Part shown: positions 1 through 64,000 of the stretch, one piece after another | How the letters are laid out: every line of letters starts with the position of its first letter | Numbering within the stretch: position 1 is the first letter of the stretch | IMG/VR virus record: IMGVR_UViG_3300023179_000020 | DNA length: 64,000 nt | Strand: one strand, 5' to 3' | From: a virus | Made by a program: the position numbers and the translations under genes | Notes under the pieces: model-generated | What the model was told of the DNA's origin: nothing | Seen by the model: only the letters and a program-made list of their open reading frames with translations | Databases searched by the model: none

Positions 1-78
1 TTGCAGTAGGAATAAATGGTGGAATTTATGCCTTATCTAAATAACACATATTTATAAACAAATAAAAACCAAAATAAA

Positions 79-729
79 ATGCAAGTAGAAAAATTACGTA
101 CTCTTATAAGAGAATCTATCAACGAATATATTAGAGAAATTGAACAAGCAGCTAATGAAGCAGCTGTAGATGCTAGTATCACTAAATGTGAAGAAGCAAT
201 CCAATCACGTCAAGAAAGACTAAATAAGATTAATGAAAATGATGATCTTAAAGAAATGGTTGATGAAACTAAAGTAAAAAATATTCAAGCCGAAATTAAA
301 ATTTTAGAGAAAGCTAAGAAAAAATACGCTGCTCAAAAAGCTAAAATGCAAGCTAAAAAGGATAAAAAAGCAAATCCTGAAAAAGAAGTAACTACTGATG
401 CTCCTATTGATGAAGCTGATGTAACAGCTGAAATGAACATGCCTGACAATACACAAGAAGAAGCATTAAACGAATCTTTTATTCGTATGCAAAAACTTGC
501 AGGTATTATTAATGAAAATAAAAGTAAAATAGAAACAATTTTGAGTAAAATAGGTGATATTGAAGAAAAAATATATGATCAATATGGTGACGATGAAATA
601 GAAGCTAAATTTGATTATAGTAAAGCTATAGATGATATTAAATCAAAATATAAAAATGACGAAAGTGGAATGTATGATGCTTTAATATCTCATTTAAAAA
701 AACTAAAATCAACATTCCCAATAAAATAA
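79..729 (+). CDS. Hypothetical, probable internal head protein (N-terminal LRTLIRESINE tag, coiled coil, internal ALNESFIRMQKLAGIINE motif plus C-terminal module)
   Basis: 216-aa ORF behind ATATTTATA (48-56); shares MQKLAG motif with the scaffold C-terminus. Confidence 0.55.
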   Translation: MQVEKLRTLIRESINEYIREIEQAANEAAVDASITKCEEAIQSRQERLNKINENDDLKEMVDETKVKNIQAEIKILEKAKKKYAAQKAKMQAKKDKKANPEKEVTTDAPIDEADVTAEMNMPDNTQEEALNESFIRMQKLAGIINENKSKIETILSKIGDIEEKIYDQYGDDEIEAKFDYSKAIDDIKSKYKNDESGMYDALISHLKKLKSTFPIK

Positions 730-825
730 AATAAGGTACTAGAAAAGAATTTGAAAATAAATTCAATCTAAATGGTGGGAGACTTAGTCAACTAATTAAT
801 AATAAAATATTAAAATAAACATATA

Positions 826-904
826 GACCGATTCATAGCCGGTCGCTCTAAACAGAGACAAAAATATGGTAGCTGTGGCACTCCTAAAAAGGTGCCACTT
901 TTTT
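826..904 (+). ncRNA. Candidate structured RNA (H-type pseudoknot) overlapping an intrinsic terminator
   Basis: GACCG(826-830)/CGGTC(840-844) stem; loop TCATAGC(833-839) complementary to GCTGTGG(872-878); CTCT/AGAG hairpin; GC-rich island in an AT-rich intergenic region. Confidence 0.45.
875..904 (+). terminator. Rho-independent terminator
   Basis: GTGGCAC...GTGCCAC stem followed by T-run. Confidence 0.75.
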
Positions 905-905
905 G

Positions 906-936
906 TTTGTTTTTTAAATAAAATTTATTATCTTTA
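906..936 (+). promoter_or_regulatory. Putative host-RNAP early/middle promoter
   Basis: TTTG(906-909)-N19-TATCTTTA; same layout at 3705, 52844 and 54695. Confidence 0.45.
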
Positions 937-940
937 GAAT

Positions 941-2248
941 ATGAAAAATAAAAAAATAGTAATTGTAGGAGCAGGTGTAGCAGGCATTAATGCCGCGACA
1001 AAATTAGTAGATAATGGCTACCCAGGTGAGTTAATCACTATTATTGATAAAGGAAATGATCCACACAATCGTTTACCTGAGGAAGTAATGACAGGTATGT
1101 TAGGTGCTGGTGGTTGGAGTGATGGTAAATTAACATATCACACTGCAATTGGAGGTGTATTATCAAAGTATTGTGGTGAAGAGAAAGCAATGGAATTGAT
1201 GGATCAAGTCATTAATAACTTTAGACGTTTCCATCCTAAACCAGAAGAAATATTTTGCTCTGACCCACAATCAGAACCTGAATTTATTAAACCATATTTT
1301 GGTTTACGTTTATTTCCTGTATGGCATATTGGTTCAAATTATCTTCACGAGATTGCTAAAGCATGGTATCAATATTTAGTGGATAAAGGTGTTAGATTTG
1401 AATGGGAAACAGAAGTAGAGGACATTGATTTTAATAATAATAAAGTTTATACTCATAATACTACATTACAATATGATTCTTTAATATTTGCTGTAGGTAA
1501 AAGTGGTATTGACTTTGCTCAATCATTATCAAACCAATACCAACTACCTACAGAACCAAAATCAGTACAAATTGGAGTCCGTTACGAGGCACCACAAAAA
1601 TACTTTCAAAAACTAATTGATATCAGTTATGATTTTAAACTATACCAAAAGTTTGATAATGTATCGTTAAGATCATTTTGTACTAATAATAACGCAGCTT
1701 ACGTCGCAGTAGAGGAAACATATGGTGACATTAGTTACAATGGTCATGCTAAAAAAGGTGAAGAATTTAAAAACGATATGACCAACTTTGGTATCCTAAT
1801 GGAAATTAAAGGTATTGAAAATCCATTTGAATGGAGTAGAGAAATAGTTAAGAAGTGTCAATTTGATTTACCCGTAGCTAAAAAATCTGGTTTATATTAT
1901 TCACCTAATTTAACTCGAAAACCAAGTTTAACATCAGAAAATAATACAGTCGATAGTTATCAAATCGTTGAGTTAAGCTGGTTTAAAGACGCATTTAGTG
2001 AATATGCCGATTATATTCTTAATTTTATCGACCAAATGAATGAAGTATTTGAATTTGGTGATGATTGGGGTATGTATATTCCTGAAGTAAAATATGTCTC
2101 TGCAGAGCCTCTTGTTAACTATGATGATTTAAGTCTTACAACATACAACAATATTCATTTTGCCGGAGACGCTTTATCAGCTAGAGGTATAACAGTAGCA
2201 GGCAGTCAAGGTATTTACATTGCTGAAGGTATTTTAAAAAAAATGTAA
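941..2248 (+). CDS. FAD/NAD(P)-dependent oxidoreductase (uncharacterised flavoprotein family)
   Basis: N-terminal IVIVGAGVAG dinucleotide-binding motif, GAGGWSDGKL, C-terminal FAGD...RGI motif. Confidence 0.85.
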   Translation: MKNKKIVIVGAGVAGINAATKLVDNGYPGELITIIDKGNDPHNRLPEEVMTGMLGAGGWSDGKLTYHTAIGGVLSKYCGEEKAMELMDQVINNFRRFHPKPEEIFCSDPQSEPEFIKPYFGLRLFPVWHIGSNYLHEIAKAWYQYLVDKGVRFEWETEVEDIDFNNNKVYTHNTTLQYDSLIFAVGKSGIDFAQSLSNQYQLPTEPKSVQIGVRYEAPQKYFQKLIDISYDFKLYQKFDNVSLRSFCTNNNAAYVAVEETYGDISYNGHAKKGEEFKNDMTNFGILMEIKGIENPFEWSREIVKKCQFDLPVAKKSGLYYSPNLTRKPSLTSENNTVDSYQIVELSWFKDAFSEYADYILNFIDQMNEVFEFGDDWGMYIPEVKYVSAEPLVNYDDLSLTTYNNIHFAGDALSARGITVAGSQGIYIAEGILKKM

Positions 2249-2277
2249 GTATTTAATTTCTGGTGATATTTATAATT

Positions 2278-2886
2278 ATGAAATATTATGTATATCATTG
2301 GATTAGAAAAGATACTAATAAACCTTTTTATGTAGGAAAAGGAACAGGTAATAGAGCAGGTCATAAAAAATCAAATAAAGGATGGAAAAATATTACTTCT
2401 AAAGTTGAATGCTTTTGGGAAATTATTAAGTATTTTGATGATGAACAAACCGCATATCTATATGAACATACTCTTATTGAAGAATATAAAAAATTAGGGT
2501 ACAAAATAATTAATCAAACTAAATATTCTAAAGGTGGAGGTACTTGGGCATATACTGATGAAGTAAAACAACGTCAAAGTGAAAATAGAAAAGGTAAAGG
2601 TTTAGGACCTCGAAGTAAAGAATGGAAGCAAAATATTAGTAAAGCAAACAAAGGTAGAAATATATTATGGGCTAATAAAATAGGGGATGCCCTTAGAGGA
2701 AAACCTAAAAATTATTTAAGTCACCATAAACCAATACTCCAATATGATCTTCAAGGTAATCTACTTAATGAATACCAGTCAGCACAAGAAGCAGGTAGAT
2801 GTCTAAATAAATCAGGTAATCAAATAGCAGATTGCGCCTCAGGTAGGCAAAAAACCGCTTATGGTTATATTTGGAAATATATATAA
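2278..2886 (+). CDS. Free-standing GIY-YIG-like homing endonuclease with NUMOD-type DNA-binding tail
   Basis: YVYHW...FYVGKG..R N-terminus; C-terminal KPILQYDLQG...TAYGYIWKY (NUMOD1-like); ATG 2278 chosen just after ATATTTATA 2266-2274. Confidence 0.8.
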   Translation: MKYYVYHWIRKDTNKPFYVGKGTGNRAGHKKSNKGWKNITSKVECFWEIIKYFDDEQTAYLYEHTLIEEYKKLGYKIINQTKYSKGGGTWAYTDEVKQRQSENRKGKGLGPRSKEWKQNISKANKGRNILWANKIGDALRGKPKNYLSHHKPILQYDLQGNLLNEYQSAQEAGRCLNKSGNQIADCASGRQKTAYGYIWKYI

Positions 2887-2894
2887 TAAAACAT

Positions 2895-3152
2895 ATGGAA
2901 GAAGAAAAAAAGTATCAACTAGACCCAACACTAGAAACTAAAAAGTACACATCAACAGACGGTACAATTCGTTACATGAAAGATGGAAAATTACACAACT
3001 GGGATGGTCCAGCCGTAATCCACCCAGATGGTAAAGAAGAGTATTTTATTAATGGTTTTCAACATGACAAAGATAGTCATCATAAAGCAAAACGTGATGG
3101 AATTGGGTTACCTTGGTTTAAGAGTAGTGTAGGTAAAGGATCACGATCTTAG
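2895..3152 (+). CDS. Hypothetical protein with GKLHxxDGPA repeat-type motif
   Basis: DGKLHNWDGPAVIHPDGKEEYFING; start moved to ATG 2895. Confidence 0.6.
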   Translation: MEEEKKYQLDPTLETKKYTSTDGTIRYMKDGKLHNWDGPAVIHPDGKEEYFINGFQHDKDSHHKAKRDGIGLPWFKSSVGKGSRS

Positions 3153-3203
3153 TTTTTTTTTGATATTTATAATAAAATATACTAATTTAAAAAATAAAAG
3201 ACA

Positions 3204-3683
3204 ATGAACAAAGAGTTCCTTAAAATGCAAAAAATGGCTGGTATTATTACTGAAGGTCAATACCAAGAAAAATTAAATAAGACTCAAACTCCTTCTCCCA
3301 ACGAATGTCAGCGTATTATAGAGTTATATATAGACAGTCATGATGCTGAATATGTCGCTGGTTTCTTTGATGACACCCACAAAAGAGAAGTAGCAGCATA
3401 TTTGAAATCACTTAAACCATACCCTAAAGTAAGAACAGTAGAAGAACTAGCATCTACTATTAAAGAAATAGATGACAAAATAAATGAAATTACAAACTAC
3501 CCAGAAGATCTTTTTGATGAAGAAGTAATACCTCGATTAGAACAAATAGCTTCTAATAATCCTAATCTAAAAAACGCGGTAGATAAAGTATTAGTTGTAT
3601 TAAATGAACTATATGGTAGAAATAATGATGAAGATGATGAAGATGATGAGTTTGGTTGGAAGACTGATTATGATGAATTCTAA
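3204..3683 (+). CDS. Hypothetical, probable packaged head protein (MQKMAGIITE tag)
   Basis: 159 aa; ATATTTATA 3163-3171; N-terminus matches scaffold C-terminal motif. Confidence 0.55.
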   Translation: MNKEFLKMQKMAGIITEGQYQEKLNKTQTPSPNECQRIIELYIDSHDAEYVAGFFDDTHKREVAAYLKSLKPYPKVRTVEELASTIKEIDDKINEITNYPEDLFDEEVIPRLEQIASNNPNLKNAVDKVLVVLNELYGRNNDEDDEDDEFGWKTDYDEF

Positions 3684-3701
3684 AAAACAGTATTTTAAAT
3701 T

Positions 3702-3727
3702 AGGCTTGGGAAACCAGGCCTTTTTTA
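3702..3727 (+). terminator. Rho-independent terminator overlapping the promoter of the next gene
   Basis: AGGCTTGG-GAAA-CCAGGCCT plus T-run; CTTG(3705)-N20-TATATT(3729). Confidence 0.7.
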
Positions 3728-3740
3728 TTATATTACTAAT

Positions 3741-4271
3741 ATGAAGATAGGACTATGTGGAACAATGAGTGTTGGCAAATCAACACTAGTACATGCTTTA
3801 AAAGAATTACCTGAATTTAAAGATTATTTCTTTGCTACTGAACGTAGTAAATACTTACGTGATTTAGGTATTCCATTAAACACTGATAGTACATTAAAAG
3901 GTCAAACAATATTCTTAGCTGAACGTTGTTCTGAACTAATGAGAGAAAATGTTATTACTGATAGAACAATTATCGATGTGATGGCTTTTACTCAATGTGC
4001 CAAGTCAATTTGTCAAGATGATAAAAATGCATTTGTTAAATATGCTGCTCCATTTATTTGGGACTATGATTATGTTTTTTATGTGTCTCCTATTGGTGTA
4101 AAAATTGAAGATAATGGTGTTAGAGAAACTAATGCTGATTATCGTGAATTAATTGATTTTACTATAAAAAGCACAATACATGAACATTTAAATCAAATTA
4201 AAAATCTAGCATTCATTTCAGGCACTACTGAAGAAAGAATTAAACAGATTAAAGGTTACTTAGGTTTCTAA
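3741..4271 (+). CDS. P-loop nucleotide kinase (AAA_28/NadR-like or dNMP kinase)
   Basis: Walker A GTMSVGKST, ITDRT motif, EDNGVRE. Confidence 0.75.
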   Translation: MKIGLCGTMSVGKSTLVHALKELPEFKDYFFATERSKYLRDLGIPLNTDSTLKGQTIFLAERCSELMRENVITDRTIIDVMAFTQCAKSICQDDKNAFVKYAAPFIWDYDYVFYVSPIGVKIEDNGVRETNADYRELIDFTIKSTIHEHLNQIKNLAFISGTTEERIKQIKGYLGF

Positions 4272-4298
4272 TATTTATGGCCAAAAACTATAAATACA

Positions 4299-5084
4299 AT
4301 GAAACTATCTGAATTAAGAAAACAAATAGAAGATACTATTACGGAGATATTAACTATTACTCCCGGATCTAACGCTATGGATGTAAAAAATGCGGCTAGA
4401 CAAAAAGGAGTACCACAAGCTGCGGTAACCTCAGCATTACAACAAGCTAATACCTCTGGACAATCAGTGACATTAACTGGAAAAGTAGCTGAATCAGACG
4501 AAGACGTAGAAGATACTTATGGTAAAGAAGATGAAGATGATAAAAAAGATGCTAAAATAGCTAACGCTAAGCCATCAAAATCAGATTTGAAAAAAAATGC
4601 TAGTATAGCTACTATAACAGATGCTATAGCTAAATTAGTTATAGATCGTAAAAATGTTAATGAAAAATATAAGAAAGCCGAAGGTAAAGAAAAAGCAAAG
4701 TTGTTAGATGAATTAAAAGACCTAACATCTAAAATACAATCATTAGATAAAATTCTTAAAGAAAAAGAGAAAACTCTTAAAGAAAATAATTTAAAAACCA
4801 AAACTATGAAAAAATCACAATTGCAACAAATCATTAAAGAAGAAATTCAAAAAATTTTAAAAGAAGCAAAAGAAATTAAAGTTGATATATACAGTGCTGA
4901 GACTATAACTTTAAATGGAAAACCCCTAGACTCAGACAAAATGAATAGCACTAAATATAGAAATATGCTTTTATCACAACCTGATAAAGCATTTATGTAT
5001 AAAGGAAAACCCGTCTCTCTTGACGCTATTGATCCAGCTGATGGTTCACAAGATGATCCAAAAATTTATTTAAGAGCTGATTAA
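4299..5084 (+). CDS. Hypothetical head-associated protein; apparent in-frame fusion with a second tagged unit starting at 4806
   Basis: MKLSELRKQIEDTITE N-terminus and internal MKKSQLQQIIKEEIQKILKE. Confidence 0.55.
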   Translation: MKLSELRKQIEDTITEILTITPGSNAMDVKNAARQKGVPQAAVTSALQQANTSGQSVTLTGKVAESDEDVEDTYGKEDEDDKKDAKIANAKPSKSDLKKNASIATITDAIAKLVIDRKNVNEKYKKAEGKEKAKLLDELKDLTSKIQSLDKILKEKEKTLKENNLKTKTMKKSQLQQIIKEEIQKILKEAKEIKVDIYSAETITLNGKPLDSDKMNSTKYRNMLLSQPDKAFMYKGKPVSLDAIDPADGSQDDPKIYLRAD

Positions 5085-5122
5085 TTAAAAATTACTTAAC
5101 ATAACCCTATAAAGGGACAGTT

Positions 5123-6694
5123 ATGTCTCAAGACTTAAAACAAATAATACGAGATGAGTATGTAAAGTGTTCAAAAGATCCGGCGCACTTTATGAAAAAA
5201 TACTGCCACATCCAACACCCAACTCGTGGTAGAATTATATTCAATCTTTACCCATTCCAAGAAAAAGTATTACGTTTATGGAGAGACAATCCATATAACA
5301 TAGTACTCAAATCCAGACAATTAGGAATTTCAACCTTAACTGCTGGTTATTCATTATGGTTAATGTTGTTTCAAAAGGATAAAAATATCCTTTGCATTGC
5401 TACTAAACAAGAAACTGCTAAAAACATGGTTACAAAGGTAAAATTCATGTTTGAAAATTTACCTTCTTGGTTAAAAGTACCTGCAGATGAAAACAATAAA
5501 CTAACACTTCGACTTAATAATGGTTCTCAAATCAAAGCAGTTTCAGCAGCAGGTGATGCGGGTCGATCAGAAGCAGTATCACTCCTAATAATAGACGAGG
5601 CTGCCTTCATTGACGGAATTGGTGAAATATGGGCTTCTGCTCAACAAACCTTAGCAACTGGTGGTGGAGCCATTATATTATCAACTCCATTTGGTACTGG
5701 TAATTGGTTTCATCAAACATGGGTAAGAGCAGAAGCACAAGACAATGACTTTTTACCAATCAAATTGCCTTGGTATGTTCACCCTGAACGTGATGAAAGT
5801 TGGAGAAAAAAACAAGACGAATTATTAGGAGACCCAAGATTAGCAGCACAAGAATGTGACTGTGACTTTAATACTTCAGGTGATACTGTGTTCTACAATG
5901 AACAATTAGATTTTATTTTAGCAACGTCTATTAAGGATCCCTTGGAAAAACGTGGAATTGATCATAACTTATGGATATGGGAATTACCCGATTATACAAG
6001 AAACTATATGGTTGTTGCTGACGTTGCTCGTGGGGATGGAAAAGACTTTTCAACATTTCACGTAATAGACGTTGAAACAAATACACAAGTTGCTGAATAC
6101 AGAAGTCAACTTTCACCAAAAGAATTTGGTTATTTGTTAGTAAGCATTGCAACAGAGTATAATGATGCATTGTTAGTTGTTGAAAACGCTAACATAGGCT
6201 GGTCAACTCTTGATGCAATTATAGAAAGAGGATACAGAAATTTATACTATTCTCCAAAAACTGAAGCATTAAACGCTGAATCATACTTAGAAAGAACAGA
6301 TGACCCATCAAGAATGGTACCTGGTTTTACAATGTCTATGAGAACAAGACCATTAGTCATAAACAAATTCAGAGAATACATAGGAGACAAAAGTGTAAAC
6401 ATACAGTCTCGTCGTTTATTTGAAGAAATGAAAGTGTTTATTTGGAAAAATGGTAGACCTGAAGCACAATCTGGTTATAATGATGATTTGGTTATGAGTT
6501 TTGCAATTGGAATGTATGTTCGTGATACAGCTTTAAAATTTAAAACCCAAAACCTAGACTTAACCCGAGCTGCTTTAAAAAACATAGCAACAGTTAGACA
6601 AAACCCTCAAGGTAACTATACAACTAATGGTCAAGCAAATCCTTACCAAATGAATATTAATGGAAGGAATGAGGATATTAGTTGGTTACTATAA
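5123..6694 (+). CDS. terL: Terminase large subunit (T4 gp17-like)
   Basis: LKSRQLGIST Walker A, LLIIDEAAF Walker B, ADVARG and DDLVM nuclease motifs. Confidence 0.95.
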   Translation: MSQDLKQIIRDEYVKCSKDPAHFMKKYCHIQHPTRGRIIFNLYPFQEKVLRLWRDNPYNIVLKSRQLGISTLTAGYSLWLMLFQKDKNILCIATKQETAKNMVTKVKFMFENLPSWLKVPADENNKLTLRLNNGSQIKAVSAAGDAGRSEAVSLLIIDEAAFIDGIGEIWASAQQTLATGGGAIILSTPFGTGNWFHQTWVRAEAQDNDFLPIKLPWYVHPERDESWRKKQDELLGDPRLAAQECDCDFNTSGDTVFYNEQLDFILATSIKDPLEKRGIDHNLWIWELPDYTRNYMVVADVARGDGKDFSTFHVIDVETNTQVAEYRSQLSPKEFGYLLVSIATEYNDALLVVENANIGWSTLDAIIERGYRNLYYSPKTEALNAESYLERTDDPSRMVPGFTMSMRTRPLVINKFREYIGDKSVNIQSRRLFEEMKVFIWKNGRPEAQSGYNDDLVMSFAIGMYVRDTALKFKTQNLDLTRAALKNIATVRQNPQGNYTTNGQANPYQMNINGRNEDISWLL

Positions 6695-6721
6695 TATTTA
6701 TGGTAAATAATACAATTTATA

Positions 6722-8611
6722 ATGGCTGATACAAGTATCTTTACAAGGTTAAGAAAATTATTCTCAACTGATGTTATAATCCGCAATGCTGGTGGTAATC
6801 AGTTAAAAGTAATGGATGTGAATAGCATTCAAAAAAGTGGAGAATTTCAAACCAATGCTTTAGTTGACAGATACAACCGAATCTATTCAAGCAACAGTAC
6901 ATCTTTATTTGGAGCCCAATTAAATCTTAACTGGAGATACCTTCGTACTCAAGTATACTCAGATTACGATGCAATGGATACAGATGCTATTGTAGCCTCT
7001 GCTTTAGACATTATAGCTGATGAATGTACTCTTAAAAATGACATGGGAGAAGTACTTCAAATCAAAAGCAGCAACGAAGACACACAAAAAATACTTTATA
7101 ATTTGTTCTATGATGTGTTAAACATTGAGTTTAATTTGTGGTCATGGATTAGACAAATGTGTAAGTATGGTGATTTCTTTTTAAAATTAGAAATTGCTGA
7201 AAAATTTGGAGTATACAATGTTATCCCTTACATGGCTTACCACATCATGAGAGAAGAAAATTATGACCCTGCCAACCCAGCTGAAGTAAGATTTGCTTTC
7301 TCACCAGATGGTTTTTCAGGTGGTTCTACAGGTTTTTATGGTGTGACAGGTAAAGGAACATATAGTCCTAACAAAAATGATAAAAATATCTATTTTGATA
7401 ATTATGAAATGGCTCATTTTAGACTAGTAGCTGATACTAATTATCTTCCTTATGGTCGTTCATACTTAGAACCAGCACGTAAATTGTTTAAACAATACAT
7501 TTTGATGGAAGATGCTATGCTGATTCATCGTATTGTTCGTGCCCCTGAAAAAAGAATATTTTACATAAATGTAGGTTCTATTCCTCCTAATGAAGTTGAA
7601 AACTTTATGCAAAAGACAATTTCACAGATGAAAAGAACACCATTCATCGACCCACAAACTGGTGAATATAATTTAAAGTATAATTTACAAAATTCATTAG
7701 AAGACTTTTACATTCCAGTTAGAGGAAACGATACAACAACTAAAATTGAACCTACAAAAGGTTTAGATTATACAGCAATTGAAGACGTTACTTACTTAAG
7801 GGATAAATTATTTGCTGCTTTAAAAGTTCCTAAAGCATTTATGGGTTATGAAAAAGACTTAACCGGTAAAGCAACATTAGCAGCAGAAGACATTCGTTTT
7901 GCTCGTACAATTGATAGACTACAACGCATTATACTTTCAGAATTATACAAAATTGCATTAGTACATTTGTATACTCAAGGTTATAGAAACGAAGCATTAA
8001 CCAATTTTGAATTATCATTAACTACTCCTTCAATCATTTATGATCAAGAAAGAATAGCGTTAATGAGAGAAAAAGTATCATTAGCAAAAGACATTGTTGA
8101 CGGTAAATTATTACCTACAGATTGGATTTATGATAACATTTTCCACTTAAGTGAAGACCAATACGATGAATACAGAGATTTAATTGTTGAAGACCAAAAA
8201 CGAATCTTTAGGTTTAAACAAATTGAAAATGAAGGAAACGACCCATTAGAATCTGGCAAATCATATGGTACACCTCATGACTTAGCTGCTTTATACGGGG
8301 CAGGAAGAAACAATATGGGAGTACCTGACGGATACGATAAAGATGAAATATTAGGAAGACCAACCGAAAAATCATCAACTATGGGTACTCAACAAAATGC
8401 TTTAGGAAAAGACAGATTAGGAAGCATGGGTATGAAAAAAGGTGATGCTACAGGTGAAGATGCATCTATAAAAAACAGTTTTAAAGGAGGATCCCCACTA
8501 GCCTTAGAAACTAAATTAAAAAATAAATCATTGTTAGAGTCTTTAGACAAAAAGTTGTCTATTAAAAAAGAAGATTCTTCACTGTTAGATGAATCTCAAA
8601 TACGAGAATAA
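6722..8611 (+). CDS. Portal protein (T4 gp20-like)
   Basis: MEDAMLIHRIVRAPEKRIFYI, EDFYIPVRG, ALKVPK motifs; follows terminase. Confidence 0.93.
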   Translation: MADTSIFTRLRKLFSTDVIIRNAGGNQLKVMDVNSIQKSGEFQTNALVDRYNRIYSSNSTSLFGAQLNLNWRYLRTQVYSDYDAMDTDAIVASALDIIADECTLKNDMGEVLQIKSSNEDTQKILYNLFYDVLNIEFNLWSWIRQMCKYGDFFLKLEIAEKFGVYNVIPYMAYHIMREENYDPANPAEVRFAFSPDGFSGGSTGFYGVTGKGTYSPNKNDKNIYFDNYEMAHFRLVADTNYLPYGRSYLEPARKLFKQYILMEDAMLIHRIVRAPEKRIFYINVGSIPPNEVENFMQKTISQMKRTPFIDPQTGEYNLKYNLQNSLEDFYIPVRGNDTTTKIEPTKGLDYTAIEDVTYLRDKLFAALKVPKAFMGYEKDLTGKATLAAEDIRFARTIDRLQRIILSELYKIALVHLYTQGYRNEALTNFELSLTTPSIIYDQERIALMREKVSLAKDIVDGKLLPTDWIYDNIFHLSEDQYDEYRDLIVEDQKRIFRFKQIENEGNDPLESGKSYGTPHDLAALYGAGRNNMGVPDGYDKDEILGRPTEKSSTMGTQQNALGKDRLGSMGMKKGDATGEDASIKNSFKGGSPLALETKLKNKSLLESLDKKLSIKKEDSSLLDESQIRE

Positions 8612-8649
8612 CATTTCATACATATTTATAACTAAAATATTAGCCAAGA

Positions 8650-9504
8650 ATGGTAATTAAACATTCAAAGTACAAAAATACTGGGATCCTTTTTGAACTA
8701 CTTGTTAGACAAATTACAGCTGATACTTTATCAGGTGATGCTTCCCCAGCTACTACCATTTTAAAAAAATACTTTACTAAAACTGAATTAGGAAGAGAGT
8801 ATAAGTTGTATGAAAGCTTTTTTAAGCATACTAATATTAGTGAGGCTAAAGCTGATATGGTTATAACAACTCTTGTTGAAAGTTCAAAGTATTTAAACCG
8901 TTCTATACTAAAAAGACAAAAATATAATTTGATTAAAGAGATTAAGGCGCATTACAATTTAGAAGAGTTTTTTAAAACTAAACTTCCTAATTATAAAGCA
9001 CAAGCCGCTTTATTTACTCTTTTAGAAGTGTATAACAGTGAAAACTTATCCAACCCAAATCAAATTATAGAAAATAAAACCGCGCTTTTAGAATTTTTAA
9101 CTAAAGGACCTATTAACAAAACAGAAGTTAAAAACAATATTTTAGAAGAATTTAAACATCAAGATAAAGATATTCGTGTTTTAGCATATAGAGTACTACT
9201 TGAAAAATTTAATGACAAATACTCAAATTTAAATTCAAACCAAAAAATCATATTAAAAGAATTTATAAACAGTGTTGATAATACTCCCAAATTAAAAGAA
9301 TTTTACAACACTAAAGTATTTGAAATTAAAACCCAATTATCAGTACTTAACAAATCAGTTTCTAACCCTGCCACTAAAATAAAAATCAACGAAGTAATAA
9401 ATATTTTACCTGTTTTAAGCAAAAACGACAGAATTAATGATGACCAATTAGTAAATCTTTTACAATACTGTGAATTGATAGAAGAATTAAAAATTGTAAA
9501 ATGA
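8650..9504 (+). CDS. Helical head-module protein (putative prohead core component)
   Basis: 284 aa between portal and protease; ATATTTATA 8622-8630. Confidence 0.5.
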   Translation: MVIKHSKYKNTGILFELLVRQITADTLSGDASPATTILKKYFTKTELGREYKLYESFFKHTNISEAKADMVITTLVESSKYLNRSILKRQKYNLIKEIKAHYNLEEFFKTKLPNYKAQAALFTLLEVYNSENLSNPNQIIENKTALLEFLTKGPINKTEVKNNILEEFKHQDKDIRVLAYRVLLEKFNDKYSNLNSNQKIILKEFINSVDNTPKLKEFYNTKVFEIKTQLSVLNKSVSNPATKIKINEVINILPVLSKNDRINDDQLVNLLQYCELIEELKIVK

Positions 9505-10004
9505 ATAAAAAAGACCAAATACGTGAATTAATTCAAAAGCGTTTAAAAGAAATAAGCGCTACAGGCACTGGTGCTTCTTTTACTGCTGGTACTGGTGCTA
9601 ATTATGCTACACCTAATGCTTTTAATCCAAATAAAAAGGCTAAAGGTGCTAAAAACATTTATTATTACAAATTAGGATTCAAACCAGTAAACCAAAAAGC
9701 TTTAAATAAAAAGGCTAAAGGCATTGAAGTAAAACATTTGTGGGAAGAAGAAACACCTAAATTTGACATTGAAGGATTTGTAAGTGCTTTACAAACTGAT
9801 AATGAAGAATTAAAAAAATACATAGCAGGACGTTTAGGAGACTTTGATTTACTTGCTAGCAAATTAAAAGAACTTATTGAATTAATACAAGAAGCTAAAA
9901 AAGAAACAATAAACAGTTACAGAGAAAATCCTGAATTTAAAGCTGTTTATGGTACAGATTTAGCAATTTCATTAATAGACGACACTATAAAACTATTTAC
10001 ATAA
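9501..10004 (+). CDS. Hypothetical head-module protein
   Basis: IRELIQKRLKE N-terminal tag, YATPNAF motif. Confidence 0.5.
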   Translation: MNKKDQIRELIQKRLKEISATGTGASFTAGTGANYATPNAFNPNKKAKGAKNIYYYKLGFKPVNQKALNKKAKGIEVKHLWEEETPKFDIEGFVSALQTDNEELKKYIAGRLGDFDLLASKLKELIELIQEAKKETINSYRENPEFKAVYGTDLAISLIDDTIKLFT

Positions 10005-10005
10005 A

Positions 10006-11271
10006 ATGAGAAATACATTACAAGAACAATATAACCTTATTAAAGAAGGTAAAGGTAATAAACAGCAATTTTTTAAATCTGCTCGTCATTTATTCCCTAA
10101 TTTAATTACTCCTGTTAACACATTAAATGATGCTGTTACCATCCTTAAAAACAAAGGTATCATTAGTGAAATGTTTGTAGGAGGAGGTGTAGTTACTAAA
10201 GGTAAAACACCTGATTGGTTTTCTATTTTTAAAGAAAACATAACTGAGTATGGAGAAGACTCAGGTGGACAAGATATGACATACGGAATGTATAATAGAT
10301 CATCAGCCCGTAAAAATCAAGGCATTCAAGACTTTATAAATAAAGGAAAAGAAGATTATTATGATGATGTACCATATGAAGCATGTCCATATGAAGATGG
10401 TTATAATAAATATTATAAAGCAGATTTAGCTAAATTATGGCAAATGGGATGGAAAGAAGCAGAAATATCAAGCAATGAAGAAAACATAACTGAATTATCA
10501 GGAAAATTTGGTTCTAAAGAAGAAGTTACCGTTATTAATAATAAAACTGGTAAAAAAGCTAAAGCAATGATTACCAGCACATCAATGAGTACAGGTACAG
10601 GAATAGAATATAATCTTAAATATTCTGGTGAAAAACCAAATGGATTCCCAGACACTATAAAAGATGATGATTTAGACTCAACATATTCTTTAAAAAGATT
10701 AACTGAAGCTAAAGAAGCTAAAGCTGAAGAAAAAGAAACTACTAAAGAAGTAACTGACATGGCAACACGTGGTTACGACTATAAAGACACTAAAAACATT
10801 GATAACATTTTTGGTACTGCGTTTTTAAAAGGATTCTATAGTGAAATGCAAGATCCAAAAAACGAGGACAAAACAGTTGAAGAATTAAAACAAATCGTAG
10901 CTAAAAATTTAGCTAAAGACTGTTTACACTATGTTAAAAACAGCCCATTTGGTGTTGAAGGAGCTGGTTATTCAGTAGAAGCACCTGGATTAGGCGAACC
11001 AAAACCTGCTAAAGGTAAACACAAATCTTCAGGTTATGGTGATTTAAAAGAATCAGTTTTACGTTCTCAAATTCATTTGTTAGTAAAAGAAGTATTAGCT
11101 GAAAGTAAAATTAGTGAAGATCAATTTGAAAAAGCACTTAAAATGCATAAAAAAGGCAAATCACCCGAAAACATAGCTAAAGAATTAAAAATTGATCCGG
11201 TTATATTAAAAAACCAACTAAAAAAATACAAAGAAGAAAAAGAAAATTTAAAAACAAGTGATAAGGGCTAA
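10006..11271 (+). CDS. Modular head/core protein with many [LIV]-x-E sites and an RMF-like internal module
   Basis: 421 aa; repeated ENITE; CPY...W..GW.EA segment. Confidence 0.55.
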   Translation: MRNTLQEQYNLIKEGKGNKQQFFKSARHLFPNLITPVNTLNDAVTILKNKGIISEMFVGGGVVTKGKTPDWFSIFKENITEYGEDSGGQDMTYGMYNRSSARKNQGIQDFINKGKEDYYDDVPYEACPYEDGYNKYYKADLAKLWQMGWKEAEISSNEENITELSGKFGSKEEVTVINNKTGKKAKAMITSTSMSTGTGIEYNLKYSGEKPNGFPDTIKDDDLDSTYSLKRLTEAKEAKAEEKETTKEVTDMATRGYDYKDTKNIDNIFGTAFLKGFYSEMQDPKNEDKTVEELKQIVAKNLAKDCLHYVKNSPFGVEGAGYSVEAPGLGEPKPAKGKHKSSGYGDLKESVLRSQIHLLVKEVLAESKISEDQFEKALKMHKKGKSPENIAKELKIDPVILKNQLKKYKEEKENLKTSDKG

Positions 11272-11273
11272 TT

Positions 11274-11882
11274 ATGAAACAAGTACTTATTGAAACCCAA
11301 ATATTTTCTGCTAAACCAGTTAAACTAGTTGAAGGTAAAGGTGGTAATAGCAATTTATTAGTTGAAGGAATACTAGCAACAGCCGAAGTAAAAAACGGTA
11401 ACGGCCGTTACTACTCAAAAGATTTATGGGAAAGAGAAATTAATAAGTACATGGAGAATGTAAAATCAAATCGTGCTTTAGGTGAACTAGACCATCCCGA
11501 TTCTCAAATCATCAATTTAAAAAACGTATCCCACAACATTAAAAAAATATGGTGGGATAATGATAATGTAATGGGAGCAATAGAAATTTTACCTACACCT
11601 TCAGGCAACATATTAGCAGCATTATTCCAAAACAACATTCCAGTAGGTGTATCATCACGTGGTATGGGCTCATTAAAACAAATGGGAGAAATAATGGAAG
11701 TACAAGACGATTTTGAATTGTTGTGTTTTGACTTTGTTTCTACCCCATCTAACCCAGGATCATTCATGCACCCAGTAGGACAAATACATGAAGGATTATC
11801 ATCTCCGATTAACCCATATTCTAAAGTTAATTCAATAGTAACTGAGATTCTTTGCGCAAACGGAACCTGTCCAATTTTTTAA
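11274..11882 (+). CDS. Prohead protease (T4 gp21-like)
   Basis: NGNGRYY, ALGELDHP, GVSSRGMGS, FDFVSTPS motifs. Confidence 0.93.
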   Translation: MKQVLIETQIFSAKPVKLVEGKGGNSNLLVEGILATAEVKNGNGRYYSKDLWEREINKYMENVKSNRALGELDHPDSQIINLKNVSHNIKKIWWDNDNVMGAIEILPTPSGNILAALFQNNIPVGVSSRGMGSLKQMGEIMEVQDDFELLCFDFVSTPSNPGSFMHPVGQIHEGLSSPINPYSKVNSIVTEILCANGTCPIF

Positions 11883-11932
11883 TCCAACGTATTCTTTCAA
11901 AATCTTTGACATATTTATAATAAAATATAGAT

Positions 11933-12607
11933 ATGCTAAAACTTTGCCCTACTTGTAATAAAACTAAAGAATTAATTGAGTTTAATAAAAATAAAAATCG
12001 TAAGGATGGTTATCAACGTGAATGTAAGAGTTGCTGTCATAATCATCATAACAAATATTATCATACTAAAAAATCTCCTCGTTTAAAAGAAAATATAAAA
12101 GAAGGACATAAAGTATGTACTAGTTGTAAACAAGAATTGTTACTAACTGAATTTAAACCAGGAAAAGGACGTTTTGGAGTCGGGGCAAATTGCAAAATAT
12201 GTTTTAATAAAAAATGGAATGATTATCAAAAAAGAACAGGCCAAAATAAAAAACATAACAAATTAAAACGTCAAACAGATATACAATGGAAACTTAAAGC
12301 TAATCTTAGAGGTAGATATTTAGACGCTCTTAAACGCCACACTTCAGGCGGCAAAGTAAACAAACATCACTCAGCTATAGATTTATTAGGTTGTAGTATA
12401 GAATTTTATAAACAATATTTAGAACAACAGTTTAAACCAGATATGAACTGGGAAAATCATGGAATACTATGGGAGATAGATCATATAAAGCCATGTGCTG
12501 TTTTTGATTTAACAAATTCTAAACACCAACAAGAATGTTTTAATTATACAAACACCCAACCTTTATATTACTCAGATAATAGAAGTAAAGGAGATAAATA
12601 TTTATAA
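11933..12607 (+). CDS. Free-standing HNH homing endonuclease with two Cys4 zinc-finger-like repeats
   Basis: CxxC...CxxC repeats; WEIDHIKPC...FNYTNTQPL...NRSKGDK; ATATTTATA 11911-11919. Confidence 0.85.
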   Translation: MLKLCPTCNKTKELIEFNKNKNRKDGYQRECKSCCHNHHNKYYHTKKSPRLKENIKEGHKVCTSCKQELLLTEFKPGKGRFGVGANCKICFNKKWNDYQKRTGQNKKHNKLKRQTDIQWKLKANLRGRYLDALKRHTSGGKVNKHHSAIDLLGCSIEFYKQYLEQQFKPDMNWENHGILWEIDHIKPCAVFDLTNSKHQQECFNYTNTQPLYYSDNRSKGDKYL

Positions 12608-12609
12608 TT

Positions 12610-12783
12610 ATGGAAAAACAAGAATTAAACGAAGAATTTTTTAAAATGCAAAAACTTGCAGGTTTAATTACTGAAGAAGAATATAAAGCTAGATTATGGT
12701 ATAAACAATATTCTGAAAATATATCTAAAGCCTTAGATGATTTAAAACAAACATTAAAAAATGAAGGCTATGATATTAAATGA
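12610..12783 (+). CDS. 57-aa tagged protein absent from the ORF track (MEKQELNEEFFKMQKLAGLITEEEYKARLWY...)
   Basis: Translated by hand; ATATTTATA 12598-12606; carries MQKLAG tag. Confidence 0.7.
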   Translation: MEKQELNEEFFKMQKLAGLITEEEYKARLWYKQYSENISKALDDLKQTLKNEGYDIK

Positions 12784-13018
12784 AGATAATAAATCTATTT
12801 TAGATCTAGTAAATTATATAGATTCTAAAATTGTAGCTCTTCGTAATGATAACAAATTTTCTAAAAATACTATAGATAGTTTATCTAATTTGTATAATTT
12901 AACTGTTGGAGAGTGGATGAGTAAAAATTACATAACTGATATTGAACCTGGTTCTAATGAAGAAGAAGAAATAGTAAATAAACTTTTAGAAGTAATCGAT
13001 TTTTTAAATAAACTTTAA
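12761..13018 (+). CDS. Hypothetical acidic protein (possible start at 12770, MILNE...)
   Basis: 85-aa ORF overlapping the previous gene in the +1 frame. Confidence 0.5.
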   Translation: MKAMILNEDNKSILDLVNYIDSKIVALRNDNKFSKNTIDSLSNLYNLTVGEWMSKNYITDIEPGSNEEEEIVNKLLEVIDFLNKL

Positions 13019-13045
13019 CCCCTCTTAGAATAGTATTTTAAGATT

Positions 13046-13078
13046 GATGCCTCTCAAAAAAGAGGCATTTCTTTTTTT
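13046..13078 (+). terminator. Rho-independent terminator
   Basis: GATGCCTCT-CAAAAA-AGAGGCATT plus T-run. Confidence 0.75.
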
Positions 13079-13214
13079 AAAAAGCGACTTTTCGTAGATC
13101 CGTATATATGTATATTCAAATATGCTACCCTTTCCCCTTATGTAGCATTAATTAGTTAACAATCTATTACGTTTATAATAAGCGTATTTCCAAAACAAAA
13201 TTATTTGAGGACAA

Positions 13215-14324
13215 ATGAACAGAGAAATGCTTAAAGAAGCAATTGCTGAAGCTAAAACTATTAGAGAAACAGCAATTGAAAGCGCAAAAATCGCCCTTGA
13301 AGAAGCTTTTACTCCCCAATTAACAGCTATGTTTGCTGAAAAGTTAAACGAGTTGGAATTAGAGGAAAAAGAAGAAAAGGACGAAACAAATGAAATGTAC
13401 GGTATGGAAGAAGAAGGATTAGAAGAAAATTTTAATCTTGAAGAACTTCTTGCCGAGTTAGAGGAAGCTGAATTACAAGCTGAAGCAGAAGACATGAAAA
13501 CAGAAAATCTTGATGAAGATTTAATGCTTGAAGAAATGTCTGACGAGGAAATTGAAGAACTTGTAAAATCAGTAATCGACGACATGATTGCATCTGGTAA
13601 GCTTATGGCTGGTGAAGAAGCCGAAGACGAGGACATGGACATGGATGACATGGACATGGATGATATGGACATGGGTGACGAGGAAGAAATTGAAGACGAA
13701 GAAGAAGAAGAAATTGATGAAGACATCAATCTTGAAGAACTTCTTGCTGAAATTGATTCTGAGAAAAAAGAAGTAGTAAACGAAGAATTTTTTGATCCTG
13801 AAACTTTAAAATTAGTAGCTCAAGCTGCTGAATTTCTTAATGTAAGTAAAGATGCTATAATGGGAATGATAGCAGGATTACCTGGAGCAGCAGTTGCTGC
13901 TGCGTTTTTAAGAGCTACAATGAAAGCTAAAAAAGAAGCAAAAAGTGGAAAAGTTGATGAAACAACTGATACTACTGAAATGGAAGAAACAATTAACGAG
14001 TTGAGAAATGAGTTAAACGAAGTAAACCTTTTAAATGCTAAACTTCTTTATACCAACAAAATCTTCAAAGCTAAGAATCTTACCGAATCAGAAAAAATTA
14101 AGGTTTTAAACACATTTGACAAAGCAGAAACTGTTAAAGAAGTTAAACTCGTATTTGAAACTCTAACTGAATCTTTTAAAACTACTACAGTTAAAAAGAA
14201 CCCAATTAAAGAATCATTAGGATCAGCTTCTAGAACAATTGCCCCTGCTACCCCTAAACAACCAATAATCGAGGTTAACAGCGCGTTTGCTCGTATGCAA
14301 CAACTCGCAGGCCTCAAAAAGTAA
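13215..14324 (+). CDS. Prohead scaffold/core protein (T4 gp22 position)
   Basis: Highly acidic coiled coil immediately before the MCP; many [LI]-x-E sites; ends RMQQLAGLKK. Confidence 0.85.
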   Translation: MNREMLKEAIAEAKTIRETAIESAKIALEEAFTPQLTAMFAEKLNELELEEKEEKDETNEMYGMEEEGLEENFNLEELLAELEEAELQAEAEDMKTENLDEDLMLEEMSDEEIEELVKSVIDDMIASGKLMAGEEAEDEDMDMDDMDMDDMDMGDEEEIEDEEEEEIDEDINLEELLAEIDSEKKEVVNEEFFDPETLKLVAQAAEFLNVSKDAIMGMIAGLPGAAVAAAFLRATMKAKKEAKSGKVDETTDTTEMEETINELRNELNEVNLLNAKLLYTNKIFKAKNLTESEKIKVLNTFDKAETVKEVKLVFETLTESFKTTTVKKNPIKESLGSASRTIAPATPKQPIIEVNSAFARMQQLAGLKK

Positions 14325-14362
14325 AAATTAACATTAACAATTAAAACAATTTTTTTAAAATT

Positions 14363-16096
14363 ATGGAAACAATTCAACAATTAGTAGAGTCCGCAAACCC
14401 ATGGAGATCACTTCAAAGTGATGCTGCTAAATTAGCACGCAAATGGGAAAAAACCGGCCTTTTAGAAGGTCTTGGTGAGGACGTTAACAAAAACAACATG
14501 GCTTTGATGTTGGAAAACCAAGCAAAGCAATTAGTAGTAGAAACATCTCAAACTGGTACTGGTGCTACTTTTACAGTAGGTACTGGTGAACAATGGGCTG
14601 GTATTGCACTTCCTTTAGTACGTAAGGTATTTGGTCAAATCGCAGCGAAAGAATTCGTTAGCGTTCAACCAATGAACTTACCTTCAGGTCTTGTATTCTT
14701 CCTTGACTTTCAGTATGGTACTGCTAAGAACCCATTTACTTCAGGTGGTTCTATGTATGGTACTCGTAATGCAAGTGGTCAGTATCCATTTGCTACACCT
14801 GATCCTGTTGGTGGTTTGTATGGTGCTGGTCGTTTTACTTACTCTACTAACCAATTCTCAGCTTCTGTATGGGTATCAGGTTCGTCAGCAGGTGGAACTA
14901 CTCCAGTATTAGCAGCTAGTACGGGTTCAGTAGTTACAGCTTCTTGGGCTGAATTAAACTACGATACTGCTCTTTCAGCTTCTGTAAAAGCTAATGGTAT
15001 CTATAAAGTAACTGTTACTACTGCTTCATTATTAACTAATTTTGATCCTGATGCAGTTCGTGCATTCTATGTTAGTGGTGGTGGATTTACTGTAGCTAAT
15101 GCTTTACCAGCATTTACAACTTACAATTATACTAATAATACTATTGCATTTTTCATTACTGGTACTGCTACAGCGTTTTCTGGTGCCCCTGCAGCTCAAT
15201 TAACTGTATTCTATCAAAAGAACACAGCTGATAATAAGCGTGGTGATTTTGAAGATCCAACAGGTGCTACATTACCTACTTACTCAACACCAAACGATCA
15301 AAATGCTACTACAATTTCTATCCCAGAAATTAACATCTCGATGCAATCTCAAGCTATTACTGCTAAGACTAAAAAGTTAAAGGCTGTATGGACTCCTGAA
15401 TTTGCTCAAGACCTTAATGCTTACCAGAACTTAGATGCTGAAGCTGAATTAACTAACATCATGAGCGAGTACATTTCATTAGAAATTGATCTCGAAATTC
15501 TTGATATGTTGATCGAAGATGTTCCTCAAGCTAACACTGAGTATTGGACTGTATTGAATAATGGTGTTTATAATAGCACAAATCCTAATGGATTTGATTT
15601 CCCAACATCAACCAATAACAGTGGATTCTATAACACTCAAGGTCAGTGGTTCCAAACCCTTGGTACTAAAATTCAAAAGATTAGCAACCGAATTCACCAA
15701 TTAACCCTTCGTGGTGGTGCTAACTTTATGGTAATCAGCCCAACTATTGCAACTATTATCGAGTCTATTCCTGGATTCGCTTCTAATAGCAATGGTGATG
15801 CTGCTGACATGGATTATGCATTTGGTGTACAGAAAGCTGGTCAATTCAACAGCCGTTACACTGTGTATAAGAACCCTTACATGACTGAAAACACTATCTT
15901 ATTAGGTTTCCGTGGTAAGCAATTCTTAGAAGCAGGTGCTGTGTTTGCTCCTTACATTCCATTGATCATGACTCCTCTTATCTACGATCCAAACACCTTC
16001 ACTCCACGTAAAGGTCTGTTGACTCGTTATGCTAAGAAGATGTTACGTCCTGAATTCTATGGTAAAGTTTATGTTAGTGGTTTAAGTTCCCTCTAA
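14363..16096 (+). CDS. Major capsid protein (T4 gp23-like)
   Basis: VSVQPMNLPSGLVFFLDF, KLKAVWTPEFAQDL, APYIPL, FTPRKGLLTRYA motifs. Confidence 0.96.
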   Translation: METIQQLVESANPWRSLQSDAAKLARKWEKTGLLEGLGEDVNKNNMALMLENQAKQLVVETSQTGTGATFTVGTGEQWAGIALPLVRKVFGQIAAKEFVSVQPMNLPSGLVFFLDFQYGTAKNPFTSGGSMYGTRNASGQYPFATPDPVGGLYGAGRFTYSTNQFSASVWVSGSSAGGTTPVLAASTGSVVTASWAELNYDTALSASVKANGIYKVTVTTASLLTNFDPDAVRAFYVSGGGFTVANALPAFTTYNYTNNTIAFFITGTATAFSGAPAAQLTVFYQKNTADNKRGDFEDPTGATLPTYSTPNDQNATTISIPEINISMQSQAITAKTKKLKAVWTPEFAQDLNAYQNLDAEAELTNIMSEYISLEIDLEILDMLIEDVPQANTEYWTVLNNGVYNSTNPNGFDFPTSTNNSGFYNTQGQWFQTLGTKIQKISNRIHQLTLRGGANFMVISPTIATIIESIPGFASNSNGDAADMDYAFGVQKAGQFNSRYTVYKNPYMTENTILLGFRGKQFLEAGAVFAPYIPLIMTPLIYDPNTFTPRKGLLTRYAKKMLRPEFYGKVYVSGLSSL

Positions 16097-16119
16097 TATA
16101 ACTTAGAATTATAACAATT

Positions 16120-16145
16120 AAGCCCAGAGAAATCTGGGCTTTTTT
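16120..16145 (+). terminator. Terminator after the MCP gene
   Basis: AAGCCCAGA-GAAA-TCTGGGCTT plus T-run. Confidence 0.85.
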
Positions 16146-16177
16146 GTTTTCTTTAATATTTATACACAAATACGACT

Positions 16178-18010
16178 ATGTCTGACTTTAACAGAACCGA
16201 ACAGGCGCAACAGATTTTTAAAGAAAAACGTAAGCCTAAAAACCCAATTTCATTTAAAATTCAATTAAATGAAGAACAAAAAATAGCTAAACAACTAATT
16301 TTAGACAACCCAGTAACACTATTAAAAGGTATGGCTGGTAGTGGCAAGGCTCAAGATGTAGATAGTCTTGTTATTACTCCGGATGGGACTAAACGAATAG
16401 GAGATATAACCCCAGGAGATTTTGTTATTTCTGAATATGGGGACCCTATTAAAGTATTAGACATATTCCCACAAGGGAAAAAAGATTTATATAAAATTAC
16501 TTTTTCTGATGGGTTTTCAACAACGTGTTGTAAAGAACATTTATGGAATGTAATTCGAAGAAATAATCTTCATTCCCAATATAATAGGAATAATAAACCA
16601 AATCTTAAATACCAAGAATACGAAACTTTATCCTTAGAAGAAATAATAAATAAGGGGATAAAAACAGGAAAAAAAGATAAATGGTTTATTCCGGTTCAAG
16701 GATTAACCCAATTTAATAATAGGCAAGTAACTATAGATCCATATATTGTAGGGTGTTTAATTGGAGATGGCTCTTTAACTGGTCTAACCCCAGAAATAAC
16801 AAGTGAAGATAAAGAAATAGTAGATTATTTTCAATTATGGTGTGATAGAAATAATTTAAATTTTTATCAAAAACAAAGTGTAAATAAAAAAGGAAATAGA
16901 ATACAATATAGCATAACTAGTAATAAAAATCAAGAAATAGTAGAATATAATACTTTAACTAAAAAATTAAAAGAATATAATCTAATGGGATCTAATAGTT
17001 TTAATAAATTTATTCCTAAAGATTATTTATATAATTCAAAAGAAGTTAGATTAGAACTTTTACAAGGATTAATGGATACTGATGGTTGGATTCAAACAAA
17101 TAAATTTAGAAATAATAAGGGAATTTCTTCCCAACCATATTATTGTACTGTATCTAAGCAATTAAAAGATGATTTTGTTTTCTTAATTCAAAGTTTAGGT
17201 GGGATATGCTATGTAACTGAAAAACAAGGTAAATATAAAGCTAAAGGAGAAAAAGATTATAAACTAACTGCTATTAATTACAGAATTTGTATAAACTTTC
17301 CTAATGAATTAAGAGAAAATATATTTAAATTAAACAGAAAAAAAGAAAGGATAACTGAACAAAAAAGTATTATAAATAGAAGCATATCTAAAATAGAATT
17401 TCTAAAAACAGATGAAGCCGTTTGTATTTTAGTTGATTCTCCTACTCATTTATATCTTACTGATAATTTTATTGTTACTCATAATACTCTTGTAGCATGT
17501 CAAGTAGCATTAGATTTAGTGTTTAAAAAAGACGTTGAAAGAATTATTATTACTCGTCCTACTGTAGCTAAAGAAGAAATAGGATTTTTACCTGGTGACT
17601 TAAAAGAAAAAATGGATCCTTGGTTAGCTCCAATTTATGCTAATTTACATATGTTGTATGACAAAGCAAAAATTGATAAAATGATTCAAGACCAAACTAT
17701 TGAAATTGTTCCTTTTGCATTTATGAGAGGAAGAACATTTCCCAATGCTGTAGTAATTGTAGATGAATGTCAAAACATTACTCATGGTCAAACAGAAATG
17801 ATTTTAGGACGATTGGGAAAAGGTGGTAAAATGATTTTTTGTGGAGACATTACTCAAACTGACCTTAAAAATAAAAAAGACAGTGGTATAGGTTTTTTTA
17901 CCCGTTTAGAAGAAAATATTAAAGGTGTTAAAATTGTTATTTTAAAAACAAATCATCGCCACGACATTGTAGAACCTATTCTTCATTTATACTCAGAATA
18001 CAGGGATTGA
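16178..18010 (+). CDS. phoH: PhoH-family ATPase interrupted by an intein
   Basis: GMAGSGK|T Walker A, GFLPGDLKEK, FMRGRTF, DECQN, GDITQTD. Confidence 0.92.
   Translation: MSDFNRTEQAQQIFKEKRKPKNPISFKIQLNEEQKIAKQLILDNPVTLLKGMAGSGKAQDVDSLVITPDGTKRIGDITPGDFVISEYGDPIKVLDIFPQGKKDLYKITFSDGFSTTCCKEHLWNVIRRNNLHSQYNRNNKPNLKYQEYETLSLEEIINKGIKTGKKDKWFIPVQGLTQFNNRQVTIDPYIVGCLIGDGSLTGLTPEITSEDKEIVDYFQLWCDRNNLNFYQKQSVNKKGNRIQYSITSNKNQEIVEYNTLTKKLKEYNLMGSNSFNKFIPKDYLYNSKEVRLELLQGLMDTDGWIQTNKFRNNKGISSQPYYCTVSKQLKDDFVFLIQSLGGICYVTEKQGKYKAKGEKDYKLTAINYRICINFPNELRENIFKLNRKKERITEQKSIINRSISKIEFLKTDEAVCILVDSPTHLYLTDNFIVTHNTLVACQVALDLVFKKDVERIIITRPTVAKEEIGFLPGDLKEKMDPWLAPIYANLHMLYDKAKIDKMIQDQTIEIVPFAFMRGRTFPNAVVIVDECQNITHGQTEMILGRLGKGGKMIFCGDITQTDLKNKKDSGIGFFTRLEENIKGVKIVILKTNHRHDIVEPILHLYSEYRD
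16349..17485 (+). mobile_element. 379-aa intein with LAGLIDADG endonuclease; class-3 signature
   Basis: Starts AQDVDS (Ala1), block B CCKEHLW, block F VCILV, ends VTHN|T; LIGDGS and LMDTDG motifs; removal restores GSGKT. Confidence 0.9.
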
Positions 18011-18032
18011 TATTTATAACCAAATCCTAAAC

Positions 18033-18518
18033 ATGGCAGATTTAAAAATAACTTTACAAGAAAGTATAGTATTACCAAATAGGAATAAAGAAGTATTAAC
18101 CAATACTGCTACTATATCTGGTGTAAATCAAATTTTAAGAAGAACAGACACTATAGCAACTGATTTTAGTGGTTCTGGAATTGAAATTTTAAAATTTGTT
18201 GATAGTGAAGAAGAACAAACAGCAGGCTCATTTGTCAAATCAGATGTAAAATATTTACGTATTACCAATTTAGACACTACCAATTCAGCTTTAATTTATT
18301 TAGTAGACACTAATGAAGAAAGTGTTTTATTTAAATTAGAAGCTAAAAAATCACTTATGTTTGGAAACGTAGATTTTAATGCTACTCAAAACGGTGATTA
18401 TGTTGTAGAAGGAGTATGGGATGAAGATTATTACTCTAGTTTTGTTTATTATGATACAATAAAAGCAAAAGCAGAAACAGCTGATTTACAACTTGAATAT
18501 TTTGTAGCATCTGCTTAA
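18033..18518 (+). CDS. Hypothetical virion-associated protein
   Basis: 161 aa, beta-rich; ATATTTATA 18010-18018. Confidence 0.5.
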   Translation: MADLKITLQESIVLPNRNKEVLTNTATISGVNQILRRTDTIATDFSGSGIEILKFVDSEEEQTAGSFVKSDVKYLRITNLDTTNSALIYLVDTNEESVLFKLEAKKSLMFGNVDFNATQNGDYVVEGVWDEDYYSSFVYYDTIKAKAETADLQLEYFVASA

Positions 18519-18555
18519 CAAAACAATATATTTATAAATAAAACAAAATAATAGT

Positions 18556-19026
18556 ATGACACATTCTTTTCAATTAAACTATAAACCTCTTCCTAATGAT
18601 GAAAAAAATTTAAGAACAGGTTTAATTGCGTTTTTAGTATTTTCTAGTTTATTATTAGGATATAATACTTATCAAGATAACTGTATATCAGTTAATGATG
18701 TAGAAAGAGTAGGTACTGGTGACACAGTAGATGGATTTAAATTAGGTACTGGTGATACAGTAGATGGATTTAAATTAGGTATTGGTGACACAGTAGATGG
18801 ATATTTAAGAGGATTTACTGGTGATACAGTTGATGGTTATATAAACGGAGTTAAAGCTATTGACCGTTATGGTAATACATCTACAATTTCACGGAGCGTA
18901 AACGGTGAAGAAGAGTATTTAAATTCTCAAAATAGTATTCTTGAATACAATTTACCTTTTTCTACTACAAATTCTGAATCTCAACTCCAAATGGTTATGC
19001 CTATTATGGATACTTTAAAACACTAA
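18556..19026 (+). CDS. Membrane-anchored protein with four GDTVDG repeats
   Basis: Hydrophobic GLIAFLVFSSLLLGY then GTGDTVDGFKL-like units. Confidence 0.6.
   Translation: MTHSFQLNYKPLPNDEKNLRTGLIAFLVFSSLLLGYNTYQDNCISVNDVERVGTGDTVDGFKLGTGDTVDGFKLGIGDTVDGYLRGFTGDTVDGYINGVKAIDRYGNTSTISRSVNGEEEYLNSQNSILEYNLPFSTTNSESQLQMVMPIMDTLKH
18710..18840 (+). repeat. 33-nt coding tandem repeat, about 4 copies
   Basis: aggtactggtga(c/t)acagtagatggatttaaatt units. Confidence 0.85.
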
Positions 19027-19044
19027 TAAAACCAAAACACAACA

Positions 19045-21246
19045 ATGGGATTAACATACAGAAAAAATTTAGGACGCCCTTTAACATCTGATGAAATAGA
19101 TGCTAATTTTGCCTATTTTACCGGATCACAAAGTATAACAGGCTCAATCACCATTTCAGGAAGCATAATTCCTGTAGTAGGAGCAGGAGAATTAACTTCA
19201 TCTTTTAGTCTAGGCTCAGAAACAGCAGCTTGGAAGGACATTTACGTATCTGAAGGATCAATTCGATTTGTAAAATCAGGTTCAAATGCTGTTGTTCTTT
19301 CAGCTACAGCTGAAGGAGGAATTGCAGTTGGTGGTGTTCCTGTTCCAACAGCTGAATACAGTGGTAGTTCAATTGTAGATGGTACTTCAACAGTTTCTGG
19401 AAGTTTAAAAGTTTCAGGTAGTTCAGATTTTGATGGCAGTATTAAAATAGGAACAGGTAATACAGTTTCAGATAAAGGAGCATTTGCTTCTGGGGATTGT
19501 AATTCAGCTATTGGTGATTTTTCTTCAGCTAAAGGAGCAAATTCCAGAGCATCTGGTTTTGTTTCAGATGCTAAAGGATTATTTGTAACATCTTCATTTA
19601 CAGCATCTAGTGCTAAAGGATACGGAACAATAGCTTCAAATTTAGCATCAAGTGCTAAAGGTTACTATACAGTAGCATCAGGTATAATTTCTAATGCTAA
19701 AGGATATATGACTACTGCCTCAGGTACTGGTTCAAATGCTGATGGTTATAAAACTAAAGCTACAAACGATTTTGCAGAATCTAAAGGATATTATTCAATA
19801 GCATCAGGTATTTATTCTCATGCTAAAGGTGCATATACTACAGCATCAGGAACATCATCATATGCAGAAGGAAATCAAGCAAATGCTTCTGGTCCTTTTT
19901 CACATGCTCAAGGAGCGGCTACTATTGCTTCAGGTATTTATTCTTATGCAGAAGGTGATCAAACTTTAGCATTAGGTGCTTTTTCTCACACTAAAGGAGC
20001 ATTTACAACTGCTTCAGGAGTAGCTTCAGTAGCTATAGGTAACCAATCCTTAGCATCTGGTCCTTTTTCACATGCTCAAGGAGCGGCTACTATTGCTTCA
20101 GGTATTTATTCTCATGCAGAAGGTGATCGAACCTTAGCTTCAGGCAATTATTCACGTGCAAAAGGTGTTTATGCTACTGCTTCAGGACAAGCATCTAGTG
20201 CTGAAGGTAATAATACTTTAGCATCTGGTTTTTATTCCCGTGCTGAAGGATTAGCAACAATTGCTTCAGGAAAAGCATCTAATGCTAAAGGCAGACAAAC
20301 TATTGCTTCAGGTACTGGTTCTCATGCTGAAGGTATAGGAACCGTTTCTAGTGGTTTAGGTTCTCATGCTGAGGGTTGGTTTACAACTGCATCAGGTGGT
20401 AATTCACACGCTGAAGGAAACCAAACCGTATCCTCAGGTGAAGTGTCACATGCTGAAGGTGTTTTAAATTTAGCTTTAGGAGGTGGTTCTCACGCTGAAG
20501 GTGTTTTAACAACCTCTTCAGGTCTTTGGTCTCACTCTGAAGGTAGAGGCACATTAACCTTAGGAACTGGTTCTCATGCTGAAGGCCGATTAACAGTTGC
20601 TTCAGGTGATTATTCACATGCTGCTGGTTCTGCTTCTTTAGCTTCAGGTATAGGTTCTTATGCTGCAGGTCTTTTATCAACTGCTTCCGGTGATTATTCG
20701 CATGCTGAAGGATATTTAACCATAGCTTCAGGTTCTCAATCACATGCTGAAGGATTTAGTACAGAAGCATTAGGACAATCTTCTCATGCTGAAGGTACAA
20801 ATACAATTGCTTTAGCAACTGCTACTCATACTGAAGGAGCAAATACAATTGCTTTAGGTTCTTATTCTCATGCTGAAGGTCAATACACAACAGCTAGTGG
20901 TGTTGGTTCACATGCCGAAGGTCAATATACAACCGCTTTAGGTACTTACTCACATGCTAGTGGAATAAACACAGTAGCATCAGGTAGTGGACAAACAGTA
21001 GTAGGAACATATAATGCTTTAAATAACGATAATTCTTTATTTGTTGTAGGAGCAGGTAAGTCAGGTAATAGAAAAGACGGATTCTCAGTAGAACTAGATA
21101 CTATTAACGTTAGACCTCACATTGTTATACCTACAAATACTGGTAATCCTAATAATCCAAAAGCTGGATCTATGTATTTTAATTCTTCTAGCCTTTTATT
21201 ATACATTTATGATGGTGCGGCTTGGAGATCATCTTCATTCGCTTAA
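19045..21246 (+). CDS. Fibre/adhesin with 14-aa SHAEG repeats (YadA-head-like beta-roll)
   Basis: Dozens of xSHAEGxxTxAxG repeats; N-terminal RxxLGRPLTxxEIDANF anchor. Confidence 0.75.
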   Translation: MGLTYRKNLGRPLTSDEIDANFAYFTGSQSITGSITISGSIIPVVGAGELTSSFSLGSETAAWKDIYVSEGSIRFVKSGSNAVVLSATAEGGIAVGGVPVPTAEYSGSSIVDGTSTVSGSLKVSGSSDFDGSIKIGTGNTVSDKGAFASGDCNSAIGDFSSAKGANSRASGFVSDAKGLFVTSSFTASSAKGYGTIASNLASSAKGYYTVASGIISNAKGYMTTASGTGSNADGYKTKATNDFAESKGYYSIASGIYSHAKGAYTTASGTSSYAEGNQANASGPFSHAQGAATIASGIYSYAEGDQTLALGAFSHTKGAFTTASGVASVAIGNQSLASGPFSHAQGAATIASGIYSHAEGDRTLASGNYSRAKGVYATASGQASSAEGNNTLASGFYSRAEGLATIASGKASNAKGRQTIASGTGSHAEGIGTVSSGLGSHAEGWFTTASGGNSHAEGNQTVSSGEVSHAEGVLNLALGGGSHAEGVLTTSSGLWSHSEGRGTLTLGTGSHAEGRLTVASGDYSHAAGSASLASGIGSYAAGLLSTASGDYSHAEGYLTIASGSQSHAEGFSTEALGQSSHAEGTNTIALATATHTEGANTIALGSYSHAEGQYTTASGVGSHAEGQYTTALGTYSHASGINTVASGSGQTVVGTYNALNNDNSLFVVGAGKSGNRKDGFSVELDTINVRPHIVIPTNTGNPNNPKAGSMYFNSSSLLLYIYDGAAWRSSSFA

Positions 21247-21264
21247 TAAAATAAACATAACAAT

Positions 21265-21294
21265 AAGAAGACCCAATTTAGGGTCTTCTGTTTT
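21265..21294 (+). terminator. Rho-independent terminator
   Basis: AGAAGACCC-AATTTA-GGGTCTTCT plus T-rich tail. Confidence 0.75.
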
Positions 21295-21323
21295 CTCTTA
21301 ATATTTATAAACAAACTCTATTC

Positions 21324-22487
21324 ATGTCTAACATTCCTATATACCCAGGCTCTTCATCATTTCTTCCAGGCCAAACACCTTTTGGATTCTATGACAATGA
21401 TATTCAATTTCAAGAAGACATTGATAAATTTGTTACATATTGTGCTAGAAGATTAGGTTATCCTTTAGTAGACGTTGAATTACAAGATTTAAATTTTTAT
21501 GCTGCATTTGAAGATGCGATAACTACTTATGGTAATGAAATTTATTCATTTCAAATAAGAGATAATCTTTTATCATTAGAAGGAGCACCAACAGATACTT
21601 TTGTAAACGATGCTATTATTACTCCTAATATGGGGGCAATAATAAAATTGTCACAACAGTATGCTGCTGAAGCAGGTGCAGGAGGAAACATAACTTATTA
21701 CAGTGGTGCTTTAGCATTAACACCAGGCCAACAAACATACGATTTAAAAGAATGGGCTGTTAGTCAAAGCATTTCAGGTGGTATAGAAATTAAAAAAGTA
21801 TTCTATCAAGACTTACCAGCTATAAATCAAATGTATGCACCTTTTGGTGGATTTGCTGGATTAGGAGGATTACCTGCTGCTGGTATTTACGGTGGAATGT
21901 ATGGTGGAGGATACGGAGGAGGATACTTAATGATGCCTGTAGCATATGATGCTGCTGTAATACAAGGATTAGAATTAAGTAATACCATTCGTTTATCAAA
22001 TTACACATTTGAAATTATAAACAATAATATAAAAATATTCCCTATACCAACAGACAACGATGTTAGGCAAGGATTTTTATGGTTTGAATACATAAAAGTT
22101 GAAGACAGATACGCTGACAGTATAACACAAACTGATGGAAGTAAAGTAACAAATGTATCAAATGCTCCATATAATTATCCTATTTATTCTCAACTAAATG
22201 CTGTTGGTAGATCATGGATTTTTGAATACGGTTTAGCACTCTGTAAAGAAATGTTAGGATACGTTCGTGGTAAATACAGTACCGTTCCTATCCCAGACCA
22301 AAATATTTCTTTAAACCAAGCTGATTTATTATCAGCAGCAACTGCTGAAAAAACAGCTTTAATTGAAAGATTAAGAACATACCTTGATGAAACTTCTAAT
22401 AAAGCTTTACTTGAAAGAAGAAAAGATGAAAGCGAATTTAGAAAGCAAGAGATTAATAATGTACCAATGTGTATATTTATCGGCTGA
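21324..22487 (+). CDS. Neck/head-tail adaptor (T4 gp13-like)
   Basis: RRLGYPLVDVEL, KEMLGYVRGKY, C-terminal P..IFIG; position. Confidence 0.75.
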   Translation: MSNIPIYPGSSSFLPGQTPFGFYDNDIQFQEDIDKFVTYCARRLGYPLVDVELQDLNFYAAFEDAITTYGNEIYSFQIRDNLLSLEGAPTDTFVNDAIITPNMGAIIKLSQQYAAEAGAGGNITYYSGALALTPGQQTYDLKEWAVSQSISGGIEIKKVFYQDLPAINQMYAPFGGFAGLGGLPAAGIYGGMYGGGYGGGYLMMPVAYDAAVIQGLELSNTIRLSNYTFEIINNNIKIFPIPTDNDVRQGFLWFEYIKVEDRYADSITQTDGSKVTNVSNAPYNYPIYSQLNAVGRSWIFEYGLALCKEMLGYVRGKYSTVPIPDQNISLNQADLLSAATAEKTALIERLRTYLDETSNKALLERRKDESEFRKQEINNVPMCIFIG

Positions 22488-22489
22488 TT

Positions 22490-23200
22490 ATGATAGTATA
22501 TTGTATACATAATATAATAAATGGAAAAAAATATATAGGATCTGATAGTAAAAATGACCCTAAATATCTTGGATCAGGGGTATATATCAAAAAAGCTATT
22601 AAAAAATATGGTAAAGAAAATTTTATCAAATGTATTTTAGCTAAGGTAGATTCATATGATATCATGAAAGAATTAGAAGAATACTGGATAGATTATTTTG
22701 ACGCTTACAATAACAATATGTTTTATAACGCCACAAAATATTCATCAGGTATAACTAAATTTCCTGAAGATAAAAAAATTAATATATCATTAGCTAACAA
22801 AAATAATACATACCATAAAGGATATAGACAAACTGAATTCCAAAAATCCCAAACATCTAAAGCTAATACAGGGAGAAAACACTCAGATATTTCTAATAAG
22901 CTAAAAAGACAAGCTAAAATAGGTAATAAATATGCTTTAGGAAACAAATTATCCGAAGAACAAAAGAAAAAAATATCACAAAGTAAAAAAAATCATCCTT
23001 GTTATAATAATGTAGAACGTAATAAGAAAATAAGTGAAAAAAACAGTAAACCTATACTTCAATTTGATAAACAAGGTAATTTTATACAAGAATGGCCTAA
23101 TGCTAAATCAATATGTCTTTATTTAAATATAACAAGTATTAGTAGATCTTTAAAAGATTGGAATAATAATAGTAGGGGATTTAAATTTAAATACAAATAA
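22490..23200 (+). CDS. Free-standing GIY-YIG homing endonuclease with NUMOD3/NUMOD1-like tail
   Basis: IVYCIHNIINGKKYIG, YLGSG, KYGKENF; start taken as ATG 22490. Confidence 0.85.
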   Translation: MIVYCIHNIINGKKYIGSDSKNDPKYLGSGVYIKKAIKKYGKENFIKCILAKVDSYDIMKELEEYWIDYFDAYNNNMFYNATKYSSGITKFPEDKKINISLANKNNTYHKGYRQTEFQKSQTSKANTGRKHSDISNKLKRQAKIGNKYALGNKLSEEQKKKISQSKKNHPCYNNVERNKKISEKNSKPILQFDKQGNFIQEWPNAKSICLYLNITSISRSLKDWNNNSRGFKFKYK

Positions 23201-23202
23201 GT

Positions 23203-23715
23203 ATGTGCGCACTTTTTGGTGGAAAAAGAGATATTTCCCTTTTTAGGCATATTAACAGAGAACTGTTAGGGGATATTATTACTCAACAATGTGCTTTTTA
23301 CAAATTTGTTTTAGACAAAACCATTGTTAACATGTATGGAGAAGCATCAGGTGGTAAATTTTATGATGGTCCTGTACTATTAAATTCTTTAATAACAGTA
23401 GCAGACAATACTTCTCCTACAAACGAATTTGGTGTTGATTTTAATTGGAGTATAAAAGTTGCATTTTTACGAGACGATTTAGTAGAAGCAAATGTGCATC
23501 CTGAAGTAGGAGACATTATACTTTATCAAGAAAGTTATTTTGAAGTTGATAATACTAACATAGTTCAGTTCTTTGCAGGCAAAGACCCAGACTATCCGTA
23601 CGCTACTAATCCATTAAACCCAGGATTAGAAAATTTTGGTTACAACGTAAGTGTAATATGTGAAACCCATTACGTTCCTGCGGATCGTGTGAATTTGATA
23701 AAACAAAGATTATAA
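23203..23715 (+). CDS. Head completion/neck protein (T4 gp14-like)
   Basis: NMYGEA, PEVGDII..YFEV motifs; position. Confidence 0.65.
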   Translation: MCALFGGKRDISLFRHINRELLGDIITQQCAFYKFVLDKTIVNMYGEASGGKFYDGPVLLNSLITVADNTSPTNEFGVDFNWSIKVAFLRDDLVEANVHPEVGDIILYQESYFEVDNTNIVQFFAGKDPDYPYATNPLNPGLENFGYNVSVICETHYVPADRVNLIKQRL

Positions 23716-24977
23716 TGGCTGGAAGAAAACCAATACCTAAAACACAGAGAGAAATTAGCATTTCTCAACAAACTCCATTTGTACCACCACCTGGAGCACC
23801 TGGTTTTCAGTCTACTGGTAATCCTAATAAAGCTGAGGGTATTAACAGAGCAGAACAAACATCATTTAGAGACGATACTGTTAAACCTTTATCTATTGGT
23901 ATCCAAGACATGGATGAAGCAGTAATGTATTATTTTCAAAACGTTATAAACCCATCAGTTTTACAAAATGGAGAAAAAATATCTGTACCTATAATTTACG
24001 GTTCACCAGAAAAATGGAAATCATTCCAAAAAGATGGATACTATAGAGATTTAAATGGTCGTATAATGGCTCCTCTTATTATGTTTAAGAAAAACAGTAT
24101 AGAGAAAGTTAGAAATTTAACCAATAAATTGGATGCTAACAATCCTAACAATGTTGTTGTGTATGGTAAAAGGTATAGTAAACAAAATGAGTACAGTAAA
24201 TTTAACATTTTAAACAATGTTAAACGTGAAAAAACATACTACGCCACAGTAGTACCTGACTACTTAAATATCACTTATGATTGCGTTATTTTCACCTATT
24301 ATAATGACCAATTAAACAAAATTATAGAAACATTAGAATATGCTTCTGATTCATATTGGGGTGATCCTGAAAGATTTAAGTTTAAAGCAACTATAAGTAC
24401 ATTTACCCCAACTGTAGAATTATCAGACAATTCTGAACGTATAGTAAAATGTACTTTATCCATAACACTTTATGGATACATCATTCCAGACATTCCTCAA
24501 AAAGATTTAAATTCTATAAAGAAGTTTTCTGAAAAAAATAAATTAACATTTACTGTAGAAACAGTAAGTGGAGAAATAAATAATTTTAATTCTAACGTTA
24601 ATCAAACAACTATGCAAAAAGGAGGTTTAGCAAGTATTATAGATTCACCTAATATTGTTAACAATATAACAATATCAAATGTAGGTGCAGATGTATTAAC
24701 TTATCTTAATACAAGTAAAGCACTTCAAGCAACAACTGTTACTGCTCCTGATACAGCAGTATTTACAGGAGCATTTTTAACAGCTCCTACTGGCTTACCA
24801 GCTACAAGTGCTACTTCATTTTCTTATTTTATAAATGGACAATTAGTAGAACCAAATGCTGTTACATCTTTTGTTGATAATGGAGGAAGTACTTGTACAT
24901 TAACAATTAATACAACTAATTTAGGTTTTACTTTACAATCAACAGACGAAGTAGTAGCAATAGGTAAATTTGCATAA
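23715..24977 (+). CDS. Tail terminator/sheath stabiliser (T4 gp15-like) with C-terminal extension
   Basis: VPIIYGSPEKW, PLIM, PDY.NITY motifs. Confidence 0.6.
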   Translation: MAGRKPIPKTQREISISQQTPFVPPPGAPGFQSTGNPNKAEGINRAEQTSFRDDTVKPLSIGIQDMDEAVMYYFQNVINPSVLQNGEKISVPIIYGSPEKWKSFQKDGYYRDLNGRIMAPLIMFKKNSIEKVRNLTNKLDANNPNNVVVYGKRYSKQNEYSKFNILNNVKREKTYYATVVPDYLNITYDCVIFTYYNDQLNKIIETLEYASDSYWGDPERFKFKATISTFTPTVELSDNSERIVKCTLSITLYGYIIPDIPQKDLNSIKKFSEKNKLTFTVETVSGEINNFNSNVNQTTMQKGGLASIIDSPNIVNNITISNVGADVLTYLNTSKALQATTVTAPDTAVFTGAFLTAPTGLPATSATSFSYFINGQLVEPNAVTSFVDNGGSTCTLTINTTNLGFTLQSTDEVVAIGKFA

Positions 24978-24979
24978 AC

Positions 24980-26599
24980 ATGAGTATACTTAGAAAAGAA
25001 CAATCAATTAATCCTTTAAGTACATTACCGGATGAATCTATCCAATTTAATAGTGGAAGTTCATTTAGTGGAAGTTCTAACTTTATGTATAACTATTTAT
25101 CCCAAAGTTTAGAACAAGGGAATAGTGTTATAGCTTCAGGTCATTTTTCACATGCTGAAGGATCAAGTTCATTAGCTTCAGGTTATAGTTCTCACGCTGA
25201 AGGTAATAATACAACTGCTTCAGGTGAGTATTCACATGCTGAAGGTTTTAATACAAAAGCTTTAGGTGATGTTTCTCACGCTGAAGGCGAATACTCTACA
25301 GCTCTAGGTAATTATTCCCATGCTGAAGGTGGATTTACAAATGCTTCAGGTGAGTATTCACATGCTGAAGGTTCAGGATCATTCGCTTTAGGTTCTTATT
25401 CACACGCTGAAGGAAATAATACATATGCTAGTGGTTCTTATTCTCACGCTGAAGGTGGATTTACAAGTGCTTCAGGTGAGTATTCACATGCTGAAGGATC
25501 AAGTTCATTGGCTTCAGGTTTATTTTCTCACGCTGAAGGTTTTAACACAACTGCTTCAGGTACTGGTTCCCATGCTGAAGGAAGTGGAACAAAAACTTTT
25601 GATTTAGTAACATATTCTCATGTTGAAGGCCTTACAACTCAAGCAGGAACTAATAAAGCATATTCTGCCTCTATTTCTAATGGTACTGCTTCATTTATGT
25701 CTTCTTATGGAAACATAACAAGTTTATTTACTGTAGGCAACTATGCTATTATATATAATCCTTCAAATATAACTTATACTCTTCCTTTAATTACAAGTAG
25801 ATCATTTAATAGTGGTACAAACATAACTCAAATGTTTTTTACTCCAATAGGAAGTAATATAACTACTGCTTACATTTTAAACACAACTCCTTCAAATTGG
25901 AATGGTGATCAAAATGTATTAGTTAACGTAGCACATGCTGAAGGTTTTAACACAGTAGTAATAGGCGCAGCATCACATGCTGAAGGTAGAGGAACATTAG
26001 CTGGAGGCTCTTATTCTCATGCTGAGGGCCGAGATACAATAACTATAGGTTTATATTCACATGCTGAAGGTCAAAATACAACATCTGTAGGTTCTTATTC
26101 TCATGCTGAAGGATTAAATACTAATGCTTTAGGTAATTATTCTCACGCTGAAGGACAAAATAATGTTGCTTCAGGTTCCTACTCTCATGCTGAGGGTTTA
26201 AACAACCTAGCAGGAGGTACTCATTCTCATGTTGAAGGACAAAGTAATACAGCTTCAGGTAACTATTCTCATGCTGAAGGAAATGCAACAAAAGCTTTAG
26301 GTCCTTACTCTCATACCGAAGGCCAAGGCACAATTGCCTCCGGTTCATATCAAACTGTAGTAGGTCGTTATAATGCTCAAAATGATTCAACTAGTTATTT
26401 TATAGTTGGAGGAGGAACATCTGATAGTATTAGAAGAGATTATTTTAAAGTAACAAGTAAACCTTCAATAGTTGTTCCTACTCAAAGTGTTGCTCCATCA
26501 TTGAATATTGAAGGAGAAATGGTTCTTGCATTAGTTAGTGGAAATCCACGTTTATATGCTTACATTGGAGGAACTTTAAGATCATGTTCTTTATTTTAA
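24980..26599 (+). CDS. Second SHAEG-repeat fibre/adhesin
   Basis: Two blocks of YSHAEG 14-aa repeats around an inserted domain; shares QTVVG.YNA motif with 19045-21246. Confidence 0.75.
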   Translation: MSILRKEQSINPLSTLPDESIQFNSGSSFSGSSNFMYNYLSQSLEQGNSVIASGHFSHAEGSSSLASGYSSHAEGNNTTASGEYSHAEGFNTKALGDVSHAEGEYSTALGNYSHAEGGFTNASGEYSHAEGSGSFALGSYSHAEGNNTYASGSYSHAEGGFTSASGEYSHAEGSSSLASGLFSHAEGFNTTASGTGSHAEGSGTKTFDLVTYSHVEGLTTQAGTNKAYSASISNGTASFMSSYGNITSLFTVGNYAIIYNPSNITYTLPLITSRSFNSGTNITQMFFTPIGSNITTAYILNTTPSNWNGDQNVLVNVAHAEGFNTVVIGAASHAEGRGTLAGGSYSHAEGRDTITIGLYSHAEGQNTTSVGSYSHAEGLNTNALGNYSHAEGQNNVASGSYSHAEGLNNLAGGTHSHVEGQSNTASGNYSHAEGNATKALGPYSHTEGQGTIASGSYQTVVGRYNAQNDSTSYFIVGGGTSDSIRRDYFKVTSKPSIVVPTQSVAPSLNIEGEMVLALVSGNPRLYAYIGGTLRSCSLF

Positions 26600-26611
26600 A
26601 AATAAATTTTA

Positions 26612-26941
26612 ATGTCATCTAGAAGATCCCTTTTTTCTGTAAATGCCAATAATGCAACTTCTGCATCTTTTTCTAATAAAGCAGCATTAGCAACCCTAGC
26701 AACACTTGCAACTAATGCAAACCATGCAACATCAGCAAGTTATGCTTTAACTGCTTCGTATGCTATGAATGGTGGAGGTGGAGGAAGTACAGATACTGGT
26801 TCTTTACTAACAACTGCTTCTTTTTCTAATCCAAACTTAACTTTTACTAAAGGTGATAAATCCACATTTCCAGTTAATTTAATAACTTTAATACCAACTA
26901 ATGCTTCAACTGCTAGTTATATTAATGGAGGAACATTTTAA
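26612..26941 (+). CDS. Small fibre-associated protein ending INGGTF
   Basis: ASYALTASYA repeats. Confidence 0.55.
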   Translation: MSSRRSLFSVNANNATSASFSNKAALATLATLATNANHATSASYALTASYAMNGGGGGSTDTGSLLTTASFSNPNLTFTKGDKSTFPVNLITLIPTNASTASYINGGTF

Positions 26942-27264
26942 TGGCAACTAGAATACCGTTTCAATGGGGCAATGCAAATTTTGCTTGGGAAACTAACCCT
27001 TTTCCTAACCAAAGTAAAAATCCATTTACTTGGGATGACTGTGCTTTAATAACTGAAATTTTAGAAGGATTAGCAGGTGGTAAAGCACCTGAAGATTTAT
27101 GGAAAGATAAAGAAAAGAAAAAACGATTTATTAAATTGCTTTGTAAAGTTGAAGGCAAAGAATACAAAGAAACTAAAGAAGTAACAAATCGTAAAATACG
27201 TATATCGGACATAGCCTTAGTAGCTAAAGAAGTTCTAGGCATAAACATTAAAGTAGATTTATAA
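26941..27264 (+). CDS. Hypothetical protein
   Basis: 107 aa, TAATG-coupled to neighbours. Confidence 0.6.
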   Translation: MATRIPFQWGNANFAWETNPFPNQSKNPFTWDDCALITEILEGLAGGKAPEDLWKDKEKKKRFIKLLCKVEGKEYKETKEVTNRKIRISDIALVAKEVLGINIKVDL

Positions 27265-27827
27265 TGTACAAATTATTTACAGACAAACCTGAATTATTTG
27301 AGTGCAACATAAAAATTGAAGGCGCCTCACTTAAAAATAGTCAAGCTCGATTAGTAATTGAAACAGAAGACATTAGTCTTTTATTCAATGGTACTATAAA
27401 CAAAGATGGTAAATGCACCATTCCAGTAAAAAAATTAAAAGGCTTACTAGAAAATAACACAGAAGGACAAATAAAACTTGAGGTTATAGCAGAGGATACG
27501 TATTTTACTCCTTGGAAATCAAATTTTCAGGTTGAAGCGTCAAGAAAAATAACAGTAGAAGTTAAATCCCAAGACGCAGAAATTATAACTGAAAGTGCTC
27601 CTAAAGTTCAAGTTACTGGAATTAAAGAAGAAAGTATTGATCCTATAACAGAACACGTTATAAAATTAGTTAGAATGTTAGTTAAAGAAGATATTAATGT
27701 TAAAAACTTAACTATTAAAAAAGATAAAGTAAATAACATTGTTGCTACATACTTACAAGAAAACAAAATTGAACAAAACCAAGTTCAAGAAATTATAAAC
27801 GGAATTTTATCAAAACTTCCTAAATAA
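27264..27827 (+). CDS. Hypothetical protein
   Basis: 187 aa, TAATG-coupled. Confidence 0.6.
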   Translation: MYKLFTDKPELFECNIKIEGASLKNSQARLVIETEDISLLFNGTINKDGKCTIPVKKLKGLLENNTEGQIKLEVIAEDTYFTPWKSNFQVEASRKITVEVKSQDAEIITESAPKVQVTGIKEESIDPITEHVIKLVRMLVKEDINVKNLTIKKDKVNNIVATYLQENKIEQNQVQEIINGILSKLPK

Positions 27828-27842
27828 AACAAATAAAAAGTT

Positions 27843-28871
27843 ATGGCAGGACCATTTGACTTAACCGGTCAAAATATAGAGAATACATACCAACGAGTCC
27901 TACAAACACCAGATGGGGTTAACATTTATGATGGTACTGGTTCCGCATTTACAGTTACGGCTGTAATTAATACAAGCAGTTTAGTAACAACTTCAAGTTT
28001 CAATGCGTTTACTTCAAGTATAAACAACTTTACATCATCCTATAACACAGGTTCTTTTACTGGTAGTTTTACAGGTAGTTTTAACGGTACTGCGAGTTGG
28101 GCTGATAGTGCATCTCAAGCTACAACAGCATCCTATGCTTTAAATGGAGGAGTAACTAGATTATTAGAAGGACCTGGAATAAGTTTATCCCCAACTAATG
28201 GTTTAGGCAATGTTACTATAAGTTCTACAGCAGGTGCCTACAACACAGCCACAGGTTCATATGGCAGTTTCTATGACACTGGTTCTCAAACTGCTGTTAG
28301 TGCTACTACCATATACTCAATGTCTATATCTACAACAGATATTTCCAATGGTGTTTTTATAAGTGGTTCTACAAATCCGTATAACACTTATGTTAAAGTT
28401 ACTAATGCTGGAGTATATAATATACAATTTTCTGCTCAGCTTAGAAACGCAGGAAATAACCCAGTAGATGTGACTGTATGGGTTAGAAAAAACAATATAT
28501 CATCAACTAATGACATTGCTGATTCTTCGGGTAAATGTACTGTACCTGCTAAAAAAGGAGCTGTACCTGGTCATTTAATTGCTAGTTGGAATTATTACAT
28601 ATCATTAGCAAATAATGACTTTATTCAATTGTTATGGCATGCTGATACAAGCAATGATGTAACTTTAGAAACTATAGCAGCAGGAGTTAACCCAACCCAC
28701 CCTAGAATCCCATCACTCATATTAACAGCACAACGTGTTGATACATTTTTAAGCAACACTGGATCATTTAGTGGATCATTTACCGGCGAATTAATAGGAA
28801 CATCAAGTTGGGCTTCTCAAGCATTAACTGCTTCATATTTTGACGGAGTAATAAATGGAGGTACTTTTTAA
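27843..28871 (+). CDS. Tail fibre-like protein ending INGGTF
   Basis: TGSF repeats, beta-sandwich segment GVYNIQFSAQL. Confidence 0.6.
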   Translation: MAGPFDLTGQNIENTYQRVLQTPDGVNIYDGTGSAFTVTAVINTSSLVTTSSFNAFTSSINNFTSSYNTGSFTGSFTGSFNGTASWADSASQATTASYALNGGVTRLLEGPGISLSPTNGLGNVTISSTAGAYNTATGSYGSFYDTGSQTAVSATTIYSMSISTTDISNGVFISGSTNPYNTYVKVTNAGVYNIQFSAQLRNAGNNPVDVTVWVRKNNISSTNDIADSSGKCTVPAKKGAVPGHLIASWNYYISLANNDFIQLLWHADTSNDVTLETIAAGVNPTHPRIPSLILTAQRVDTFLSNTGSFSGSFTGELIGTSSWASQALTASYFDGVINGGTF

Positions 28872-28886
28872 TATTTATAAAAGATA

Positions 28887-29915
28887 ATGGCTACAATAAT
28901 AATAAAAAATAGTACAGGTTCAAACTCAGTACCTGCCTCTTTATTGCAAGGAGAATTAGCTGTTAATACAGTAACAGGTAAACTGTTTTATGGTAGTGGT
29001 TCAGGAAATGCTGTAAGAGAATATACTGCTTCATTAGCATTAACTTCTTCAAATGGTTTTCCATATTCTGGTAGTGCTGTTATAACAGGTAGTTTAATAG
29101 TAAATAATGGAACTAATAATATTTTAACAGTTGACACAATTAATGGAAACTATCAACTAAATGATGGTAGTGGTATTCTTAGTATAGATTGGAATAATAG
29201 AACTTTAAGTGATGGAAATAGAGCCCCATTAGACTGGTTTAACAGATACTTACAATCATCAAATGCTGATGAATTGTCTGTTGATTGGGAAAATAGAGTT
29301 CTATACGCAAGTGACGGAACAACAGCTCATTTAGATTGGAGTAATCCATCATATATGCAGTTAGGTGGTACAACTGAAAGTCCAATAACAAATGTATTAG
29401 GCATAGATGGTAGTGGTAGATTATACTACACTGCCTCAAGTGCAATTGGAGGAGGTGGTGCTTCTTTTCCATATACAGGCAGTGCAATAATTACTGGCTC
29501 ATTAGTAATAACAGGCTCAACAACCTCAACTTCAGGATTTACAGGTAGTTTATTTGGTACATCATCTTGGGCTGAAAGTGCTTCTCAAGCGTTAACTGCT
29601 TCATACGTAACAGGATCAATATTTACAAGTACAAATCCTGCTTTATCAGCATCATATGCGTTAACAGCAAGTTATGCGGCTAATGCTGGTAGTACTTTTA
29701 ACTCGACTTCATCTGTTATAGGAAATGGATTATCATCTTCCTTTAATATAAACCACGGCTTTAACACAAGAAATCTTCATATTACAGTCTATGAAAGCAG
29801 TTCAAATGGAGAAACAGTATACCCAGATATAAGAAGAATTAATGCTAATACAGCAAGTATCATATTTGCAAATCCACCTACATCAAACCAATATATAGTT
29901 TACATTTCACAGTAA
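28887..29915 (+). CDS. Tail fibre protein (cassette 1)
   Basis: N-terminal GELAVN..GKLFYG; DW.NR.L repeats; C-terminal INHGFNT...YIVYISQ domain. Confidence 0.65.
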   Translation: MATIIIKNSTGSNSVPASLLQGELAVNTVTGKLFYGSGSGNAVREYTASLALTSSNGFPYSGSAVITGSLIVNNGTNNILTVDTINGNYQLNDGSGILSIDWNNRTLSDGNRAPLDWFNRYLQSSNADELSVDWENRVLYASDGTTAHLDWSNPSYMQLGGTTESPITNVLGIDGSGRLYYTASSAIGGGGASFPYTGSAIITGSLVITGSTTSTSGFTGSLFGTSSWAESASQALTASYVTGSIFTSTNPALSASYALTASYAANAGSTFNSTSSVIGNGLSSSFNINHGFNTRNLHITVYESSSNGETVYPDIRRINANTASIIFANPPTSNQYIVYISQ

Positions 29916-30061
29916 TGTCACAGTTTTTAACTGAAATACAATTTGTTGCTACTGGGTCGATAGAAACACCTGACAGTGGGTTTGTCACCTTATACATGAA
30001 TACAGATGGATTTATATATGTAAAATTTTCTGATGGAACACAAGCAAGATTAACACCATAA
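29915..30061 (+). CDS. 48-aa protein absent from the ORF track (MSQFLTEIQFVATGSIETPDSGFVTLYMNTDG...)
   Basis: Hand-translated; TAATG coupling; paralogue at 33598. Confidence 0.7.
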   Translation: MSQFLTEIQFVATGSIETPDSGFVTLYMNTDGFIYVKFSDGTQARLTP

Positions 30062-30070
30062 AAAGTTGTT

Positions 30071-31210
30071 ATGAGTCAAATACTAAAAAGTTTACAGTTA
30101 TCAACCACAGGATCAGCACCTGGAACACCAAACTCAGATTTTGGAGTTGTGTACGCTAGTGGAAGCAATAAGTTTTTTTTTAAAAACGCTGCAGGTACTG
30201 AATTTGATTTAACAGCTACAAACGGTCTTATAAACACACTTTATTACACTGGCTCAGCTATAGGAAACGGAACAACACAAACATATACTTGGAACAAACC
30301 AGTTGGTTTAAAGTATATTGAAGTGTGTTGTGTTGGTGCTGGAGGTGGAGGTGGTGGCGGAATGAGGTCTACTAATAGTAGTACTGTTGGAGGAGCAGGA
30401 GGAGGTGGTGGAGCAATAGTTTGGCTAACTCTTGATGCTAATACACTAACAAATGCTAGTTATACAATTGTAGTAGGAGCTGGAGGTGCAGGAGGAGGAG
30501 GCAGTACAACTAGTACTGGAAACACCGGAATAACTGGAGGGACTTCTTCTTTTGGTACTTTAGTAATAGCAAGAGGAGGAGCAGGGGGAGTTGCTGGAGG
30601 ATTTGCAATAAGTAGCCAAACTTCAGGAGGACAAGCATTATTATGTACTCCTGCAGGATATCCATATTCTATAAACGGATGCAATGCCGGAACATTAGAT
30701 GCTAATGCTATAGGCCCATCTTATGCTTCTCCGGCTTTTGTTATTTTCGATAATGCTGCTCTTACTTTAGATGAAGGTAGAACAGGTGGAGGTGTTTTAA
30801 CTAATATTCCAAAAGGAAGAGGAGGAGGAGGAGGAGGATATGGAGGAGGACTTCAAGGTGGAATCCATTCTGGGTCTCGTGGATCAAATGGATACCAATT
30901 TACTACACTAATTACAAATGGAGGATTTCCTGGTAGTGGTTCTAGTGGTCAAAATGCAACTACACCTACAGATAACATGATAACAACTCTTTTACAATTT
31001 AGTGGAAGTACAACAACTTATGGACTAGGAGGAGGAGGACACGGTGGAGGATACGGTTCTAGTGGAAATGGAGGAAATGGAAGCAATGGTGGTCTATATG
31101 GTGCAGCAGGTGGTGGAGGAGGACATTGTGGTACAGGATCTGCTGCATTTAGAGGAGGAAACGGAGGATCTGGTTCTTCAGGTTTATGTATTATTACTGA
31201 ATTTTATTAA
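30071..31210 (+). CDS. Glycine-rich adhesin-like protein A1
   Basis: YTWNKP..LKYIEV.CVGAGGGGG; poly-Gly tracts; ends EFY. Confidence 0.7.
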   Translation: MSQILKSLQLSTTGSAPGTPNSDFGVVYASGSNKFFFKNAAGTEFDLTATNGLINTLYYTGSAIGNGTTQTYTWNKPVGLKYIEVCCVGAGGGGGGGMRSTNSSTVGGAGGGGGAIVWLTLDANTLTNASYTIVVGAGGAGGGGSTTSTGNTGITGGTSSFGTLVIARGGAGGVAGGFAISSQTSGGQALLCTPAGYPYSINGCNAGTLDANAIGPSYASPAFVIFDNAALTLDEGRTGGGVLTNIPKGRGGGGGGYGGGLQGGIHSGSRGSNGYQFTTLITNGGFPGSGSSGQNATTPTDNMITTLLQFSGSTTTYGLGGGGHGGGYGSSGNGGNGSNGGLYGAAGGGGGHCGTGSAAFRGGNGGSGSSGLCIITEFY

Positions 31211-31216
31211 AAAAAT

Positions 31217-32323
31217 ATGCCTAAGTTTTTAAATACAATTTATCAAATTACACAATCCGCTCCGGCTACTCCAAGCACAGGAGGAGTGTTATATGCCAGT
31301 GGAAGCAGTGTATTTTTTAAAAATACTACTGGTACTGAATATAATTTAACAGGCTCAAAAGGATATATACAAATTGTAGAGTACACTAGTAGTGGTACTT
31401 GGAGTAAACCAGCAAATGTTAAGTATATTAAATTAGCAGCAGTAGGTGCTGGAGGCGGAGGCGGTGGTGGAGCTAGAGATGCTGTAACTAATGCTGTAGG
31501 AGGAGGTGGTGGAGGTGCAGGTGGACAAATTTCTATTGTGTTTTATAACGCATCTGATATACCCGCAGGTTTATATACTGCTAGTGTAGCAACTTCTGCT
31601 AATGGAGGAGCAGGCAGAACAACAACTAATGGTGCAGGAACTGGAGGCTCTAGTGGTGGTACAACTTCTCTTGTTAGTGCTTCAAGAACATTAATTACTG
31701 CTGGAGGTGGAGGAGGTGGCACAGGTGGGGTTACAGGTGGAGGAAATGCTGCTGGAGGAAGCAATTCTGTTTCTGCTACTCTTTTAAACACCTTACCATT
31801 TCGTTTAATAGGAAATGGAGGAGGAAGATATGCTACCACTCCTCAAGTTCCAACCCCTAATCCTGGTATTACTTATACTATATACCATGCTAGATCAGGA
31901 TTTAGAGGAACCGGAGGAGGAGGTGCAGGTGGAGGAATAACAGCAGCTGGAGGACTACAAAATGGAGCATCAGGATCCGGAATATATTTAATTGATGGAA
32001 CTTTATTCACTTCAGGTAGTCCAGGTACCGGAGGTAGTACTCCTGCTAATTCAGGTAGTGATGGTGGTAGTAATATTGTTACAGCTGCATCCTTACTTTC
32101 ATTTTCAGGAAGTGCTACAGTCACTTCTAGTTATGGTTTTGGAATGGGAGGACATGGTGCTGGAGGCGGTGATGCCGCAGGAACAGTAAATGGAGGTAAA
32201 GGTGGAGATGGTGGATTTTTTGGAGCTGGTGGTGGTGGTGGAGGAGGAGGTAGAGCAAGTTCAAACGGAGGAAGTGGAGGTAGTGGTGGAGCAGGTTATT
32301 TAATAATATTAGAATACTATTAA
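31217..32323 (+). CDS. Glycine-rich adhesin-like protein B1
   Basis: SGTWSKP..VKYI..AVGAGGGGG; ends EYY. Confidence 0.7.
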   Translation: MPKFLNTIYQITQSAPATPSTGGVLYASGSSVFFKNTTGTEYNLTGSKGYIQIVEYTSSGTWSKPANVKYIKLAAVGAGGGGGGGARDAVTNAVGGGGGGAGGQISIVFYNASDIPAGLYTASVATSANGGAGRTTTNGAGTGGSSGGTTSLVSASRTLITAGGGGGGTGGVTGGGNAAGGSNSVSATLLNTLPFRLIGNGGGRYATTPQVPTPNPGITYTIYHARSGFRGTGGGGAGGGITAAGGLQNGASGSGIYLIDGTLFTSGSPGTGGSTPANSGSDGGSNIVTAASLLSFSGSATVTSSYGFGMGGHGAGGGDAAGTVNGGKGGDGGFFGAGGGGGGGGRASSNGGSGGSGGAGYLIILEYY

Positions 32324-32335
32324 AAAATAAAATAT

Positions 32336-32539
32336 ATGAAATGGTTTGTAATAAAAGATAATTATGTAATTGATAACATAGAATGGGATGGAACAACACC
32401 TTACACATACCCTTTCCCACATGATTTTTTAAAAGAAGATACTGAATTTGTAGCAGGAATTGGTGACTGGTATGAGTCTACTGAAGATATTTTTTATCGT
32501 CCTTTGGGAAAAACCCCACCTGATTTTCCTTCTGTATAG
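32336..32539 (+). CDS. Small fibre-associated hypothetical protein
   Basis: 67 aa, IEWDG...AGIGDWY. Confidence 0.6.
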   Translation: MKWFVIKDNYVIDNIEWDGTTPYTYPFPHDFLKEDTEFVAGIGDWYESTEDIFYRPLGKTPPDFPSV

Positions 32540-32599
32540 TTATAAATCTAAATAGAACCAATTTGGTTCTGTAACATATTTATAATAAAAATCTAGCCA

Positions 32600-33601
32600 A
32601 TGCCTACAGCTAACAATTCTTTAATATTAAGAGAAGTTTTAGGTCAAAAACTTTCCATTACACAAATGGATGGTGACCTTTTGTATTTGTCTACTACTTT
32701 ATCCGCTTCTAGAGGAGACGGTATTATACAAGTAACAGGATCATCTTTTGATGCTAGTAATACAAACATTACAGGTTCAAGATTATCATTAATAAACATA
32801 ACAGAAATTCCTGATACTCATGTTTTAACATACAACACTACTACAAAACAAGTTAATTACACTGCCTCAAGTGCAATTGGAGGAGGTGGTAGTGGGACAC
32901 CGAGTGCTCCAGTCAACAGTGTTCAATTTAACAATGCTGGTGCTTTTGGTGGAAATGCTAATTTTACCTTTACTAATAATTCTACTGCTTCATTAACTGG
33001 AAGTTTATTGGTATCAGGAGGATTAGAAATATCAGGATCAACTAAACTATTTGGTTTAACAAATCCAACCGCTACTAATGTTTTAACCTATAACACAAGC
33101 ACAGGACAAGTATTTTATACTGCCTCAAGTGCAATTGGAGGAGGTGGTAGTGGAGTACCAGGTGGTGCTAATACTACTATTCAATTTAACGATGCTGGTG
33201 CTTTTAGTGGTAGTGGAAATTTTACTTTTATAAAAGGTTCAAACCTTGTTACACTAACAGGTAGTCTAACAGTTTCAGGTTCAAACACTACTACAGAAAT
33301 AAAATTTCAAAACTTACAAGAAAATCTTGTTCCTACAAGTTCTGTAATGATTGATGAAGCAACAGGAAAACTTTCATACATTAATTTTTGGTATTCTCAA
33401 TCAATTGGAGGTGCAGGAGCTACTAGTATTCAAGTAAACCATAATTTAGGAACAATTTTAGTACACGTTACAGTTATGTCTGGAAGTGCTCCTTATGATA
33501 CTGTTTATCCTACAGTTCAAAGAACAAGTGCTAATCAAGTAACACTAATATTTTCTCAACCTCCTGCTACTAATGAATACATAGCATATATTTCAAGATG
33601 A
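32600..33601 (+). CDS. Tail fibre protein (cassette 2)
   Basis: N-terminal anchor like 19045; two QFN.AGAF.G repeats; C-terminal VNHNLGT...YIAYISR domain like 28887. Confidence 0.65.
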   Translation: MPTANNSLILREVLGQKLSITQMDGDLLYLSTTLSASRGDGIIQVTGSSFDASNTNITGSRLSLINITEIPDTHVLTYNTTTKQVNYTASSAIGGGGSGTPSAPVNSVQFNNAGAFGGNANFTFTNNSTASLTGSLLVSGGLEISGSTKLFGLTNPTATNVLTYNTSTGQVFYTASSAIGGGGSGVPGGANTTIQFNDAGAFSGSGNFTFIKGSNLVTLTGSLTVSGSNTTTEIKFQNLQENLVPTSSVMIDEATGKLSYINFWYSQSIGGAGATSIQVNHNLGTILVHVTVMSGSAPYDTVYPTVQRTSANQVTLIFSQPPATNEYIAYISR

Positions 33602-33771
33602 TAAATGTAGTAACCTCAATACAATTAGTAGAAACAGGATCAATTCCAACTACTCCCCCATCAGGTTATTTAACTCTTTATATGGGTACAGATAAAATTT
33701 TATACATTATAGATTCTAATGGTACTAGAAAACAATTAAATGGTCCTAATATTTCTTTTTCTTATTTTTAA
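33598..33771 (+). CDS. 57-aa protein absent from the ORF track (MINVVTSIQLVETGSIPTTPPSGYLTLYMGTD...)
   Basis: Hand-translated; ATGA overlap; paralogue of 29915-30061. Confidence 0.7.
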   Translation: MINVVTSIQLVETGSIPTTPPSGYLTLYMGTDKILYIIDSNGTRKQLNGPNISFSYF

Positions 33772-33780
33772 ATTAATTTT

Positions 33781-35193
33781 ATGATAAAAGTTTTAGACAC
33801 TATAAAATTTAGAACAACAGAATCTTCACCTTTACCCGGTGCTCAACCTGATAATTTTGGACTTTTATTTTCAAGTGCAAGTTCTTTAGGAGCATATACT
33901 ACTTTATATTTTACTAATAATACTGGTCAATCATTTGACTTAACAAATGCTAATTCGGGTAGTATAAACGTTCTTTATTATACTGGCTCAGCTATAGGGG
34001 ATGGAACAACAAAAACATATACTTGGACTAAACCTACTAACCTAAGATTGTTAAAAGTAATATGTTTAGGTGCTGGAGGAGGAGGAGGTAGTGGTTGTGC
34101 TTTATATAGTAATTTCCATACTGCTACAGGTGGAATGGGAGGAGGAGGAGGAGGAATTACATATACTCAATTCTTTGCAGAAGAACTTCCTAATAATGTT
34201 TCTATAACCGTAGGAGCAGGAGGAGCAGGATCTTTACTTCCTGTAACTTCATCAAATGATAATTTTAATCAAATAGTAAACGCAACTTGGGCTCAATCTG
34301 GTTCTAAAGGAGGTAATACTTCTTTTGGTTCATATGTTATAGCAGAAGGAGGTTATGGAGGATATGGAGGTTCAATACTTAGTATTTACTCAGGAAGTCA
34401 ATTCAAATCAGAAGTAGCTGTCCCAGGAGGAGGAAAAAACAGCATACCAAGTAGAGGACCATATTCTTTCTTTGGAATCCCAGGTGGAGGATATGCTAGT
34501 GGATTTACTTTAACAACAGGATCCGGAGCACATGCTGGGATAGCCAACAATCCTTTTGTAAGTTCACCTTATAGTTCTTTATCATCTCCTCAAACATTTC
34601 AAATATATTCTAGTGAGAATGAAATAAATTTACAATACACTGGAGCTATACCTATAGCAGGAGCAGGAGGAGGGGCTGGAGGAGGAAGAAGCACTGATTT
34701 TTCAAGTTTTGGTGGAGAATTTGGAATTGGTAATGGAGGATCAGGATCAGGGGTGTTTACTTTTAATGGTACTCTAACAAGTGGAAGTGCTGGAGGAAGA
34801 AGAGCATCAGCAAGTACAGATCCTGCTATTTTTAATGTATTTACAGCAAGTAATGGTTTTAATGGTAATGATAATGTTGGTAAAGATATTATCACTCAAC
34901 TTATACAAAGTTTTCCTTTAAAAGGATTTACTGCTTCTTATGGTTTAGGAACAGGAGGTGGAGGTGGAGGAGGTACTTATTTTTCTGGTTCTACTCATAG
35001 AACAAATAAAGTAGCAGGAAATGGAGGACATGGAGGATTATACGGAGCTGGAGGTGGTGGAGGAGGAGGATGTGGTACATTTGCAGTCTCACCAACCCTT
35101 GTCCCAGCTCAAGGAGCCGGAGGAGGTTATCCTTGGAGTGGCACAGGAGGAAGTGGCTCCTCAGGTTTATGTATACTAGTAGAATACTTTTAA
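33781..35193 (+). CDS. Glycine-rich adhesin-like protein A2
   Basis: Shares LYYTGSAIG.GTT.TYTW.KP and GSGSSGLCI..E with A1. Confidence 0.7.
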   Translation: MIKVLDTIKFRTTESSPLPGAQPDNFGLLFSSASSLGAYTTLYFTNNTGQSFDLTNANSGSINVLYYTGSAIGDGTTKTYTWTKPTNLRLLKVICLGAGGGGGSGCALYSNFHTATGGMGGGGGGITYTQFFAEELPNNVSITVGAGGAGSLLPVTSSNDNFNQIVNATWAQSGSKGGNTSFGSYVIAEGGYGGYGGSILSIYSGSQFKSEVAVPGGGKNSIPSRGPYSFFGIPGGGYASGFTLTTGSGAHAGIANNPFVSSPYSSLSSPQTFQIYSSENEINLQYTGAIPIAGAGGGAGGGRSTDFSSFGGEFGIGNGGSGSGVFTFNGTLTSGSAGGRRASASTDPAIFNVFTASNGFNGNDNVGKDIITQLIQSFPLKGFTASYGLGTGGGGGGGTYFSGSTHRTNKVAGNGGHGGLYGAGGGGGGGCGTFAVSPTLVPAQGAGGGYPWSGTGGSGSSGLCILVEYF

Positions 35194-35201
35194 TAAAAAA
35201 C

Positions 35202-36275
35202 ATGAAAATTTTACACAACATATCCTTAATAAAAACTTCATCTGCTGAACCATTAGCATCACAATCTGGAGTAATTTACTCTAGTGGAAGTTCCGTGTAC
35301 TTAACAGATAAAAGTGGAGCAGTATTTGATTTAGCAGCTAATAAAGGTTCTATGGTAATAACGGAATATGTTACTCCTGGGATTTATACTTGGAATAAAA
35401 ACCCTAGTATTAATTTTGATATTAAATACTTACAAGTAGTTTGTGTAGGAGCAGGAGCAGGTGGTGGAGGAGGACAATCCGGTGCCACTAATAGTTCTAG
35501 AAGTGGAGGTGGAGGTGGTGGTGGAGGATCTATTGCTACTGCTTGGTTTGAATCTTCTTCTTTAACTACTAGTTCTTATACTATTCAAGTTGGTACTGGA
35601 GGAGCTGGAGGTGCAGGAGGAGGAAGTGGAGGTGCAGATGGAAGTACAGGTGCTGATGGCGGTGATAGTTTTTTTAGATCTGGTTCTTCTACAATTTTAG
35701 TTCAAGGAAAAGGAGGAAAAACTGGTAATTCTTATAGTGTTGGTGGTGATTTTTCACTAGCATCCACTCCTAATTTATTTTATCAATTAGTAGGATCAAG
35801 AGGAGGAAATGCCAGTACTTCTCCTAATTTTAATAATACTCCTTTATATTCATTTAATAGTAGTATAGGAACAGGAGGAGGAGGTGGAGGAGGATCAATT
35901 AATGTTTCTAATACTGCTCAAGCTGGAGCAACAGGCTCTGCTGTTTTTAAAAACGGACAATTGATTTTTACAGGTTCAGCAGGAACAGCTGGAGGTTCTG
36001 GCATAAACGGACAAAATGGTGTAAATAATTTTATAAATGGATTAGTTTTAGCTGGTTTTTCTAGTAGTCTATACTCTTCTTCTTACGGTGTAGGAACACC
36101 GGGCCATGGAGGAGGAGCAAGTAGTCTTAATACTATCAATGGCGGAAATGGAGGATCAGGAAGTATTGGATGTGGTGGTGGAGGTGGTGGAGCAGGAACA
36201 TCAGGAGGAGCAGCAAGCGCAGGAAACGGTGGAAAAGGTGGTGATGGGTATGTTCTTTTAATAGCCTATTACTAA
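35202..36275 (+). CDS. Glycine-rich adhesin-like protein B2 (start MKILHN at 35202)
   Basis: GVIYSSGSSVY..D.SG..FDL like B1; poly-Gly; ends AYY. Confidence 0.7.
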   Translation: MKILHNISLIKTSSAEPLASQSGVIYSSGSSVYLTDKSGAVFDLAANKGSMVITEYVTPGIYTWNKNPSINFDIKYLQVVCVGAGAGGGGGQSGATNSSRSGGGGGGGGSIATAWFESSSLTTSSYTIQVGTGGAGGAGGGSGGADGSTGADGGDSFFRSGSSTILVQGKGGKTGNSYSVGGDFSLASTPNLFYQLVGSRGGNASTSPNFNNTPLYSFNSSIGTGGGGGGGSINVSNTAQAGATGSAVFKNGQLIFTGSAGTAGGSGINGQNGVNNFINGLVLAGFSSSLYSSSYGVGTPGHGGGASSLNTINGGNGGSGSIGCGGGGGGAGTSGGAASAGNGGKGGDGYVLLIAYY

Positions 36276-36307
36276 TAAAAATTTATATATTTATAACAAA
36301 ATAAATT

Positions 36308-36556
36308 ATGACAACAAAAGTTTTAACCCAAGAAGAAATTACACAACTAAAAAAAGTTCAACAAGACAGAGCCAACCTAATTGAAAAATTTGGTGTATTA
36401 GAAATACATAGACAAGAACTAAAACTCCAAGAACAACAATTATCTTCTAGTTATCAACAATTAAAACAACACGAAGAACAATTAGGAAAACAACTCCAAA
36501 ACAAATATGGAGACGGAACTATAGATTTAGAAAAGGGAGAATTCATAAGTAGTTGA
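36308..36556 (+). CDS. Small coiled-coil protein
   Basis: 82 aa, KYGDGTIDLEKGEF C-terminus; ATATTTATA 36287-36295. Confidence 0.6.
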   Translation: MTTKVLTQEEITQLKKVQQDRANLIEKFGVLEIHRQELKLQEQQLSSSYQQLKQHEEQLGKQLQNKYGDGTIDLEKGEFISS

Positions 36557-36607
36557 TTTGTACATTCTCCAAGATATTTATAATAAAAATAAAAACACTT
36601 TAACAAA

Positions 36608-38692
36608 ATGGCAGAAACATTAATTTCACCCGGTGTATTAGCAAGAGAAAATGATACATCCTTTATTTCACAACAGCCCGTAGTAGTAGGAGCAGCAATT
36701 ATAGGCCCAACAGTAAAAGGCCCTATTGAATTGCCTACTGTTGTTACTTCCTATAGTGAATTTGTAAATACCTTTGGAGACGTTTTAACAAGTGGTAGTG
36801 ATACTTATTCATATTTTACCTCTATTGCTGCTTATAATTACTTTAGTAATGATGGAAACACATTATTAGTATCTAGAGTAGTAAGTGGATCCTATTCTCC
36901 TGCTACAAGTTCAAATATTTTAAATAATGTACCTTCTACAGCAGGTGCTTTTGCAACTGCTTCAGGTAATTTAAGTGGAATAGCAAGTTGGATTGATACT
37001 GAGTTTAGATTTACGGACAATAGTTCTAATATTTATCGATTCTTACCAACCGCTTCTGGTAATTACCAAGATGATGCAGATGGTAAATTATATTTCTTTG
37101 CTAGTGCAAGTACTGCAGCTACTAGTACTACTAACTTAGCAGCTAAAATTACTTCTGTAACAAGTTTAGGAATTACTTCAAACTCAAGTACTACTACAAT
37201 ATCATTTACTGGTTCAGTTTCTAGCTCAGCTTATAATGGATACGAATTTGAAGCAGGAAATGGAACTAATTTTATTAATTATGGAACTTTAGGTGGTGGT
37301 GTAAATGGTGATGGAAGTGTAGCTTTTGTTTTAGAAACAATTTCTGAAGGTGTTATTATGAACAGTTCAAGTTCCCTTGATGCACAAGGTGCTTTAGCAA
37401 ATGGTTCAAAAGACAACGTTCGTTGGCAAATTGTTAACGCTAACACATCTTCAGGTACATTCAATTTATTGATTAGACAAGGAAATGATAATACTAATAG
37501 TCCTATTATTTTAGAACAATGGACCAATTTATCATTAGACCCTAAAGCATCTAACTTTATTTCTAATGTAATTGGTGATTACGTTTACAGTTACAACCCA
37601 GCAAATAATCAAATTGAAGTAACAGGTAACTATCCTAATGCTTCAAAATATGTTAGAGTAAAACAAGTAAATTACTTAACACCAGACTATTTTGATAATG
37701 TTGGAATAGCTAAGCCTCAATATACTGCTTCTATTCCTGTAAATGCTAATGGTTCATTTACTGGTGCTACAGGTGATGTAAAAGGAGGAGCTAATTTTTA
37801 TGATACTATAGATAATAATAATACTCAAGGATTAGTAGCAGCTAATTATGATAACATGATTGATCTTCTTTCTAATAAAGATGATTATCAATTTAATGCT
37901 CTGTATACTCCTGGATTGATTAAAAATTTTGGTACCCACGCTTCTAAAATAAACAACATTATTACTAATACTCAAGACAGAGGAGACAACATTTACGTAG
38001 TTGACTTAGTAGACTATGGTAGTTCAGTTACTACAGTTACTGGTCAAGCAGCAAGCATTGATTCTTCATATACTGCTACTTACTGGCCTTGGTGCCAAAT
38101 CCTAGACCCAGGTACTGGTAAAAGAGTATGGGTTCCTGCCTCAGCAATGATTGCTGGTGTATATGCATATAATGACAGAGTATCTGAGCCATGGTTTGCA
38201 CCTGCAGGTATAAACAGAGGTGGATTAGGAAGAGTAATTAGAGTAGAACAAAAATTACCACAAGCATCACGTGATACTTTATACCAAGGAAAAGTAAACC
38301 CAATTGCTACATTCCCAGGTACTGGAGTAGTAGTGTATGGTCAGAAAACATTACAAACTAGAGCATCTGCTTTGGATCGTGTAAATGTTAGAAGATTGTT
38401 AATTGCACTTAAGTCTTATATTTCTCAAGTAGCAAATACATTAGTATTTGAACAAAATACAATTGCTACAAGAAACCAATTCTTAAGCCAAGTTAATCCA
38501 TACCTTGAATCAGTACAACAAAGACAAGGTTTGTATGCATTTAAAGTTGTAATGGATGATACTAACAACACTCCAGACGTGATTGACAGAAACCAATTAG
38601 TAGGTGCAATTTATTTACAACCAACTAAAACAGCTGAATTTATTTACTTGGATTTCAATGTTACACCAACTGGAGCTACTTTCCCAGTATAA
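36608..38692 (+). CDS. Contractile tail sheath protein
   Basis: SPGVLAREND, PWFAPAGINRG, VYGQKTL, RVNVRRL, PTKTAEFI motifs. Confidence 0.95.
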   Translation: MAETLISPGVLARENDTSFISQQPVVVGAAIIGPTVKGPIELPTVVTSYSEFVNTFGDVLTSGSDTYSYFTSIAAYNYFSNDGNTLLVSRVVSGSYSPATSSNILNNVPSTAGAFATASGNLSGIASWIDTEFRFTDNSSNIYRFLPTASGNYQDDADGKLYFFASASTAATSTTNLAAKITSVTSLGITSNSSTTTISFTGSVSSSAYNGYEFEAGNGTNFINYGTLGGGVNGDGSVAFVLETISEGVIMNSSSSLDAQGALANGSKDNVRWQIVNANTSSGTFNLLIRQGNDNTNSPIILEQWTNLSLDPKASNFISNVIGDYVYSYNPANNQIEVTGNYPNASKYVRVKQVNYLTPDYFDNVGIAKPQYTASIPVNANGSFTGATGDVKGGANFYDTIDNNNTQGLVAANYDNMIDLLSNKDDYQFNALYTPGLIKNFGTHASKINNIITNTQDRGDNIYVVDLVDYGSSVTTVTGQAASIDSSYTATYWPWCQILDPGTGKRVWVPASAMIAGVYAYNDRVSEPWFAPAGINRGGLGRVIRVEQKLPQASRDTLYQGKVNPIATFPGTGVVVYGQKTLQTRASALDRVNVRRLLIALKSYISQVANTLVFEQNTIATRNQFLSQVNPYLESVQQRQGLYAFKVVMDDTNNTPDVIDRNQLVGAIYLQPTKTAEFIYLDFNVTPTGATFPV

Positions 38693-38736
38693 AAATTTAA
38701 TAAACAGATATTTATAATTAAATAAAACATAATACA

Positions 38737-39225
38737 ATGGCAGTACTAGACGCAAACGAAATATTTTTTACAGCATTTGAACCCAAACAGGCTAATAGGT
38801 TTATCCTTTATATGGATGGTGTTCCAAGTTATCTAATAAAAGGAGTAAATGCTGTAACCGTATCACAAGGAGAAGTAACCTTAAACCACATTAACGTTTA
38901 TCGTAAAGTAAAAGGTAAAACTACTTGGGGTAACATTCAGATGACACTATTTGATCCTATCACACCTTCAGGTGCTCAAGCAGTAATGGAATGGGTTCGT
39001 TTGCATCACGAATCTGTAACAGGTAGAGATGGCTACTCAGACTTTTATAAAAAAGACTTAGTAATTGACATTTTAGGACCTGTAGGAGACATTGTTAGTG
39101 AATGGATTCTTAAAGGCGCATTTATAACAGAAGCTAATTTTGGTGATTATGCTTGGGATACTGAAAACCAAGCCGTTAACATTACAATGACTGTAGCTGT
39201 AGATTACTGCGTACTCAATTTTTGA
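38737..39225 (+). CDS. Tail tube protein (T4 gp19-like)
   Basis: FEPKQANRF, YKKD...LGP.GDIVSEW.LKGAF; follows sheath. Confidence 0.9.
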   Translation: MAVLDANEIFFTAFEPKQANRFILYMDGVPSYLIKGVNAVTVSQGEVTLNHINVYRKVKGKTTWGNIQMTLFDPITPSGAQAVMEWVRLHHESVTGRDGYSDFYKKDLVIDILGPVGDIVSEWILKGAFITEANFGDYAWDTENQAVNITMTVAVDYCVLNF

Positions 39226-39257
39226 AAATATAGTAGTCCAAATATACATCTTAAAAG

Positions 39258-39293
39258 AATGCTCGATATTTATTATCGAGCATTTTTATTTTT
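39258..39293 (+). terminator. 11-bp hairpin plus T-run containing an ATATTTAT element
   Basis: AATGCTCGATA-TTTAT-TATCGAGCATT then TTTATTTTT. Confidence 0.75.
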
Positions 39294-39295
39294 AT

Positions 39296-40051
39296 ATGAA
39301 AAACAGTGAAAAATTAATACAAGAAAAATACAATGGAATTCACCCAACATGCAAATGTGGGTGTAATGAAAAAACAGTTTATGATCCTAGTCGGAGAGAT
39401 TTCCCTGAATATAAAAGAGGACATCAAACTCGAGTAATTAAGGATTATTTTGGCGACCCTAAAAATCCAAAACGAGTTGAAAAAATTATATCAACCCGCA
39501 AACAAAAGTTTACTTCTGGGGAGTATGATCATATTAAAAAACAAGTATCTAAACCTAGATCTGAAGAAATTAAAAATAAAATTTCAAAATCAGGTAAAGG
39601 TGTATCTAGACCTAAAAAAGAAGGATTTGGGGTTGGTAGAAAACATTCGAATATAACTAAAGAAAAGATGAGTGATTCTGCTGTACAAAGAATAATAAAG
39701 ACAGATCAAAACCATACATCTAAATTAGAAAAAACTTTTTCTAATATTTTAGAATTATTAGATATAGAATATAAACAATTTTTTTATGCTAAAGATATTA
39801 AAGCATTTTACGATTTCTACATTCCAAAACATAATATTATTATTGAAGTAGATGGTGATTTTTGGCATTGTAACCCTAACTCTAAACATTCTGTTCCAAA
39901 ATATAAAACACAACAACAAAATTTAATTAAAGATTCTATTAAAACACAATGGGCTGTAGATAAGGGATATAAATTATTCAGATTTTGGGAAGACGATATA
40001 AATAACAATATCCAATACATAAAACAAATACTATTAGAAAATTGTAAATAA
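39296..40051 (+). CDS. Free-standing endonuclease, NUMOD3 plus DUF559/Vsr-like domain
   Basis: CKCGC N-terminus, GRKHS..TKEKMS, YDFY...IEVDGDFWH, RFWEDDI. Confidence 0.8.
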   Translation: MKNSEKLIQEKYNGIHPTCKCGCNEKTVYDPSRRDFPEYKRGHQTRVIKDYFGDPKNPKRVEKIISTRKQKFTSGEYDHIKKQVSKPRSEEIKNKISKSGKGVSRPKKEGFGVGRKHSNITKEKMSDSAVQRIIKTDQNHTSKLEKTFSNILELLDIEYKQFFYAKDIKAFYDFYIPKHNIIIEVDGDFWHCNPNSKHSVPKYKTQQQNLIKDSIKTQWAVDKGYKLFRFWEDDINNNIQYIKQILLENCK

Positions 40052-40052
40052 T

Positions 40053-40724
40053 ATGAATAATAAAGAATTAATTAAAAAGTTATATGAGGAATATAAAAAA
40101 GAATATTTAAACGAAATATACGATATTCCTTTAGAATATAAAAAAGAATCACCCACTAAATATCTTGTATATAAAGATAATAAAGAAATAGCATATTTTT
40201 TATTTACTTTTAAATACGATATAAATAATTCTCCTGTTGATTATAAACGTTATAAATTAGATAGATATTGGAGTGTGGATTGGTATTGGAGTCAAGGTAT
40301 ATCTAAAGAAGAAAAAAACGCTAAAAATTTTATTAGAGTAACATCTACTGCTTTTAAAATAGTAGATGATTTTATAAGAAACCATAATTACCCATCTCTA
40401 CTAGGATTTGGAGGACTAACAGAACAACATGAAAATATATATTCTGATGAAAAATTTGTTGATAGATGGAACATTTTATTAGGAGAAAGATACTATATAA
40501 AATGGGATATAGAAAATGATAAAATGTGGATAATAAATAAGAATTTTTATAAGACAGATGAAGCAAAAATATATGATGCTTCTCGTGCTTTTGAAAAGTC
40601 CTTATCTGAAATATATAGGCAGCAAAAATTTCCAACTAAACGTGACACTAAAGGTATATCTCGTCATAATCTTATAAAAGAACAAATTAGAAGAATTATA
40701 TTAAAACAAATATATTTAAAATAA
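40053..40724 (+). CDS. Hypothetical protein with helical N-terminal leader ending YLNE
   Basis: 223 aa, inserted in the tail module. Confidence 0.55.
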   Translation: MNNKELIKKLYEEYKKEYLNEIYDIPLEYKKESPTKYLVYKDNKEIAYFLFTFKYDINNSPVDYKRYKLDRYWSVDWYWSQGISKEEKNAKNFIRVTSTAFKIVDDFIRNHNYPSLLGFGGLTEQHENIYSDEKFVDRWNILLGERYYIKWDIENDKMWIINKNFYKTDEAKIYDASRAFEKSLSEIYRQQKFPTKRDTKGISRHNLIKEQIRRIILKQIYLK

Positions 40725-40756
40725 CCCGCAAAAAAATTGCGGGTTTCTTTTTTTTC
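40722..40756 (+). terminator. Rho-independent terminator
   Basis: AACCCGCAA...TTGCGGGTT plus long T-run. Confidence 0.8.
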
Positions 40757-40781
40757 TTTATATTTATAATAAAACATAATT

Positions 40782-43172
40782 ATGGGTTTATTAGAACGTT
40801 TTTTAAACAATGGTTCATCTTTAGACATTGAAACCCCATCAGTTGGAGGAGGACCAATTAATGATCCTGCTTCTGGGTTTGTTCAAACATATTTGCCTAA
40901 TAATACTTATGAAAGCACCACAGTAGGACAACCTGATAATGGTAGTGAATTATCAACTACCCTAAACCAAACAGCATTAGACACTAGTGATCCTAATTAT
41001 GTTGGTCCTACACTTCCTCCTAACATCAACACTCAATATCCAGACCAGGCACATGGAGAATTTGGAGGAGCGCCTTCTCAATTTACTCAACAGTGGAACG
41101 CAACAAATACTTACTTAAGTTATATTAGTGGTATTGTTGATTCTGCTGATGACATTCAAGTTCAAACATTAACCCAAACCAATTTAGATACAGATGCTCA
41201 AGGTAATTCCAACATACCTAGTCCTTTAGGGTATCAAACTTCATATCCTGAACAAACACATGGAGAATTTGGAGGAGCGCCTTCTCAATTTGATCAAAAT
41301 TGGAGTGTAAATAATCAATATATTAGTAATTATAATCCTAATGCTCAAGTTCAAACATTAACCCAAACCAATTTAGATACAGATGCTCAAGGTAATTCCA
41401 ATGTGCCTAATCCGTTAAACATTAATACTCCTATAACTCCTACAATACCTTCACTTAATGTTAATATGGGTGAATTTGGAGGGGCACCTTCTCAATTTGT
41501 TCAAACATATAGTCCTAGTAATACTTATTTAAACAATTTACCTTCTGTATCTCCTCAAGAAAATACCTTAGCCCAAACTGGATTAGATAATACTGATCCT
41601 ACAGCCGAACCTACAACATTAATAAACACTCCTACTATACCGGATACTATAACATCTTATCCCCCATTAGCAAGTGGAGAATTTGAAAATGGATCTGAAG
41701 GATTTACACAACCTTGGAACCCAAATAACACATATTTAGACAATCTTAATCCTAACACCCAAGTCAATACTTTAACCCAAACAAATTTAGATACAGATGC
41801 TCAAGGTAATTCCAATGTGCCTAATCCGTTAAACATTAATACTCCTATAACTCCTACAATACCTTCACTTAATGTTAATATGGGTGAATTTGGAGGGGCA
41901 CCTTCTCAATTTGTTCAAACATATAGTCCTAGTAATACTTATTTAAACAATTTACCTTCTGTATCTCCTCAAGAAAATACCTTAGCCCAAACTGGATTAG
42001 ATAATACTGATCCTACAGCCGAACCTACAACATTAATAAACACTCCTACTATACCGGATACTATAACATCTTATCCCCCATTAGCAAGTGGAGAATTTGA
42101 AAATGGATCTGAAGGATTTACACAACCTTGGAACCCAAATAACACATATTTAGACAATCTTAATCCTAACACCCAAGTCAATACTTTAACCCAAACAAAT
42201 TTAGATACAGATGGTCAAGGTACTTCTAACGTCCCTAATCCTTTAGCCCCAGGAGTTATACCTGATTTAACTCCAAATCATGAATTACCTAATGGAGTAT
42301 ATATGGGTGAATTTGGAGGAGCGCCTTCTCAATTTGATCAAAATTGGAGTGTAAATAATCAATATATTAGTAATTATAATCCTAACATTCAAATTGATAC
42401 TTTGACCCAAACCGCATTAGACAATACTGAACTTCAACAAGTAAATACTAATATTAATCCGTTAGACATTGATACTCCTATAACCCCTCAAATTATGTCA
42501 CCCAATATTAACATGGGTGAATTTGCAAATGGGCCTTCTCAATTTGCTCAAACATATGGTCCTGATAATTTGTATTTAGAAACTATTAATAATATTAGTA
42601 TTCCTGAAAATAATACTCAAGTTCAAACATTAACCCAAACCAATTTAGATACAGATGCTCAAGGTAATTCCAATATTCCTAATCCGTTAGACATTAACAT
42701 CCCAACAACACCTGCGCATCCTTTGTCTAAAGGAGTGTTTATGGGAGAATATTATAGTAGTAATCCTTCCCAATTTACTCAAAATTGGAGTGTTAATAAC
42801 ATGTATTTAGACAATGTAGATTATGGAGGCCGTAATCCTCAAATCCAGTCTTTAAAAGACACAGGATTAGATGTAGAAAATGAAAGAGCTCAAACTACAG
42901 CTGAAAACTTTGCTCCAGTAATTCCAGATAATACTCCTTATCCATTAGAAGCAACTGGTAGAAATGGGTATTTTAAACAAGAATGGACACCTAAAAATGG
43001 ATACTGGAGGTACTATTTGGGTAACAGACAAAAATTTAATACAGGTCCAATAGGTGTTAGTTCAGCATATTCATATGAAACAAACCCAAAACTTCGAGGT
43101 AATTTTGCTTTTGGTTCTAACGCTGCTAATTTTATAAAAGATGCAGTATCTTCAGTAAAAAACATATTTTGA
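40782..43172 (+). CDS. Acidic Asn/Pro/Thr-rich repeat protein in the tail module
   Basis: About ten 65-70-aa units LxQTxLD...GEFGGAPSQFxQxW..NN.Y. Confidence 0.7.
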   Translation: MGLLERFLNNGSSLDIETPSVGGGPINDPASGFVQTYLPNNTYESTTVGQPDNGSELSTTLNQTALDTSDPNYVGPTLPPNINTQYPDQAHGEFGGAPSQFTQQWNATNTYLSYISGIVDSADDIQVQTLTQTNLDTDAQGNSNIPSPLGYQTSYPEQTHGEFGGAPSQFDQNWSVNNQYISNYNPNAQVQTLTQTNLDTDAQGNSNVPNPLNINTPITPTIPSLNVNMGEFGGAPSQFVQTYSPSNTYLNNLPSVSPQENTLAQTGLDNTDPTAEPTTLINTPTIPDTITSYPPLASGEFENGSEGFTQPWNPNNTYLDNLNPNTQVNTLTQTNLDTDAQGNSNVPNPLNINTPITPTIPSLNVNMGEFGGAPSQFVQTYSPSNTYLNNLPSVSPQENTLAQTGLDNTDPTAEPTTLINTPTIPDTITSYPPLASGEFENGSEGFTQPWNPNNTYLDNLNPNTQVNTLTQTNLDTDGQGTSNVPNPLAPGVIPDLTPNHELPNGVYMGEFGGAPSQFDQNWSVNNQYISNYNPNIQIDTLTQTALDNTELQQVNTNINPLDIDTPITPQIMSPNINMGEFANGPSQFAQTYGPDNLYLETINNISIPENNTQVQTLTQTNLDTDAQGNSNIPNPLDINIPTTPAHPLSKGVFMGEYYSSNPSQFTQNWSVNNMYLDNVDYGGRNPQIQSLKDTGLDVENERAQTTAENFAPVIPDNTPYPLEATGRNGYFKQEWTPKNGYWRYYLGNRQKFNTGPIGVSSAYSYETNPKLRGNFAFGSNAANFIKDAVSSVKNIF
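41370..42212 (+). repeat. Perfect 414-nt tandem duplication
   Basis: 41370-41783 is identical to 41784-42197 by direct reading. Confidence 0.9.
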
Positions 43173-43206
43173 TATATTTATAATAAAACGTTATAACAAA
43201 TAATTT

Positions 43207-43935
43207 ATGAATAATTTAAACACCCCAACAGAAGTTATTGAATTACCCTCAAAAGGTTTAGTCTACCCAGAAACAAATCCACTTTCAAGCGGAAAAGTTG
43301 AAATGAAATACATGACCGCAAAAGAAGAAGACATTCTAACAAACCAAAATTACATTAGTAAAGGTGTAGTTTTAGATGAATTAATCAAGTCACTTATTGT
43401 TTCTGATGTAAAGTATGAAGATTTAATTATAGGCGATAAAAACGCTTTATTAGTAGCAGCTCGTATTTTAGGATATGGTAAAGACTATACTTTTACTTAT
43501 GATAATGAAGAACAAACAGTTGATTTGTCTAAAATTGATAACAAACCACTAAATGAATCTTTATTTGTTAAAGGACAAAATGAATTTTCATTTACACTTC
43601 CTTCAACTGGTACTAACATAACTTTTAAGTTATTAACAGGTCATGATGAGAAAAAAATAAACGCTGAATTAGAAGGTTTAAAAAAGATAAACAAATTCAA
43701 TTCCCCAGAAATGTCAACCAGGTTAAAATACATAATAACTTCAGTTGAAGGTAATAGGGATTCAAAAGACATTCGTCAATTTGTTGATAATCAATTATTG
43801 GCTCGCGACTCTAGAGCGTTAAGAGAGTACATAAAGGAGGTGCAGCCAGACGTTGATCTGACCTTTTTTCCCGATGGAAACGACACAAAAGTTGACATTC
43901 CCGTTGGACTTAAGTTTTTTTGGCCTGACATCTGA
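43207..43935 (+). CDS. Tail assembly chaperone / T4 gp26-like baseplate-hub protein
   Basis: ELPSKG, MTAKEEDIL motifs; upstream of tape measure; ends FFWPDI. Confidence 0.75.
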   Translation: MNNLNTPTEVIELPSKGLVYPETNPLSSGKVEMKYMTAKEEDILTNQNYISKGVVLDELIKSLIVSDVKYEDLIIGDKNALLVAARILGYGKDYTFTYDNEEQTVDLSKIDNKPLNESLFVKGQNEFSFTLPSTGTNITFKLLTGHDEKKINAELEGLKKINKFNSPEMSTRLKYIITSVEGNRDSKDIRQFVDNQLLARDSRALREYIKEVQPDVDLTFFPDGNDTKVDIPVGLKFFWPDI

Positions 43936-44203
43936 AGTAGCACCTCAGGTTAGAATTAATTTATTTACTCAAATTCATGAAATAGTTTTTCATGGTCAAG
44001 GTGGCTATGATTGGGAAACAGTCTATAACATGCCTATTTGGCTTCGTAAGTTTACTTTTAATAAAATGAAAGAACATTACGATAAACAAAATTCTCAACA
44101 AAACGAAGACTTAGCTACTCAATCTCAAAAGATTAAGGAAGGTAAAATTCAAATTCCTGATTATTTTAAGGGTAAATCTGGTAAAAAGATACCTAAATAC
44201 TAA
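43916..44203 (+). CDS. Probable frameshift extension (GT/gp51-like) of the chaperone
   Basis: +1 frame open across T7 run 43915-43921; QIHEIVFHG.GGYDW..VYNMPIWLR. Confidence 0.6.
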   Translation, partial: FFGLTSEVAPQVRINLFTQIHEIVFHGQGGYDWETVYNMPIWLRKFTFNKMKEHYDKQNSQQNEDLATQSQKIKEGKIQIPDYFKGKSGKKIPKY

Positions 44204-44241
44204 AAATCACAGTATTTAATATTTATAGCATATAAAATATT

Positions 44242-46701
44242 ATGGCACAAAATTTATCACCAGCTGAATTACAAGAATTAATTAAATTATTCAAAATATT
44301 AGATGGTTTATCAGATTCTGCTGCTCAACATGCTGCAACTCAAGCCCAAAATATAGGTAATGCTACTAATGAATTAGATCGTTTACGTAAAGCATATAAG
44401 GATTTTACAGGAGATATCTCAAATGCTTTAAAAACATTTAAAGAATTAGTTTCTCAAATTAGTAAACAAAAAACCGGTATTGAAGAATCTAAAAAAGCAT
44501 ATAAAGGTTTATCTTCTATAGCTGAAAAAATTCAATACCATCAAATGGGTATATCTACTCTATCTTCTAAAGAAATAAAAAATCTTCAAGAAAAAGCTAA
44601 ACAAGAAAAACAAAGATTAGAAACAGCCCAATACTTATTAGATTCAGATAAAGCTAAAATTGAATCTGATAAACGACAATTAATTGCTGCTATACAACAA
44701 AGAGCTCAACAAGGTTTATTAAGTAATGATTTAAGAAAACAATTAGCTGAAAAAAACTTAAAGCTTCAAGAAATTAATAAGACATATCAAGAAAATAAAG
44801 ACCTTCTTAATGATACTAACAATTCTTTAACTCAAACCGTTGAAACCTTAGAGACAGAATATAAAGCTGCTAAAAAAATTGAAAAGTCTATGGGCCTTAC
44901 TGGGGCACTAATGAAAGGAATAAGTAAAATTCCTATATTAGGAGACATGCCTGGAATGGCTAGCATAGCTGGAGAAGTTGAAGAGGAGATGAAAAAAATT
45001 GAAAGAGAAGAAGGAAGAATAGTTGGTAGAACAGAAGCTATGGGTATGGCTTTTAAAAAAGTAGGAGGTGTTATAAAAGATAATTTAACAGATCCTTTAT
45101 TTTTAATTGGATTATTAGTTAAAGGTTTTAAAGCGTTTTTAGACATAGGATTTGCTGCTTCTAAACAAACTACAGAAATGGGTAAATCTATGGCTATATC
45201 TTCAAAAGAAGCTGGTTTTATAAGAGAAAGATTTAGAGACATACAAAACTCAAGTGACAATATTTTAGTAACAACCGTTAATTTAGCAGAAGCCCAAGGT
45301 CAATTAGCTAATGCTTTTGGGGCTACTAGAGGTTTTACAGATGCTCAATTGCAAGACCAAATAAAATTAACAAAAGCAATGGGCCTTACAGAAGAAACAG
45401 CAGCAGGAATACAACAATTAGCAATGGCTAATGGTAAATCTGCAGATGACGTTGTTGCTTCAACAATAAAACAAACTGCTGCTTTAGCCAAACAAAAAGG
45501 AATACAATTAGACAACAGAAAAGTATTAGCTGAAGTAGCAAAAGTTTCAGGCCAATTAAGATTACAATACCAAAATAATCCAGAACTAATAGCTAAAGCA
45601 GTTGTTCAAACTCAAAAATTAGGTATTAATTTAGAACAAGCCAAAAACATGGCTGAAAAATTGTTAGACTTTGAACAATCTATTAGTAGTGAATTAGAAG
45701 CAGAATTATTAACAGGTAAAGATCTTAATCTTGAAGAAGCAAGACTACTAGCATTTCAAGGCAAATCAGCTGAAGCTGCAGCTTTAATGTTAAAACAAAT
45801 GGGAGGTTCAGCCGAATTTGCTAAAATGAATGTTTTTCAACAACAATCTATAGCTCAGGCTTTAGGCATGAATGCTGATGAATTAGCAAATTCTTTAGTT
45901 GCTCAAGAAAATTTAAATAGATTAGGAGGTGAAACTAAAAAACAAATTGAAGAACAATTAAAATTAGCAAAAGCAAATGGAGAAACAGATAAGATTCGTA
46001 TGTTAGAAAACTCTCTTGGGAACGAAAAAGAAGCTAAAGCTGCTTTAGAAAAACTAGATGCTCAAACTCAATTTAATGCTGCTATTGATAAATTAAAAAG
46101 CATGTTGACTTCTATTGTAGAAGGACCTGCTTTAAAATTTGTTGAAATGTTAGCAAATACAATTTCAAATGGAGAGGCTTTAAAATCTATTTTTACACAA
46201 ATTGGTATTATAATAAGTACTATAAGTTTAACTAAATTAATCACAGGTTTAATAACAGCAGCAGTATCAGCTGGTTCACTATCTATTGCATCTGCCACTT
46301 TTGCATCTGCTCTCACATTAGGTATAGGAGCAGCAGTTATTATAGGTTCTATAGCAGCTATTAGTAGTGCTATGAGTAATGCTCAAAAAGATGCTGAAAA
46401 TAGAGCTAAACAACTAAAACCAGCAAAAGCAGCACGAGGAGGAACAGTAGTAGGTAAAGGAAGTGTAATGGTAGGAGAAGAAGGCCCTGAAATTTTATCC
46501 TTAAACCCAGGAGCAACTATAACTCCATTGTCAAAAACTAACGCTGCTACAGAAGTTTATTCTACTACAAATAATTCATCCGGTATTGATTACGATAGAC
46601 TTATAAACGGATTAGCAGACGCAATATCTGGAAGACCAACATATTTAGACTCACAAAAAGTAAATCAACAATCTAACTTAAGTGCAGTATCTGTTCAATA
46701 A
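44242..46701 (+). CDS. Tape measure protein
   Basis: 819 aa, helical Ala/Gln/Lys-rich, late hydrophobic segment, ARGG...VGEEGPE motif. Confidence 0.85.
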   Translation: MAQNLSPAELQELIKLFKILDGLSDSAAQHAATQAQNIGNATNELDRLRKAYKDFTGDISNALKTFKELVSQISKQKTGIEESKKAYKGLSSIAEKIQYHQMGISTLSSKEIKNLQEKAKQEKQRLETAQYLLDSDKAKIESDKRQLIAAIQQRAQQGLLSNDLRKQLAEKNLKLQEINKTYQENKDLLNDTNNSLTQTVETLETEYKAAKKIEKSMGLTGALMKGISKIPILGDMPGMASIAGEVEEEMKKIEREEGRIVGRTEAMGMAFKKVGGVIKDNLTDPLFLIGLLVKGFKAFLDIGFAASKQTTEMGKSMAISSKEAGFIRERFRDIQNSSDNILVTTVNLAEAQGQLANAFGATRGFTDAQLQDQIKLTKAMGLTEETAAGIQQLAMANGKSADDVVASTIKQTAALAKQKGIQLDNRKVLAEVAKVSGQLRLQYQNNPELIAKAVVQTQKLGINLEQAKNMAEKLLDFEQSISSELEAELLTGKDLNLEEARLLAFQGKSAEAAALMLKQMGGSAEFAKMNVFQQQSIAQALGMNADELANSLVAQENLNRLGGETKKQIEEQLKLAKANGETDKIRMLENSLGNEKEAKAALEKLDAQTQFNAAIDKLKSMLTSIVEGPALKFVEMLANTISNGEALKSIFTQIGIIISTISLTKLITGLITAAVSAGSLSIASATFASALTLGIGAAVIIGSIAAISSAMSNAQKDAENRAKQLKPAKAARGGTVVGKGSVMVGEEGPEILSLNPGATITPLSKTNAATEVYSTTNNSSGIDYDRLINGLADAISGRPTYLDSQKVNQQSNLSAVSVQ

Positions 46702-46738
46702 TAGAATATTTATAATAAAACATTAAAACTATAAAACC

Positions 46739-47014
46739 ATGGGATTACTAGACAAATTACTAAATGGAGGATCAACTTACACTCCATACAACGGAACAAC
46801 TCCTGGAATTAATCCTTTAGCAACAAAGCAATCTCAACTTCATGCTGACGGAGCAGGAGCACCTGGTTACTCTGTAAATGGAGGATTTTTTGGTAGTGTA
46901 AACAGCGCATATCAAACGTATTTAGACGGTACTAATAACATTTTACCACAACCATCACAATTAGACTTGAATGGTATTGATCCTACTCAATATATTCAAA
47001 ACTTACCTGAATAA
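46739..47014 (+). CDS. Small tail-module protein, N-terminus similar to the 40782 protein
   Basis: MGLLDKLLNGGS vs MGLLERFLNNGS. Confidence 0.6.
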   Translation: MGLLDKLLNGGSTYTPYNGTTPGINPLATKQSQLHADGAGAPGYSVNGGFFGSVNSAYQTYLDGTNNILPQPSQLDLNGIDPTQYIQNLPE

Positions 47015-48576
47015 TGCCCTTAATTGACCTTCAAACAAATTTAAGATCCCTTAAATATGGGATGGATAGACCTGGAGGGGCAACTAGCAAACAACCATTT
47101 ATTACCACTGACATACCCGGAACCCCAGAGGGAACAGTTCCTTACAGTGCTGCTAATGATAATTCTGATTATGAAGGAAATTCTCCTGACTTTATTTTAA
47201 GGAATGGATTATTAAACGTTCAAGACTCACTTCAAGACGTTGTTAGGGTAACTAAATGGTTTGCTACACCTAGTGGTTTGTCTTTTATTATAAAACAGAC
47301 TTTATTAGAAAGGCAAAATGTGCTTATACCTGGAGGAAGTGGAGGAGTGTTACAACGACTTTATCTTCCTACATCTACAATAGCACAAGCTGGTGTTTTA
47401 TCATTAGGGTACCATTTGAATAAAAAAGGATTAAACCCATTTGTTAAAGGATATGCTGTTGACGGTGAAAGTGCTGAAGGATACTTTAACACTACATTAA
47501 CTGAGGATAGAGATAATGATAGTAGTAGGCTTACATTGTTGTATAAAGTAAAAGATTTATCATTTGTAAATATTAGTCAAGATGAACTTTTTAAAGCCAA
47601 ACAACTCTACAACATAAGTAGAGACTCAACCCTTTTATTTTCATACAATGGTGGTCCAAACAGCCCTATTCCCGGTTTGGGAAAAACAAATATACGATTT
47701 GCAGGTTCAGGTCCAAGAAACAGAGTTATCAACAATGATCGTACTATATCAGATGCTATATTATTAACAAACAATGAAGAACCTCAAGTTTATCCTGTTA
47801 AAAAATCAACATATTTATCTGCTTTAAATGCTAATTATAATAAAGGAATAAAGGGATTTAATAGAGAAAAAACTTATGGTACCTTAGCTACTAATTGGAG
47901 TGGATCAGGGGACCCAAATAAAGATTCTCAAAATTATCTTGATGTTACATCAAAGCCTACTCAAGAAGACAAAGATCGTGATTTAATTAAATTCTTTTTT
48001 GAAGTTGTTAACCCTACATCTGTTAATGACACAAGTAATGATTTTTTATTCTTTAGAGCATATGTTAATAGTATAGGTGATAATTTTAAAGCAGAGTGGA
48101 CACCATACAAATATGTTGGTAGAGCAGAAAATTTTTACAAATACGGTGGATTTGGTAGAGATGTTCAATTATCATTCACTATATATGCTCATACTGAACA
48201 AGAAATGATTCCTTTGTATAACAAATTAAACCGATTATTAGGAACAACTGCTCCACGATATGGAAAATCAGGACTTATGCTAGGAAATTTTGTTAGAATA
48301 ACAATTGGTGATTACTTTAATAATATGCCTTCTATAATTAGTAGTATAAACCTAAAACCTTCATTTGAGGCAGGATGGGAAATAAATAGGAATGATAATG
48401 GTACTATTATAACTACCTCCAATTCTTCATTTCCCGCTAATCCTTCAGATGAAACAATTAAACAATTATCAATTGGTCAAATACCAAAACTGATAGAAGT
48501 TGATTTAGGCTTTACTCCTCTTCATGATTTTGTTCCTCAATATGGAGAAAGTTTTATACGAAAAACAGTAAACTAA
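47014..48576 (+). CDS. Baseplate/tube-initiator-like protein
   Basis: FRAY...D.F.AEW....YVGRAE.FY.Y.GF.R motif; position. Confidence 0.6.
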   Translation: MPLIDLQTNLRSLKYGMDRPGGATSKQPFITTDIPGTPEGTVPYSAANDNSDYEGNSPDFILRNGLLNVQDSLQDVVRVTKWFATPSGLSFIIKQTLLERQNVLIPGGSGGVLQRLYLPTSTIAQAGVLSLGYHLNKKGLNPFVKGYAVDGESAEGYFNTTLTEDRDNDSSRLTLLYKVKDLSFVNISQDELFKAKQLYNISRDSTLLFSYNGGPNSPIPGLGKTNIRFAGSGPRNRVINNDRTISDAILLTNNEEPQVYPVKKSTYLSALNANYNKGIKGFNREKTYGTLATNWSGSGDPNKDSQNYLDVTSKPTQEDKDRDLIKFFFEVVNPTSVNDTSNDFLFFRAYVNSIGDNFKAEWTPYKYVGRAENFYKYGGFGRDVQLSFTIYAHTEQEMIPLYNKLNRLLGTTAPRYGKSGLMLGNFVRITIGDYFNNMPSIISSINLKPSFEAGWEINRNDNGTIITTSNSSFPANPSDETIKQLSIGQIPKLIEVDLGFTPLHDFVPQYGESFIRKTVN

Positions 48577-48579
48577 TCA

Positions 48580-48879
48580 ATGAACAGATACCAATACATT
48601 CCTATCATTACCAGTTCTTTAGGAAAAAGATACTATAGGGATTCAAAATACCCTCGTATTCCACTATCTGTCAACGATATTTATGTGGTGACAACTATTG
48701 GTGATAGGTTTGATTTATTAGCAGACCAATACTATGGTGATTCATCGTTATGGTGGATCATATCTATTGCTAATGAAGAATTACCACAAAACTCACTATA
48801 CATATCTGAAGGTACTCAACTTAGAATACCAACAGATGTGAGTAATATTATAAGAAGTTACAATCAATTAAATTCTTAG
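48580..48879 (+). CDS. LysM/tail-X-like baseplate protein
   Basis: GDRFDLLADQYYGDSSLWWIISIAN...GTQLRIP. Confidence 0.8.
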   Translation: MNRYQYIPIITSSLGKRYYRDSKYPRIPLSVNDIYVVTTIGDRFDLLADQYYGDSSLWWIISIANEELPQNSLYISEGTQLRIPTDVSNIIRSYNQLNS

Positions 48880-48881
48880 TT

Positions 48882-51800
48882 ATGGCTATTTTAGGAGAAT
48901 CATTTGATGATTATGTAAATAAACAAATTAAAACACGTCAAAACCTATTAGCTTTAAATGCTAATCACGATAATGATTTTTTAAAATACACCCATTCTCG
49001 CACTGCCTTTTTACGATTAACTTCAGGTGTAGATGTAACAAATGAAAAGATTATTAATGATTTAGATTTGAAGGATATAAGCCTTAATAGTGGTTTAGCT
49101 AGTTCTTTAGTAATTTCTAATGCTAATTTCAGTGATGGTCTTACTAAAGGATTAGGAGGACTTAATGCTTCTTATGGGTTTTTATCTAACACAGATTATG
49201 GTTACACCCCACCTCCAGGTATTTTGTCTGCAGACATAAGATCTTTAAATAGAGGTTCTTTACGAGAAGCAACCGTAAACTTAGTATGCCACAACTTGAA
49301 TCAATTTCAAGTAATAGATACTTTGTTTTTAAAACTTAGATACTCGTTTTTATTAGAATGGGGAAATACAACATATTTTAATAATGATAATACTTTAGTT
49401 ACTCCTGCTTCTGTTCCAAATTTATCAAAAGATTTTCTTGATTGGAAACAAGACCAATATGCTCTTTTAGATAAAATAGAACAAACACGTATAGGTTCAA
49501 GTGGTAATTATGATGCATTTTTTGGTGTTATTAAAAACTTTTCATGGGAACTTCAACCTAATGGAAGTTATAATATAACAATTGTTGGCATTTCTCAAGG
49601 AGACGTAATTGAATCCCTTAAACTAAACTCTAATGTTACCCCAGATGAAACTTCACCTGCAAATCAACAAGATTCAAAATTTAAAACATGTACTTTAACT
49701 CGAATTTTAGGTTTAATTTATGAAAAATCTCTTAGTGAAGGCAATAATCTAGATGGTTATAGTGGTCGTCCTTTTTTCCTAGCCTCAAGTAAAATAGCTT
49801 CAGAGTTAAGTATAAAACCTAATTTTTTAAGACCAGATGATAATGCTAGTGTTACAGCAGCAAACAGTAGTTTAGCTAAAAATGAAGCACCATACATTCT
49901 TTTTTATACTATAAATCCTGATATGGGGGATAATTATATGCCTCGATATATAAAATTAGGAGCACTTCTTCGTATTATAGAAGCTTTTTTACTAACATAT
50001 GATACTACAAAATCAAATGCCCCATCATTTAGAATAAATTATTCATATAAAGACTCAGATAATAGATGCTTAACTATCCCTAACCATATAGCTATTGATC
50101 CTAGAATATGTGTTATTCCTTTAAAATTTGATGCTAAAAAAGTAGCAGCTGCGATAGGAAATAATGACCAACTAACCAACACATTTACTGCTAATTTTAT
50201 TGATGGAGAGTATGTTCCTGGACTTCAACCTTCAACAGATTTAATAGAATATAATGCTTTAACAGATGACGATATAACTAGCCGAGACCATACTGTCCCT
50301 ACTGCAAATACTACAGGAACCGCTTTACCAACTCCATATTACCTTACAGGAAGTGCTATTGTATTACAACAAACTCAAACTCTTAGACAAGATCCAATTG
50401 ATATTGTTATTGATGATCCTATAAATTTTTCAAAAGGAATAGGAGGGATAGAACAACTTTTAGATACCAACCCTATTGAAGCATTACAAGGTGGAGCAAC
50501 TCCCTCTACTACTGGTAATGGTACACCTATAAATGATGTAAATGATTCTTTTGCTAAACAATATAATCAAATAAATGCAAATAATTTATTTCAAGCCGTT
50601 TTATCTGGAAGTTCTGAGGATGCAATAGATCAACAAAGAGGTTACAGAAGTAGTAATCCTGGTGTAGACTTTAATAATTTTAATGGGAGTTATGGAACAG
50701 ATTCTCGTGGAAATAAATACTTTATTTTTAAAACTTCAGGTAATAACCAATATACTTTTACTAAAACTCCTACTAGTGAAAAAGGAACTACAAGCGCCTT
50801 CAATGATCGTACTGTTACTACAACTCTTAAGCAAGTTACATCCGCAAGAGTATCTTATACAAAATCAACAACCGCTCCATTAGCTGATGCATTAGCAGCG
50901 GGTGGTGTACTTCAATACTTAGATAAAAGTTTTAATAGTGACAATAATCTTATTGGTAATACAATGCATATGTACATCAATATAGATCATGCTGTTGATT
51001 TGTTAAACAAAAATATTGATGAGAGTGGTAACATATCTGTTTACAATTTTTTAAAAACATTAATGCAAGATGTACAAAGATCTTTAGGTAACATTAATGA
51101 TTTTGAAGTAATATGCAATGATACAAATAATACTTATACTATAATTGACAACGCTTTAATACCACACATATCTAAACCAAAACCAGATAGTATTGCTAAT
51201 TTTAATATAAACACATTACAGAATAATACTGCTAATGGTGGAAGTTTCATTACTAATTTTAGTTTAAAAACAGAATTATTTGCTAGAGTAGCAAATGCTA
51301 TAGCTATAGGATCACAAGCAAATGGAACTACTCTTCAATCAAATTCTTCAACTTTTAGTTTTATAAATGAAGGAATAAAAGATAGAGTTTTAACTACAAA
51401 ACAAAATGCAAATACAAATCAAACTGATAATGATGATGTATTTGAAAAGAAATATACCAAGGCATATGCTTCCTTTTCAGATTTTGTTGCAAAATATTTA
51501 GGAATTAAATACGGAGTAAATAATGGTAGTACCCTTACCCCAGAAGATATTCAACAATATAATTCATCTTTAGTTGATTTATTTAATTATGATTTGGGAA
51601 TTTATACTAAAAAAGGTCAATTTACTGGTACAGGTTTTATTCCCCTTAATCTTCAATTAACTATGGATGGGTTGAGTGGAATAAAGATTTATCAAGTATT
51701 TACTATTAATGATACATTATTACCATCAATGTATAAAAATAAAATACAATTTATTATTAAAGGAGTAAACCATAGAATAAGTGATAAAGGATGGGAAACT

Positions 51801-52313
51801 AATGTTGAAACCTTATCTATACCTAAAAAAGAGGCAAAAGGTAATCCTCAACCCGGTAGATTAAACATACAAACTTTGTCTGGAGGTGGAGGAGGAGGAG
51901 GTAACATCCTCCCTAGAGGATCAGGTCCTACACCTGAAGCTGATAGATTAAGAAAAGAACTTTCAACTTATAACTATAAAGAAAAAGGAAATGAATTAGC
52001 AAATTATGGATATGATCTTACCTCAGAAATTGTTAATAAAGCTTTAGATTTTATAAAAGACTTAAGTGCAAAATACCCTAGTTATAGAATCCAATTTACA
52101 GGAGGAAATGATGAATTCCACCACCTTAAAGCACCTAATAGTATACATACTAAAGGCAAAGCTTTAGATTTTGTGATAGATTTTCCTTCTCCTACTCCTG
52201 AGGTAAGAAATAACATTTTAGCAATAGCTAGAAAATATTTTAAGGTACTGGATGAGTATGCAAATCCAAGTCCTCAAGCAACAGCCCCACACATTCATGT
52301 ATATTTAAGTTAA
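48882..52313 (+). CDS. Large baseplate hub protein with C-terminal M15-like Zn peptidase domain
   Basis: LEWG motif; HRISDKGWETNVE; C-terminal SIHTKGKALDF...PHIHV. Confidence 0.65.
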   Translation: MAILGESFDDYVNKQIKTRQNLLALNANHDNDFLKYTHSRTAFLRLTSGVDVTNEKIINDLDLKDISLNSGLASSLVISNANFSDGLTKGLGGLNASYGFLSNTDYGYTPPPGILSADIRSLNRGSLREATVNLVCHNLNQFQVIDTLFLKLRYSFLLEWGNTTYFNNDNTLVTPASVPNLSKDFLDWKQDQYALLDKIEQTRIGSSGNYDAFFGVIKNFSWELQPNGSYNITIVGISQGDVIESLKLNSNVTPDETSPANQQDSKFKTCTLTRILGLIYEKSLSEGNNLDGYSGRPFFLASSKIASELSIKPNFLRPDDNASVTAANSSLAKNEAPYILFYTINPDMGDNYMPRYIKLGALLRIIEAFLLTYDTTKSNAPSFRINYSYKDSDNRCLTIPNHIAIDPRICVIPLKFDAKKVAAAIGNNDQLTNTFTANFIDGEYVPGLQPSTDLIEYNALTDDDITSRDHTVPTANTTGTALPTPYYLTGSAIVLQQTQTLRQDPIDIVIDDPINFSKGIGGIEQLLDTNPIEALQGGATPSTTGNGTPINDVNDSFAKQYNQINANNLFQAVLSGSSEDAIDQQRGYRSSNPGVDFNNFNGSYGTDSRGNKYFIFKTSGNNQYTFTKTPTSEKGTTSAFNDRTVTTTLKQVTSARVSYTKSTTAPLADALAAGGVLQYLDKSFNSDNNLIGNTMHMYINIDHAVDLLNKNIDESGNISVYNFLKTLMQDVQRSLGNINDFEVICNDTNNTYTIIDNALIPHISKPKPDSIANFNINTLQNNTANGGSFITNFSLKTELFARVANAIAIGSQANGTTLQSNSSTFSFINEGIKDRVLTTKQNANTNQTDNDDVFEKKYTKAYASFSDFVAKYLGIKYGVNNGSTLTPEDIQQYNSSLVDLFNYDLGIYTKKGQFTGTGFIPLNLQLTMDGLSGIKIYQVFTINDTLLPSMYKNKIQFIIKGVNHRISDKGWETNVETLSIPKKEAKGNPQPGRLNIQTLSGGGGGGGNILPRGSGPTPEADRLRKELSTYNYKEKGNELANYGYDLTSEIVNKALDFIKDLSAKYPSYRIQFTGGNDEFHHLKAPNSIHTKGKALDFVIDFPSPTPEVRNNILAIARKYFKVLDEYANPSPQATAPHIHVYLS

Positions 52314-52843
52314 TGCCATACATTCCAAAAAATAAAATTCAAACTGGACTTTATACAAATGGGGGAGAGTATGCTTTTGCTTCTAATAATCAAAACTATT
52401 CTGGACCATATTATAAAACATACGATGGAAAATTTTATTCAGGTAATGGACCAAATGATACTACTACTAAAGAATTAATTTTAATTTCTCAAAACGATAC
52501 AGGAAATCCTGATTTCCCTTCAGTTCCATATGATCCTCTTTTACCTACACCTCAAGATTATAAAAACGGATTTTTTACTCGATACTTTAATATTAGAAGA
52601 AACCAACCATTATTTACTGAAATTAGTAAAGATACTTATGATAAGTATCAACAACGAGACTCTCAAGTGCTTTGGAAATTGTATAGAGTATTTTCTTTAA
52701 AATGGGAATTAACTGGTGACATAAACAAAGTTGCTCAAACAAATAAAAACGTAACCGAATTGGTAGAACGAAAAGAAAAAGCATTAGGGTTAGGACTATA
52801 CTTAAAAGAAAATTGGATTCAATACTATAAAGAAAAAGCTTAA
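52313..52843 (+). CDS. Hypothetical baseplate-region protein
   Basis: 176 aa, TAATG-coupled. Confidence 0.55.
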   Translation: MPYIPKNKIQTGLYTNGGEYAFASNNQNYSGPYYKTYDGKFYSGNGPNDTTTKELILISQNDTGNPDFPSVPYDPLLPTPQDYKNGFFTRYFNIRRNQPLFTEISKDTYDKYQQRDSQVLWKLYRVFSLKWELTGDINKVAQTNKNVTELVERKEKALGLGLYLKENWIQYYKEKA

Positions 52844-52874
52844 TTTGGCTTTTTAAAGTTTTTTAGTATATTAG
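52844..52874 (+). promoter_or_regulatory. Putative early/middle promoter of the replication block
   Basis: TTTGG(52844)...TATATT(52867). Confidence 0.55.
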
Positions 52875-52888
52875 TATGAATAAAGGTT

Positions 52889-54184
52889 ATGTATTACATT
52901 ATAGAAAATCAATCTCAATTCGAAGAATTTGTTTTACAACAAACAGATAGGTGTTTTGTTGAATTGATTTTTTGTCATAACTTAATTCATCCTATCCTTA
53001 ATAGTGTTTCTTTAGTATACATTCGACCTGAAAACAATAAAAAAGGATACATTATACCTATTACTCACAACGAGGCATTTTTAGTACCCTTCCAACAAGT
53101 AAAAAAATTAATATCGTCTTATAAAGAAGTGTTTGTAAGGGATAAAAAAACATGTATGTACTTTTTAAACAAAAAGAATTTACAACATGTTTATGCACCA
53201 AAAACTGAAGAATTATCATTTCCGATTTATGATTATTATCATAGACAGTATCCAAACAGAAATGACATTAATACTTTTATTCCAATTGCAAAACATTATG
53301 AACGTTGTGAAGAATACTTTAACCATATCAAACATGTTTTTACAGAAGAAAAACCAATTTGGTTTGACTTTTACAACAAAGCAATAGAATGTTTTCACAC
53401 CATAGAATCTAATGGTATTCAGGTGAATACAACGCTAATAAACGATTATTTTACTCTAAACAATACCCTACATTCAATAAAAAATAATGTAGTATACTCA
53501 CAGTATAACACTGATACTACAACTAAAAGACCTTCAAACAGGTTTAATGGTATTAATTTTGCAGCGTTGCCTAAAGATGGTTCTCGACAAGTGTTTGTTT
53601 CTACAAATGGAAAATTCATAGACATTGACATTGATTCTTATCATCCAACCCTAATTGCTAAACAAATAGGATATGATTTTGGAGACGAATCAATTCACGA
53701 ACACATGGCTAAACTGTATAATACTGATTATAAAACAAGTAAAGAACTTACTTTTAAACAATTGTACGGAGGCATATTCAAAGAGTATAAACATTTAGAA
53801 TTTTTTGCTAAAACACAAACCTTAATAAACACATTGTGGGAACAGTTTAATGATGAAGGATTTATTAGTTGCCCCATTTCTAATTACAGGTTTTATAAAA
53901 ACATGTTAAAAGACATGAATCCACAAAAACTGTTTAATTATTGGGTTCAAAATTTAGAAACGTCTCAAAACATTTTATTGTTACAAGACATTTTGCCTAT
54001 ACTAAAAGGATATAAAAGTAAACTTGTATTATACACATATGATGCATTTTTATTTGATTTTGACAAAGACGAATCTGGTTTATTGGAAAAGATATGTGAA
54101 GTATTCACATCCAATAACCTAAAATTTAAAATGAAATATGGAAAAAACTATTCTACCCTTAAACCATTCACACCATATGTATGA
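52889..54184 (+). CDS. Divergent, short family-A DNA polymerase
   Basis: TTTKRPSN, motif A DIDSYHP, motif B KELTFKQLYGG, motif C YTYDAFLFD. Confidence 0.7.
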   Translation: MYYIIENQSQFEEFVLQQTDRCFVELIFCHNLIHPILNSVSLVYIRPENNKKGYIIPITHNEAFLVPFQQVKKLISSYKEVFVRDKKTCMYFLNKKNLQHVYAPKTEELSFPIYDYYHRQYPNRNDINTFIPIAKHYERCEEYFNHIKHVFTEEKPIWFDFYNKAIECFHTIESNGIQVNTTLINDYFTLNNTLHSIKNNVVYSQYNTDTTTKRPSNRFNGINFAALPKDGSRQVFVSTNGKFIDIDIDSYHPTLIAKQIGYDFGDESIHEHMAKLYNTDYKTSKELTFKQLYGGIFKEYKHLEFFAKTQTLINTLWEQFNDEGFISCPISNYRFYKNMLKDMNPQKLFNYWVQNLETSQNILLLQDILPILKGYKSKLVLYTYDAFLFDFDKDESGLLEKICEVFTSNNLKFKMKYGKNYSTLKPFTPYV

Positions 54185-54617
54185 CAAACCCTGGCTGTTC
54201 ACTCAGTCAGACTTAAACATTGATGACGTGAGTGGGAATAAACTATTTTGTACATTTTCAGAATTAGAGGATGTTGACGATCTTATAGATGACATAAAAA
54301 ATCAATACGAAGTATTGTATAATAAAATATTTGTTTTACAAGTTAAAAGCAGTAACGAATATGTTTGCACCTATAACATAGACTATTCCAACTTAAACGA
54401 AATTCCAGAAAACACAATTTTAGTACACCGCAAAAAAGAGACAAACACTCTTTACACAATTAATGCTTTAAACGAACTGATTAAAAAATTAAATGGTGGT
54501 GTAGTAGATGTGTCTTTTAGGATTAACTGGATGCATTACAGAAACTGTATTTTGTTGACTCAACACAATGAATTAAAACAATTAAACACAAAAGTGTATA
54601 AAATTGTAGAAGTATAA
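54138..54617 (+). CDS. Hypothetical protein in the replication block (start uncertain)
   Basis: NKLFCTF, HRKKETNTLYTINALN. Confidence 0.6.
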   Translation: MEKTILPLNHSHHMYDKPWLFTQSDLNIDDVSGNKLFCTFSELEDVDDLIDDIKNQYEVLYNKIFVLQVKSSNEYVCTYNIDYSNLNEIPENTILVHRKKETNTLYTINALNELIKKLNGGVVDVSFRINWMHYRNCILLTQHNELKQLNTKVYKIVEV

Positions 54618-54694
54618 TATTTATAATAGACACAACGGTGTCAATTTAGGTTAGAACAAGTTAAGGAAAACACTACAAGAAAAAGGCAGTATAA

Positions 54695-54726
54695 TTTGGC
54701 CGTATTAAAAAAAAGTAGTATATTAA
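54695..54726 (+). promoter_or_regulatory. Putative early/middle promoter
   Basis: TTTGG(54695)...TATATT(54719). Confidence 0.55.
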
Positions 54727-54753
54727 TAATAACAATTTAAAAACCAACGTTTT

Positions 54754-55602
54754 ATGAACATTGAAGCAATTAAACAAAAACTGAATGCCCTACAATCAAC
54801 GGGGCAAAAGAAAGAAAAAGTTGATTACTCCAAATACATTTGGAAACCAAAACAAGAAGGTAAATTTCAAATCCGAATCGTTCCTTCAGCAATCAACAAA
54901 GAAAATCCATTTCAAGAAGTGTATGTACACTATGGAATTTCTAAATTCCCTATTTATGCATTAACAAATTGGAGTGAAAAAGATCCTATTGTTGAATTTG
55001 CTAAACAGCTTCGTAACACAAATGACAAAGAAAACTGGAGATTAGCAAAAAAGCTAGACCCAAAAATGAGAATTTTTGCTCCTGTAATTGTTCGTGGTGA
55101 GGAAGACAAAGGTGTACGTCTTTGGGAATTTGGTAAAGAAATTTATGTTCAACTTTTAGGTATAGCTGAAGATGAAGATTATGGAGACTTTACAGACATT
55201 AATGATGGTCGTGACTTTACAGTTGAAGCTGTAACAGGTGACATTGGTGGTCGTCAAGGCCTTAAATGCTCAATTCGTGTTAAACCAAAAACATCAGTTT
55301 TAAGCACAGACAAAAACAGCATCAAAGTGTGGTTAGAAGAACAACCTAGTATTCTTGAACTTCAAAGAAAAATGACATTTGAAGAAATTAAAAGTGTATT
55401 AGAAAAATTCCTAAACCCTGAAGCTGAAGAAGGTGGTGAAGACGTTGACGCTGAAGACGAAACACCAAACGATTTGCCTTGGAAAGACGATGAAGAATCA
55501 CCCGCTCCAAAAGCTAAATCAAACTATGCTCTAAAAACACCAGCTGCTAAAACTTCAAAAGCAGACAAGTTTGATGCATTGTTTGAAGATGACGAAGATT
55601 AA
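54754..55602 (+). CDS. Single-stranded DNA-binding protein (T4 gp32-like)
   Basis: WKP...IRIVP, LWEFGK, D...GRDF, acidic C-terminal tail. Confidence 0.8.
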   Translation: MNIEAIKQKLNALQSTGQKKEKVDYSKYIWKPKQEGKFQIRIVPSAINKENPFQEVYVHYGISKFPIYALTNWSEKDPIVEFAKQLRNTNDKENWRLAKKLDPKMRIFAPVIVRGEEDKGVRLWEFGKEIYVQLLGIAEDEDYGDFTDINDGRDFTVEAVTGDIGGRQGLKCSIRVKPKTSVLSTDKNSIKVWLEEQPSILELQRKMTFEEIKSVLEKFLNPEAEEGGEDVDAEDETPNDLPWKDDEESPAPKAKSNYALKTPAAKTSKADKFDALFEDDED

Positions 55603-55621
55603 TTTTTAACCAAAACAGATT

Positions 55622-56707
55622 ATGGCCAAGAAAAAAGAATCTTTAATGACAGCAGTCTCTGAAGAAATTAAAGCAAGTTTCGACCTTGATAAATTTAAAG
55701 AGAAAAAACTACTTAACAGTACAGTTAAGTTCAAAGAACAAAGATGGATCCCCTTCTCAGAAGCATTACAAGATTCAACTTCACTTCCAGGCGCAGCCAT
55801 AGGCCATATTAATCTTTTAAGAGGACACAGTAACACAGGTAAAACAACAGCTTTACTTGAGTTGGCAATTAATGCCCAGAAAATGGGCATTTTGCCTGTG
55901 TTTATTATTACAGAGATGAAATGGTCTTGGGAACATGCTAAACAAATGGGTTTCCAAGTTGAAGACGTTGTTGATAAAACAACAGGTGAAATTGTAGATT
56001 ATAAAGGTTTCTTCTTATACACTGACAGAAGTACATTAGGTACTATAGAAGACGTAGCAGAATTTATAGCTGACTTATTAGACGAACAAAAGAAAGGTAA
56101 TTTACCATATGACTTGTGTTTCTTTTGGGACTCAATAGGTTCTATACCTTGTAAAATGAGTGTTGAAGCAAACAAAAACAATCCAATGTGGAATGCAGGA
56201 GCAATGTCCCAGCAATTTGGAAATTTTGTTAATCAACGTTTTCCATTATCACGCAAAGAAAGTTCACCATACACCAATTCTATGGTAGCAATTAATAAAA
56301 TTTGGATTGCACCTGCTGAAAACATATTTTCACAACCCAAAATGAAAATGAAAAATGGTGAGACAATGTTTTTAGATGCATCTATTGTTCTTACATTTGG
56401 TAACATTACCAATAGTGGAACAAGTAAATTAAAAGCAACTAAAGATGGTAAAGAAGTAGAATTTGCGGTTCGTACTAAAGTGGCAGTAGACAAAAACCAC
56501 GTTACAGGTTTACAAACCAAAAGTACAGTTGTAGCAACAGTTCATGGTTTCATCAGTGACGATACTAAAGGAGTAACTGAGTATAAAAAACAACATGCTC
56601 ACGAATGGATACACATTTTAGGAAGCCTTGACGGTATTGGTCTTACTGAAGACAAATCAGAATGGGAAGAAAGCAAAGAAAACATTACCTTAATAGACGA
56701 AGAATAA
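55622..56707 (+). CDS. RecA/UvsX-like recombinase
   Basis: GHSNTGKT Walker A, FFWDSIG, VAINK, DKNHV. Confidence 0.8.
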   Translation: MAKKKESLMTAVSEEIKASFDLDKFKEKKLLNSTVKFKEQRWIPFSEALQDSTSLPGAAIGHINLLRGHSNTGKTTALLELAINAQKMGILPVFIITEMKWSWEHAKQMGFQVEDVVDKTTGEIVDYKGFFLYTDRSTLGTIEDVAEFIADLLDEQKKGNLPYDLCFFWDSIGSIPCKMSVEANKNNPMWNAGAMSQQFGNFVNQRFPLSRKESSPYTNSMVAINKIWIAPAENIFSQPKMKMKNGETMFLDASIVLTFGNITNSGTSKLKATKDGKEVEFAVRTKVAVDKNHVTGLQTKSTVVATVHGFISDDTKGVTEYKKQHAHEWIHILGSLDGIGLTEDKSEWEESKENITLIDEE

Positions 56708-56708
56708 C

Positions 56709-57752
56709 ATGGACAAAAAAGAACTGTTTAACCTATTAAACAGTATTGAACCAGGCAATGAACCTAAAAAAGCAACATTTAATAAACATGATAGAGTTCT
56801 TATCATTGATGGTTTAAATTTGTTTTTAAGAAACTTTGCTGTTATAAACCATGTTAACAAAGATGGAGTACACGTTGGTGGTTTAGGAGGATTCTTACGT
56901 TCGTTAAGTTTTCTTATAAACCACAACACTCCAACTTCTGTGTACATTGTATTTGATGGAGTTGGTTCTACTATAAACAGGAAGAACCTTCTCCCCGAAT
57001 ACAAATCTGGTCGTAATCTTTCTAGGGTTAATCGAAGTACTACGTTTGATAATTTAGAAGAAGAAAATGAATCTAAAATTAATCAAATTTCAAGACTAAT
57101 ACATTATTTAAGGTGTTTACCCATTAAACTTATTGTACTCGATAAAATTGAGGCAGACGACATTATAGCTTATTTATCCCACTATTTAACCACTAATCAC
57201 AACAGTAAATGCACTATAGTGTCTGCGGATAAGGACTTTTTACAACTAGTAAATGATAATATTACTGTTTACAGTCCTATGATTAAAGAACACTTTACTC
57301 CAAAATTAATAAAAGAAAAATTTGGCCTTCCTGCTAAAAATTTTATATTGTATAAGACACTTATGGGAGACAATTCAGATAAAGTACCAGGATTAAAAGG
57401 TTTAGGCCCTAAAAAGCTATTTAAATTTTTCCCTGAATTGCAAAACAATGAAATGTCATTAGAGGATTTGTATAACATTTGTGAGACTAAGTATAAAGAA
57501 AACATAATATACTCTAGACTAATATATGATTATGAAACGTTACAAAAACATTATAAATTAATGGATTTGAGTAACCCATTAGTAGACGAAAGTGAGAAAA
57601 AAATTATAGAAGAATCAACATCTGTTTCACCAAACAAATTAAAAACCTCAGAATTTTTAAAAATGTATAATGAAGACGGATTAGGACACACTATAAAAAA
57701 TATAGAATTTTGGATTAGAGACACATTTACAACATTAAGTAGTTTTAAATAA
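56709..57752 (+). CDS. 5'-3' exonuclease/flap endonuclease (T4 RNase H-like)
   Basis: IIDGLN, YKSGR, EADDII, SADKDFLQL, GDNSDKVPGLKGLGPK. Confidence 0.92.
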   Translation: MDKKELFNLLNSIEPGNEPKKATFNKHDRVLIIDGLNLFLRNFAVINHVNKDGVHVGGLGGFLRSLSFLINHNTPTSVYIVFDGVGSTINRKNLLPEYKSGRNLSRVNRSTTFDNLEEENESKINQISRLIHYLRCLPIKLIVLDKIEADDIIAYLSHYLTTNHNSKCTIVSADKDFLQLVNDNITVYSPMIKEHFTPKLIKEKFGLPAKNFILYKTLMGDNSDKVPGLKGLGPKKLFKFFPELQNNEMSLEDLYNICETKYKENIIYSRLIYDYETLQKHYKLMDLSNPLVDESEKKIIEESTSVSPNKLKTSEFLKMYNEDGLGHTIKNIEFWIRDTFTTLSSFK

Positions 57753-57763
57753 ATAAAAGGTAT

Positions 57764-59131
57764 ATGGCAGCATTAAGTACCCTGTCCCAATATGGAACAC
57801 ACTTCCAGATTAAAGTATTGTCTTCTTTATTAACACATAAAGAATTTTTAACTAACATACACGACATATTAAGTGAAGAATACTTCGACAACAGTGCACA
57901 TCGCTGGATTATTAAAGAAATTCTTAACTATTATGACAAGTACCACACTTGTCCTAGCATGGAAGTGTTAAAAGTAGAAGTTAAAAAACTAGAAAACGAA
58001 GTATTACAAATTTCAGTTAAAGAACAACTTAAAGAAGCATATAAAGCATCAGACGATGATTTAGCATATGTAGAAGAAGAATTCTCTAATTTTTGTAAAA
58101 ACCAACAGCTTAAAAAAGCATTACTCACATCTGTAGACTTGTTAAAAGCAGGTGACTATGATTCGATTAGAGGATTAGTTGACAATGCTTTAAAAGCAGG
58201 CGGTGATAAAAACATAGGTTTAGAATACGATAAAGACATTGAAACCAGATACAGAGAAGAACATAGAATTACTATACCTACACCTTGGGCATTGTTTAAC
58301 AACATAATGCAAGGTGGTTTAGGAAATGGAGACTTTGGACTAATATTTGGTAATCCAGGTGGTGGTAAATCATGGACATTAATTGCTTTAGGAGGCACAG
58401 CGGTTCAGATGGGTTTTAATGTTATTCATTATACTCTTGAATTAGGAGAAGATTATGTTGGTAGACGATATGATGCTTTTTTTACTGGTGTACCTGTAAA
58501 TGAAATTATGAAATTCAAACCTAGAGTAGAAGACACTATTACTCAATTGTCAGGTAAATTAGTTGTTAAAGAATACTCACCTGGTAAAGCATCTATTTCA
58601 ACACTAGAAGCACACGTTCAAAAATGTATAGATCAAGGCTTTAAACCAGATTTGATCATTATTGACTACGTAGATCTTCTTCGTTCTAAAAAAACAAATC
58701 GTGAAAGGAAAGACGAAATAGATGATATTTATGTAAGCACAAAAGGATTGGCTCGTGAATTAAAAATTCCAATTTGGAGTGTTTCACAGGTTAATCGTGC
58801 TGGAGCAAAAGATGACATAATTGAGGGTGACAAAGCCGCAGGTAGCTATGACAAAATCATGATTACAGATGTGGCTATTTCTCTCTCACGTAAAAAAGAA
58901 GATAAAGTGAAAGGAACAGGACGTTTTCATATAATGAAAAATAGATACGGCATAGATGGTTTAACATTTGGAGCTAAAATTGACACATCTACAGGTCATA
59001 TGGAAATTTTTGACAATTATGATGACGACCCAGACCAATATACTCCTTCAAAACCAGTCAATAGTTTTAGTGATGTTACCTCTTTAGACAGAGATCTTCT
59101 TCAACAAAAGTTTTTTGAATTAAACAAATAA
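57764..59131 (+). CDS. DnaB-like replicative helicase
   Basis: GNPGGGKS, YTLEL, IIIDYVDLL, SQVNR, KNRYG. Confidence 0.9.
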   Translation: MAALSTLSQYGTHFQIKVLSSLLTHKEFLTNIHDILSEEYFDNSAHRWIIKEILNYYDKYHTCPSMEVLKVEVKKLENEVLQISVKEQLKEAYKASDDDLAYVEEEFSNFCKNQQLKKALLTSVDLLKAGDYDSIRGLVDNALKAGGDKNIGLEYDKDIETRYREEHRITIPTPWALFNNIMQGGLGNGDFGLIFGNPGGGKSWTLIALGGTAVQMGFNVIHYTLELGEDYVGRRYDAFFTGVPVNEIMKFKPRVEDTITQLSGKLVVKEYSPGKASISTLEAHVQKCIDQGFKPDLIIIDYVDLLRSKKTNRERKDEIDDIYVSTKGLARELKIPIWSVSQVNRAGAKDDIIEGDKAAGSYDKIMITDVAISLSRKKEDKVKGTGRFHIMKNRYGIDGLTFGAKIDTSTGHMEIFDNYDDDPDQYTPSKPVNSFSDVTSLDRDLLQQKFFELNK

Positions 59132-59134
59132 TTT

Positions 59135-59683
59135 ATGAGAGCGTTAAATGTAATAGCTTTAGAAATATATCAACAACTAAATATTAAGTACTCTAATTTA
59201 ACAGAGCGTAGAGAAGCTACTAAACAATACATTTTAAATGAAATTACTCAATGGGAAATAAAAACCTTAGAACAAGAAAATAACTATTTTTTTAAACCTA
59301 AAGAATTTATAGGAGATAAAAATAGTCCACCATTTGAGGTTAGATTATTAAAAAGTAAAGCAGTAGAAGGATACCATGAATTGAAATTTGGAAATCTTAA
59401 CGCTGAAACAGATGAAGAAAAATTTAAATGGGATGACAAAGATCCTTATAAATTACAAAAGGCTTTATTTTTACGAAATGTATTAGATAAAAAAATTAAA
59501 TCTTTATTTGAAACCGGAGAAATTAAAGGTATTATGTTTCAACCATATAATGGAGACGGGTTAGCAGATGATAGGTATAGTTATTTTTATAACATGTATT
59601 CTAAATTAGGAAAAGATAAATATGATTTAGATAAAGGTGAATTTGAAGCAGAAGGTACATATTTTATAACCCCGAAAATTTAA
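59135..59683 (+). CDS. Hypothetical protein with leader ending YILNE
   Basis: 182 aa between helicase and nrdB. Confidence 0.55.
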   Translation: MRALNVIALEIYQQLNIKYSNLTERREATKQYILNEITQWEIKTLEQENNYFFKPKEFIGDKNSPPFEVRLLKSKAVEGYHELKFGNLNAETDEEKFKWDDKDPYKLQKALFLRNVLDKKIKSLFETGEIKGIMFQPYNGDGLADDRYSYFYNMYSKLGKDKYDLDKGEFEAEGTYFITPKI

Positions 59684-59691
59684 AAAATAAC

Positions 59692-60642
59692 ATGATTACT
59701 GACATAAGGAATTACTACAAACCATTCGAATACCAAACTGCATTTGATTTTTATAAAGACCAACATAGAGCACATTGGTTAGCAGATGAAGTTCCACTCG
59801 CATCAGATTTGAACGATTGGAAATTAAAATTAACAGAACCCGAAAAGAATTTAATTGGAAACATATTAAAGTCATTTGCTCAAACAGAAGTCCATGTTAA
59901 CGATTATTGGTCAACAAAAGTATCAATTTGGTTTCCGAAACCCGAAATCCAAGCTATGGCTCGTGTATTTGCTGATTTTGAAAGCATCCACGCTGAGGCT
60001 TATGCTCGATTAAATGAAGAATTAGGCTTAGACAATTTTAAAGCATTTTTAGAAGACGAAGCATCTAAAGCTAAAATTGAACGCTTGATTGAAACACCAG
60101 GCGAAACAATAGAAGATAAAGCAGTATCATTAGCCATATTCTCAGCATTTACTGAAGGTGTAAATTTATTTTCTTCATTTGCTGTATTAATGAGTTTCCA
60201 ACTAAGAAACTTAATGAAAGGTACTGGTCAAGTAGTAGAGTGGAGTGTTAGAGATGAATCATTACATTCAAAAGCAGGTTGCTGGTTATTCAGAACACTA
60301 CTTGAAGAACAACCAGAACTAAACACTGACGAATTAAGAGAAAAAATTATCGAAGCATGTCACCTATCAGTACAATTAGAATTTGATTTTATTGATAAAG
60401 CATTTGAAATGGGTGATATTGAAGGTTTAAATAAAGAACAACTTAAAAACTTTATTAAAGCCCGTGCCAATGAGAAAATGATTGAATTAGGTTACAAAGC
60501 AATTTATAATGACATTGACCCTAACCTTTTAAAACAAATTGAATGGTTTGGACATTTAACATCAGGTAAAACACAACAGGATTTCTTTGCTGGAAGAGTG
60601 ACTGCGTATGCTAAGTCTACAGCAGATTGGGATGATTTATAA
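59692..60642 (+). CDS. nrdB: Ribonucleotide reductase class I beta subunit
   Basis: FAQTE, ESIHAEAY, EGVNLFSSF, RDESLH, DFF motifs. Confidence 0.95.
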   Translation: MITDIRNYYKPFEYQTAFDFYKDQHRAHWLADEVPLASDLNDWKLKLTEPEKNLIGNILKSFAQTEVHVNDYWSTKVSIWFPKPEIQAMARVFADFESIHAEAYARLNEELGLDNFKAFLEDEASKAKIERLIETPGETIEDKAVSLAIFSAFTEGVNLFSSFAVLMSFQLRNLMKGTGQVVEWSVRDESLHSKAGCWLFRTLLEEQPELNTDELREKIIEACHLSVQLEFDFIDKAFEMGDIEGLNKEQLKNFIKARANEKMIELGYKAIYNDIDPNLLKQIEWFGHLTSGKTQQDFFAGRVTAYAKSTADWDDL

Positions 60643-60651
60643 TATTAAAAA

Positions 60652-62376
60652 ATGAGTATACAAGTAGATACAACAAATTGGATTAAGGGTAAAAATTACC
60701 CTGTATGGTTTGATGAAATAGGATTAAGTATGATTTCAAAAGGTTATTTATTACCTGATGAAGACGTATTTGATGCTTATAAAAGAGTAAGCAAGTTTGC
60801 TGCTCGTCGCTTACGCCGTAAGGATTTACAACCATTCTTTTATGAGGCAATGGTTAAAAACTGGTTATGCTTAGCATCACCCGTACTATCAAACATGGGC
60901 ACTGAACGTGGAATGCCAATTTCATGTTTTGGTATTGACGTAGGTGACAGTATTGAAGGCATTGCTGATGCTAATTCAGAACTAATGAGACTATCATCTC
61001 AAGGTGGAGGTGTTGGTATTGGTGTGTCTCGTATTAGGGGACGTGGTAAAGCCATTAAAGACAATGGAGTATCAGAAGGTGTTGTTCCATGGTGTAAAAT
61101 TTATGATTCTACAATTCTGGCAACCAATCAAGGCTCAGTTCGTAGAGGAGCGGCATCTGTTAACCTAAACATTAACCACCCAGACATTGAAGAGTTTTTA
61201 CAGATTCGTAGACCAAAAGGTGATGTTAACAGACAGTGTTTAAATCTTCATCAGTGTGTTGTTATTGATGATGAATTTATGAATAAAGTTGAAAATAAAG
61301 ACCCCAAATCATTAAAAATTTGGGGTGAAATTTTAAAAACACGTCTTGAAACAGGTGAACCTTACATTATGTTTGAGGATAATATAAACAATGCTAATCC
61401 TGAAGCGTATAAGAAAAACAATCTAAAAGTTTCAATGAGTAATATTTGTACTGAAATTGCTCTTTATACAGACGAATTACACTCATTTATTTGTTGTTTA
61501 TCATCATTAAACTTAGCAAGATGGGAAGAATGGAAAGATTATAAATTTGAAAATGAAATGACTTTACCTGAACTATCATGTTGGTTTTTAGAAGGTGTAT
61601 TACAAGAATTTATTGATAGAGCTAAAAACATTAAATTCATGGAAAACACAGTTCGATCCGCTACTAAAGGCAGAGCAATTGGAATTGGTGTTTTGGGTTG
61701 GCATACATTTTTACAACAAAAAGGATTACCATTTGTAGGCATTCAAGCAAATTCTTACACAAGAATAATGTTTGAATTTATTGAACAAGAAGCATTAAAA
61801 GCATCTCGTGCTCAAGCTGAATTGTATGGGGAACCAGAATGGTGTAAAGGTACAGGTTTAAGACACACCCATCATTTAGCACCTGCACCTACAGTGTCAA
61901 ATGCTCACATTTCAGGAGGTGTATCACCTTCAATCGAACCTATTCCTGCTAATGTTTATAACCTTAAAACAGCAAAAGGCGTATTTATTAAGCGTAATAA
62001 AATTCTAGAAGAATTGCTTACCAAAAAAGGATACAACATTGATAGTGTTTGGGACCAAATTCTAAAAGACCAAGGTTCAGTTTTAGGATTACCTGATTAC
62101 ATTTTAACAAATGAAGAAAAAGAAATATTTTTAACTTTTAAAGAAATTAATCAGTTAGAAATTGTTAAACAAAATGGCATTAGACAAAAATACGTTGACC
62201 AAGCAATTTCATTAAACTTAACATTTGACCCAAATGACTCACCAAAATGGATTAGTCAGGTACATAAAGAAGCACATAAACAAGGAATTAAAACATTGTA
62301 TTACTTACGCACTGAAAGTGTTTTAAGAGGAGACAATTTACAACGTTTATCAGATTGTGTGAGTTGTGAGGGTTAA
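60652..62376 (+). CDS. nrdA: Ribonucleotide reductase class I alpha subunit (no ATP cone)
   Basis: ISCF, SNICTEI, CCLSS, APTVS, TLYYLR, C-terminal CVSC. Confidence 0.95.
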   Translation: MSIQVDTTNWIKGKNYPVWFDEIGLSMISKGYLLPDEDVFDAYKRVSKFAARRLRRKDLQPFFYEAMVKNWLCLASPVLSNMGTERGMPISCFGIDVGDSIEGIADANSELMRLSSQGGGVGIGVSRIRGRGKAIKDNGVSEGVVPWCKIYDSTILATNQGSVRRGAASVNLNINHPDIEEFLQIRRPKGDVNRQCLNLHQCVVIDDEFMNKVENKDPKSLKIWGEILKTRLETGEPYIMFEDNINNANPEAYKKNNLKVSMSNICTEIALYTDELHSFICCLSSLNLARWEEWKDYKFENEMTLPELSCWFLEGVLQEFIDRAKNIKFMENTVRSATKGRAIGIGVLGWHTFLQQKGLPFVGIQANSYTRIMFEFIEQEALKASRAQAELYGEPEWCKGTGLRHTHHLAPAPTVSNAHISGGVSPSIEPIPANVYNLKTAKGVFIKRNKILEELLTKKGYNIDSVWDQILKDQGSVLGLPDYILTNEEKEIFLTFKEINQLEIVKQNGIRQKYVDQAISLNLTFDPNDSPKWISQVHKEAHKQGIKTLYYLRTESVLRGDNLQRLSDCVSCEG

Positions 62377-62397
62377 AAATATTTATTACAAAACAGC

Positions 62398-63285
62398 ATG
62401 AAGAGATCTCAATTAAAACAAATCATTAAAGAAGAAATACGAAACGTATTAAATGAACGACAAGTGTTTTACTCTGATGATTCTAAAATAGACCCAAGAT
62501 TTATTAAGCAAACTACATATGGAGAACCTACTGGAAATATTTTATTCAAAATAAACACCATTCCTTCAGAATTAACTCCAACCCAAAATCAACAAATCCA
62601 AAAAGAAATTTTTATAAAACATTTTGGAAAAATGGATCCAATGTATTCTAAATTGTTTTTTACTAATAAAGACAAATGGTCGTCTACTTTTCCTTCATCT
62701 AAAAATTATAATTTTAAATATTTAATTAATTTCAATAAAGATGGAAGCATAACTATTGGAGAATTAAAATCAACTCCAATTAATCAACCTCAATCTAATA
62801 ACCCGGATACAGTTGTTTTACCTTTTAACATATATTATGTTCAAAGTGATAGTCAATTAAGAAATATAGGGTTAGATGAAGGTGTAAAAACCGAACCTGA
62901 ATTGATGTGGGTATTGTGGAATGAATATCAAAATATGCAGGGTTTTGAAAGAACAACCAAAAGTGGAGGAGATAAATACACTAATAAAATGCAAGATATA
63001 GGTGTTAATATGGACTTTGATGCAGATGCAGATAAAATGTTTTATGGGGAAACAATGCGTAATATATTAAATAATGTAGAAGTATATGTTTCTGAAGGAT
63101 CAATGGGTAAAAAAGAAAGTGAAGATAAAGACCCATACACTAATTTTATTTATGGAATATATTATGGTGAAGAAGGAGAAGATTTTAAATACTCAAAACA
63201 AGAAGCAGACAAATATCAGTACATGTTAACTGATGATGATAGTTTTAAAGACTTTGTAGAAACAATAAAGACTGCTTTATTATAA
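62398..63285 (+). CDS. Hypothetical tagged protein (MKRSQLKQIIKEEIRNVLNE)
   Basis: ATATTTATT 62379-62387; tag nearly identical to the one at 4806. Confidence 0.6.
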   Translation: MKRSQLKQIIKEEIRNVLNERQVFYSDDSKIDPRFIKQTTYGEPTGNILFKINTIPSELTPTQNQQIQKEIFIKHFGKMDPMYSKLFFTNKDKWSSTFPSSKNYNFKYLINFNKDGSITIGELKSTPINQPQSNNPDTVVLPFNIYYVQSDSQLRNIGLDEGVKTEPELMWVLWNEYQNMQGFERTTKSGGDKYTNKMQDIGVNMDFDADADKMFYGETMRNILNNVEVYVSEGSMGKKESEDKDPYTNFIYGIYYGEEGEDFKYSKQEADKYQYMLTDDDSFKDFVETIKTALL

Positions 63286-63287
63286 TA

Positions 63288-64000
63288 ATGAAACAAAGAA
63301 TATTCCCATTCTTAATAGCATTGTCAGCACTTGCCGTTAGCGGCAGTGCTGCTTTCTATTCTATAACAGGTTTATCCAAATTATTTGCTGGAGCAAGTAC
63401 CGAAGTGATTATTATGGCTTCTAGTTTAGAGGCCGCCAAATTAGTAATGGCTTCTTTACTCTACCAATATTGGGATAAATTAAACAAATTATTAAGAACA
63501 TATTTAACAATTGCTTTAATAATACTAATAGGTATTACTTCTGCTGGTATTTATGGATTCTTAAGCGGAGCATACCAAGACACTGCCAACAAAGCATCAG
63601 TTGTAGATAAAGAAACCCAAGTGTATAAAGTTAAAAAGGAACGTTTTGAACAAACCAAAGCTGACTATACAACTGAAAAACAAAGACTAGACAACGATAT
63701 TAGTCAATTACGAAATGCTTTAGCAACAGGTAGTACTACTCAATCTGTAGACCAAAAAACAGGTCAATTAGTTACTAAAGCAAACAATGCTAATAGAAAA
63801 ACATTTGAAGCACAACTAAACAGTGCTTTACAAAACAAAGAAACAATTGATACTAAAATTGTAGCGGCAAATGACAGTATAACTGCTTTAGACATGAAAA
63901 TACTAGAAATTGAATCTAAAGCTGAATTAGCCGGAGAATTGGGACCACTCAAATACTTAAGTAAACTTACAGGTAAACCTATGGACCAAATTATAAACTG
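63288..64000 (+). CDS. Membrane protein with coiled coil (3'-truncated by window end)
   Basis: Hand-translated MKQRIFPFLIALSALAVSGSAAFYSITGL...ITSAGIYGFLS; open to the end of the window. Confidence 0.75.
   Translation, partial: MKQRIFPFLIALSALAVSGSAAFYSITGLSKLFAGASTEVIIMASSLEAAKLVMASLLYQYWDKLNKLLRTYLTIALIILIGITSAGIYGFLSGAYQDTANKASVVDKETQVYKVKKERFEQTKADYTTEKQRLDNDISQLRNALATGSTTQSVDQKTGQLVTKANNANRKTFEAQLNSALQNKETIDTKIVAANDSITALDMKILEIESKAELAGELGPLKYLSKLTGKPMDQIIN

What the first reader, a model, noticed from the sequence alone, without database searches (positions are those of the whole stretch)
79..63285. Modular head-cargo system: scaffold-like tags plus protease sites on unrelated proteins
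Seen: the scaffold ends SAFARMQQLAGLKK. The same motif appears in unrelated proteins: NESFIRMQKLAGIINE (79-729), NKEFLKMQKMAGIITE (3204) and NEEFFKMQKLAGLITE (12610). A second helical tag recurs: MKKSQLQQIIKEEIQKILKE (4806), MKRSQLKQIIKEEIRNVLNE (62398), MKLSELRKQIEDTITE (4299), LRTLIRESINE (79), IRELIQKRLKE (9501) and LRSQIHLLVKEVLAE (10006 gene). Each tag ends in [LIV]-x-E and is followed by a different domain, and most of these genes have their own ATATTTAT element. Established: T4 gp21 cleaves after [LI]-x-E, and T4 internal proteins use a cleaved N-terminal capsid-targeting sequence. Inference: this phage uses two portable address tags, one copied from the scaffold's putative capsid-binding tail, to load variable effectors into the head for release and injection.
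Basis: partly seen in the sequence, partly recalled or inferred. Interest (0 to 1): 0.9.

Follow-up and report, generated by a model that had tools for sequence, protein, structure and literature searches.

The report
Scaffold-tail address tags on phage proteins
This uncultured T4-like water phage puts the last 16 residues of its head-scaffold protein, followed by a head-protease cutting site, on several unrelated small proteins, most likely to load them into the empty head; over 1,400 protein families in related phages carry the same tag, but no experiment has tested it.

Summary
The main observation holds. The motif F-x-[KR]-M-Q-K-L-A-G-[ILV] occurs four times in the window. One copy is the extreme C-terminus of the gp22-like scaffold; the other three are on unrelated small proteins (genes 79, 3204 and 12610). 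In about 55 related phages the scaffold ends in this tail. On non-scaffold carriers the motif is followed by I-T-E in 181 of 185 cases, which fits the [LI]-x-E site of the T4 gp21-type (S77) protease encoded at 11274.

A profile of the tag finds 1,429 protein clusters. Most carry it at the N-terminus; the attached proteins are small, acidic and have no known family.

The second tag is only half supported. Gene 62398 and two sites in gene 4299 match a leader family common in relatives. The sites in genes 79, 9501 and 10006 score at chance level, as does the terminase N-terminus.

ATATTTAT is a general late-gene element that precedes all five stand-alone tagged genes.

Best reading: clip-off prohead-loading tags, a new variant of the T4 capsid-targeting principle. 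Packaging, cleavage and injection are all untested. This scan has reported the same tag system before, on other genomes and on this one.

The parts
13215..14324 (+). gp22-like scaffold protein (369 aa, very acidic), between the protease and the major capsid protein
   Evidence: Synteny with T4 and phage immuto. Homologous scaffolds occur in about 55 related loci. [LI]-x-E sites are enriched 1.6-fold.
14262..14321 (+). Scaffold C-terminal tail: P-I-I-E site followed by the 16-residue terminal peptide carrying the F-x-R-M-Q-x-L-A-G-L motif
   Evidence: The tail is conserved at the extreme C-terminus in relatives as distant as RM378 and Mel-JY01. A [LIV]-x-E site precedes it in 62 of 65 scaffolds, at a fixed distance in 58.
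3204..3683 (+). Tag-1 carrier: leader at residues 1-17 (nt 3204-3254), ending I-T-E, then a helical-bundle domain with an acidic tail
   Evidence: AF2 model pLDDT 80: helix 3-11, loop 12-16, helix 17-27. No fold or family match.
12610..12783 (+). Tag-1 carrier (57 aa) between the protease/HNH genes and the scaffold. Tag at residues 6-22 (nt 12625-12675), flanked by L-N-E and I-T-E
79..729 (+). Split-off prohead-core coiled-coil module (residues 1-98), disordered acidic linker, internal tag 1 (residues 130-146, nt 466-516), then a 70-residue C-terminal part
   Evidence: Family alignment A7. In relatives the N-domain is the C-terminal module of the 10006-type head protein. AF2 model is all-helical. 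Only the tag aligns to scaffolds.
4299..5084 (+). Two-module protein just upstream of the terminase gene. Tag-2 leader at residues 1-16 (nt 4299-4346) and a second tag-2 copy at residues 170-189 (nt 4806-4865)
   Evidence: Independent profile: 11 bits and 36 bits. Module A has orthologues upstream of the terminase gene in relatives, one of which is only 146 aa long.
62398..63285 (+). Tag-2 carrier next to the ribonucleotide reductase genes. Leader at residues 1-20 (nt 62398-62457), then a 275-residue orphan domain
   Evidence: 39 bits with a profile built from relatives only. Late-type element at 62379. No homologue, family or confident fold.
9501..10004 (+). Small head-module protein between portal and protease (the position of T4 gp67). 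Its N-terminal helix ends L-K-E but is not a demonstrable tag-2 member
   Evidence: Synteny. Profile score 0.6 bits. [LI]-x-E sites enriched, z 2.6.
10006..11271 (+). Conserved head-module protein (the position of T4 gp68). After its conserved N-domain comes a junction segment at residues 352-366 (nt 11059-11103), then a C-terminal module that differs between phages
   Evidence: Alignment A10. In relatives the junction carries other leader-like segments, followed by the gene-79-type coiled coil.
11274..11882 (+). Prohead protease, T4 gp21 family
   Evidence: Pfam Peptidase_S77 E 1.7e-30. PHROG head maturation protease E 1.2e-57. 34% identical to T4-like gp21.
14363..16096 (+). gp23-like major capsid protein, the presumed docking partner. 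V-V-E at residues 58-60 aligns with the T4 gp23 maturation site
48..55 (+). ATATTTAT late-promoter-like element upstream of gene 79. Equivalent copies lie at 3163, 4271, 12598 and 62379, upstream of the other tagged genes
   Evidence: 34 copies against 14.7 expected. 22 of 65 gene starts have one within 45 nt upstream, including 5 of 5 stand-alone tagged genes.

Best explanation
Tag 1 is a portable copy of the scaffold's C-terminal docking peptide: a short amphipathic helix, then Gly, then a hydrophobic hook. By analogy with other phages, the scaffold uses this tail to hold on to the inner face or N-arm of the gp23-like capsid protein while the prohead assembles. Any protein carrying the same peptide is co-assembled into the prohead. 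When the S77 (gp21-type) protease switches on, it cuts at the [LIV]-x-E sites that flank the peptide on whichever side a protein body is attached: P-I-x-E before the scaffold tail, I-T-E after N-terminal tags, and both L-N-E and I-T-E around internal tags. This frees the scaffold body for degradation and releases the attached protein inside the head. Tag 2 (M-K-[KR]-S-[QE]-L-x-x-I-I-K-E-E-I...L-x-E) is a separate N-terminal leader. It works like the T4 capsid-targeting sequence and probably addresses the scaffold core. Shown: the sequence anatomy, the conservation, the portability, the presence of the protease family, and the shared late-type upstream element. Inferred: binding to the capsid protein, cleavage, and the fate of the attached proteins. 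They may be retained and injected like T4 internal proteins, or expelled like core peptides.
For: Tail and tag are equivalent. Profile-profile alignment of the gene-79 family against scaffolds matches only the 16 tag columns to the last 16 scaffold residues (E 8e-6). The motif occurs only in these two contexts: 65 hits against 0 to 0.9 in controls. The tail is old and constrained: it is kept at the extreme C-terminus in about 55 relatives and in immuto, Mel-JY01, RM378 and LR756508, down to 35% capsid-protein identity. The tag is portable. 1,429 clusters at 50% identity carry it. Among 181 carriers there are 158 N-terminal, 23 internal and 4 C-terminal copies, the attached proteins fall into 81 unrelated groups, and I-T-E follows 181 of 185 copies. 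The copies differ at synonymous sites, so selection acts on the peptide. Protease logic: an S77 protease is present, the T4 gp23 cleavage site aligns with V-V-E in this capsid protein, and the scaffold tail is preceded by [LIV]-x-E in 62 of 65 scaffolds. [LI]-x-E sites are enriched in scaffolds (837 observed, 517 expected) but depleted in the tagged proteins (289 observed, 327 expected), while other window proteins show 214 observed and 157 expected. The AF2 model puts I-T-E in a loop between two helices. Co-occurrence: of 5 large contigs chosen by tag alone, 4 encode this scaffold, and each of the five contigs holds 1-5 carriers. Tag 2 has 6 strong N-terminal copies in one complete relative and 3-4 in immuto, on unrelated proteins. 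All five stand-alone tagged genes have the late-type element (hypergeometric P about 0.003, own arithmetic). The T4 precedent for a cleavable capsid-targeting leader is described in PMC9026906 and PMC9958956. The precedent for a second protein sharing the scaffold's C-terminal capsid-binding helix-and-hook is in PMC5644958.
Against: No proteomic, structural or genetic data exist for this phage or any relative. The partner of the tail is unknown. Variable positions of tag and tail do not co-vary within genomes: for example, scaffolds with W or F where tags have M, and M-Q-M-L-S-G tags beside an F-Q-K-L-A-G scaffold tail. The tagged proteins are mostly very acidic (median net charge -9), unlike known basic internal proteins and awkward next to packed DNA. 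T4 and cyanophage scaffolds lack this tail. Mel-JY01, RM378 and LR756508 have the tail but no detectable carriers. The site-depletion test is indirect. Three of the six proposed tag-2 sites are at chance level.
Confidence: 0.6

Rival explanations
1. The tag does dock to the prohead, but the carriers are not cargo for delivery. They are expendable accessory core or scaffold proteins, or decoys that modulate head assembly or compete for capsid protein (for example against co-infecting relatives). They are then degraded and expelled like T4 gp22, gp67 and gp68.
For: Carriers are acidic like the scaffold and like T4 gp67. Some carriers end right after the tag, exactly as a scaffold does, and large proteins carry the tail at both ends. 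Gene 79 is a piece of a conserved core protein and is rich in [LI]-x-E sites. SaPI1 CpmB is a precedent for a second protein using the scaffold's tail to redirect assembly (PMC5644958).
Against: The tagged proteins as a class are depleted in [LI]-x-E sites, whereas scaffolds are strongly enriched. At least 81 unrelated groups of attached protein, with folded domains, are hard to explain by a filler or assembly role. The near-invariant I-T-E release site is unnecessary for a protein that is simply degraded.
Confidence: 0.2
2. The shared peptide binds a partner other than the capsid protein, such as the prohead protease (a substrate-docking motif), the portal or a chaperone. Scaffold and carriers would then share a processing or recruitment signal rather than a capsid address.
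For: On every carrier the motif sits directly beside a predicted cleavage site. T4 gp21 is said to have very few cleavage determinants, and how proteins localise to the core is described as unresolved (PMC9026906, PMC9958956). Tag and tail do not co-vary.
Against: In scaffolds the motif is the free C-terminal end, the position used for capsid-protein binding in 80alpha, P22 and others (PMC5644958, PMC9546572). A protease-docking motif would still place the carriers in the prohead, so this rival changes the partner, not the outcome.
Confidence: 0.12
3. The leaders have no targeting role. They are conserved gene starts spread by recombination, serving as cassette junctions or translation-initiation regions, and the likeness to the scaffold end is coincidental.
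For: Leader-bearing genes cluster in variable regions, and many begin with nearly the same 26 residues.
Against: Copies differ at synonymous sites. The tag also occurs internally and at C-termini. The match to the scaffold tail is statistically supported, and the motif is absent elsewhere.
Confidence: 0.05

Closest known systems
Phage T4 capsid-targeting sequence (CTS) on internal proteins IPI-III and Alt, removed by gp21 (Mullaney and Black 1996; reviewed in PMC9026906 and PMC9958956)
   Same: A short leader on otherwise unrelated proteins, ending at an [LI]-x-E site of a gp21-family protease. The leader-bearing gene set varies between related phages. Tag 2 has the same position, length class and M-K...I-x-E style.
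   Different: Tag 1 is a different peptide that copies the scaffold's own C-terminal tail. It works at N-terminal, internal and C-terminal positions and sits on more than 1,400 protein clusters. The attached proteins are acidic rather than basic. Nothing here is experimentally shown.
Staphylococcal phage 80alpha scaffold and SaPI1 CpmB: a shared C-terminal helix-and-hook (R-I-I-K) that binds the capsid protein N-arm (PMC5644958)
   Same: A second, otherwise unrelated protein carries the scaffold's extreme C-terminal peptide and so occupies the same site. The motif has the same style: an amphipathic helix, then a short hydrophobic and basic hook at the very end (here ...L-A-G-I-I-K).
   Different: CpmB is a satellite's size-redirecting scaffold, not a cargo tag. 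It has one carrier rather than hundreds, no flanking release site, and no sequence homology to this tail.
Encapsulin cargo-loading peptides
   Same: A short terminal peptide on diverse cargo proteins docks to the inner face of an HK97-fold shell. It works like an address label.
   Different: Encapsulins have no scaffold, no protease release and no DNA. Their peptide is C-terminal and unrelated in sequence.
Phage P1 DarB N-terminal capsid-targeting signal (PMC9024508)
   Same: An N-terminal segment is sufficient to load a protein into a myovirus head, and the loaded proteins are anti-restriction proteins.
   Different: It is a single large protein loaded in a stepwise Dar pathway. The signal is not shared with a scaffold (P1 has no separate scaffold).

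Membership tests
T4-type CTS / internal-protein system | A gp21-family (Peptidase S77) prohead protease encoded in the head module | tested here: met
   Gene 11274-11882: Pfam PF03420 E 1.7e-30, PHROG 207 E 1.2e-57.
T4-type CTS / internal-protein system | A short leader shared by unrelated proteins and ending in [LI]-x-E | tested here: met
   Tag 1: I-T-E follows 181 of 185 copies, and the attached proteins fall into 81 groups. Tag 2: genes 62398 and 4299, plus 6 copies in one relative.
T4-type CTS / internal-protein system | The leader is sufficient for packaging and is removed by the protease in the prohead | not testable with these tools
   No virion proteome or genetics exists for any relative.
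T4-type CTS / internal-protein system | The loaded proteins are small basic DNA-associated proteins | tested here: not met
   Tag-1 proteins have a median net charge of -9; 66% are at -5 or below and 3% at +5 or above.
T4-type CTS / internal-protein system | Sequence similarity of the leader to the T4 CTS itself | not tested
   No T4 internal-protein sequence was fetched, so the resemblance of tag 2 is from memory only.
gp22-type prohead scaffold (for gene 13215) | An acidic helical protein encoded between the gp21 protease and the gp23 capsid protein, rich in protease sites | tested here: met
   Gene order. [LI]-x-E 22 observed against 12 expected in this protein, and 837 against 517 in 50 homologues.
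gp22-type prohead scaffold (for gene 13215) | Detectable sequence-family membership | tested here: inconclusive
   No Pfam or PHROG hit. Only the N-terminal L-K-E-x-I-A-E-A segment resembles T4 gp22 by eye.
Scaffold-tail mimic of the 80alpha SP / CpmB kind | A non-scaffold protein shares the scaffold's extreme C-terminal peptide | tested here: met
   hhalign E 8e-6, aligned to the scaffold's last residues. Some carriers end with the tail.
Scaffold-tail mimic of the 80alpha SP / CpmB kind | The peptide forms a helix plus hook and binds the capsid protein N-arm | tested here: inconclusive
   AF2 gives helix 3-11 then a non-helical A-G-I-I-T stretch. Binding could not be modelled, because the fold tool takes single chains only.

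The most novel reading that the evidence does not exclude
A large clade of aquatic T4-like phages uses its scaffold's capsid-docking tail as a natural, encapsulin-like loading peptide. With it, the phages pack a fast-changing arsenal of small acidic proteins (candidate DNA mimics or anti-defence factors) into the head, release them with the prohead protease, and inject them with the DNA. If so, the tag would be a sequence-only marker for injected proteins in uncultured phages.
Probability: 0.3. Interest if true: 0.9.

Novelty: new variant of a known kind. Interest (0 to 1): 0.72.

Why it matters
Reviews of T4 head assembly still describe as unresolved how T4-type heads choose which proteins go inside (PMC9958956). 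This system offers a concrete, testable answer for a large clade: proteins borrow the scaffold's own docking peptide and are released by the head protease. If that is right, a 16-residue motif identifies virion-delivered proteins directly from metagenomic sequence. More than 1,400 families carry it, almost all of unknown function. Such a list would be a rich source of candidate early-acting anti-defence proteins. The tag would also be a natural loading label for packaging foreign proteins into phage heads. A cultured relative, Flavobacterium phage immuto, carries the system, so the idea can be tested at the bench.

Tried and rejected
1. Co-variation between tag and tail. Phages whose tags read M-Q-M-L-S-G still have F-Q-K-L-A-G scaffold tails, and several tag variants coexist in one genome. 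This gives no support, and it is no refutation either, because the invariant core is shared.
2. Gene 79 as a scaffold paralogue. It is not one: only the tag aligns. Its N-domain is instead a module of the 10006-type head protein.
3. Tag 2 as a copy of the scaffold N-terminus. The tag-2 profile gives no N-terminal hit on the scaffold, so this was dropped.
4. Function of the tagged proteins. Pfam on 137 carriers found almost nothing (3 x DUF6576). Foldseek of the gene 3204 model against PDB and BFVD gave no match. The ESM Atlas gave nothing for gene 62398.
5. Long carriers by word search: none found. The profile search did find a few (874 aa; 806 and 927 aa open frames).
6. Word search for tag 2 with gene 62398 returned only the protein itself.
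7. The motif string was not found in 8 million papers, and no virion proteome was found for immuto, Mel-JY01 or RM378.
No whole genome is held for this window.
Full report
WHAT THE WINDOW IS
All 65 credible genes lie on the + strand, and G+C is about 31%. The major capsid protein (14363-16096) is 53% identical to that of Flavobacterium phage vB_FspM_immuto. It is more distantly related to Microcystis phage Mel-JY01, Rhodothermus phage RM378 and T4-type gp23. No DNA-level match exists among deposited phages, and no whole genome is held for the window.

The head module runs in this order:
- terminase 5123
- portal 6722
- genes 8650, 9501 and 10006
- protease 11274
- HNH endonuclease 11933
- gene 12610
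- gene 12761 (85 aa, uncharacterised)
- scaffold 13215
- capsid protein 14363

This is the T4 order gp20, gp67/68 position, gp21, gp22, gp23. The protease belongs to the T4 gp21 family: Pfam Peptidase_S77 E 1.7e-30 and PHROG head maturation protease E 1.2e-57. The T4 gp23 maturation site (L-T-E) aligns with V-V-E at residues 58-60 of this capsid protein.

TAG 1: THE OBSERVATION
The motif F-x-[KR]-M-Q-[KQ]-[LM]-A-G-[IL] occurs exactly four times in six-frame translation, always in a coding + frame:
- the last 16 residues of the scaffold
- residues 1-17 of gene 3204
- residues 6-22 of gene 12610
- residues 130-146 of gene 79

I fetched 80 related IMG/VR loci with the capsid protein (58-80% identity). 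In about 55 of them the gene upstream of the capsid gene ends in R-[MWF]-Q-x-[LI]-A-G-[IL] plus one to six residues and a stop.

A loose pattern for the core gives 65 hits in 2.54 million translated residues. It gives none in reversed strings and 0.9 on average in shuffled ORFs. The hits listed (64 of the 65) are all scaffold ends or non-scaffold carriers.

The tail persists in immuto, in Mel-JY01 (R-M-K-K-L-A-G-I-V-K), in RM378 (R-I-K-R-L-A-G-L) and, with G replaced by D, in LR756508. T4 and cyanophage gp22 end differently.

A profile-profile comparison of the gene-79 family (A7) against 14 scaffolds (A8) aligns only the 16 tag columns, and it places them on the scaffold's last residues (E 8e-6). 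The in-window copies differ at synonymous positions, so the peptide itself is what is conserved, not a recently copied piece of DNA.

TAG 1: PORTABILITY
A 32-column profile built from 11 tags from the window and relatives was run against 1.84 billion representative proteins. It finds 1,429 clusters at E <= 1e-3 and 73 at E <= 1e-10. I examined 181 of these carriers:
- 185 tag copies: 158 N-terminal, 23 internal and 4 C-terminal.
- I-T-E follows the motif in 181 copies.
- With the tags masked, the attached proteins fall into 81 BLAST groups.
- Median length is 139 residues and median net charge is -9.

Pfam recognises almost nothing in 137 of them. Some proteins carry two tagged modules in series, a tandem tag, or a tag at both ends of an 874-residue protein. 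Some members of the gene-79 family stop right after the tag, as a scaffold does.

I then chose five large contigs by a DNA pattern for the tag alone. Four encode a homologous scaffold, including both contigs judged complete, and each of the five contigs holds 1-5 carriers. The same profile finds no carrier in Mel-JY01, RM378, LR756508, a T4-like coliphage or a cyanophage. The tail is therefore older than its reuse as a tag.

PROTEASE-SITE LOGIC
- In scaffolds, a [LIV]-x-E site precedes the tail in 62 of 65 cases, and in 58 of those at exactly the same distance (P-I-x-E, then 16 residues to the end).
- Internal tags are preceded by [LIVM]-N-E and followed by I-T-E.
- N-terminal tags have only the downstream site.

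So the peptide is bracketed by a gp21-type site wherever a protein body is attached to it.

I compared observed [LI]-x-E counts with shuffled expectation:
- 50 scaffolds: 837 observed, 517 expected (z +16.8)
- other window proteins: 214 observed, 157 expected
- tag-1 proteins with tags masked: 289 observed, 327 expected (z -2.6)

This fits scaffolds being built for degradation and the tagged proteins being built to survive. It is indirect evidence only.

The AF2 model of gene 3204 (pLDDT 80) shows a helix at 3-11, a non-helical A-G-I-I-T stretch at 12-16, a second helix at 17-27, a helical bundle, and a disordered acidic tail. The presumed cut site therefore lies in an exposed loop. The helix-plus-hook shape recalls the 80alpha scaffold tail.

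TAG 2
Within the window, only gene 62398 and the internal copy in gene 4299 are clearly alike: Smith-Waterman score 66 against a 99.9th-percentile null of 34. A leader profile searched on whole related genomes finds 6 strong N-terminal copies in one complete 163-kb relative and 3-4 in immuto. All sit on unrelated proteins.

A profile rebuilt from relatives only, used as an independent test on the window's proteins, gives:
- gene 62398 residues 1-21: 39 bits
- gene 4299 residues 170-191: 36 bits
- gene 4299 residues 1-19: 11 bits (E 7e-4)
- gene 79: 3.9 bits
- gene 9501: 0.6 bits
- gene 10006: nothing at the cited site
- terminase N-terminus: 4.3 bits
- best shuffled sequence: 5.1 bits

Tag 2 is therefore real, but it has three demonstrable copies in this window rather than six. 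The '4806' item is residue 170 of ORF 4299-5084, so that protein is a two-module chain. One orthologue in a relative stops after module A. [LI]-x-E within the first 25 residues is common, occurring in 26 of 65 proteins, so it cannot define a tag on its own.

GENES 79 AND 10006
The N-domain of gene 79 is a conserved coiled coil. In many relatives it forms the C-terminal module of the 10006-type head protein encoded between portal and protease. In this window that module is a separate gene, with tag 1 and a 70-residue extension added.

The 10006 family has a conserved N-domain followed by a junction segment and then a module that differs between phages. This fits a polyprotein-like core protein. 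Genes 79, 4299, 9501 and 10006 are all rich in [LI]-x-E sites, like scaffolds.

THE ATATTTAT ELEMENT
There are 34 copies against 14.7 expected. Twenty-two of 65 gene starts have one 12-41 nt upstream. These include the portal, sheath, tube and baseplate genes and all five stand-alone tagged genes. No gene start in the replication block 52889-62376 has one within 45 nt upstream; the only intergenic copy there lies 137 nt upstream of gene 54754. The element precedes gene 62398, which lies next to the reductase genes. About half of the tagged genes in relatives also have it. It behaves as a late-promoter-like element: it is not specific to tagged genes, but it places them with the structural genes.

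INTERPRETATION
The best reading (confidence 0.6) is that these are clip-off prohead-loading tags. Tag 1 reuses the scaffold's docking tail, and tag 2 works like the T4 CTS. The principle is known: CTS leaders cut by gp21 on a variable set of internal proteins (PMC9026906, PMC9958956). A second protein sharing the scaffold's capsid-binding C-terminal helix-and-hook is known from SaPI1 CpmB (PMC5644958). Scaffold contacts with the capsid protein N-arm are general (PMC9546572).

What is new is the identity and origin of the tag, its independence of position, its bracketing by protease sites, its scale, and the acidic character of the attached proteins. I found no paper containing the motif and no virion proteome for any relative.

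The main weaknesses are the complete lack of experimental data, the unknown binding partner, the absence of tag-tail co-variation, and acidic proteins that might be expendable core parts rather than injected effectors.

EARLIER REPORTS FROM THIS SCAN
This scan has reported the same scaffold-tail tag on several other genomes, and leader systems on other windows of this genome. My tests were made independently and agree with those reports.

Noticed in passing
window 28887-36275: A four-gene tail-fibre cassette is duplicated in tandem: genes 28887, 29915, 30071 and 31217 against 32600, 33598, 33781 and about 35200. The pairs are 37-51% identical. All four large genes have Gly-rich C-termini ending in a shared I-x-E-[FY]-[FY] motif. 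ORF 35070 overlaps gene 33781 by 124 nt, and its real start is probably near residue 45.
   Followed up: partly
window 19045-21246 and 24980-26599: Two large fibre-like proteins share a repeated region about 41% identical over more than 500 residues (E 2.6e-86).
   Followed up: partly
window 10006-11271, residues about 80-235: This 10006-type head protein has an insertion of about 150 residues in its conserved N-domain that five IMG/VR relatives lack (in phage immuto the region aligns only in small part). It coincides with the 'RMF-like module' noted by another reader.
   Followed up: partly
window 40782 and 46739: Two baseplate-region or tail-region proteins, of 796 and 91 aa, begin with the same M-G-L-L-[ED]-[RK]-[FL]-L-N-x-G-S leader (Smith-Waterman score 39, above the 99.9th-percentile null).
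   Followed up: no
window 43207-44203: ORF 43874-44203 overlaps the end of ORF 43207-43935 by 62 nt in another frame, just upstream of an 819-aa tape-measure-like gene. This may be a chaperone frameshift pair, but the frame offset is +1 rather than the usual -1.
   Followed up: no
window 2263, 11933, 22469, 39296: Homing-endonuclease-like genes (GIY-YIG and HNH types, judged by eye) are scattered through the structural region. Two of them (11933 and 39296) have their own ATATTTAT element.
   Followed up: no
L065:5987-7027, L047:2884-3957, L052:6917-8023: In relatives, the junction of the 10006-type head protein carries an internal M-I-[KS]-L-x-D-L-[LY]-x-E segment. This is the same leader type that another note reports at gene starts elsewhere in this genome.
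   Followed up: partly
L113 (Mel-JY01) 7149-7376: Microcystis phage Mel-JY01 has a gene annotated as ribosomal protein S21 inside its head module, between protease and scaffold.
   Followed up: no

Follow-up and report, generated by a model that had tools for sequence, protein, structure and literature searches.

We describe a small RNA element, present in more than 110 distinct phage sequences of IMG/VR, which very likely represents a real, strongly selected and phage-specific pseudoknot-terminator RNA of a family outside Rfam. On balance, we favour the view that it acts in cis as a switch of T4-like aquatic phages, a large and uncultured group, in which formation of a pseudoknot competes with that of an intrinsic terminator, and that it is probably an ON riboswitch gating read-through into a flavoprotein gene. 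The closest cultured relative of this group in the collection searched infects Flavobacterium. A first-pass annotation made from the sequence alone had proposed a pseudoknot that is mutually exclusive with a terminator, in the manner of ON riboswitches; the overlap of the two structures in 112 folded copies, together with their computed energies, supports that proposal.

The DNA analysed is a stretch of 64,000 nt (hereafter, the window) from an A+T-rich phage contig, with all of its genes on the + strand. Among the products are a large terminase of T4 type and a portal of gp20 type. The portal shares 62% identity with that of Flavobacterium phage vB_FspM_immuto, the nearest relative in culture that we found, and the host is therefore likely to belong to the Bacteroidota. 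Searching positions 600-1100 with blastn against 50,697 phage records gave a single irrelevant 59-nt match, that is, no cultured relative by DNA, and neither tRNA nor tmRNA genes were found in the window. The RNA element is located in a gap of 211 nt, between an ORF of 216 aa, the transcript of which is the likely source of the RNA that reaches the element, and the gene for a FAD-binding oxidoreductase. The features of this locus, in order along the window, are the following.

79-729, + strand: upstream ORF of 216 aa, without family, containing an internal RMQKLAG-type motif
816-825, + strand: conserved 5' flank UAAACAUAUA, consensus A-N-N-U-N-N-A directly before P1 (alignment A2)
826-844, + strand: P1 hairpin, GACCG (826-830) with CGGUC (840-844), closing the 9-nt loop AUUCAUAGC (read from the sequence)
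845-871, + strand: L3, made up of a conserved G (845), an optional P2 hairpin (846-857) and the A-rich linker ACAAAAAUAUGGUA (858-871)
872-878, + strand: pseudoknot 3' strand GCUGUGG, partner of 833-839 (sequence and covariation)
875-916, + strand: intrinsic terminator with stem 875-882/891-898, an 8-nt loop and a U-rich tract at 899-916 (terminator scan and folding)
906-936, + strand: promoter-like box, TTTG (906-909), 19-nt spacer, TATCTTTA (929-936) (read from the sequence)
941-2248, + strand: predicted regulated gene, a 435-aa FAD-binding oxidoreductase of the COG2509 / VP0956 type (Pfam Rossmann matches, model and Foldseek)

The P1 stem at 826-830/840-844, a loop pairing of 7 bp including two G-U pairs, and a small hairpin and an A-rich linker in between had each been named in the first-pass annotation, and all of them were recovered on re-reading the sequence. 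Within the P1 loop, 831-832 (AU) constitute L1, with both A831 and U832 invariant in the alignment, and 833-839 (UCAUAGC) form the pseudoknot 5' strand, which makes seven pairs with 872-878, the two G-U pairs being at positions 1 and 4. The topology is that of an H-type pseudoknot with AU as L1, no L2 and a long A-rich L3; as L2 is missing, P1 and the pseudoknot helix can stack. P2 consists in the window of CUCU (846-849) and AGAG (854-857) with the loop AAAC. P2-like hairpins occur in 42 of 113 copies, with stems that vary (CUC-GAAA-GAG, CUUC-GCAA-GAAG, CCC-UUAG-GGG), and L3 as a whole measures 20-33 nt across copies and is 47% A. Besides the helices, the single G after P1 (845) is conserved, as are three positions of the 5' flank (A4, T7 and A10, each at 90% or more in alignment A2). 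Pairing of this flank with the linker or with the post-terminator box was considered and dropped, because inspection by eye gave low-complexity A/U matches only. The minimum free energy fold of 730-920, obtained by a method blind to pseudoknots, contains P1, the small hairpin and the terminator.

Homologous copies provide the strongest evidence for the element. A search of IMG/VR with the flavoprotein yielded 537 relatives, and most of the 80 loci kept bear the element just upstream; a scan with the RNA pattern only gave at least 119 loci, with about 75 true copies among the matches listed; and a second protein search, seeded with a 58%-identical flavoprotein, added further, more divergent copies. 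The 113 unique copies referred to here are those passing a structural filter, and extra variants were reached only by covariance model R1. Compensatory changes are seen at all five pairs of P1, with 99.6-100% of cells paired (108, 55 and 71 sequences). RNAalifold, run unaided on 29 homologues, selected the pseudoknot pairing itself as consensus, and pair counts for this helix (again on 108, 55 and 71 sequences) give 99.8-99.9% of cells paired, compared with about 92% for shuffled sequences and 25-52% with the partner displaced by 1-3 columns; the observed covariation score was reached by none of 500 shuffles. The protein-collected samples are unbiased with respect to the RNA sequence, and in these the pseudoknot is 99.7-99.8% paired, with alternative pair types at six of the seven pairs, three of which change on both sides and three more on one side compatibly. 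From pair 1 to pair 7, the types are U-G/U-A/C-G; C-G/U-A; A-U/G-U; U-G/C-G; A-U/U-A; G-C/G-U/U-A/A-U; and C-G/U-G. The first-pass annotation had been prepared to give up its proposal if P1 and the pseudoknot were neither conserved nor covarying in related phages; both are conserved, and both covary.

Individual variants extend this picture to the terminator. In locus L328, the loop (UUGCAUC), the partner (GAUGUAG) and the terminator 3' arm (CUACAUC) have all changed together, and L035 and L080 show a similar three-way change at pseudoknot pair 2, as is expected when both alternative pairings are under selection. Complementarity is complete in L329 (loop CUAUAGC, partner GUUGUAG) and L336 (UCAUUAC, GUAGUGG), the one exception being a U-U mismatch at pseudoknot pair 6 in L049. 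In copies of the window type, the terminator stem does not extend to partner bases 2-3, and these bases covary; there, the loop pairing alone explains the covariation. The allele of the window, UCAUAGC/GCUGUGG, and the commonest variant, UCAUUGC/GUAGUGG, are never mixed, though they are scattered over the flavoprotein tree (a quick tree only), where supported branches force at least four changes of the variant allele. This scatter is more likely to reflect recombination between leader and gene than repeated origin, and we therefore give the linkage of alleles instead of counting compensatory events.

Truncated copies of the element were also encountered (L080:2447-2502; L324:791-845; L274:3950-4005 on the - strand; L034:2329-2391; L048:920-979; L326:436-494). 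Some retain P1 and its loop and lack the partner, and others are cut right after GCUGU and run into a different hairpin. Inserted genes lie next to them, and recombination, or insertion at the element, may have left them behind as scars.

The terminator with which the pseudoknot is proposed to compete is a G+C-rich hairpin at 875-898 that is directly followed by the U-tract UUUUUUGUUU; its stem comprises eight pairs, five of them G-C, and is followed by UUUUUUGUUUGUUUUUU. The overlap of its 5' arm with the pseudoknot partner, already pointed out in the first-pass annotation, is borne out by the terminator scan, which places the stem such that GUGG (875-878) is shared. Folding of 112 copies gave in each case a hairpin that shares 2-7 nt with the partner; three different layouts occur, and the U-tract is poor in some lineages. 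GUGG is the overlap in copies of the window type. In many marine-looking copies, the whole AGCUGUGGC serves as terminator 5' arm and GCCACAGCU as 3' arm, followed by a long U-run. A third layout (e.g., L010) has an outer helix CUAAGG/CCUUAG, AGCUGU as an internal loop and an interrupted U-tract; here, the pseudoknot could form alongside most of the hairpin, so that mutual exclusion would be partial only. For the window, the pseudoknot duplex was computed at about -7.4 kcal/mol, the terminator hairpin at -12.1 and the terminator with GUGG blocked at -2.2. Being more stable than the pseudoknot, the terminator should thus prevail for as long as nothing stabilises its competitor.

Control of read-through into the flavoprotein gene, which had been suggested from the window alone, gains support from the genomic context of the other copies. 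A flavoprotein homologue (at least 57% identical) lies downstream in 112 of the 113 unique copies, the lone exception being at a contig end, although gene order common to related phages inflates the apparent link. The flavoprotein gene follows the element directly in 91 copies. In another 12, it is preceded by a gene of 157-169 aa that overlaps its start and whose DenV-like product scores above the curated cut-off of Pfam Pyr_excise (pyrimidine-dimer DNA glycosylase; E 1.4e-5) and also matches phrog_624, and other copies have GIY-YIG homing endonucleases or other small genes in between. The link holds also for copies found by the RNA pattern alone, and it is constant across differing upstream and downstream neighbours, with at least two downstream arrangements. 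Two traits of riboswitches in general are thereby found in the element: an alternative pairing that overlaps the aptamer (112 folded copies; L328, L035, L080) and a covarying, structured aptamer upstream of a consistent gene set (112 of 113). We consider it likely that the element gates read-through into the flavoprotein operon.

On the upstream side, the genes are mutually unrelated, and for most of the longer ORFs (about 100 aa or more) the distance from the end to P1 is 0-18 nt, commonly 5 nt. No conserved promoter was found before P1, and beyond the 10-nt flank there is only unrelated coding DNA. Given variable genes that run up to the element and nothing conserved further up, transcription most simply arrives from the upstream genes. 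The (R/K)MQK(L/I)AG motif that is internal in the 79-729 ORF of the window forms the C-terminus of upstream ORFs, directly 5' of the element, in L030, L031, L045, L052 and L055. In the marine-looking loci L084, L089, L140, L147, L162, L178 and L184, the gene that comes just before the element codes for a tiny, Cys-rich peptide in which C-x-C motifs recur and which has a CCxC ending; this unannotated peptide looks metallothionein-like.

The element occurs once per genome in those phages for which this can be judged: three complete genomes (160-179 kb) have exactly one copy each, and the window has one. Two incomplete phage genomes contain the flavoprotein gene without the element and have no copy elsewhere. 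A covariance-model search of 151 Flavobacteriales genomes did not find the element, its single 25-bit hit being a false positive without P1 or loop. In the pattern scan of bacterial genome contigs, 118 of 120 were chance matches among the matches listed, and the two real copies, on contigs binned into MAGs and each adjoining a flavoprotein gene, are most simply explained as phage DNA. Sequencing runs shared only a small part of the sequence words (0.10 or less). In relatives, both the motif region and the flavoprotein gene are represented among contigs from RNA libraries, and 848 is connected with 947 by one marine contig; given that DNA carry-over is possible and that the contigs are without RNA ends, we draw no conclusion from them on expression, habitat or read-through, and stretches lacking coverage are uninformative. 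A literature search gave no description of the element, the full-text matches to its motif words being unrelated primers or siRNAs.

What might the regulated protein do? The AlphaFold2 model of the flavoprotein (mean pLDDT 87.6) has as its top Foldseek match 3NLC (VP0956, an uncharacterised FAD protein; E 1.7e-21, TM 0.71), a solved structure without assigned activity, whereas HI0933-type proteins and flavin monooxygenases/halogenases are much weaker structural matches; by sequence, no match was obtained among solved structures, nor with any NCBIfam model at cut-off. Relatives in cultured phages are only about 25% identical and come from Campylobacter Fletchervirus phages and faecal phage contigs (50,697 phage records). 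In the Campylobacter phage NCTC12673, the homologue is situated among replication and nucleotide genes (dUTPase, clamp loader), and this location, together with the DenV-like partner gene, hints at DNA or nucleotide metabolism, which we regard as a lead only. Downstream of the flavoprotein gene lie a conserved gene for a small partner protein of 78-87 aa, which by eye is MORN-like, and one for a P-loop kinase. In L167:2510-4159, the flavoprotein carries a C-terminal fusion to the MORN-like partner, which suggests that the two proteins act together. The AAA_28-type P-loop protein encoded at 3741-4271 of the window, which we take to be NadR-kinase-like, has counterparts 3' of the flavoprotein and partner genes in 75 loci, and PHROGs assigns its family to thymidylate kinase. 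Within the window, a homing-endonuclease gene (2263-2886; NUMOD1/NUMOD3 domains, phrog_314) separates the flavoprotein gene from its usual small partner gene (2895-3152, again MORN-like by eye); with this endonuclease and the GIY-YIG genes of other phages, the locus looks like a hotspot for insertion of mobile genes.

Is the element the sole route by which transcription enters this gene? Between the terminator and the flavoprotein start codon sits the box TTTG, 19 nt, TAnnTTTA, which presumably resembles the Bacteroidota -33/-7 promoter consensus and has equivalents in relatives (TTTGGC...TATATTAA or (C)GTATATTAA). Similar boxes come after other terminators in the window ((T/G)TATATTA class at 3684-3740, 52844-52888 and 54618-54753). 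In addition, a box ATATTTATAA(T)A recurs 15-35 nt before structural genes of the window (e.g., at 3153-3203, 11883-11932, 16097-16177, 21247-21323, 32540-32599, 36557-36607, 38693-38736 and 40725-40781) and is probably the late promoter of the phage group. We infer that 906-936 may function as a promoter, in which case the flavoprotein gene may also be transcribed independently of the switch. In that case, the gene would have its own start site, and the switch would govern only the extra read-through from upstream late genes. The box therefore lowers our confidence in the element as the main control of the gene, while the case for a switch remains.

Known RNA classes do not account for the element. 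In agreement with the first-pass annotation, which could not assign a family, Rfam 15 gave no match at gathering score for the whole window and 13 related loci, and for region 700-960 at E up to 10 returned only four low-scoring matches (E 2.8-7.6) to unrelated families; preQ1, SAM-II/V, fluoride, ZTP, guanidine-III and pistol are among the families unmatched. Mutually exclusive pseudoknot/terminator layouts are known in ON riboswitches, such as those for fluoride (crcB) and ZTP (pfl). In these, as is proposed for our element, an early pseudoknot holds part of the 5' arm of a thermodynamically favoured terminator and its stabilisation leads to read-through. However, the element has no sequence or covariance-model similarity to either class, differs from them in its helices and conserved nucleotides, and is seen only in phage sequences, apart from the two MAG-binned copies; its downstream gene, a COG2509-type flavoprotein, presumably falls outside their gene sets. 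With preQ1-I riboswitches it has in common a P1 of 5 bp, pairing of the loop with sequence 3' of an A-rich strand, and the very small size of the aptamer, but its pseudoknot helix has 7 bp as compared with about 4, its L3 is 20-33 nt long and often contains a hairpin, L2 is missing and there is no Rfam match. Nor are queuosine or 7-deazaguanine genes found downstream, where the genes encode the flavoprotein, the DenV-like glycosylase, the MORN-like protein and the P-loop kinase. A nut-type (boxA/boxB) antiterminator was likewise rejected: CGCUCUAA after P1 of the window is boxA-like, but only G845 of it is conserved across copies. A catalogue of structured-RNA candidates drawn from the same source collection, IMG/VR, contains many that include terminators or lie close to genes, and its main text describes nothing like the element (PMC10690425).

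How might the element control the flavoprotein gene? We envision that RNA polymerase coming from the variable, apparently late upstream genes would transcribe P1 and then the partner GCUGUGG, and that the P1 loop would pair with the latter to form an H-type pseudoknot sequestering 2-7 nt of the terminator 5' arm. The more stable terminator hairpin would subsequently displace the pseudoknot and halt transcription, unless the pseudoknot were stabilised, in which event polymerase would go on to transcribe the COG2509-type flavoprotein gene, along with the DenV-like glycosylase gene in those phages that have one in front of it. The stabiliser would most likely be a small ligand, which would make the element an ON riboswitch. 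From this layout we infer in which direction control runs, that a stabiliser is needed and that it is a small molecule, the last of these being a tentative suggestion to which we give just short of an even chance.

Alternatively, the same architecture may be operated by a macromolecule, with a phage or host RNA-binding protein, or a ribosome terminating on the upstream ORF, stabilising or melting the pseudoknot. Sequence invariance is far greater in the pseudoknot and its flanks than in P1, as would be the case for a sequence-specific binding site, and the near-invariant pseudoknot sequence could reflect recognition by a protein instead of a ligand pocket; the MORN-like partner gene and the P-loop kinase 3' of the flavoprotein gene also speak for this reading. 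Yet Watson-Crick pairs can take the place of both G-U wobbles, so that the sequence of the helix as such is not strictly required, and no candidate binding protein was identified. A terminating ribosome would reach P1 from the upstream stop codons, which lie 0-18 nt (usually about 5 nt) before it, but only A4, U7 and A10 of the upstream flank are conserved, and the stop codon itself is not. We thus regard control by a macromolecule as unlikely.

The element might also do without any sensing, as a tuned leaky terminator that also protects the 3' ends of late transcripts from upstream, and its association with the flavoprotein gene would then reflect no more than a conserved junction of the genome. 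The promoter-like box downstream of the terminator and the terminator-then-promoter punctuation elsewhere in the window would suit such a constitutive role, as would the outer helix of some lineages, which fits a single compact fold. On the other hand, only one terminator per genome of 160-179 kb bears the element, the downstream gene stays constant, in at least two downstream contexts, while the upstream genes vary, and the three-way covariation of loop, partner and terminator arm indicates selection on both pairings. A purely constitutive element therefore seems quite improbable to us.

A stand-alone RNA had been raised as an alternative in the first-pass annotation, and an sRNA of about 80 nt that ends at the terminator and acts in trans would account for the compact structure with its terminal terminator, and for the presence of the motif region in RNA-library contigs (a weak point, as DNA carry-over is possible). 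With upstream ORFs ending 0-18 nt before P1, no conserved promoter, unrelated coding DNA upstream of the 10-nt flank and a strict linkage in position and orientation to one gene, such an RNA is disfavoured and indeed very improbable. A pistol-like self-cleaving ribozyme, finally, in which an outer and an inner helix flank an internal loop that pairs with the loop of a hairpin, is scarcely credible: CCUUAG-type copies (e.g., L010) do present P1, linker, outer helix, pseudoknot strand and inner hairpin in an order that we take to resemble pistol, but there is no match to the Rfam pistol model even at E up to 10, the outer helix is unconserved, with neither the window nor most copies having it, cleavage would have to take place at a 3' junction that is likewise unconserved (A, UU or nothing), and a U-run terminator follows.

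What would a riboswitch of this kind mean for the phages that carry it? To our knowledge, phage-borne riboswitches are rare, and the known ones are copies of bacterial classes. It is conceivable, although we give it somewhat less than an even chance, that the element represents the first phage-only riboswitch class, with an H-type pseudoknot aptamer of about 55 nt serving as a metabolite sensor that reports on the infected cell, such that late transcription would enter the enzyme gene only when the metabolite is present. The sensed metabolite would perhaps be the substrate of the COG2509 flavoenzyme, or else a product of DNA damage or nucleotide metabolism, in keeping with the DenV-like partner gene. 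Whatever its trigger, the element is a well-defined orphan candidate that combines strong selection and a clear switch layout with no match to any described family, and its small size would make it attractive as a genetic switch. If it is indeed a metabolite riboswitch, its ligand would assign a function to the COG2509 enzyme family, and the sensed compound, once identified, could uncover a new step in the metabolism or DNA repair of phages that are abundant in aquatic habitats.

Follow-up and report, generated by a model that had tools for sequence, protein, structure and literature searches.

How does a domain that resembles the ribosome modulation factor RMF come to lie inside a phage head protein, framed by two copies of a short DNA repeat, and what might it do there? 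The locus is part of a window of 64,000 nucleotides (the whole stretch of DNA that was analysed), which stems from an uncultured T4-like myophage from water and in which the gene in question lies next to the head-maturation protease. An earlier note had proposed that an RMF-fold peptide was inserted at protease-site codons of a head gene, so that it could be cut out during head maturation and be delivered at infection, possibly to act on ribosomes. The assignment to the head genes is correct: The block, all on the + strand, starts with a T4-type portal protein, a gp20 homologue (6722..8611; Portal_T4 PF07230, E 6.6e-68; PHROG 213, portal), continues with ORFs of 284 and 167 amino acids and the carrier gene P0001 (10006..11271; 421 aa), and leads to a prohead protease homologous to T4 gp21 (peptidase S77; 11274..11882; PF03420, E 1.7e-30; PHROG 207, E 1.2e-57), the ORF of which begins 2 nt downstream of the carrier gene. 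The protease shares 34% identity with T4 gp21 (E 8e-22), and the GELxHP and GVSSRG blocks are conserved. Five metagenome contigs share this gene order, as does Flavobacterium phage vB_FspM_immuto (immuto), in which the orthologue of the carrier is immuto26A_200; the closest cultured relative of the phage infects a Flavobacterium. The carrier is thus a head-module gene of a phage with a gp21-type protease, as are the genes of T4-type core proteins, and its position between portal and protease is that of the core genes 67 and 68 in T4. Sequence homology to these core proteins was not detected, and the carrier was rejected as a gp67/gp68 homologue since hhalign family alignments gave probabilities below 1% for both (0.3% for gp67 and 0.1% for gp68).

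The carrier protein is modular and consists of an N domain, cassette A, cassette B, a linker, a C domain and a tail cassette. The N domain (aa 1-81; 10006..10248) ends in FKENITE and is covered up to aa 79 by 117-119 of 119 homologues. It starts with a conserved LQE (5-7) and IKE (12-14), the residues L5, Q6, L11, I12 and E14 are invariant or nearly so, and aa 1-55 form a three-helix unit in the predicted model (pLDDT 82-94); this N-terminus is a candidate propeptide or capsid-targeting-like leader. Cassette A (aa 82-163; 10249..10494; 9.6 kDa) comprises a conserved head, YGEDSGGQDMTYGMY... (10249..10305), that is predicted to be disordered (pLDDT below 50 for module residues 1-19), and an Rmf/CrpP-fold core (aa 101-154; 10306..10467). 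Directly behind it lies cassette B (aa 164-234; 10495..10707), the second module (LSGKFG...KRLTE) pointed out in the earlier note, which ends in LTE and is predicted to be a small beta-rich domain (pLDDT above 90, beta strands 171-231); it is the sole cassette in the relatives P0002 and P0003, has a different partner in P0004, and had no match in Pfam, NCBIfam or the PDB. The acidic/basic linker AKEAKAEEKETTKE (10708..10749) is conserved in the homologue alignment, and the region of aa 234-257 is predicted to be disordered. The C domain (aa 249-366; 10750..11103), with predicted helices at 265-311 and 349-365, is covered by 112-118 of the 119 homologues over aa 249-364 and still by 105 at aa 366. 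At its end lies an amphipathic helix, LKESVLRSQIHLLVKEVLAE; this motif is present in front of cassettes in relatives as well, and a helix of the RSLIRNIIKEELNE type stands ahead of cassette A in 9 carriers. Beyond aa 366, homologue coverage drops: The variable, basic tail cassette (aa 367-421; 11104..11268) is an HTH-like three-helix unit (pLDDT 89-94) with weak HTH matches (HTH_40, E 0.011; HTH_7, E 0.058; PHROG 3910, E 0.005). In the model, confidently folded units are separated by low-confidence linkers that hold the candidate cleavage sites, and the comparison of the gene to a polyprotein is apt in this respect. A Foldseek search with the full-length model gave no PDB match with an E value of 0.001 or lower and only uncharacterised phage homologues in BFVD, which leaves the N domain, the C domain and cassette B without a known fold. 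PHROGs contained no match for the cassette A module, the N domain or the C domain, and the comparison of 75 family members with Pfam gave no family at E 0.001 (best E 0.0016).

The carrier family has more than 3,400 members in metagenomes, and these have the N and C domains in common whereas the cassettes between the two domains and behind the C domain vary and typically end in (L/I/V/M)xE. This is reflected in the homologue coverage of P0001, which is 119 over aa 1-80 and aa 249-366 as compared to merely 7-20 over aa 86-220. In the base form of the family, ...KENITE is followed by AAKEAKAEEKE, i. e. the linker AKEAKAEEKETTKE stands directly after ENITE in members that are free of a cassette at this place; other members have a single cassette or several unrelated ones, with NITE, NLKE, SLHE, KLNE, ILSE, NLRE, GLTE or LISE at the end. 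The middle cassette is absent in 78 of 132 family proteins, tails reach up to 746 aa, and the cassettes are mutually unrelated and shuffled among relatives. Cassette A itself was found in about 30 proteins and in three kinds of position: between the N and C domains, after the C domain, and as a separate gene of 98 aa that has a 21-aa leader ending in IKE (in P0145, the leader is the 10-aa MKTFRRLINE). The cassette A head also precedes non-RMF domains, in P0146-P0150 and in L090. The mosaicism is visible at the DNA level as well: In the two contigs L087 and L088, cassette A is 94% identical to ours and the N domain 64-65%, and DNA identity, about 70% before the stretch that codes for ENITE, jumps there to about 94%; homology stops after WKEAE. 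In IMG/VR, only 4 loci have the cassette A module, and a profile search in 1.84 billion representative proteins yielded 8 clusters with the module and 5 with the disordered head only. Among 50,697 records of cultured phages, tblastn detected no match to the module or to E. coli RMF, and the match of the full carrier protein in these records is limited to the first 55 residues, in phage immuto. An apparent free-standing copy, P0121, was rejected, since it represents a piece of a carrier gene that is broken by a frameshift; on the same contig, the protease, too, is split over three frames.

Evidence for mobility also comes from the borders of cassette A. The 16-mer AAGAAAACATAACTGA occurs as an exact direct repeat on the + strand, at 10232..10247 (copy 1, the end of KENITE with the candidate cleavage site ITE81) and at 10478..10493 (copy 2, EENITE with the candidate site ITE163). 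Both copies are in the reading frame of the carrier gene, code for (K/E)-E-N-I-T-E, and frame the 82 codons of aa 82-163 (10249-10494), as had been noticed before. With up to 2 mismatches, the repeat search found 5 occurrences as compared to 0.28 expected by chance, and 2 of the 5 are exact. The repeat (family D11 of the scan, spacing 246) is one of 12 families in 10.5 kb, and a single further exact repeat of at least 16 nt was present in the 10.5 kb scanned. Since short A-rich repeats are common in this DNA of 29% GC, the 16-nt repeat would by itself be weak evidence. It gains its meaning from two metagenome contigs, L083 and L084, which have near-identical flanks, lack exactly 246 bp, i. e. 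the unit between the copies, and retain one copy of the 16-mer. The comparison of orthologues that had been suggested thus reveals a clean presence/absence polymorphism of cassette A at the repeat. The idea of an insertion at protease-site codons holds for the site, as the junctions carry (L/I)xE; the event itself may have been an insertion or a deletion between the repeats, which would leave the identical empty site. We also considered an intein or homing element and dropped this idea, as the unit lacks nuclease and splicing motifs and contains a conserved small folded domain instead.

Several observations suggest that the cassette borders are protease-type sites, as the earlier note had assumed. 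First, all 39 copies of the cassette-A-type head (YG.DSG.QDM) are preceded by [LIVM]xE, in 30 different upstream 8-mers; the background frequency of this pattern is 2.8% of the positions in these proteins. None of the 39 junctions departs from Glu at P1 and L/I/V at P3, and P2 is variable. The motif may be inherited within cassette A, and the 39 junctions are therefore not fully independent. Second, in the standalone versions a short N-terminal leader has the same motif at its end, immediately followed by the conserved YGEDSGG. Finally, boundaries of BLAST blocks lie near [LIVM]xE sites in 25% of the cases as compared to 8% for random positions, i. e. three times as often. A leader or linker that ends in (L/I)xE before a mature part is therefore present as a sequence pattern, in the 39 junctions as well as at the N-terminus (LQE7, IKE14). 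The motif (L/I)xE is cut by T4 gp21, with the cut falling after the motif, and it is this specificity of the T4 enzyme that we carry over to the neighbouring protease. Among other gp21 homologues, A-x-E is preferred or little more than Glu is required (PMC10052503, PMC9026906).

The anatomy of the gene, the presence/absence polymorphism, the mosaicism, the conserved sites and the fold are documented in this study; from these, we infer cleavage, retention in the capsid, ejection and a host target. According to the explanation that we favour, and to which we give somewhat better than even chances, the carrier is a prohead-core polyprotein with mobile cargo cassettes that is processed by the gp21-type protease and probably ejected with the DNA. 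Folded cargo cassettes would be strung between the conserved N and C domains and behind the C domain, each bounded by (L/I/V/M)xE, and the adjacent gp21 homologue would cut this string during head maturation. Processing may release cassette A with 82 aa, cassette B with 71 aa and the basic HTH-like tail, and a peptide made by a cut after (L/I/V/M)xE would start, for example, with YGEDSGGQDMTYGMYNR. As the freed pieces have about the size of T4 IPI*, they would probably stay in the capsid and leave it with the DNA at infection. The DNA of the cut sites might double as a recombination joint at which related phages acquire, lose and swap cassettes, and the 16-nt ENITE repeat would be one such joint. 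Cassette A, finally, would be a diverged acidic member of the Rmf/CrpP group behind the conserved disordered head, and more likely binds a host protein or a defence component than the 30S subunit as RMF does.

The internal proteins IPI, IPII and IPIII and the Alt protein of T4 are the closest parallel. Their genes, too, lie among the head genes of a T4-type phage, their N-terminal leader ends in (L/I)xE with a gp21-type protease beside, the mature parts are small, and a hypervariable cargo follows a conserved targeting and processing sequence that is also a recombination joint. In contrast, the carrier strings several cargos on a two-domain protein and has internal as well as N-terminal sites. 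There is no sequence similarity between the carrier and the T4 internal proteins, gp67 or gp68, and processing is here deduced from the sequence. Unlike the basic internal proteins of T4, cassette A is acidic, and this counts against the cargo reading. In T4, targeting brings the internal proteins and Alt to the core, gp21 trims them and they are injected; the internal proteins are hypervariable behind their conserved targeting sequence (PMC3012670, PMC9958956, PMC9026906). A further argument against cargo is the fate of T4 gp67 and gp68, which are degraded to small peptides that exit the prohead (PMC9958956).

Would cassette A act as RMF does? The peptide with CPY and W-x-x-GW-x-EA that had drawn attention to the locus is present in the bracketed 82 codons, and the core consists of a helix, a CPY loop with a 7-residue insertion that RMF does not have, and the helix with W-x-x-GW-x-EA. 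The predicted model has the RMF two-helix fold (PF04957; 4V8G, 2JRM, 9IOT) with the CPY loop, the stacked W40/W44 and G16/G43 at the interface, and the equivalents of the seven fold-determining RMF residues G16, P30, Y31, W40, G43, W44 and A47 (for their roles, see PMC8126665) are invariant in 32 copies. This conservation would fit the idea that a released RMF-fold peptide is delivered at infection and sits on the host 30S subunit near the anti-Shine-Dalgarno sequence, thus silencing or reprogramming translation. Two of the four basic residues by which RMF binds 16S rRNA (R3, K5, R11 and R45; PMC8126665) also have counterparts in the cassette: the K5 equivalent is Lys in 23 of 32 copies, and the equivalent of R45, which contacts C1536 of the 16S rRNA (PMC8126665), is Lys in 26 of 32. 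If the carrier reached the abundance of the T4 core proteins gp67 and gp68, of which a prohead has about 240-340 copies (PMC9958956), the amount delivered might be relevant in small cells. However, a basic residue stands at the R3 position in just 2 of 32 copies, and at the R11 position 31 of 32 have Asp; both R3 and R11 are needed for ribosome binding by RMF (PMC8126665). Moreover, cassette A has a net charge of -8 and a pI of 4.4, and its RMF-like core ranges from -4 to +3 across the family, as compared to medians of +6 and 10.5 for RMF; neither the full set of rRNA-binding basic residues nor the strongly basic character of RMF is found. With two of the four ribosome-contact residues lost or reversed in an acidic module, canonical RMF-type ribosome binding by cassette A appears doubtful, and so does the suggestion of the earlier note that the module acts on ribosomes. 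RMF proper is a free 55-aa stationary-phase protein described in Gammaproteobacteria (PMC8126665) whereas cassette A is embedded in a head protein of a phage with its closest cultured relative on Flavobacterium; in addition, all RMF-type profiles score cassette A below their cut-offs, and no true RMF turned up in the profile search of the 1.84 billion representative proteins. We therefore regard the action on the 30S subunit as unlikely. A broader version, in which the prohead protease frees about 100 or more RMF-like domains per capsid that enter with the DNA and act before phage gene expression, either on host ribosomes or on a hibernation or defence factor that recognises the RMF fold, seems to us a rather slim prospect; if this reading were true, the carrier gene would be a plug-in delivery platform with protease sites doubling as recombination joints.

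The cassettes might also be disposable core filler: they would be cut up and expelled during maturation, or stay behind as inert counter-ion peptides, and would serve to tune the volume of the prohead core or its assembly without any function in the infected cell. This is what the T4 precedent would suggest, as gp22, gp67 and gp68 are degraded and their peptides exit the prohead (PMC9958956), and the carrier occupies the gp67/gp68 position; the many members that lack a middle cassette (78 of 132) indicate that cassettes are dispensable for assembly. On the other hand, the cassettes are predicted to be compact folded domains, cassette A has 13 invariant residues across the 32 copies and is better conserved than the carrier around it (94% vs 64%), and it is found, too, as a gene of its own behind a putatively cleavable leader. 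The conservation pattern and the separate gene point to selection on the cassette itself, and the overall pattern is like that of the hypervariable internal-protein loci of T4 (PMC3012670). A mere filler is thus rather improbable.

A different doubt concerns the resemblance to RMF, which might be due to chance or convergence of a short helix-loop-helix with Trp/Gly packing, cassette A then being an unrelated small domain. The curated models leave room for this: Pfam RMF gives 11.3 bits (E 0.37; gathering threshold 27.9), NCBIfam NF041886 17.8 bits (E 0.0019; cut-off 28) and NF041887 14.8 bits (E 0.014; cut-off 40), and a search of PDB chains with the module sequence gave only chance-level matches, none of them RMF. 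Foldseek with the cassette A model, which AlphaFold built on only 7 sequences, had E values of 3-4, and the ESM Atlas (scores 0.83-0.85; one viral cluster with Pfam RMF on 11% of its members) provides a lead only. On the other side, these three independent RMF-type models, although all below cut-off, are the only recurrent matches among 32 diverged copies: NF041886 matches 27 and NF041887 17 of the 32 (best E 7.1e-4), and Pfam RMF 18 of 32 at E up to 1 (best E 0.018). An hhalign comparison of cassette A with a broad profile of 80 RMF sequences gave a probability of 85% and P 6.6e-6, the real score of 31.0 being well above the maximum of 30 column shuffles (19.3) and the reversed alignment (8.5). 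The spacings from G to CPY and within W-x-x-GW-x-x-A are the same as in RMF. Finally, RMF comes first in both structure searches: in the VIA-align search, the top match is 4v8g_AV (rmsd 1.8 Å, 52 of 53 residues; the Z score of 6.3 is in a range open to chance matches of small helical folds), and Foldseek, the check that had been proposed, places RMF 2jrm and 9iot_y on top (target TM 0.60 and 0.67). A chance resemblance is accordingly quite improbable. Given the scores below every curated cut-off on the one hand and the hhalign P value on the other, the predicted relationship is that of a distant superfamily relative rather than of a member by the curated rule, and at this superfamily level the data support cassette A as an Rmf/CrpP-fold domain and the RMF-fold call of the earlier note. 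NF041886 and NF041887 are the best-scoring models, and NF041887 comprises small Rmf-fold phage proteins that are already catalogued; their members, however, are free-standing small proteins whereas cassette A lies between protease-type sites. Very improbable, finally, is the reading that there is no processing and that a multidomain head or core protein stays uncut, accepts insertions in its loops and has LxE triplets by coincidence in Glu/Lys-rich sequence. The commonness of [LIVM]xE in these proteins and the modest share of block boundaries at such sites could be quoted in its favour, but it would have to account for the fixed P1 and P3 next to a variable P2 in 39 of 39 junctions, for the standalone leaders that end in this motif right before YGEDSGG, and for the neighbouring gp21 homologue with its conserved catalytic-region blocks.

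Returning to the carrier as a processed rack of cargo, two further systems are related. Polyvalent proteins, which occur in phages and conjugative elements (Iyer et al. 2017; PMC5512222), also combine several unrelated domains in one polypeptide in a virion-gene context, and packaging and injection along with the DNA are predicted for them. The N domain, cassettes A and B, the C domain and the tail are likewise separate units in such a context, and the cassettes are unrelated to one another. In contrast to polyvalent proteins, the carrier has small domains on a conserved scaffold, Pfam and PHROG searches revealed no recognisable enzymatic or anti-defence family and no built-in peptidase, and the candidate processor is the neighbouring prohead protease. 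The phiKZ-like giant phages (SPN3US gp53/gp54, 201phi2-1) have head proteins with several cleavage sites each, where a gp21 homologue cuts after Glu, and the mature parts are ejected (PMC10052503, PMC9026906). These head proteins resemble the carrier in having multiple Glu sites beside a gp21 homologue; there, however, long propeptides are discarded whereas the pieces between the sites are here conserved, folded and mobile domains.

Here, one conserved core protein with a family of more than 3,400 members is apparently a rack for exchangeable cargo, and the codons of the cut sites seemingly serve as exchange joints. Processed and injected head proteins of T4 and the giant phages are, to our knowledge, known only as single proteins with a removable leader. 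If this is confirmed, the carrier family would allow the proteins delivered by uncultured aquatic phages at the moment of infection to be listed directly, and it would offer a natural design for the loading of foreign proteins into capsids and a first testable context for phage Rmf/CrpP-fold proteins. As the carrier gene is present at the same position in the cultured Flavobacterium phage immuto, the processing model is open to test.

A module resembling ribosome modulation factor (RMF), which the earlier note had described as bracketed by repeats, is indeed framed by two exact copies of the 16-mer AAGAAAACATAACTGA at 10232-10247 and 10478-10493; at up to two mismatches, 0.28 matches would be expected by chance in the window. 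Both copies are in frame within the ORF 10006-11271 (+ strand), the carrier gene encoding the 421-aa protein P0001, and both encode (K/E)ENITE. They enclose 82 codons (aa 82-163, cassette A) that hold the CPY and W-x-x-GW-x-EA peptide, and the second module, LSGKFG...KRLTE, corresponds to aa 164-234 (cassette B). The 16-mer repeat alone is little proof, since short A-rich repeats are common in this DNA of about 29% GC, with 12 repeat families in 10.5 kb, and it is the comparison with relatives that is decisive. The metagenome contigs L083 (Logan assembly) and L084 (ENA) encode relatives of P0001 (P0003 and P0002, respectively) that are 96-99% identical to it over the common parts. Their DNA matches both flanks save a few positions, lacks exactly 246 bp and retains a single copy of the 16-mer, so that the clean absence of the module at the repeat, which had been envisaged earlier, is found in these two contigs. 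The empty site is equally compatible with insertion and deletion because recombination of two repeats gives an identical product.

The carrier gene lies downstream of a gene for a T4-type portal (PF07230, E 6.6e-68), from which it is separated by two ORFs of 284 and 167 aa without known family. The next gene, two bases downstream, encodes a prohead protease (family S77, E 1.7e-30; PHROG 207, E 1.2e-57) that shares 34% identity with T4 gp21 and retains the GELxHP and GVSSRG blocks. Beyond it, an HNH/EndoVII-like gene is followed by those for an acidic scaffold-like protein and for the major capsid protein. As the order in T4 is 20-67-68-21-22-23, the carrier gene stands at the place of the prohead-core genes 67/68; by hhalign, the family alignment is homologous to neither gp67 nor gp68 (probability <1%). 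The same order as in the window (portal, 284-aa ORF, small ORF, orthologue, protease) is present in the nearest cultured relative, Flavobacterium phage vB_FspM_immuto, whose capsid protein is 52.8% identical.

More than 3,400 homologues of the carrier were found in a word-index search. Nearly all of the 119 best ones span the N and C domains of P0001 (aa 1-80 and aa 249-366), and just 7-20 extend over aa 86-220; the final 55 residues are likewise variable. The commonest form lacks the middle insert and reads ...IFKENITE followed by AAKEAKAEEKETTKE, and other members carry one to several unrelated cassettes at the ENITE point. Among the 132 proteins that possess both conserved domains, the middle is empty in 78; the tail beyond the C domain has a median length of 104 aa and a maximum of 746 aa. 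Middle cassettes end in NITE, NLKE, KLKE, SLHE, KLNE, ILSE, NLRE, GLTE, RLTE or LISE. An AlphaFold model of P0001, for which 75 family sequences served as input, predicts separate confident units for the N domain (1-55), cassette B (165-233, beta-rich, pLDDT >90), the C-domain helices (265-311 and 349-365) and the tail (371-417, three helices, HTH-like). The candidate protease sites ITE81, ITE163, LTE234 and AES/ISE 366-371 all fall within low-confidence linkers of this model.

T4 gp21 cleaves after Leu/Ile-x-Glu. [LIVM]xE directly precedes YG.DSG.QDM in all 39 occurrences, with 30 distinct upstream 8-mers, as compared to a background of 2.8% of positions in the proteins concerned. The junction has Glu at P1 without exception, one of L, I and V at P3, and various residues (N, Q, K, T, R) at P2. 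This pattern is in better accord with selection for the motif than with mere common descent; since motif and cassette may move together, the 39 cases fall short of full independence. In addition, 25% of the internal BLAST block boundaries are at most three residues from a candidate site, versus 8% for random positions. The capsid protein of the phage in the window contains LVVE followed by TSQTG at the position corresponding to the trimming site of T4 gp23. It has been established that gp21 and its homologues cleave C-terminal to Glu behind a short motif (PMC9026906, PMC10052503), that processing is controlled by residues 8 and 10 of a 10-residue targeting sequence (PMC9026906), and that SPN3US gp245 prefers A-x-E (PMC10052503).

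Cassette A is present in about 30 proteins, and its position differs among them: it occupies the N-to-C interval in 8 (P0001 included) and follows the C domain in 16. Short proteins carry it as well, among them the genuine free-standing ORF P0141 (98 aa), which has a 21-aa leader ending in IKE. Another such protein, P0145, comes from a 16-kb contig, where its gene precedes that of the portal by four genes; its 10-aa leader, MKTFRRLINE, is similar in form to MKTYQEFIAE, presumably the T4 IPIII targeting sequence, which we regard as a lead only. P0121 was discounted as a free-standing copy, being a frameshift fragment. The contigs L087 and L088 share with the window 94% amino acid identity in cassette A, 90-91% in the portal, 85-87% in the protease, 81% and 82% in the 284-aa and 167-aa ORFs, 80-82% in the C domain, and 64-65% in the N domain. 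Since the DNA identity, about 70% up to ATTTTTAAAGAAAACATAACTGAG, rises there abruptly to about 94%, and homology stops directly past the WKEAE codons, the site-coding stretch is a recombination joint. By amino acid identity, the N domain (10006-10248) is far more diverged than its neighbours, suggesting that it has evolved fast or that its allele was replaced.

By curated thresholds, cassette A is outside all three relevant families: its matches to Pfam RMF (E 0.37, 11.3 bits, cut-off 27.9), NCBIfam Rmf_CrpP_fam (E 0.0019, 17.8 bits, cut-off 28) and Rmf_like_phage (E 0.014) are below the cut-offs. Among 32 diverged copies, these families were matched by 18, 27 and 17, respectively, and no other family recurred in more than two. 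A profile of cassette A compared to 50 enterobacterial RMF sequences gave a probability of 48% (P 1.8e-4), and with 29 usable phylum-wide RMF sequences added, the profile-profile comparison reached 85% (P 6.6e-6, score 31.0), as against 8.5 for the reversed alignment and a maximum of 19.3 in 30 column shuffles. The alignment preserves the G-to-CPY and W-x-x-GW-x-x-A spacings, with a single 7-residue insertion behind CPY. The predicted structure of cassette A (pLDDT 74 overall, 82-92 in the core, residues 1-19 disordered) retrieved RMF as the first match in both structure searches: VIA-align placed 4v8g_AV first (52 of 53 residues, rmsd 1.8 Å, Z 6.3), and Foldseek matched the model to 2jrm and 9iot_y with target TM values of 0.60 and 0.67, yet with E values of 3-4. 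Cassette A is thus very probably a true domain of the Rmf/CrpP superfamily.

In RMF, G16, G23, G43, C29, P30, W40 and W44 are fold residues, R3, K5 and R11 bind the ribosome, and R45 is involved both in the contact to C1536 and in dimerisation (Yoshida et al., PMC8126665). The equivalents of G16, P30, Y31, W40, G43, W44 and A47 are invariant in 32 of 32 cassette copies, and that of C29 is conserved in 28. The R45 and K5 equivalents are Lys in 26 and 23 copies, respectively; the R3 equivalent is basic in just two, and that of R11 is Asp in 31. Moreover, cassette A has a net charge of -8 and a pI of 4.4 (core net charge -4 to +3 over the family), as compared to +6 and 10.5 for RMF. The RMF fold is kept in cassette A, and the electrostatic basis for rRNA binding is largely gone. 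Possible partners of this small acidic domain would be a host protein or a component of defence. The earlier note had seen in it an RMF-fold peptide possibly acting on ribosomes, an interpretation that is supported in part: profiles and structure matches favour the fold, but RMF-like ribosome binding is unlikely in view of the charge and the contact residues.

We propose that the carrier gene encodes a polyprotein of the prohead core from which the adjoining gp21-type protease would free the cargo cassettes; these would then probably stay in the capsid and leave with the DNA. The predicted freed pieces of about 9.6, 7.7 and 6 kDa are similar in size to T4 IPI*. Capsid retention and ejection with the DNA, as proposed here, are known for T4 IPI*, IPII, IPIII and Alt (PMC9958956, PMC3012670). 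The T4 internal-protein loci parallel the carrier family in their hypervariability behind a conserved targeting or processing sequence (PMC3012670), and polyvalent proteins likewise combine several cargos per polypeptide (PMC5512222). Together, the cassettes form a large and clean system that lends itself to testing.

Several further observations concern recurrent elements in and around the carrier gene. The head of cassette A, YGEDSGGQDMTYGMY (10249-10305, consensus YGEDSGGQDMT(Y/W)G(M/I)Y), is predicted to be disordered, always stands directly behind [LIVM]xE and exceeds in conservation both the RMF-like core and other domains behind it; it also fronts at least one unrelated cargo family (P0146-P0150; contig L090, 4001-4069). 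An amphipathic helix of the RSLIRNIIKEELNE type, (S/K)xLRSLIRNIIKEELNE, ends the C domain (11047-11103, aa 348-366), is repeated ahead of cassettes in long relatives and, shortened, serves as leader where cassette genes are free-standing, as in the neighbouring divergent gene of contig L086; it may be the actual core-binding or targeting element. P0126, a free-standing cassette-A copy on another contig, has RMQQLAG within its leader, and (R/K)MQxLAG occurs in the window at the C-terminus of the scaffold (14292, ORF 13215-14324) and in two further ORFs (484, ORF 79-729; 12643, ORF 12610-12783). A 29-nt direct repeat (12614-12642 and 13765-13793, 90% identical) encoding (Q/E)(L/V)xNEEFF, both within the scaffold gene and where the 57-aa ORF starts, is a possible further shared joint. 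The protease-to-scaffold interval (11933-13018), which holds two small ORFs besides the HNH/EndoVII-like gene (PHROG 1035, E 7.8e-20), measures just about 200 bp in the close relative L083; this block is thus a second presence/absence polymorphism, and probably a homing-endonuclease insertion. Finally, the N-terminal part of the 167-aa ORF (9501-10004), RLKE followed by ISATGTGASFTAGTG, is similar to LVVE followed by TSQTGTGATFTVGTG in the capsid protein, the surroundings of the presumed maturation site; capsid residues 41-79 match the L087 orthologue of this ORF with 46% identity (tblastn), and the ORF contains an exact 18-nt repeat (positions 9629 and 9704) encoding NKKAKG.
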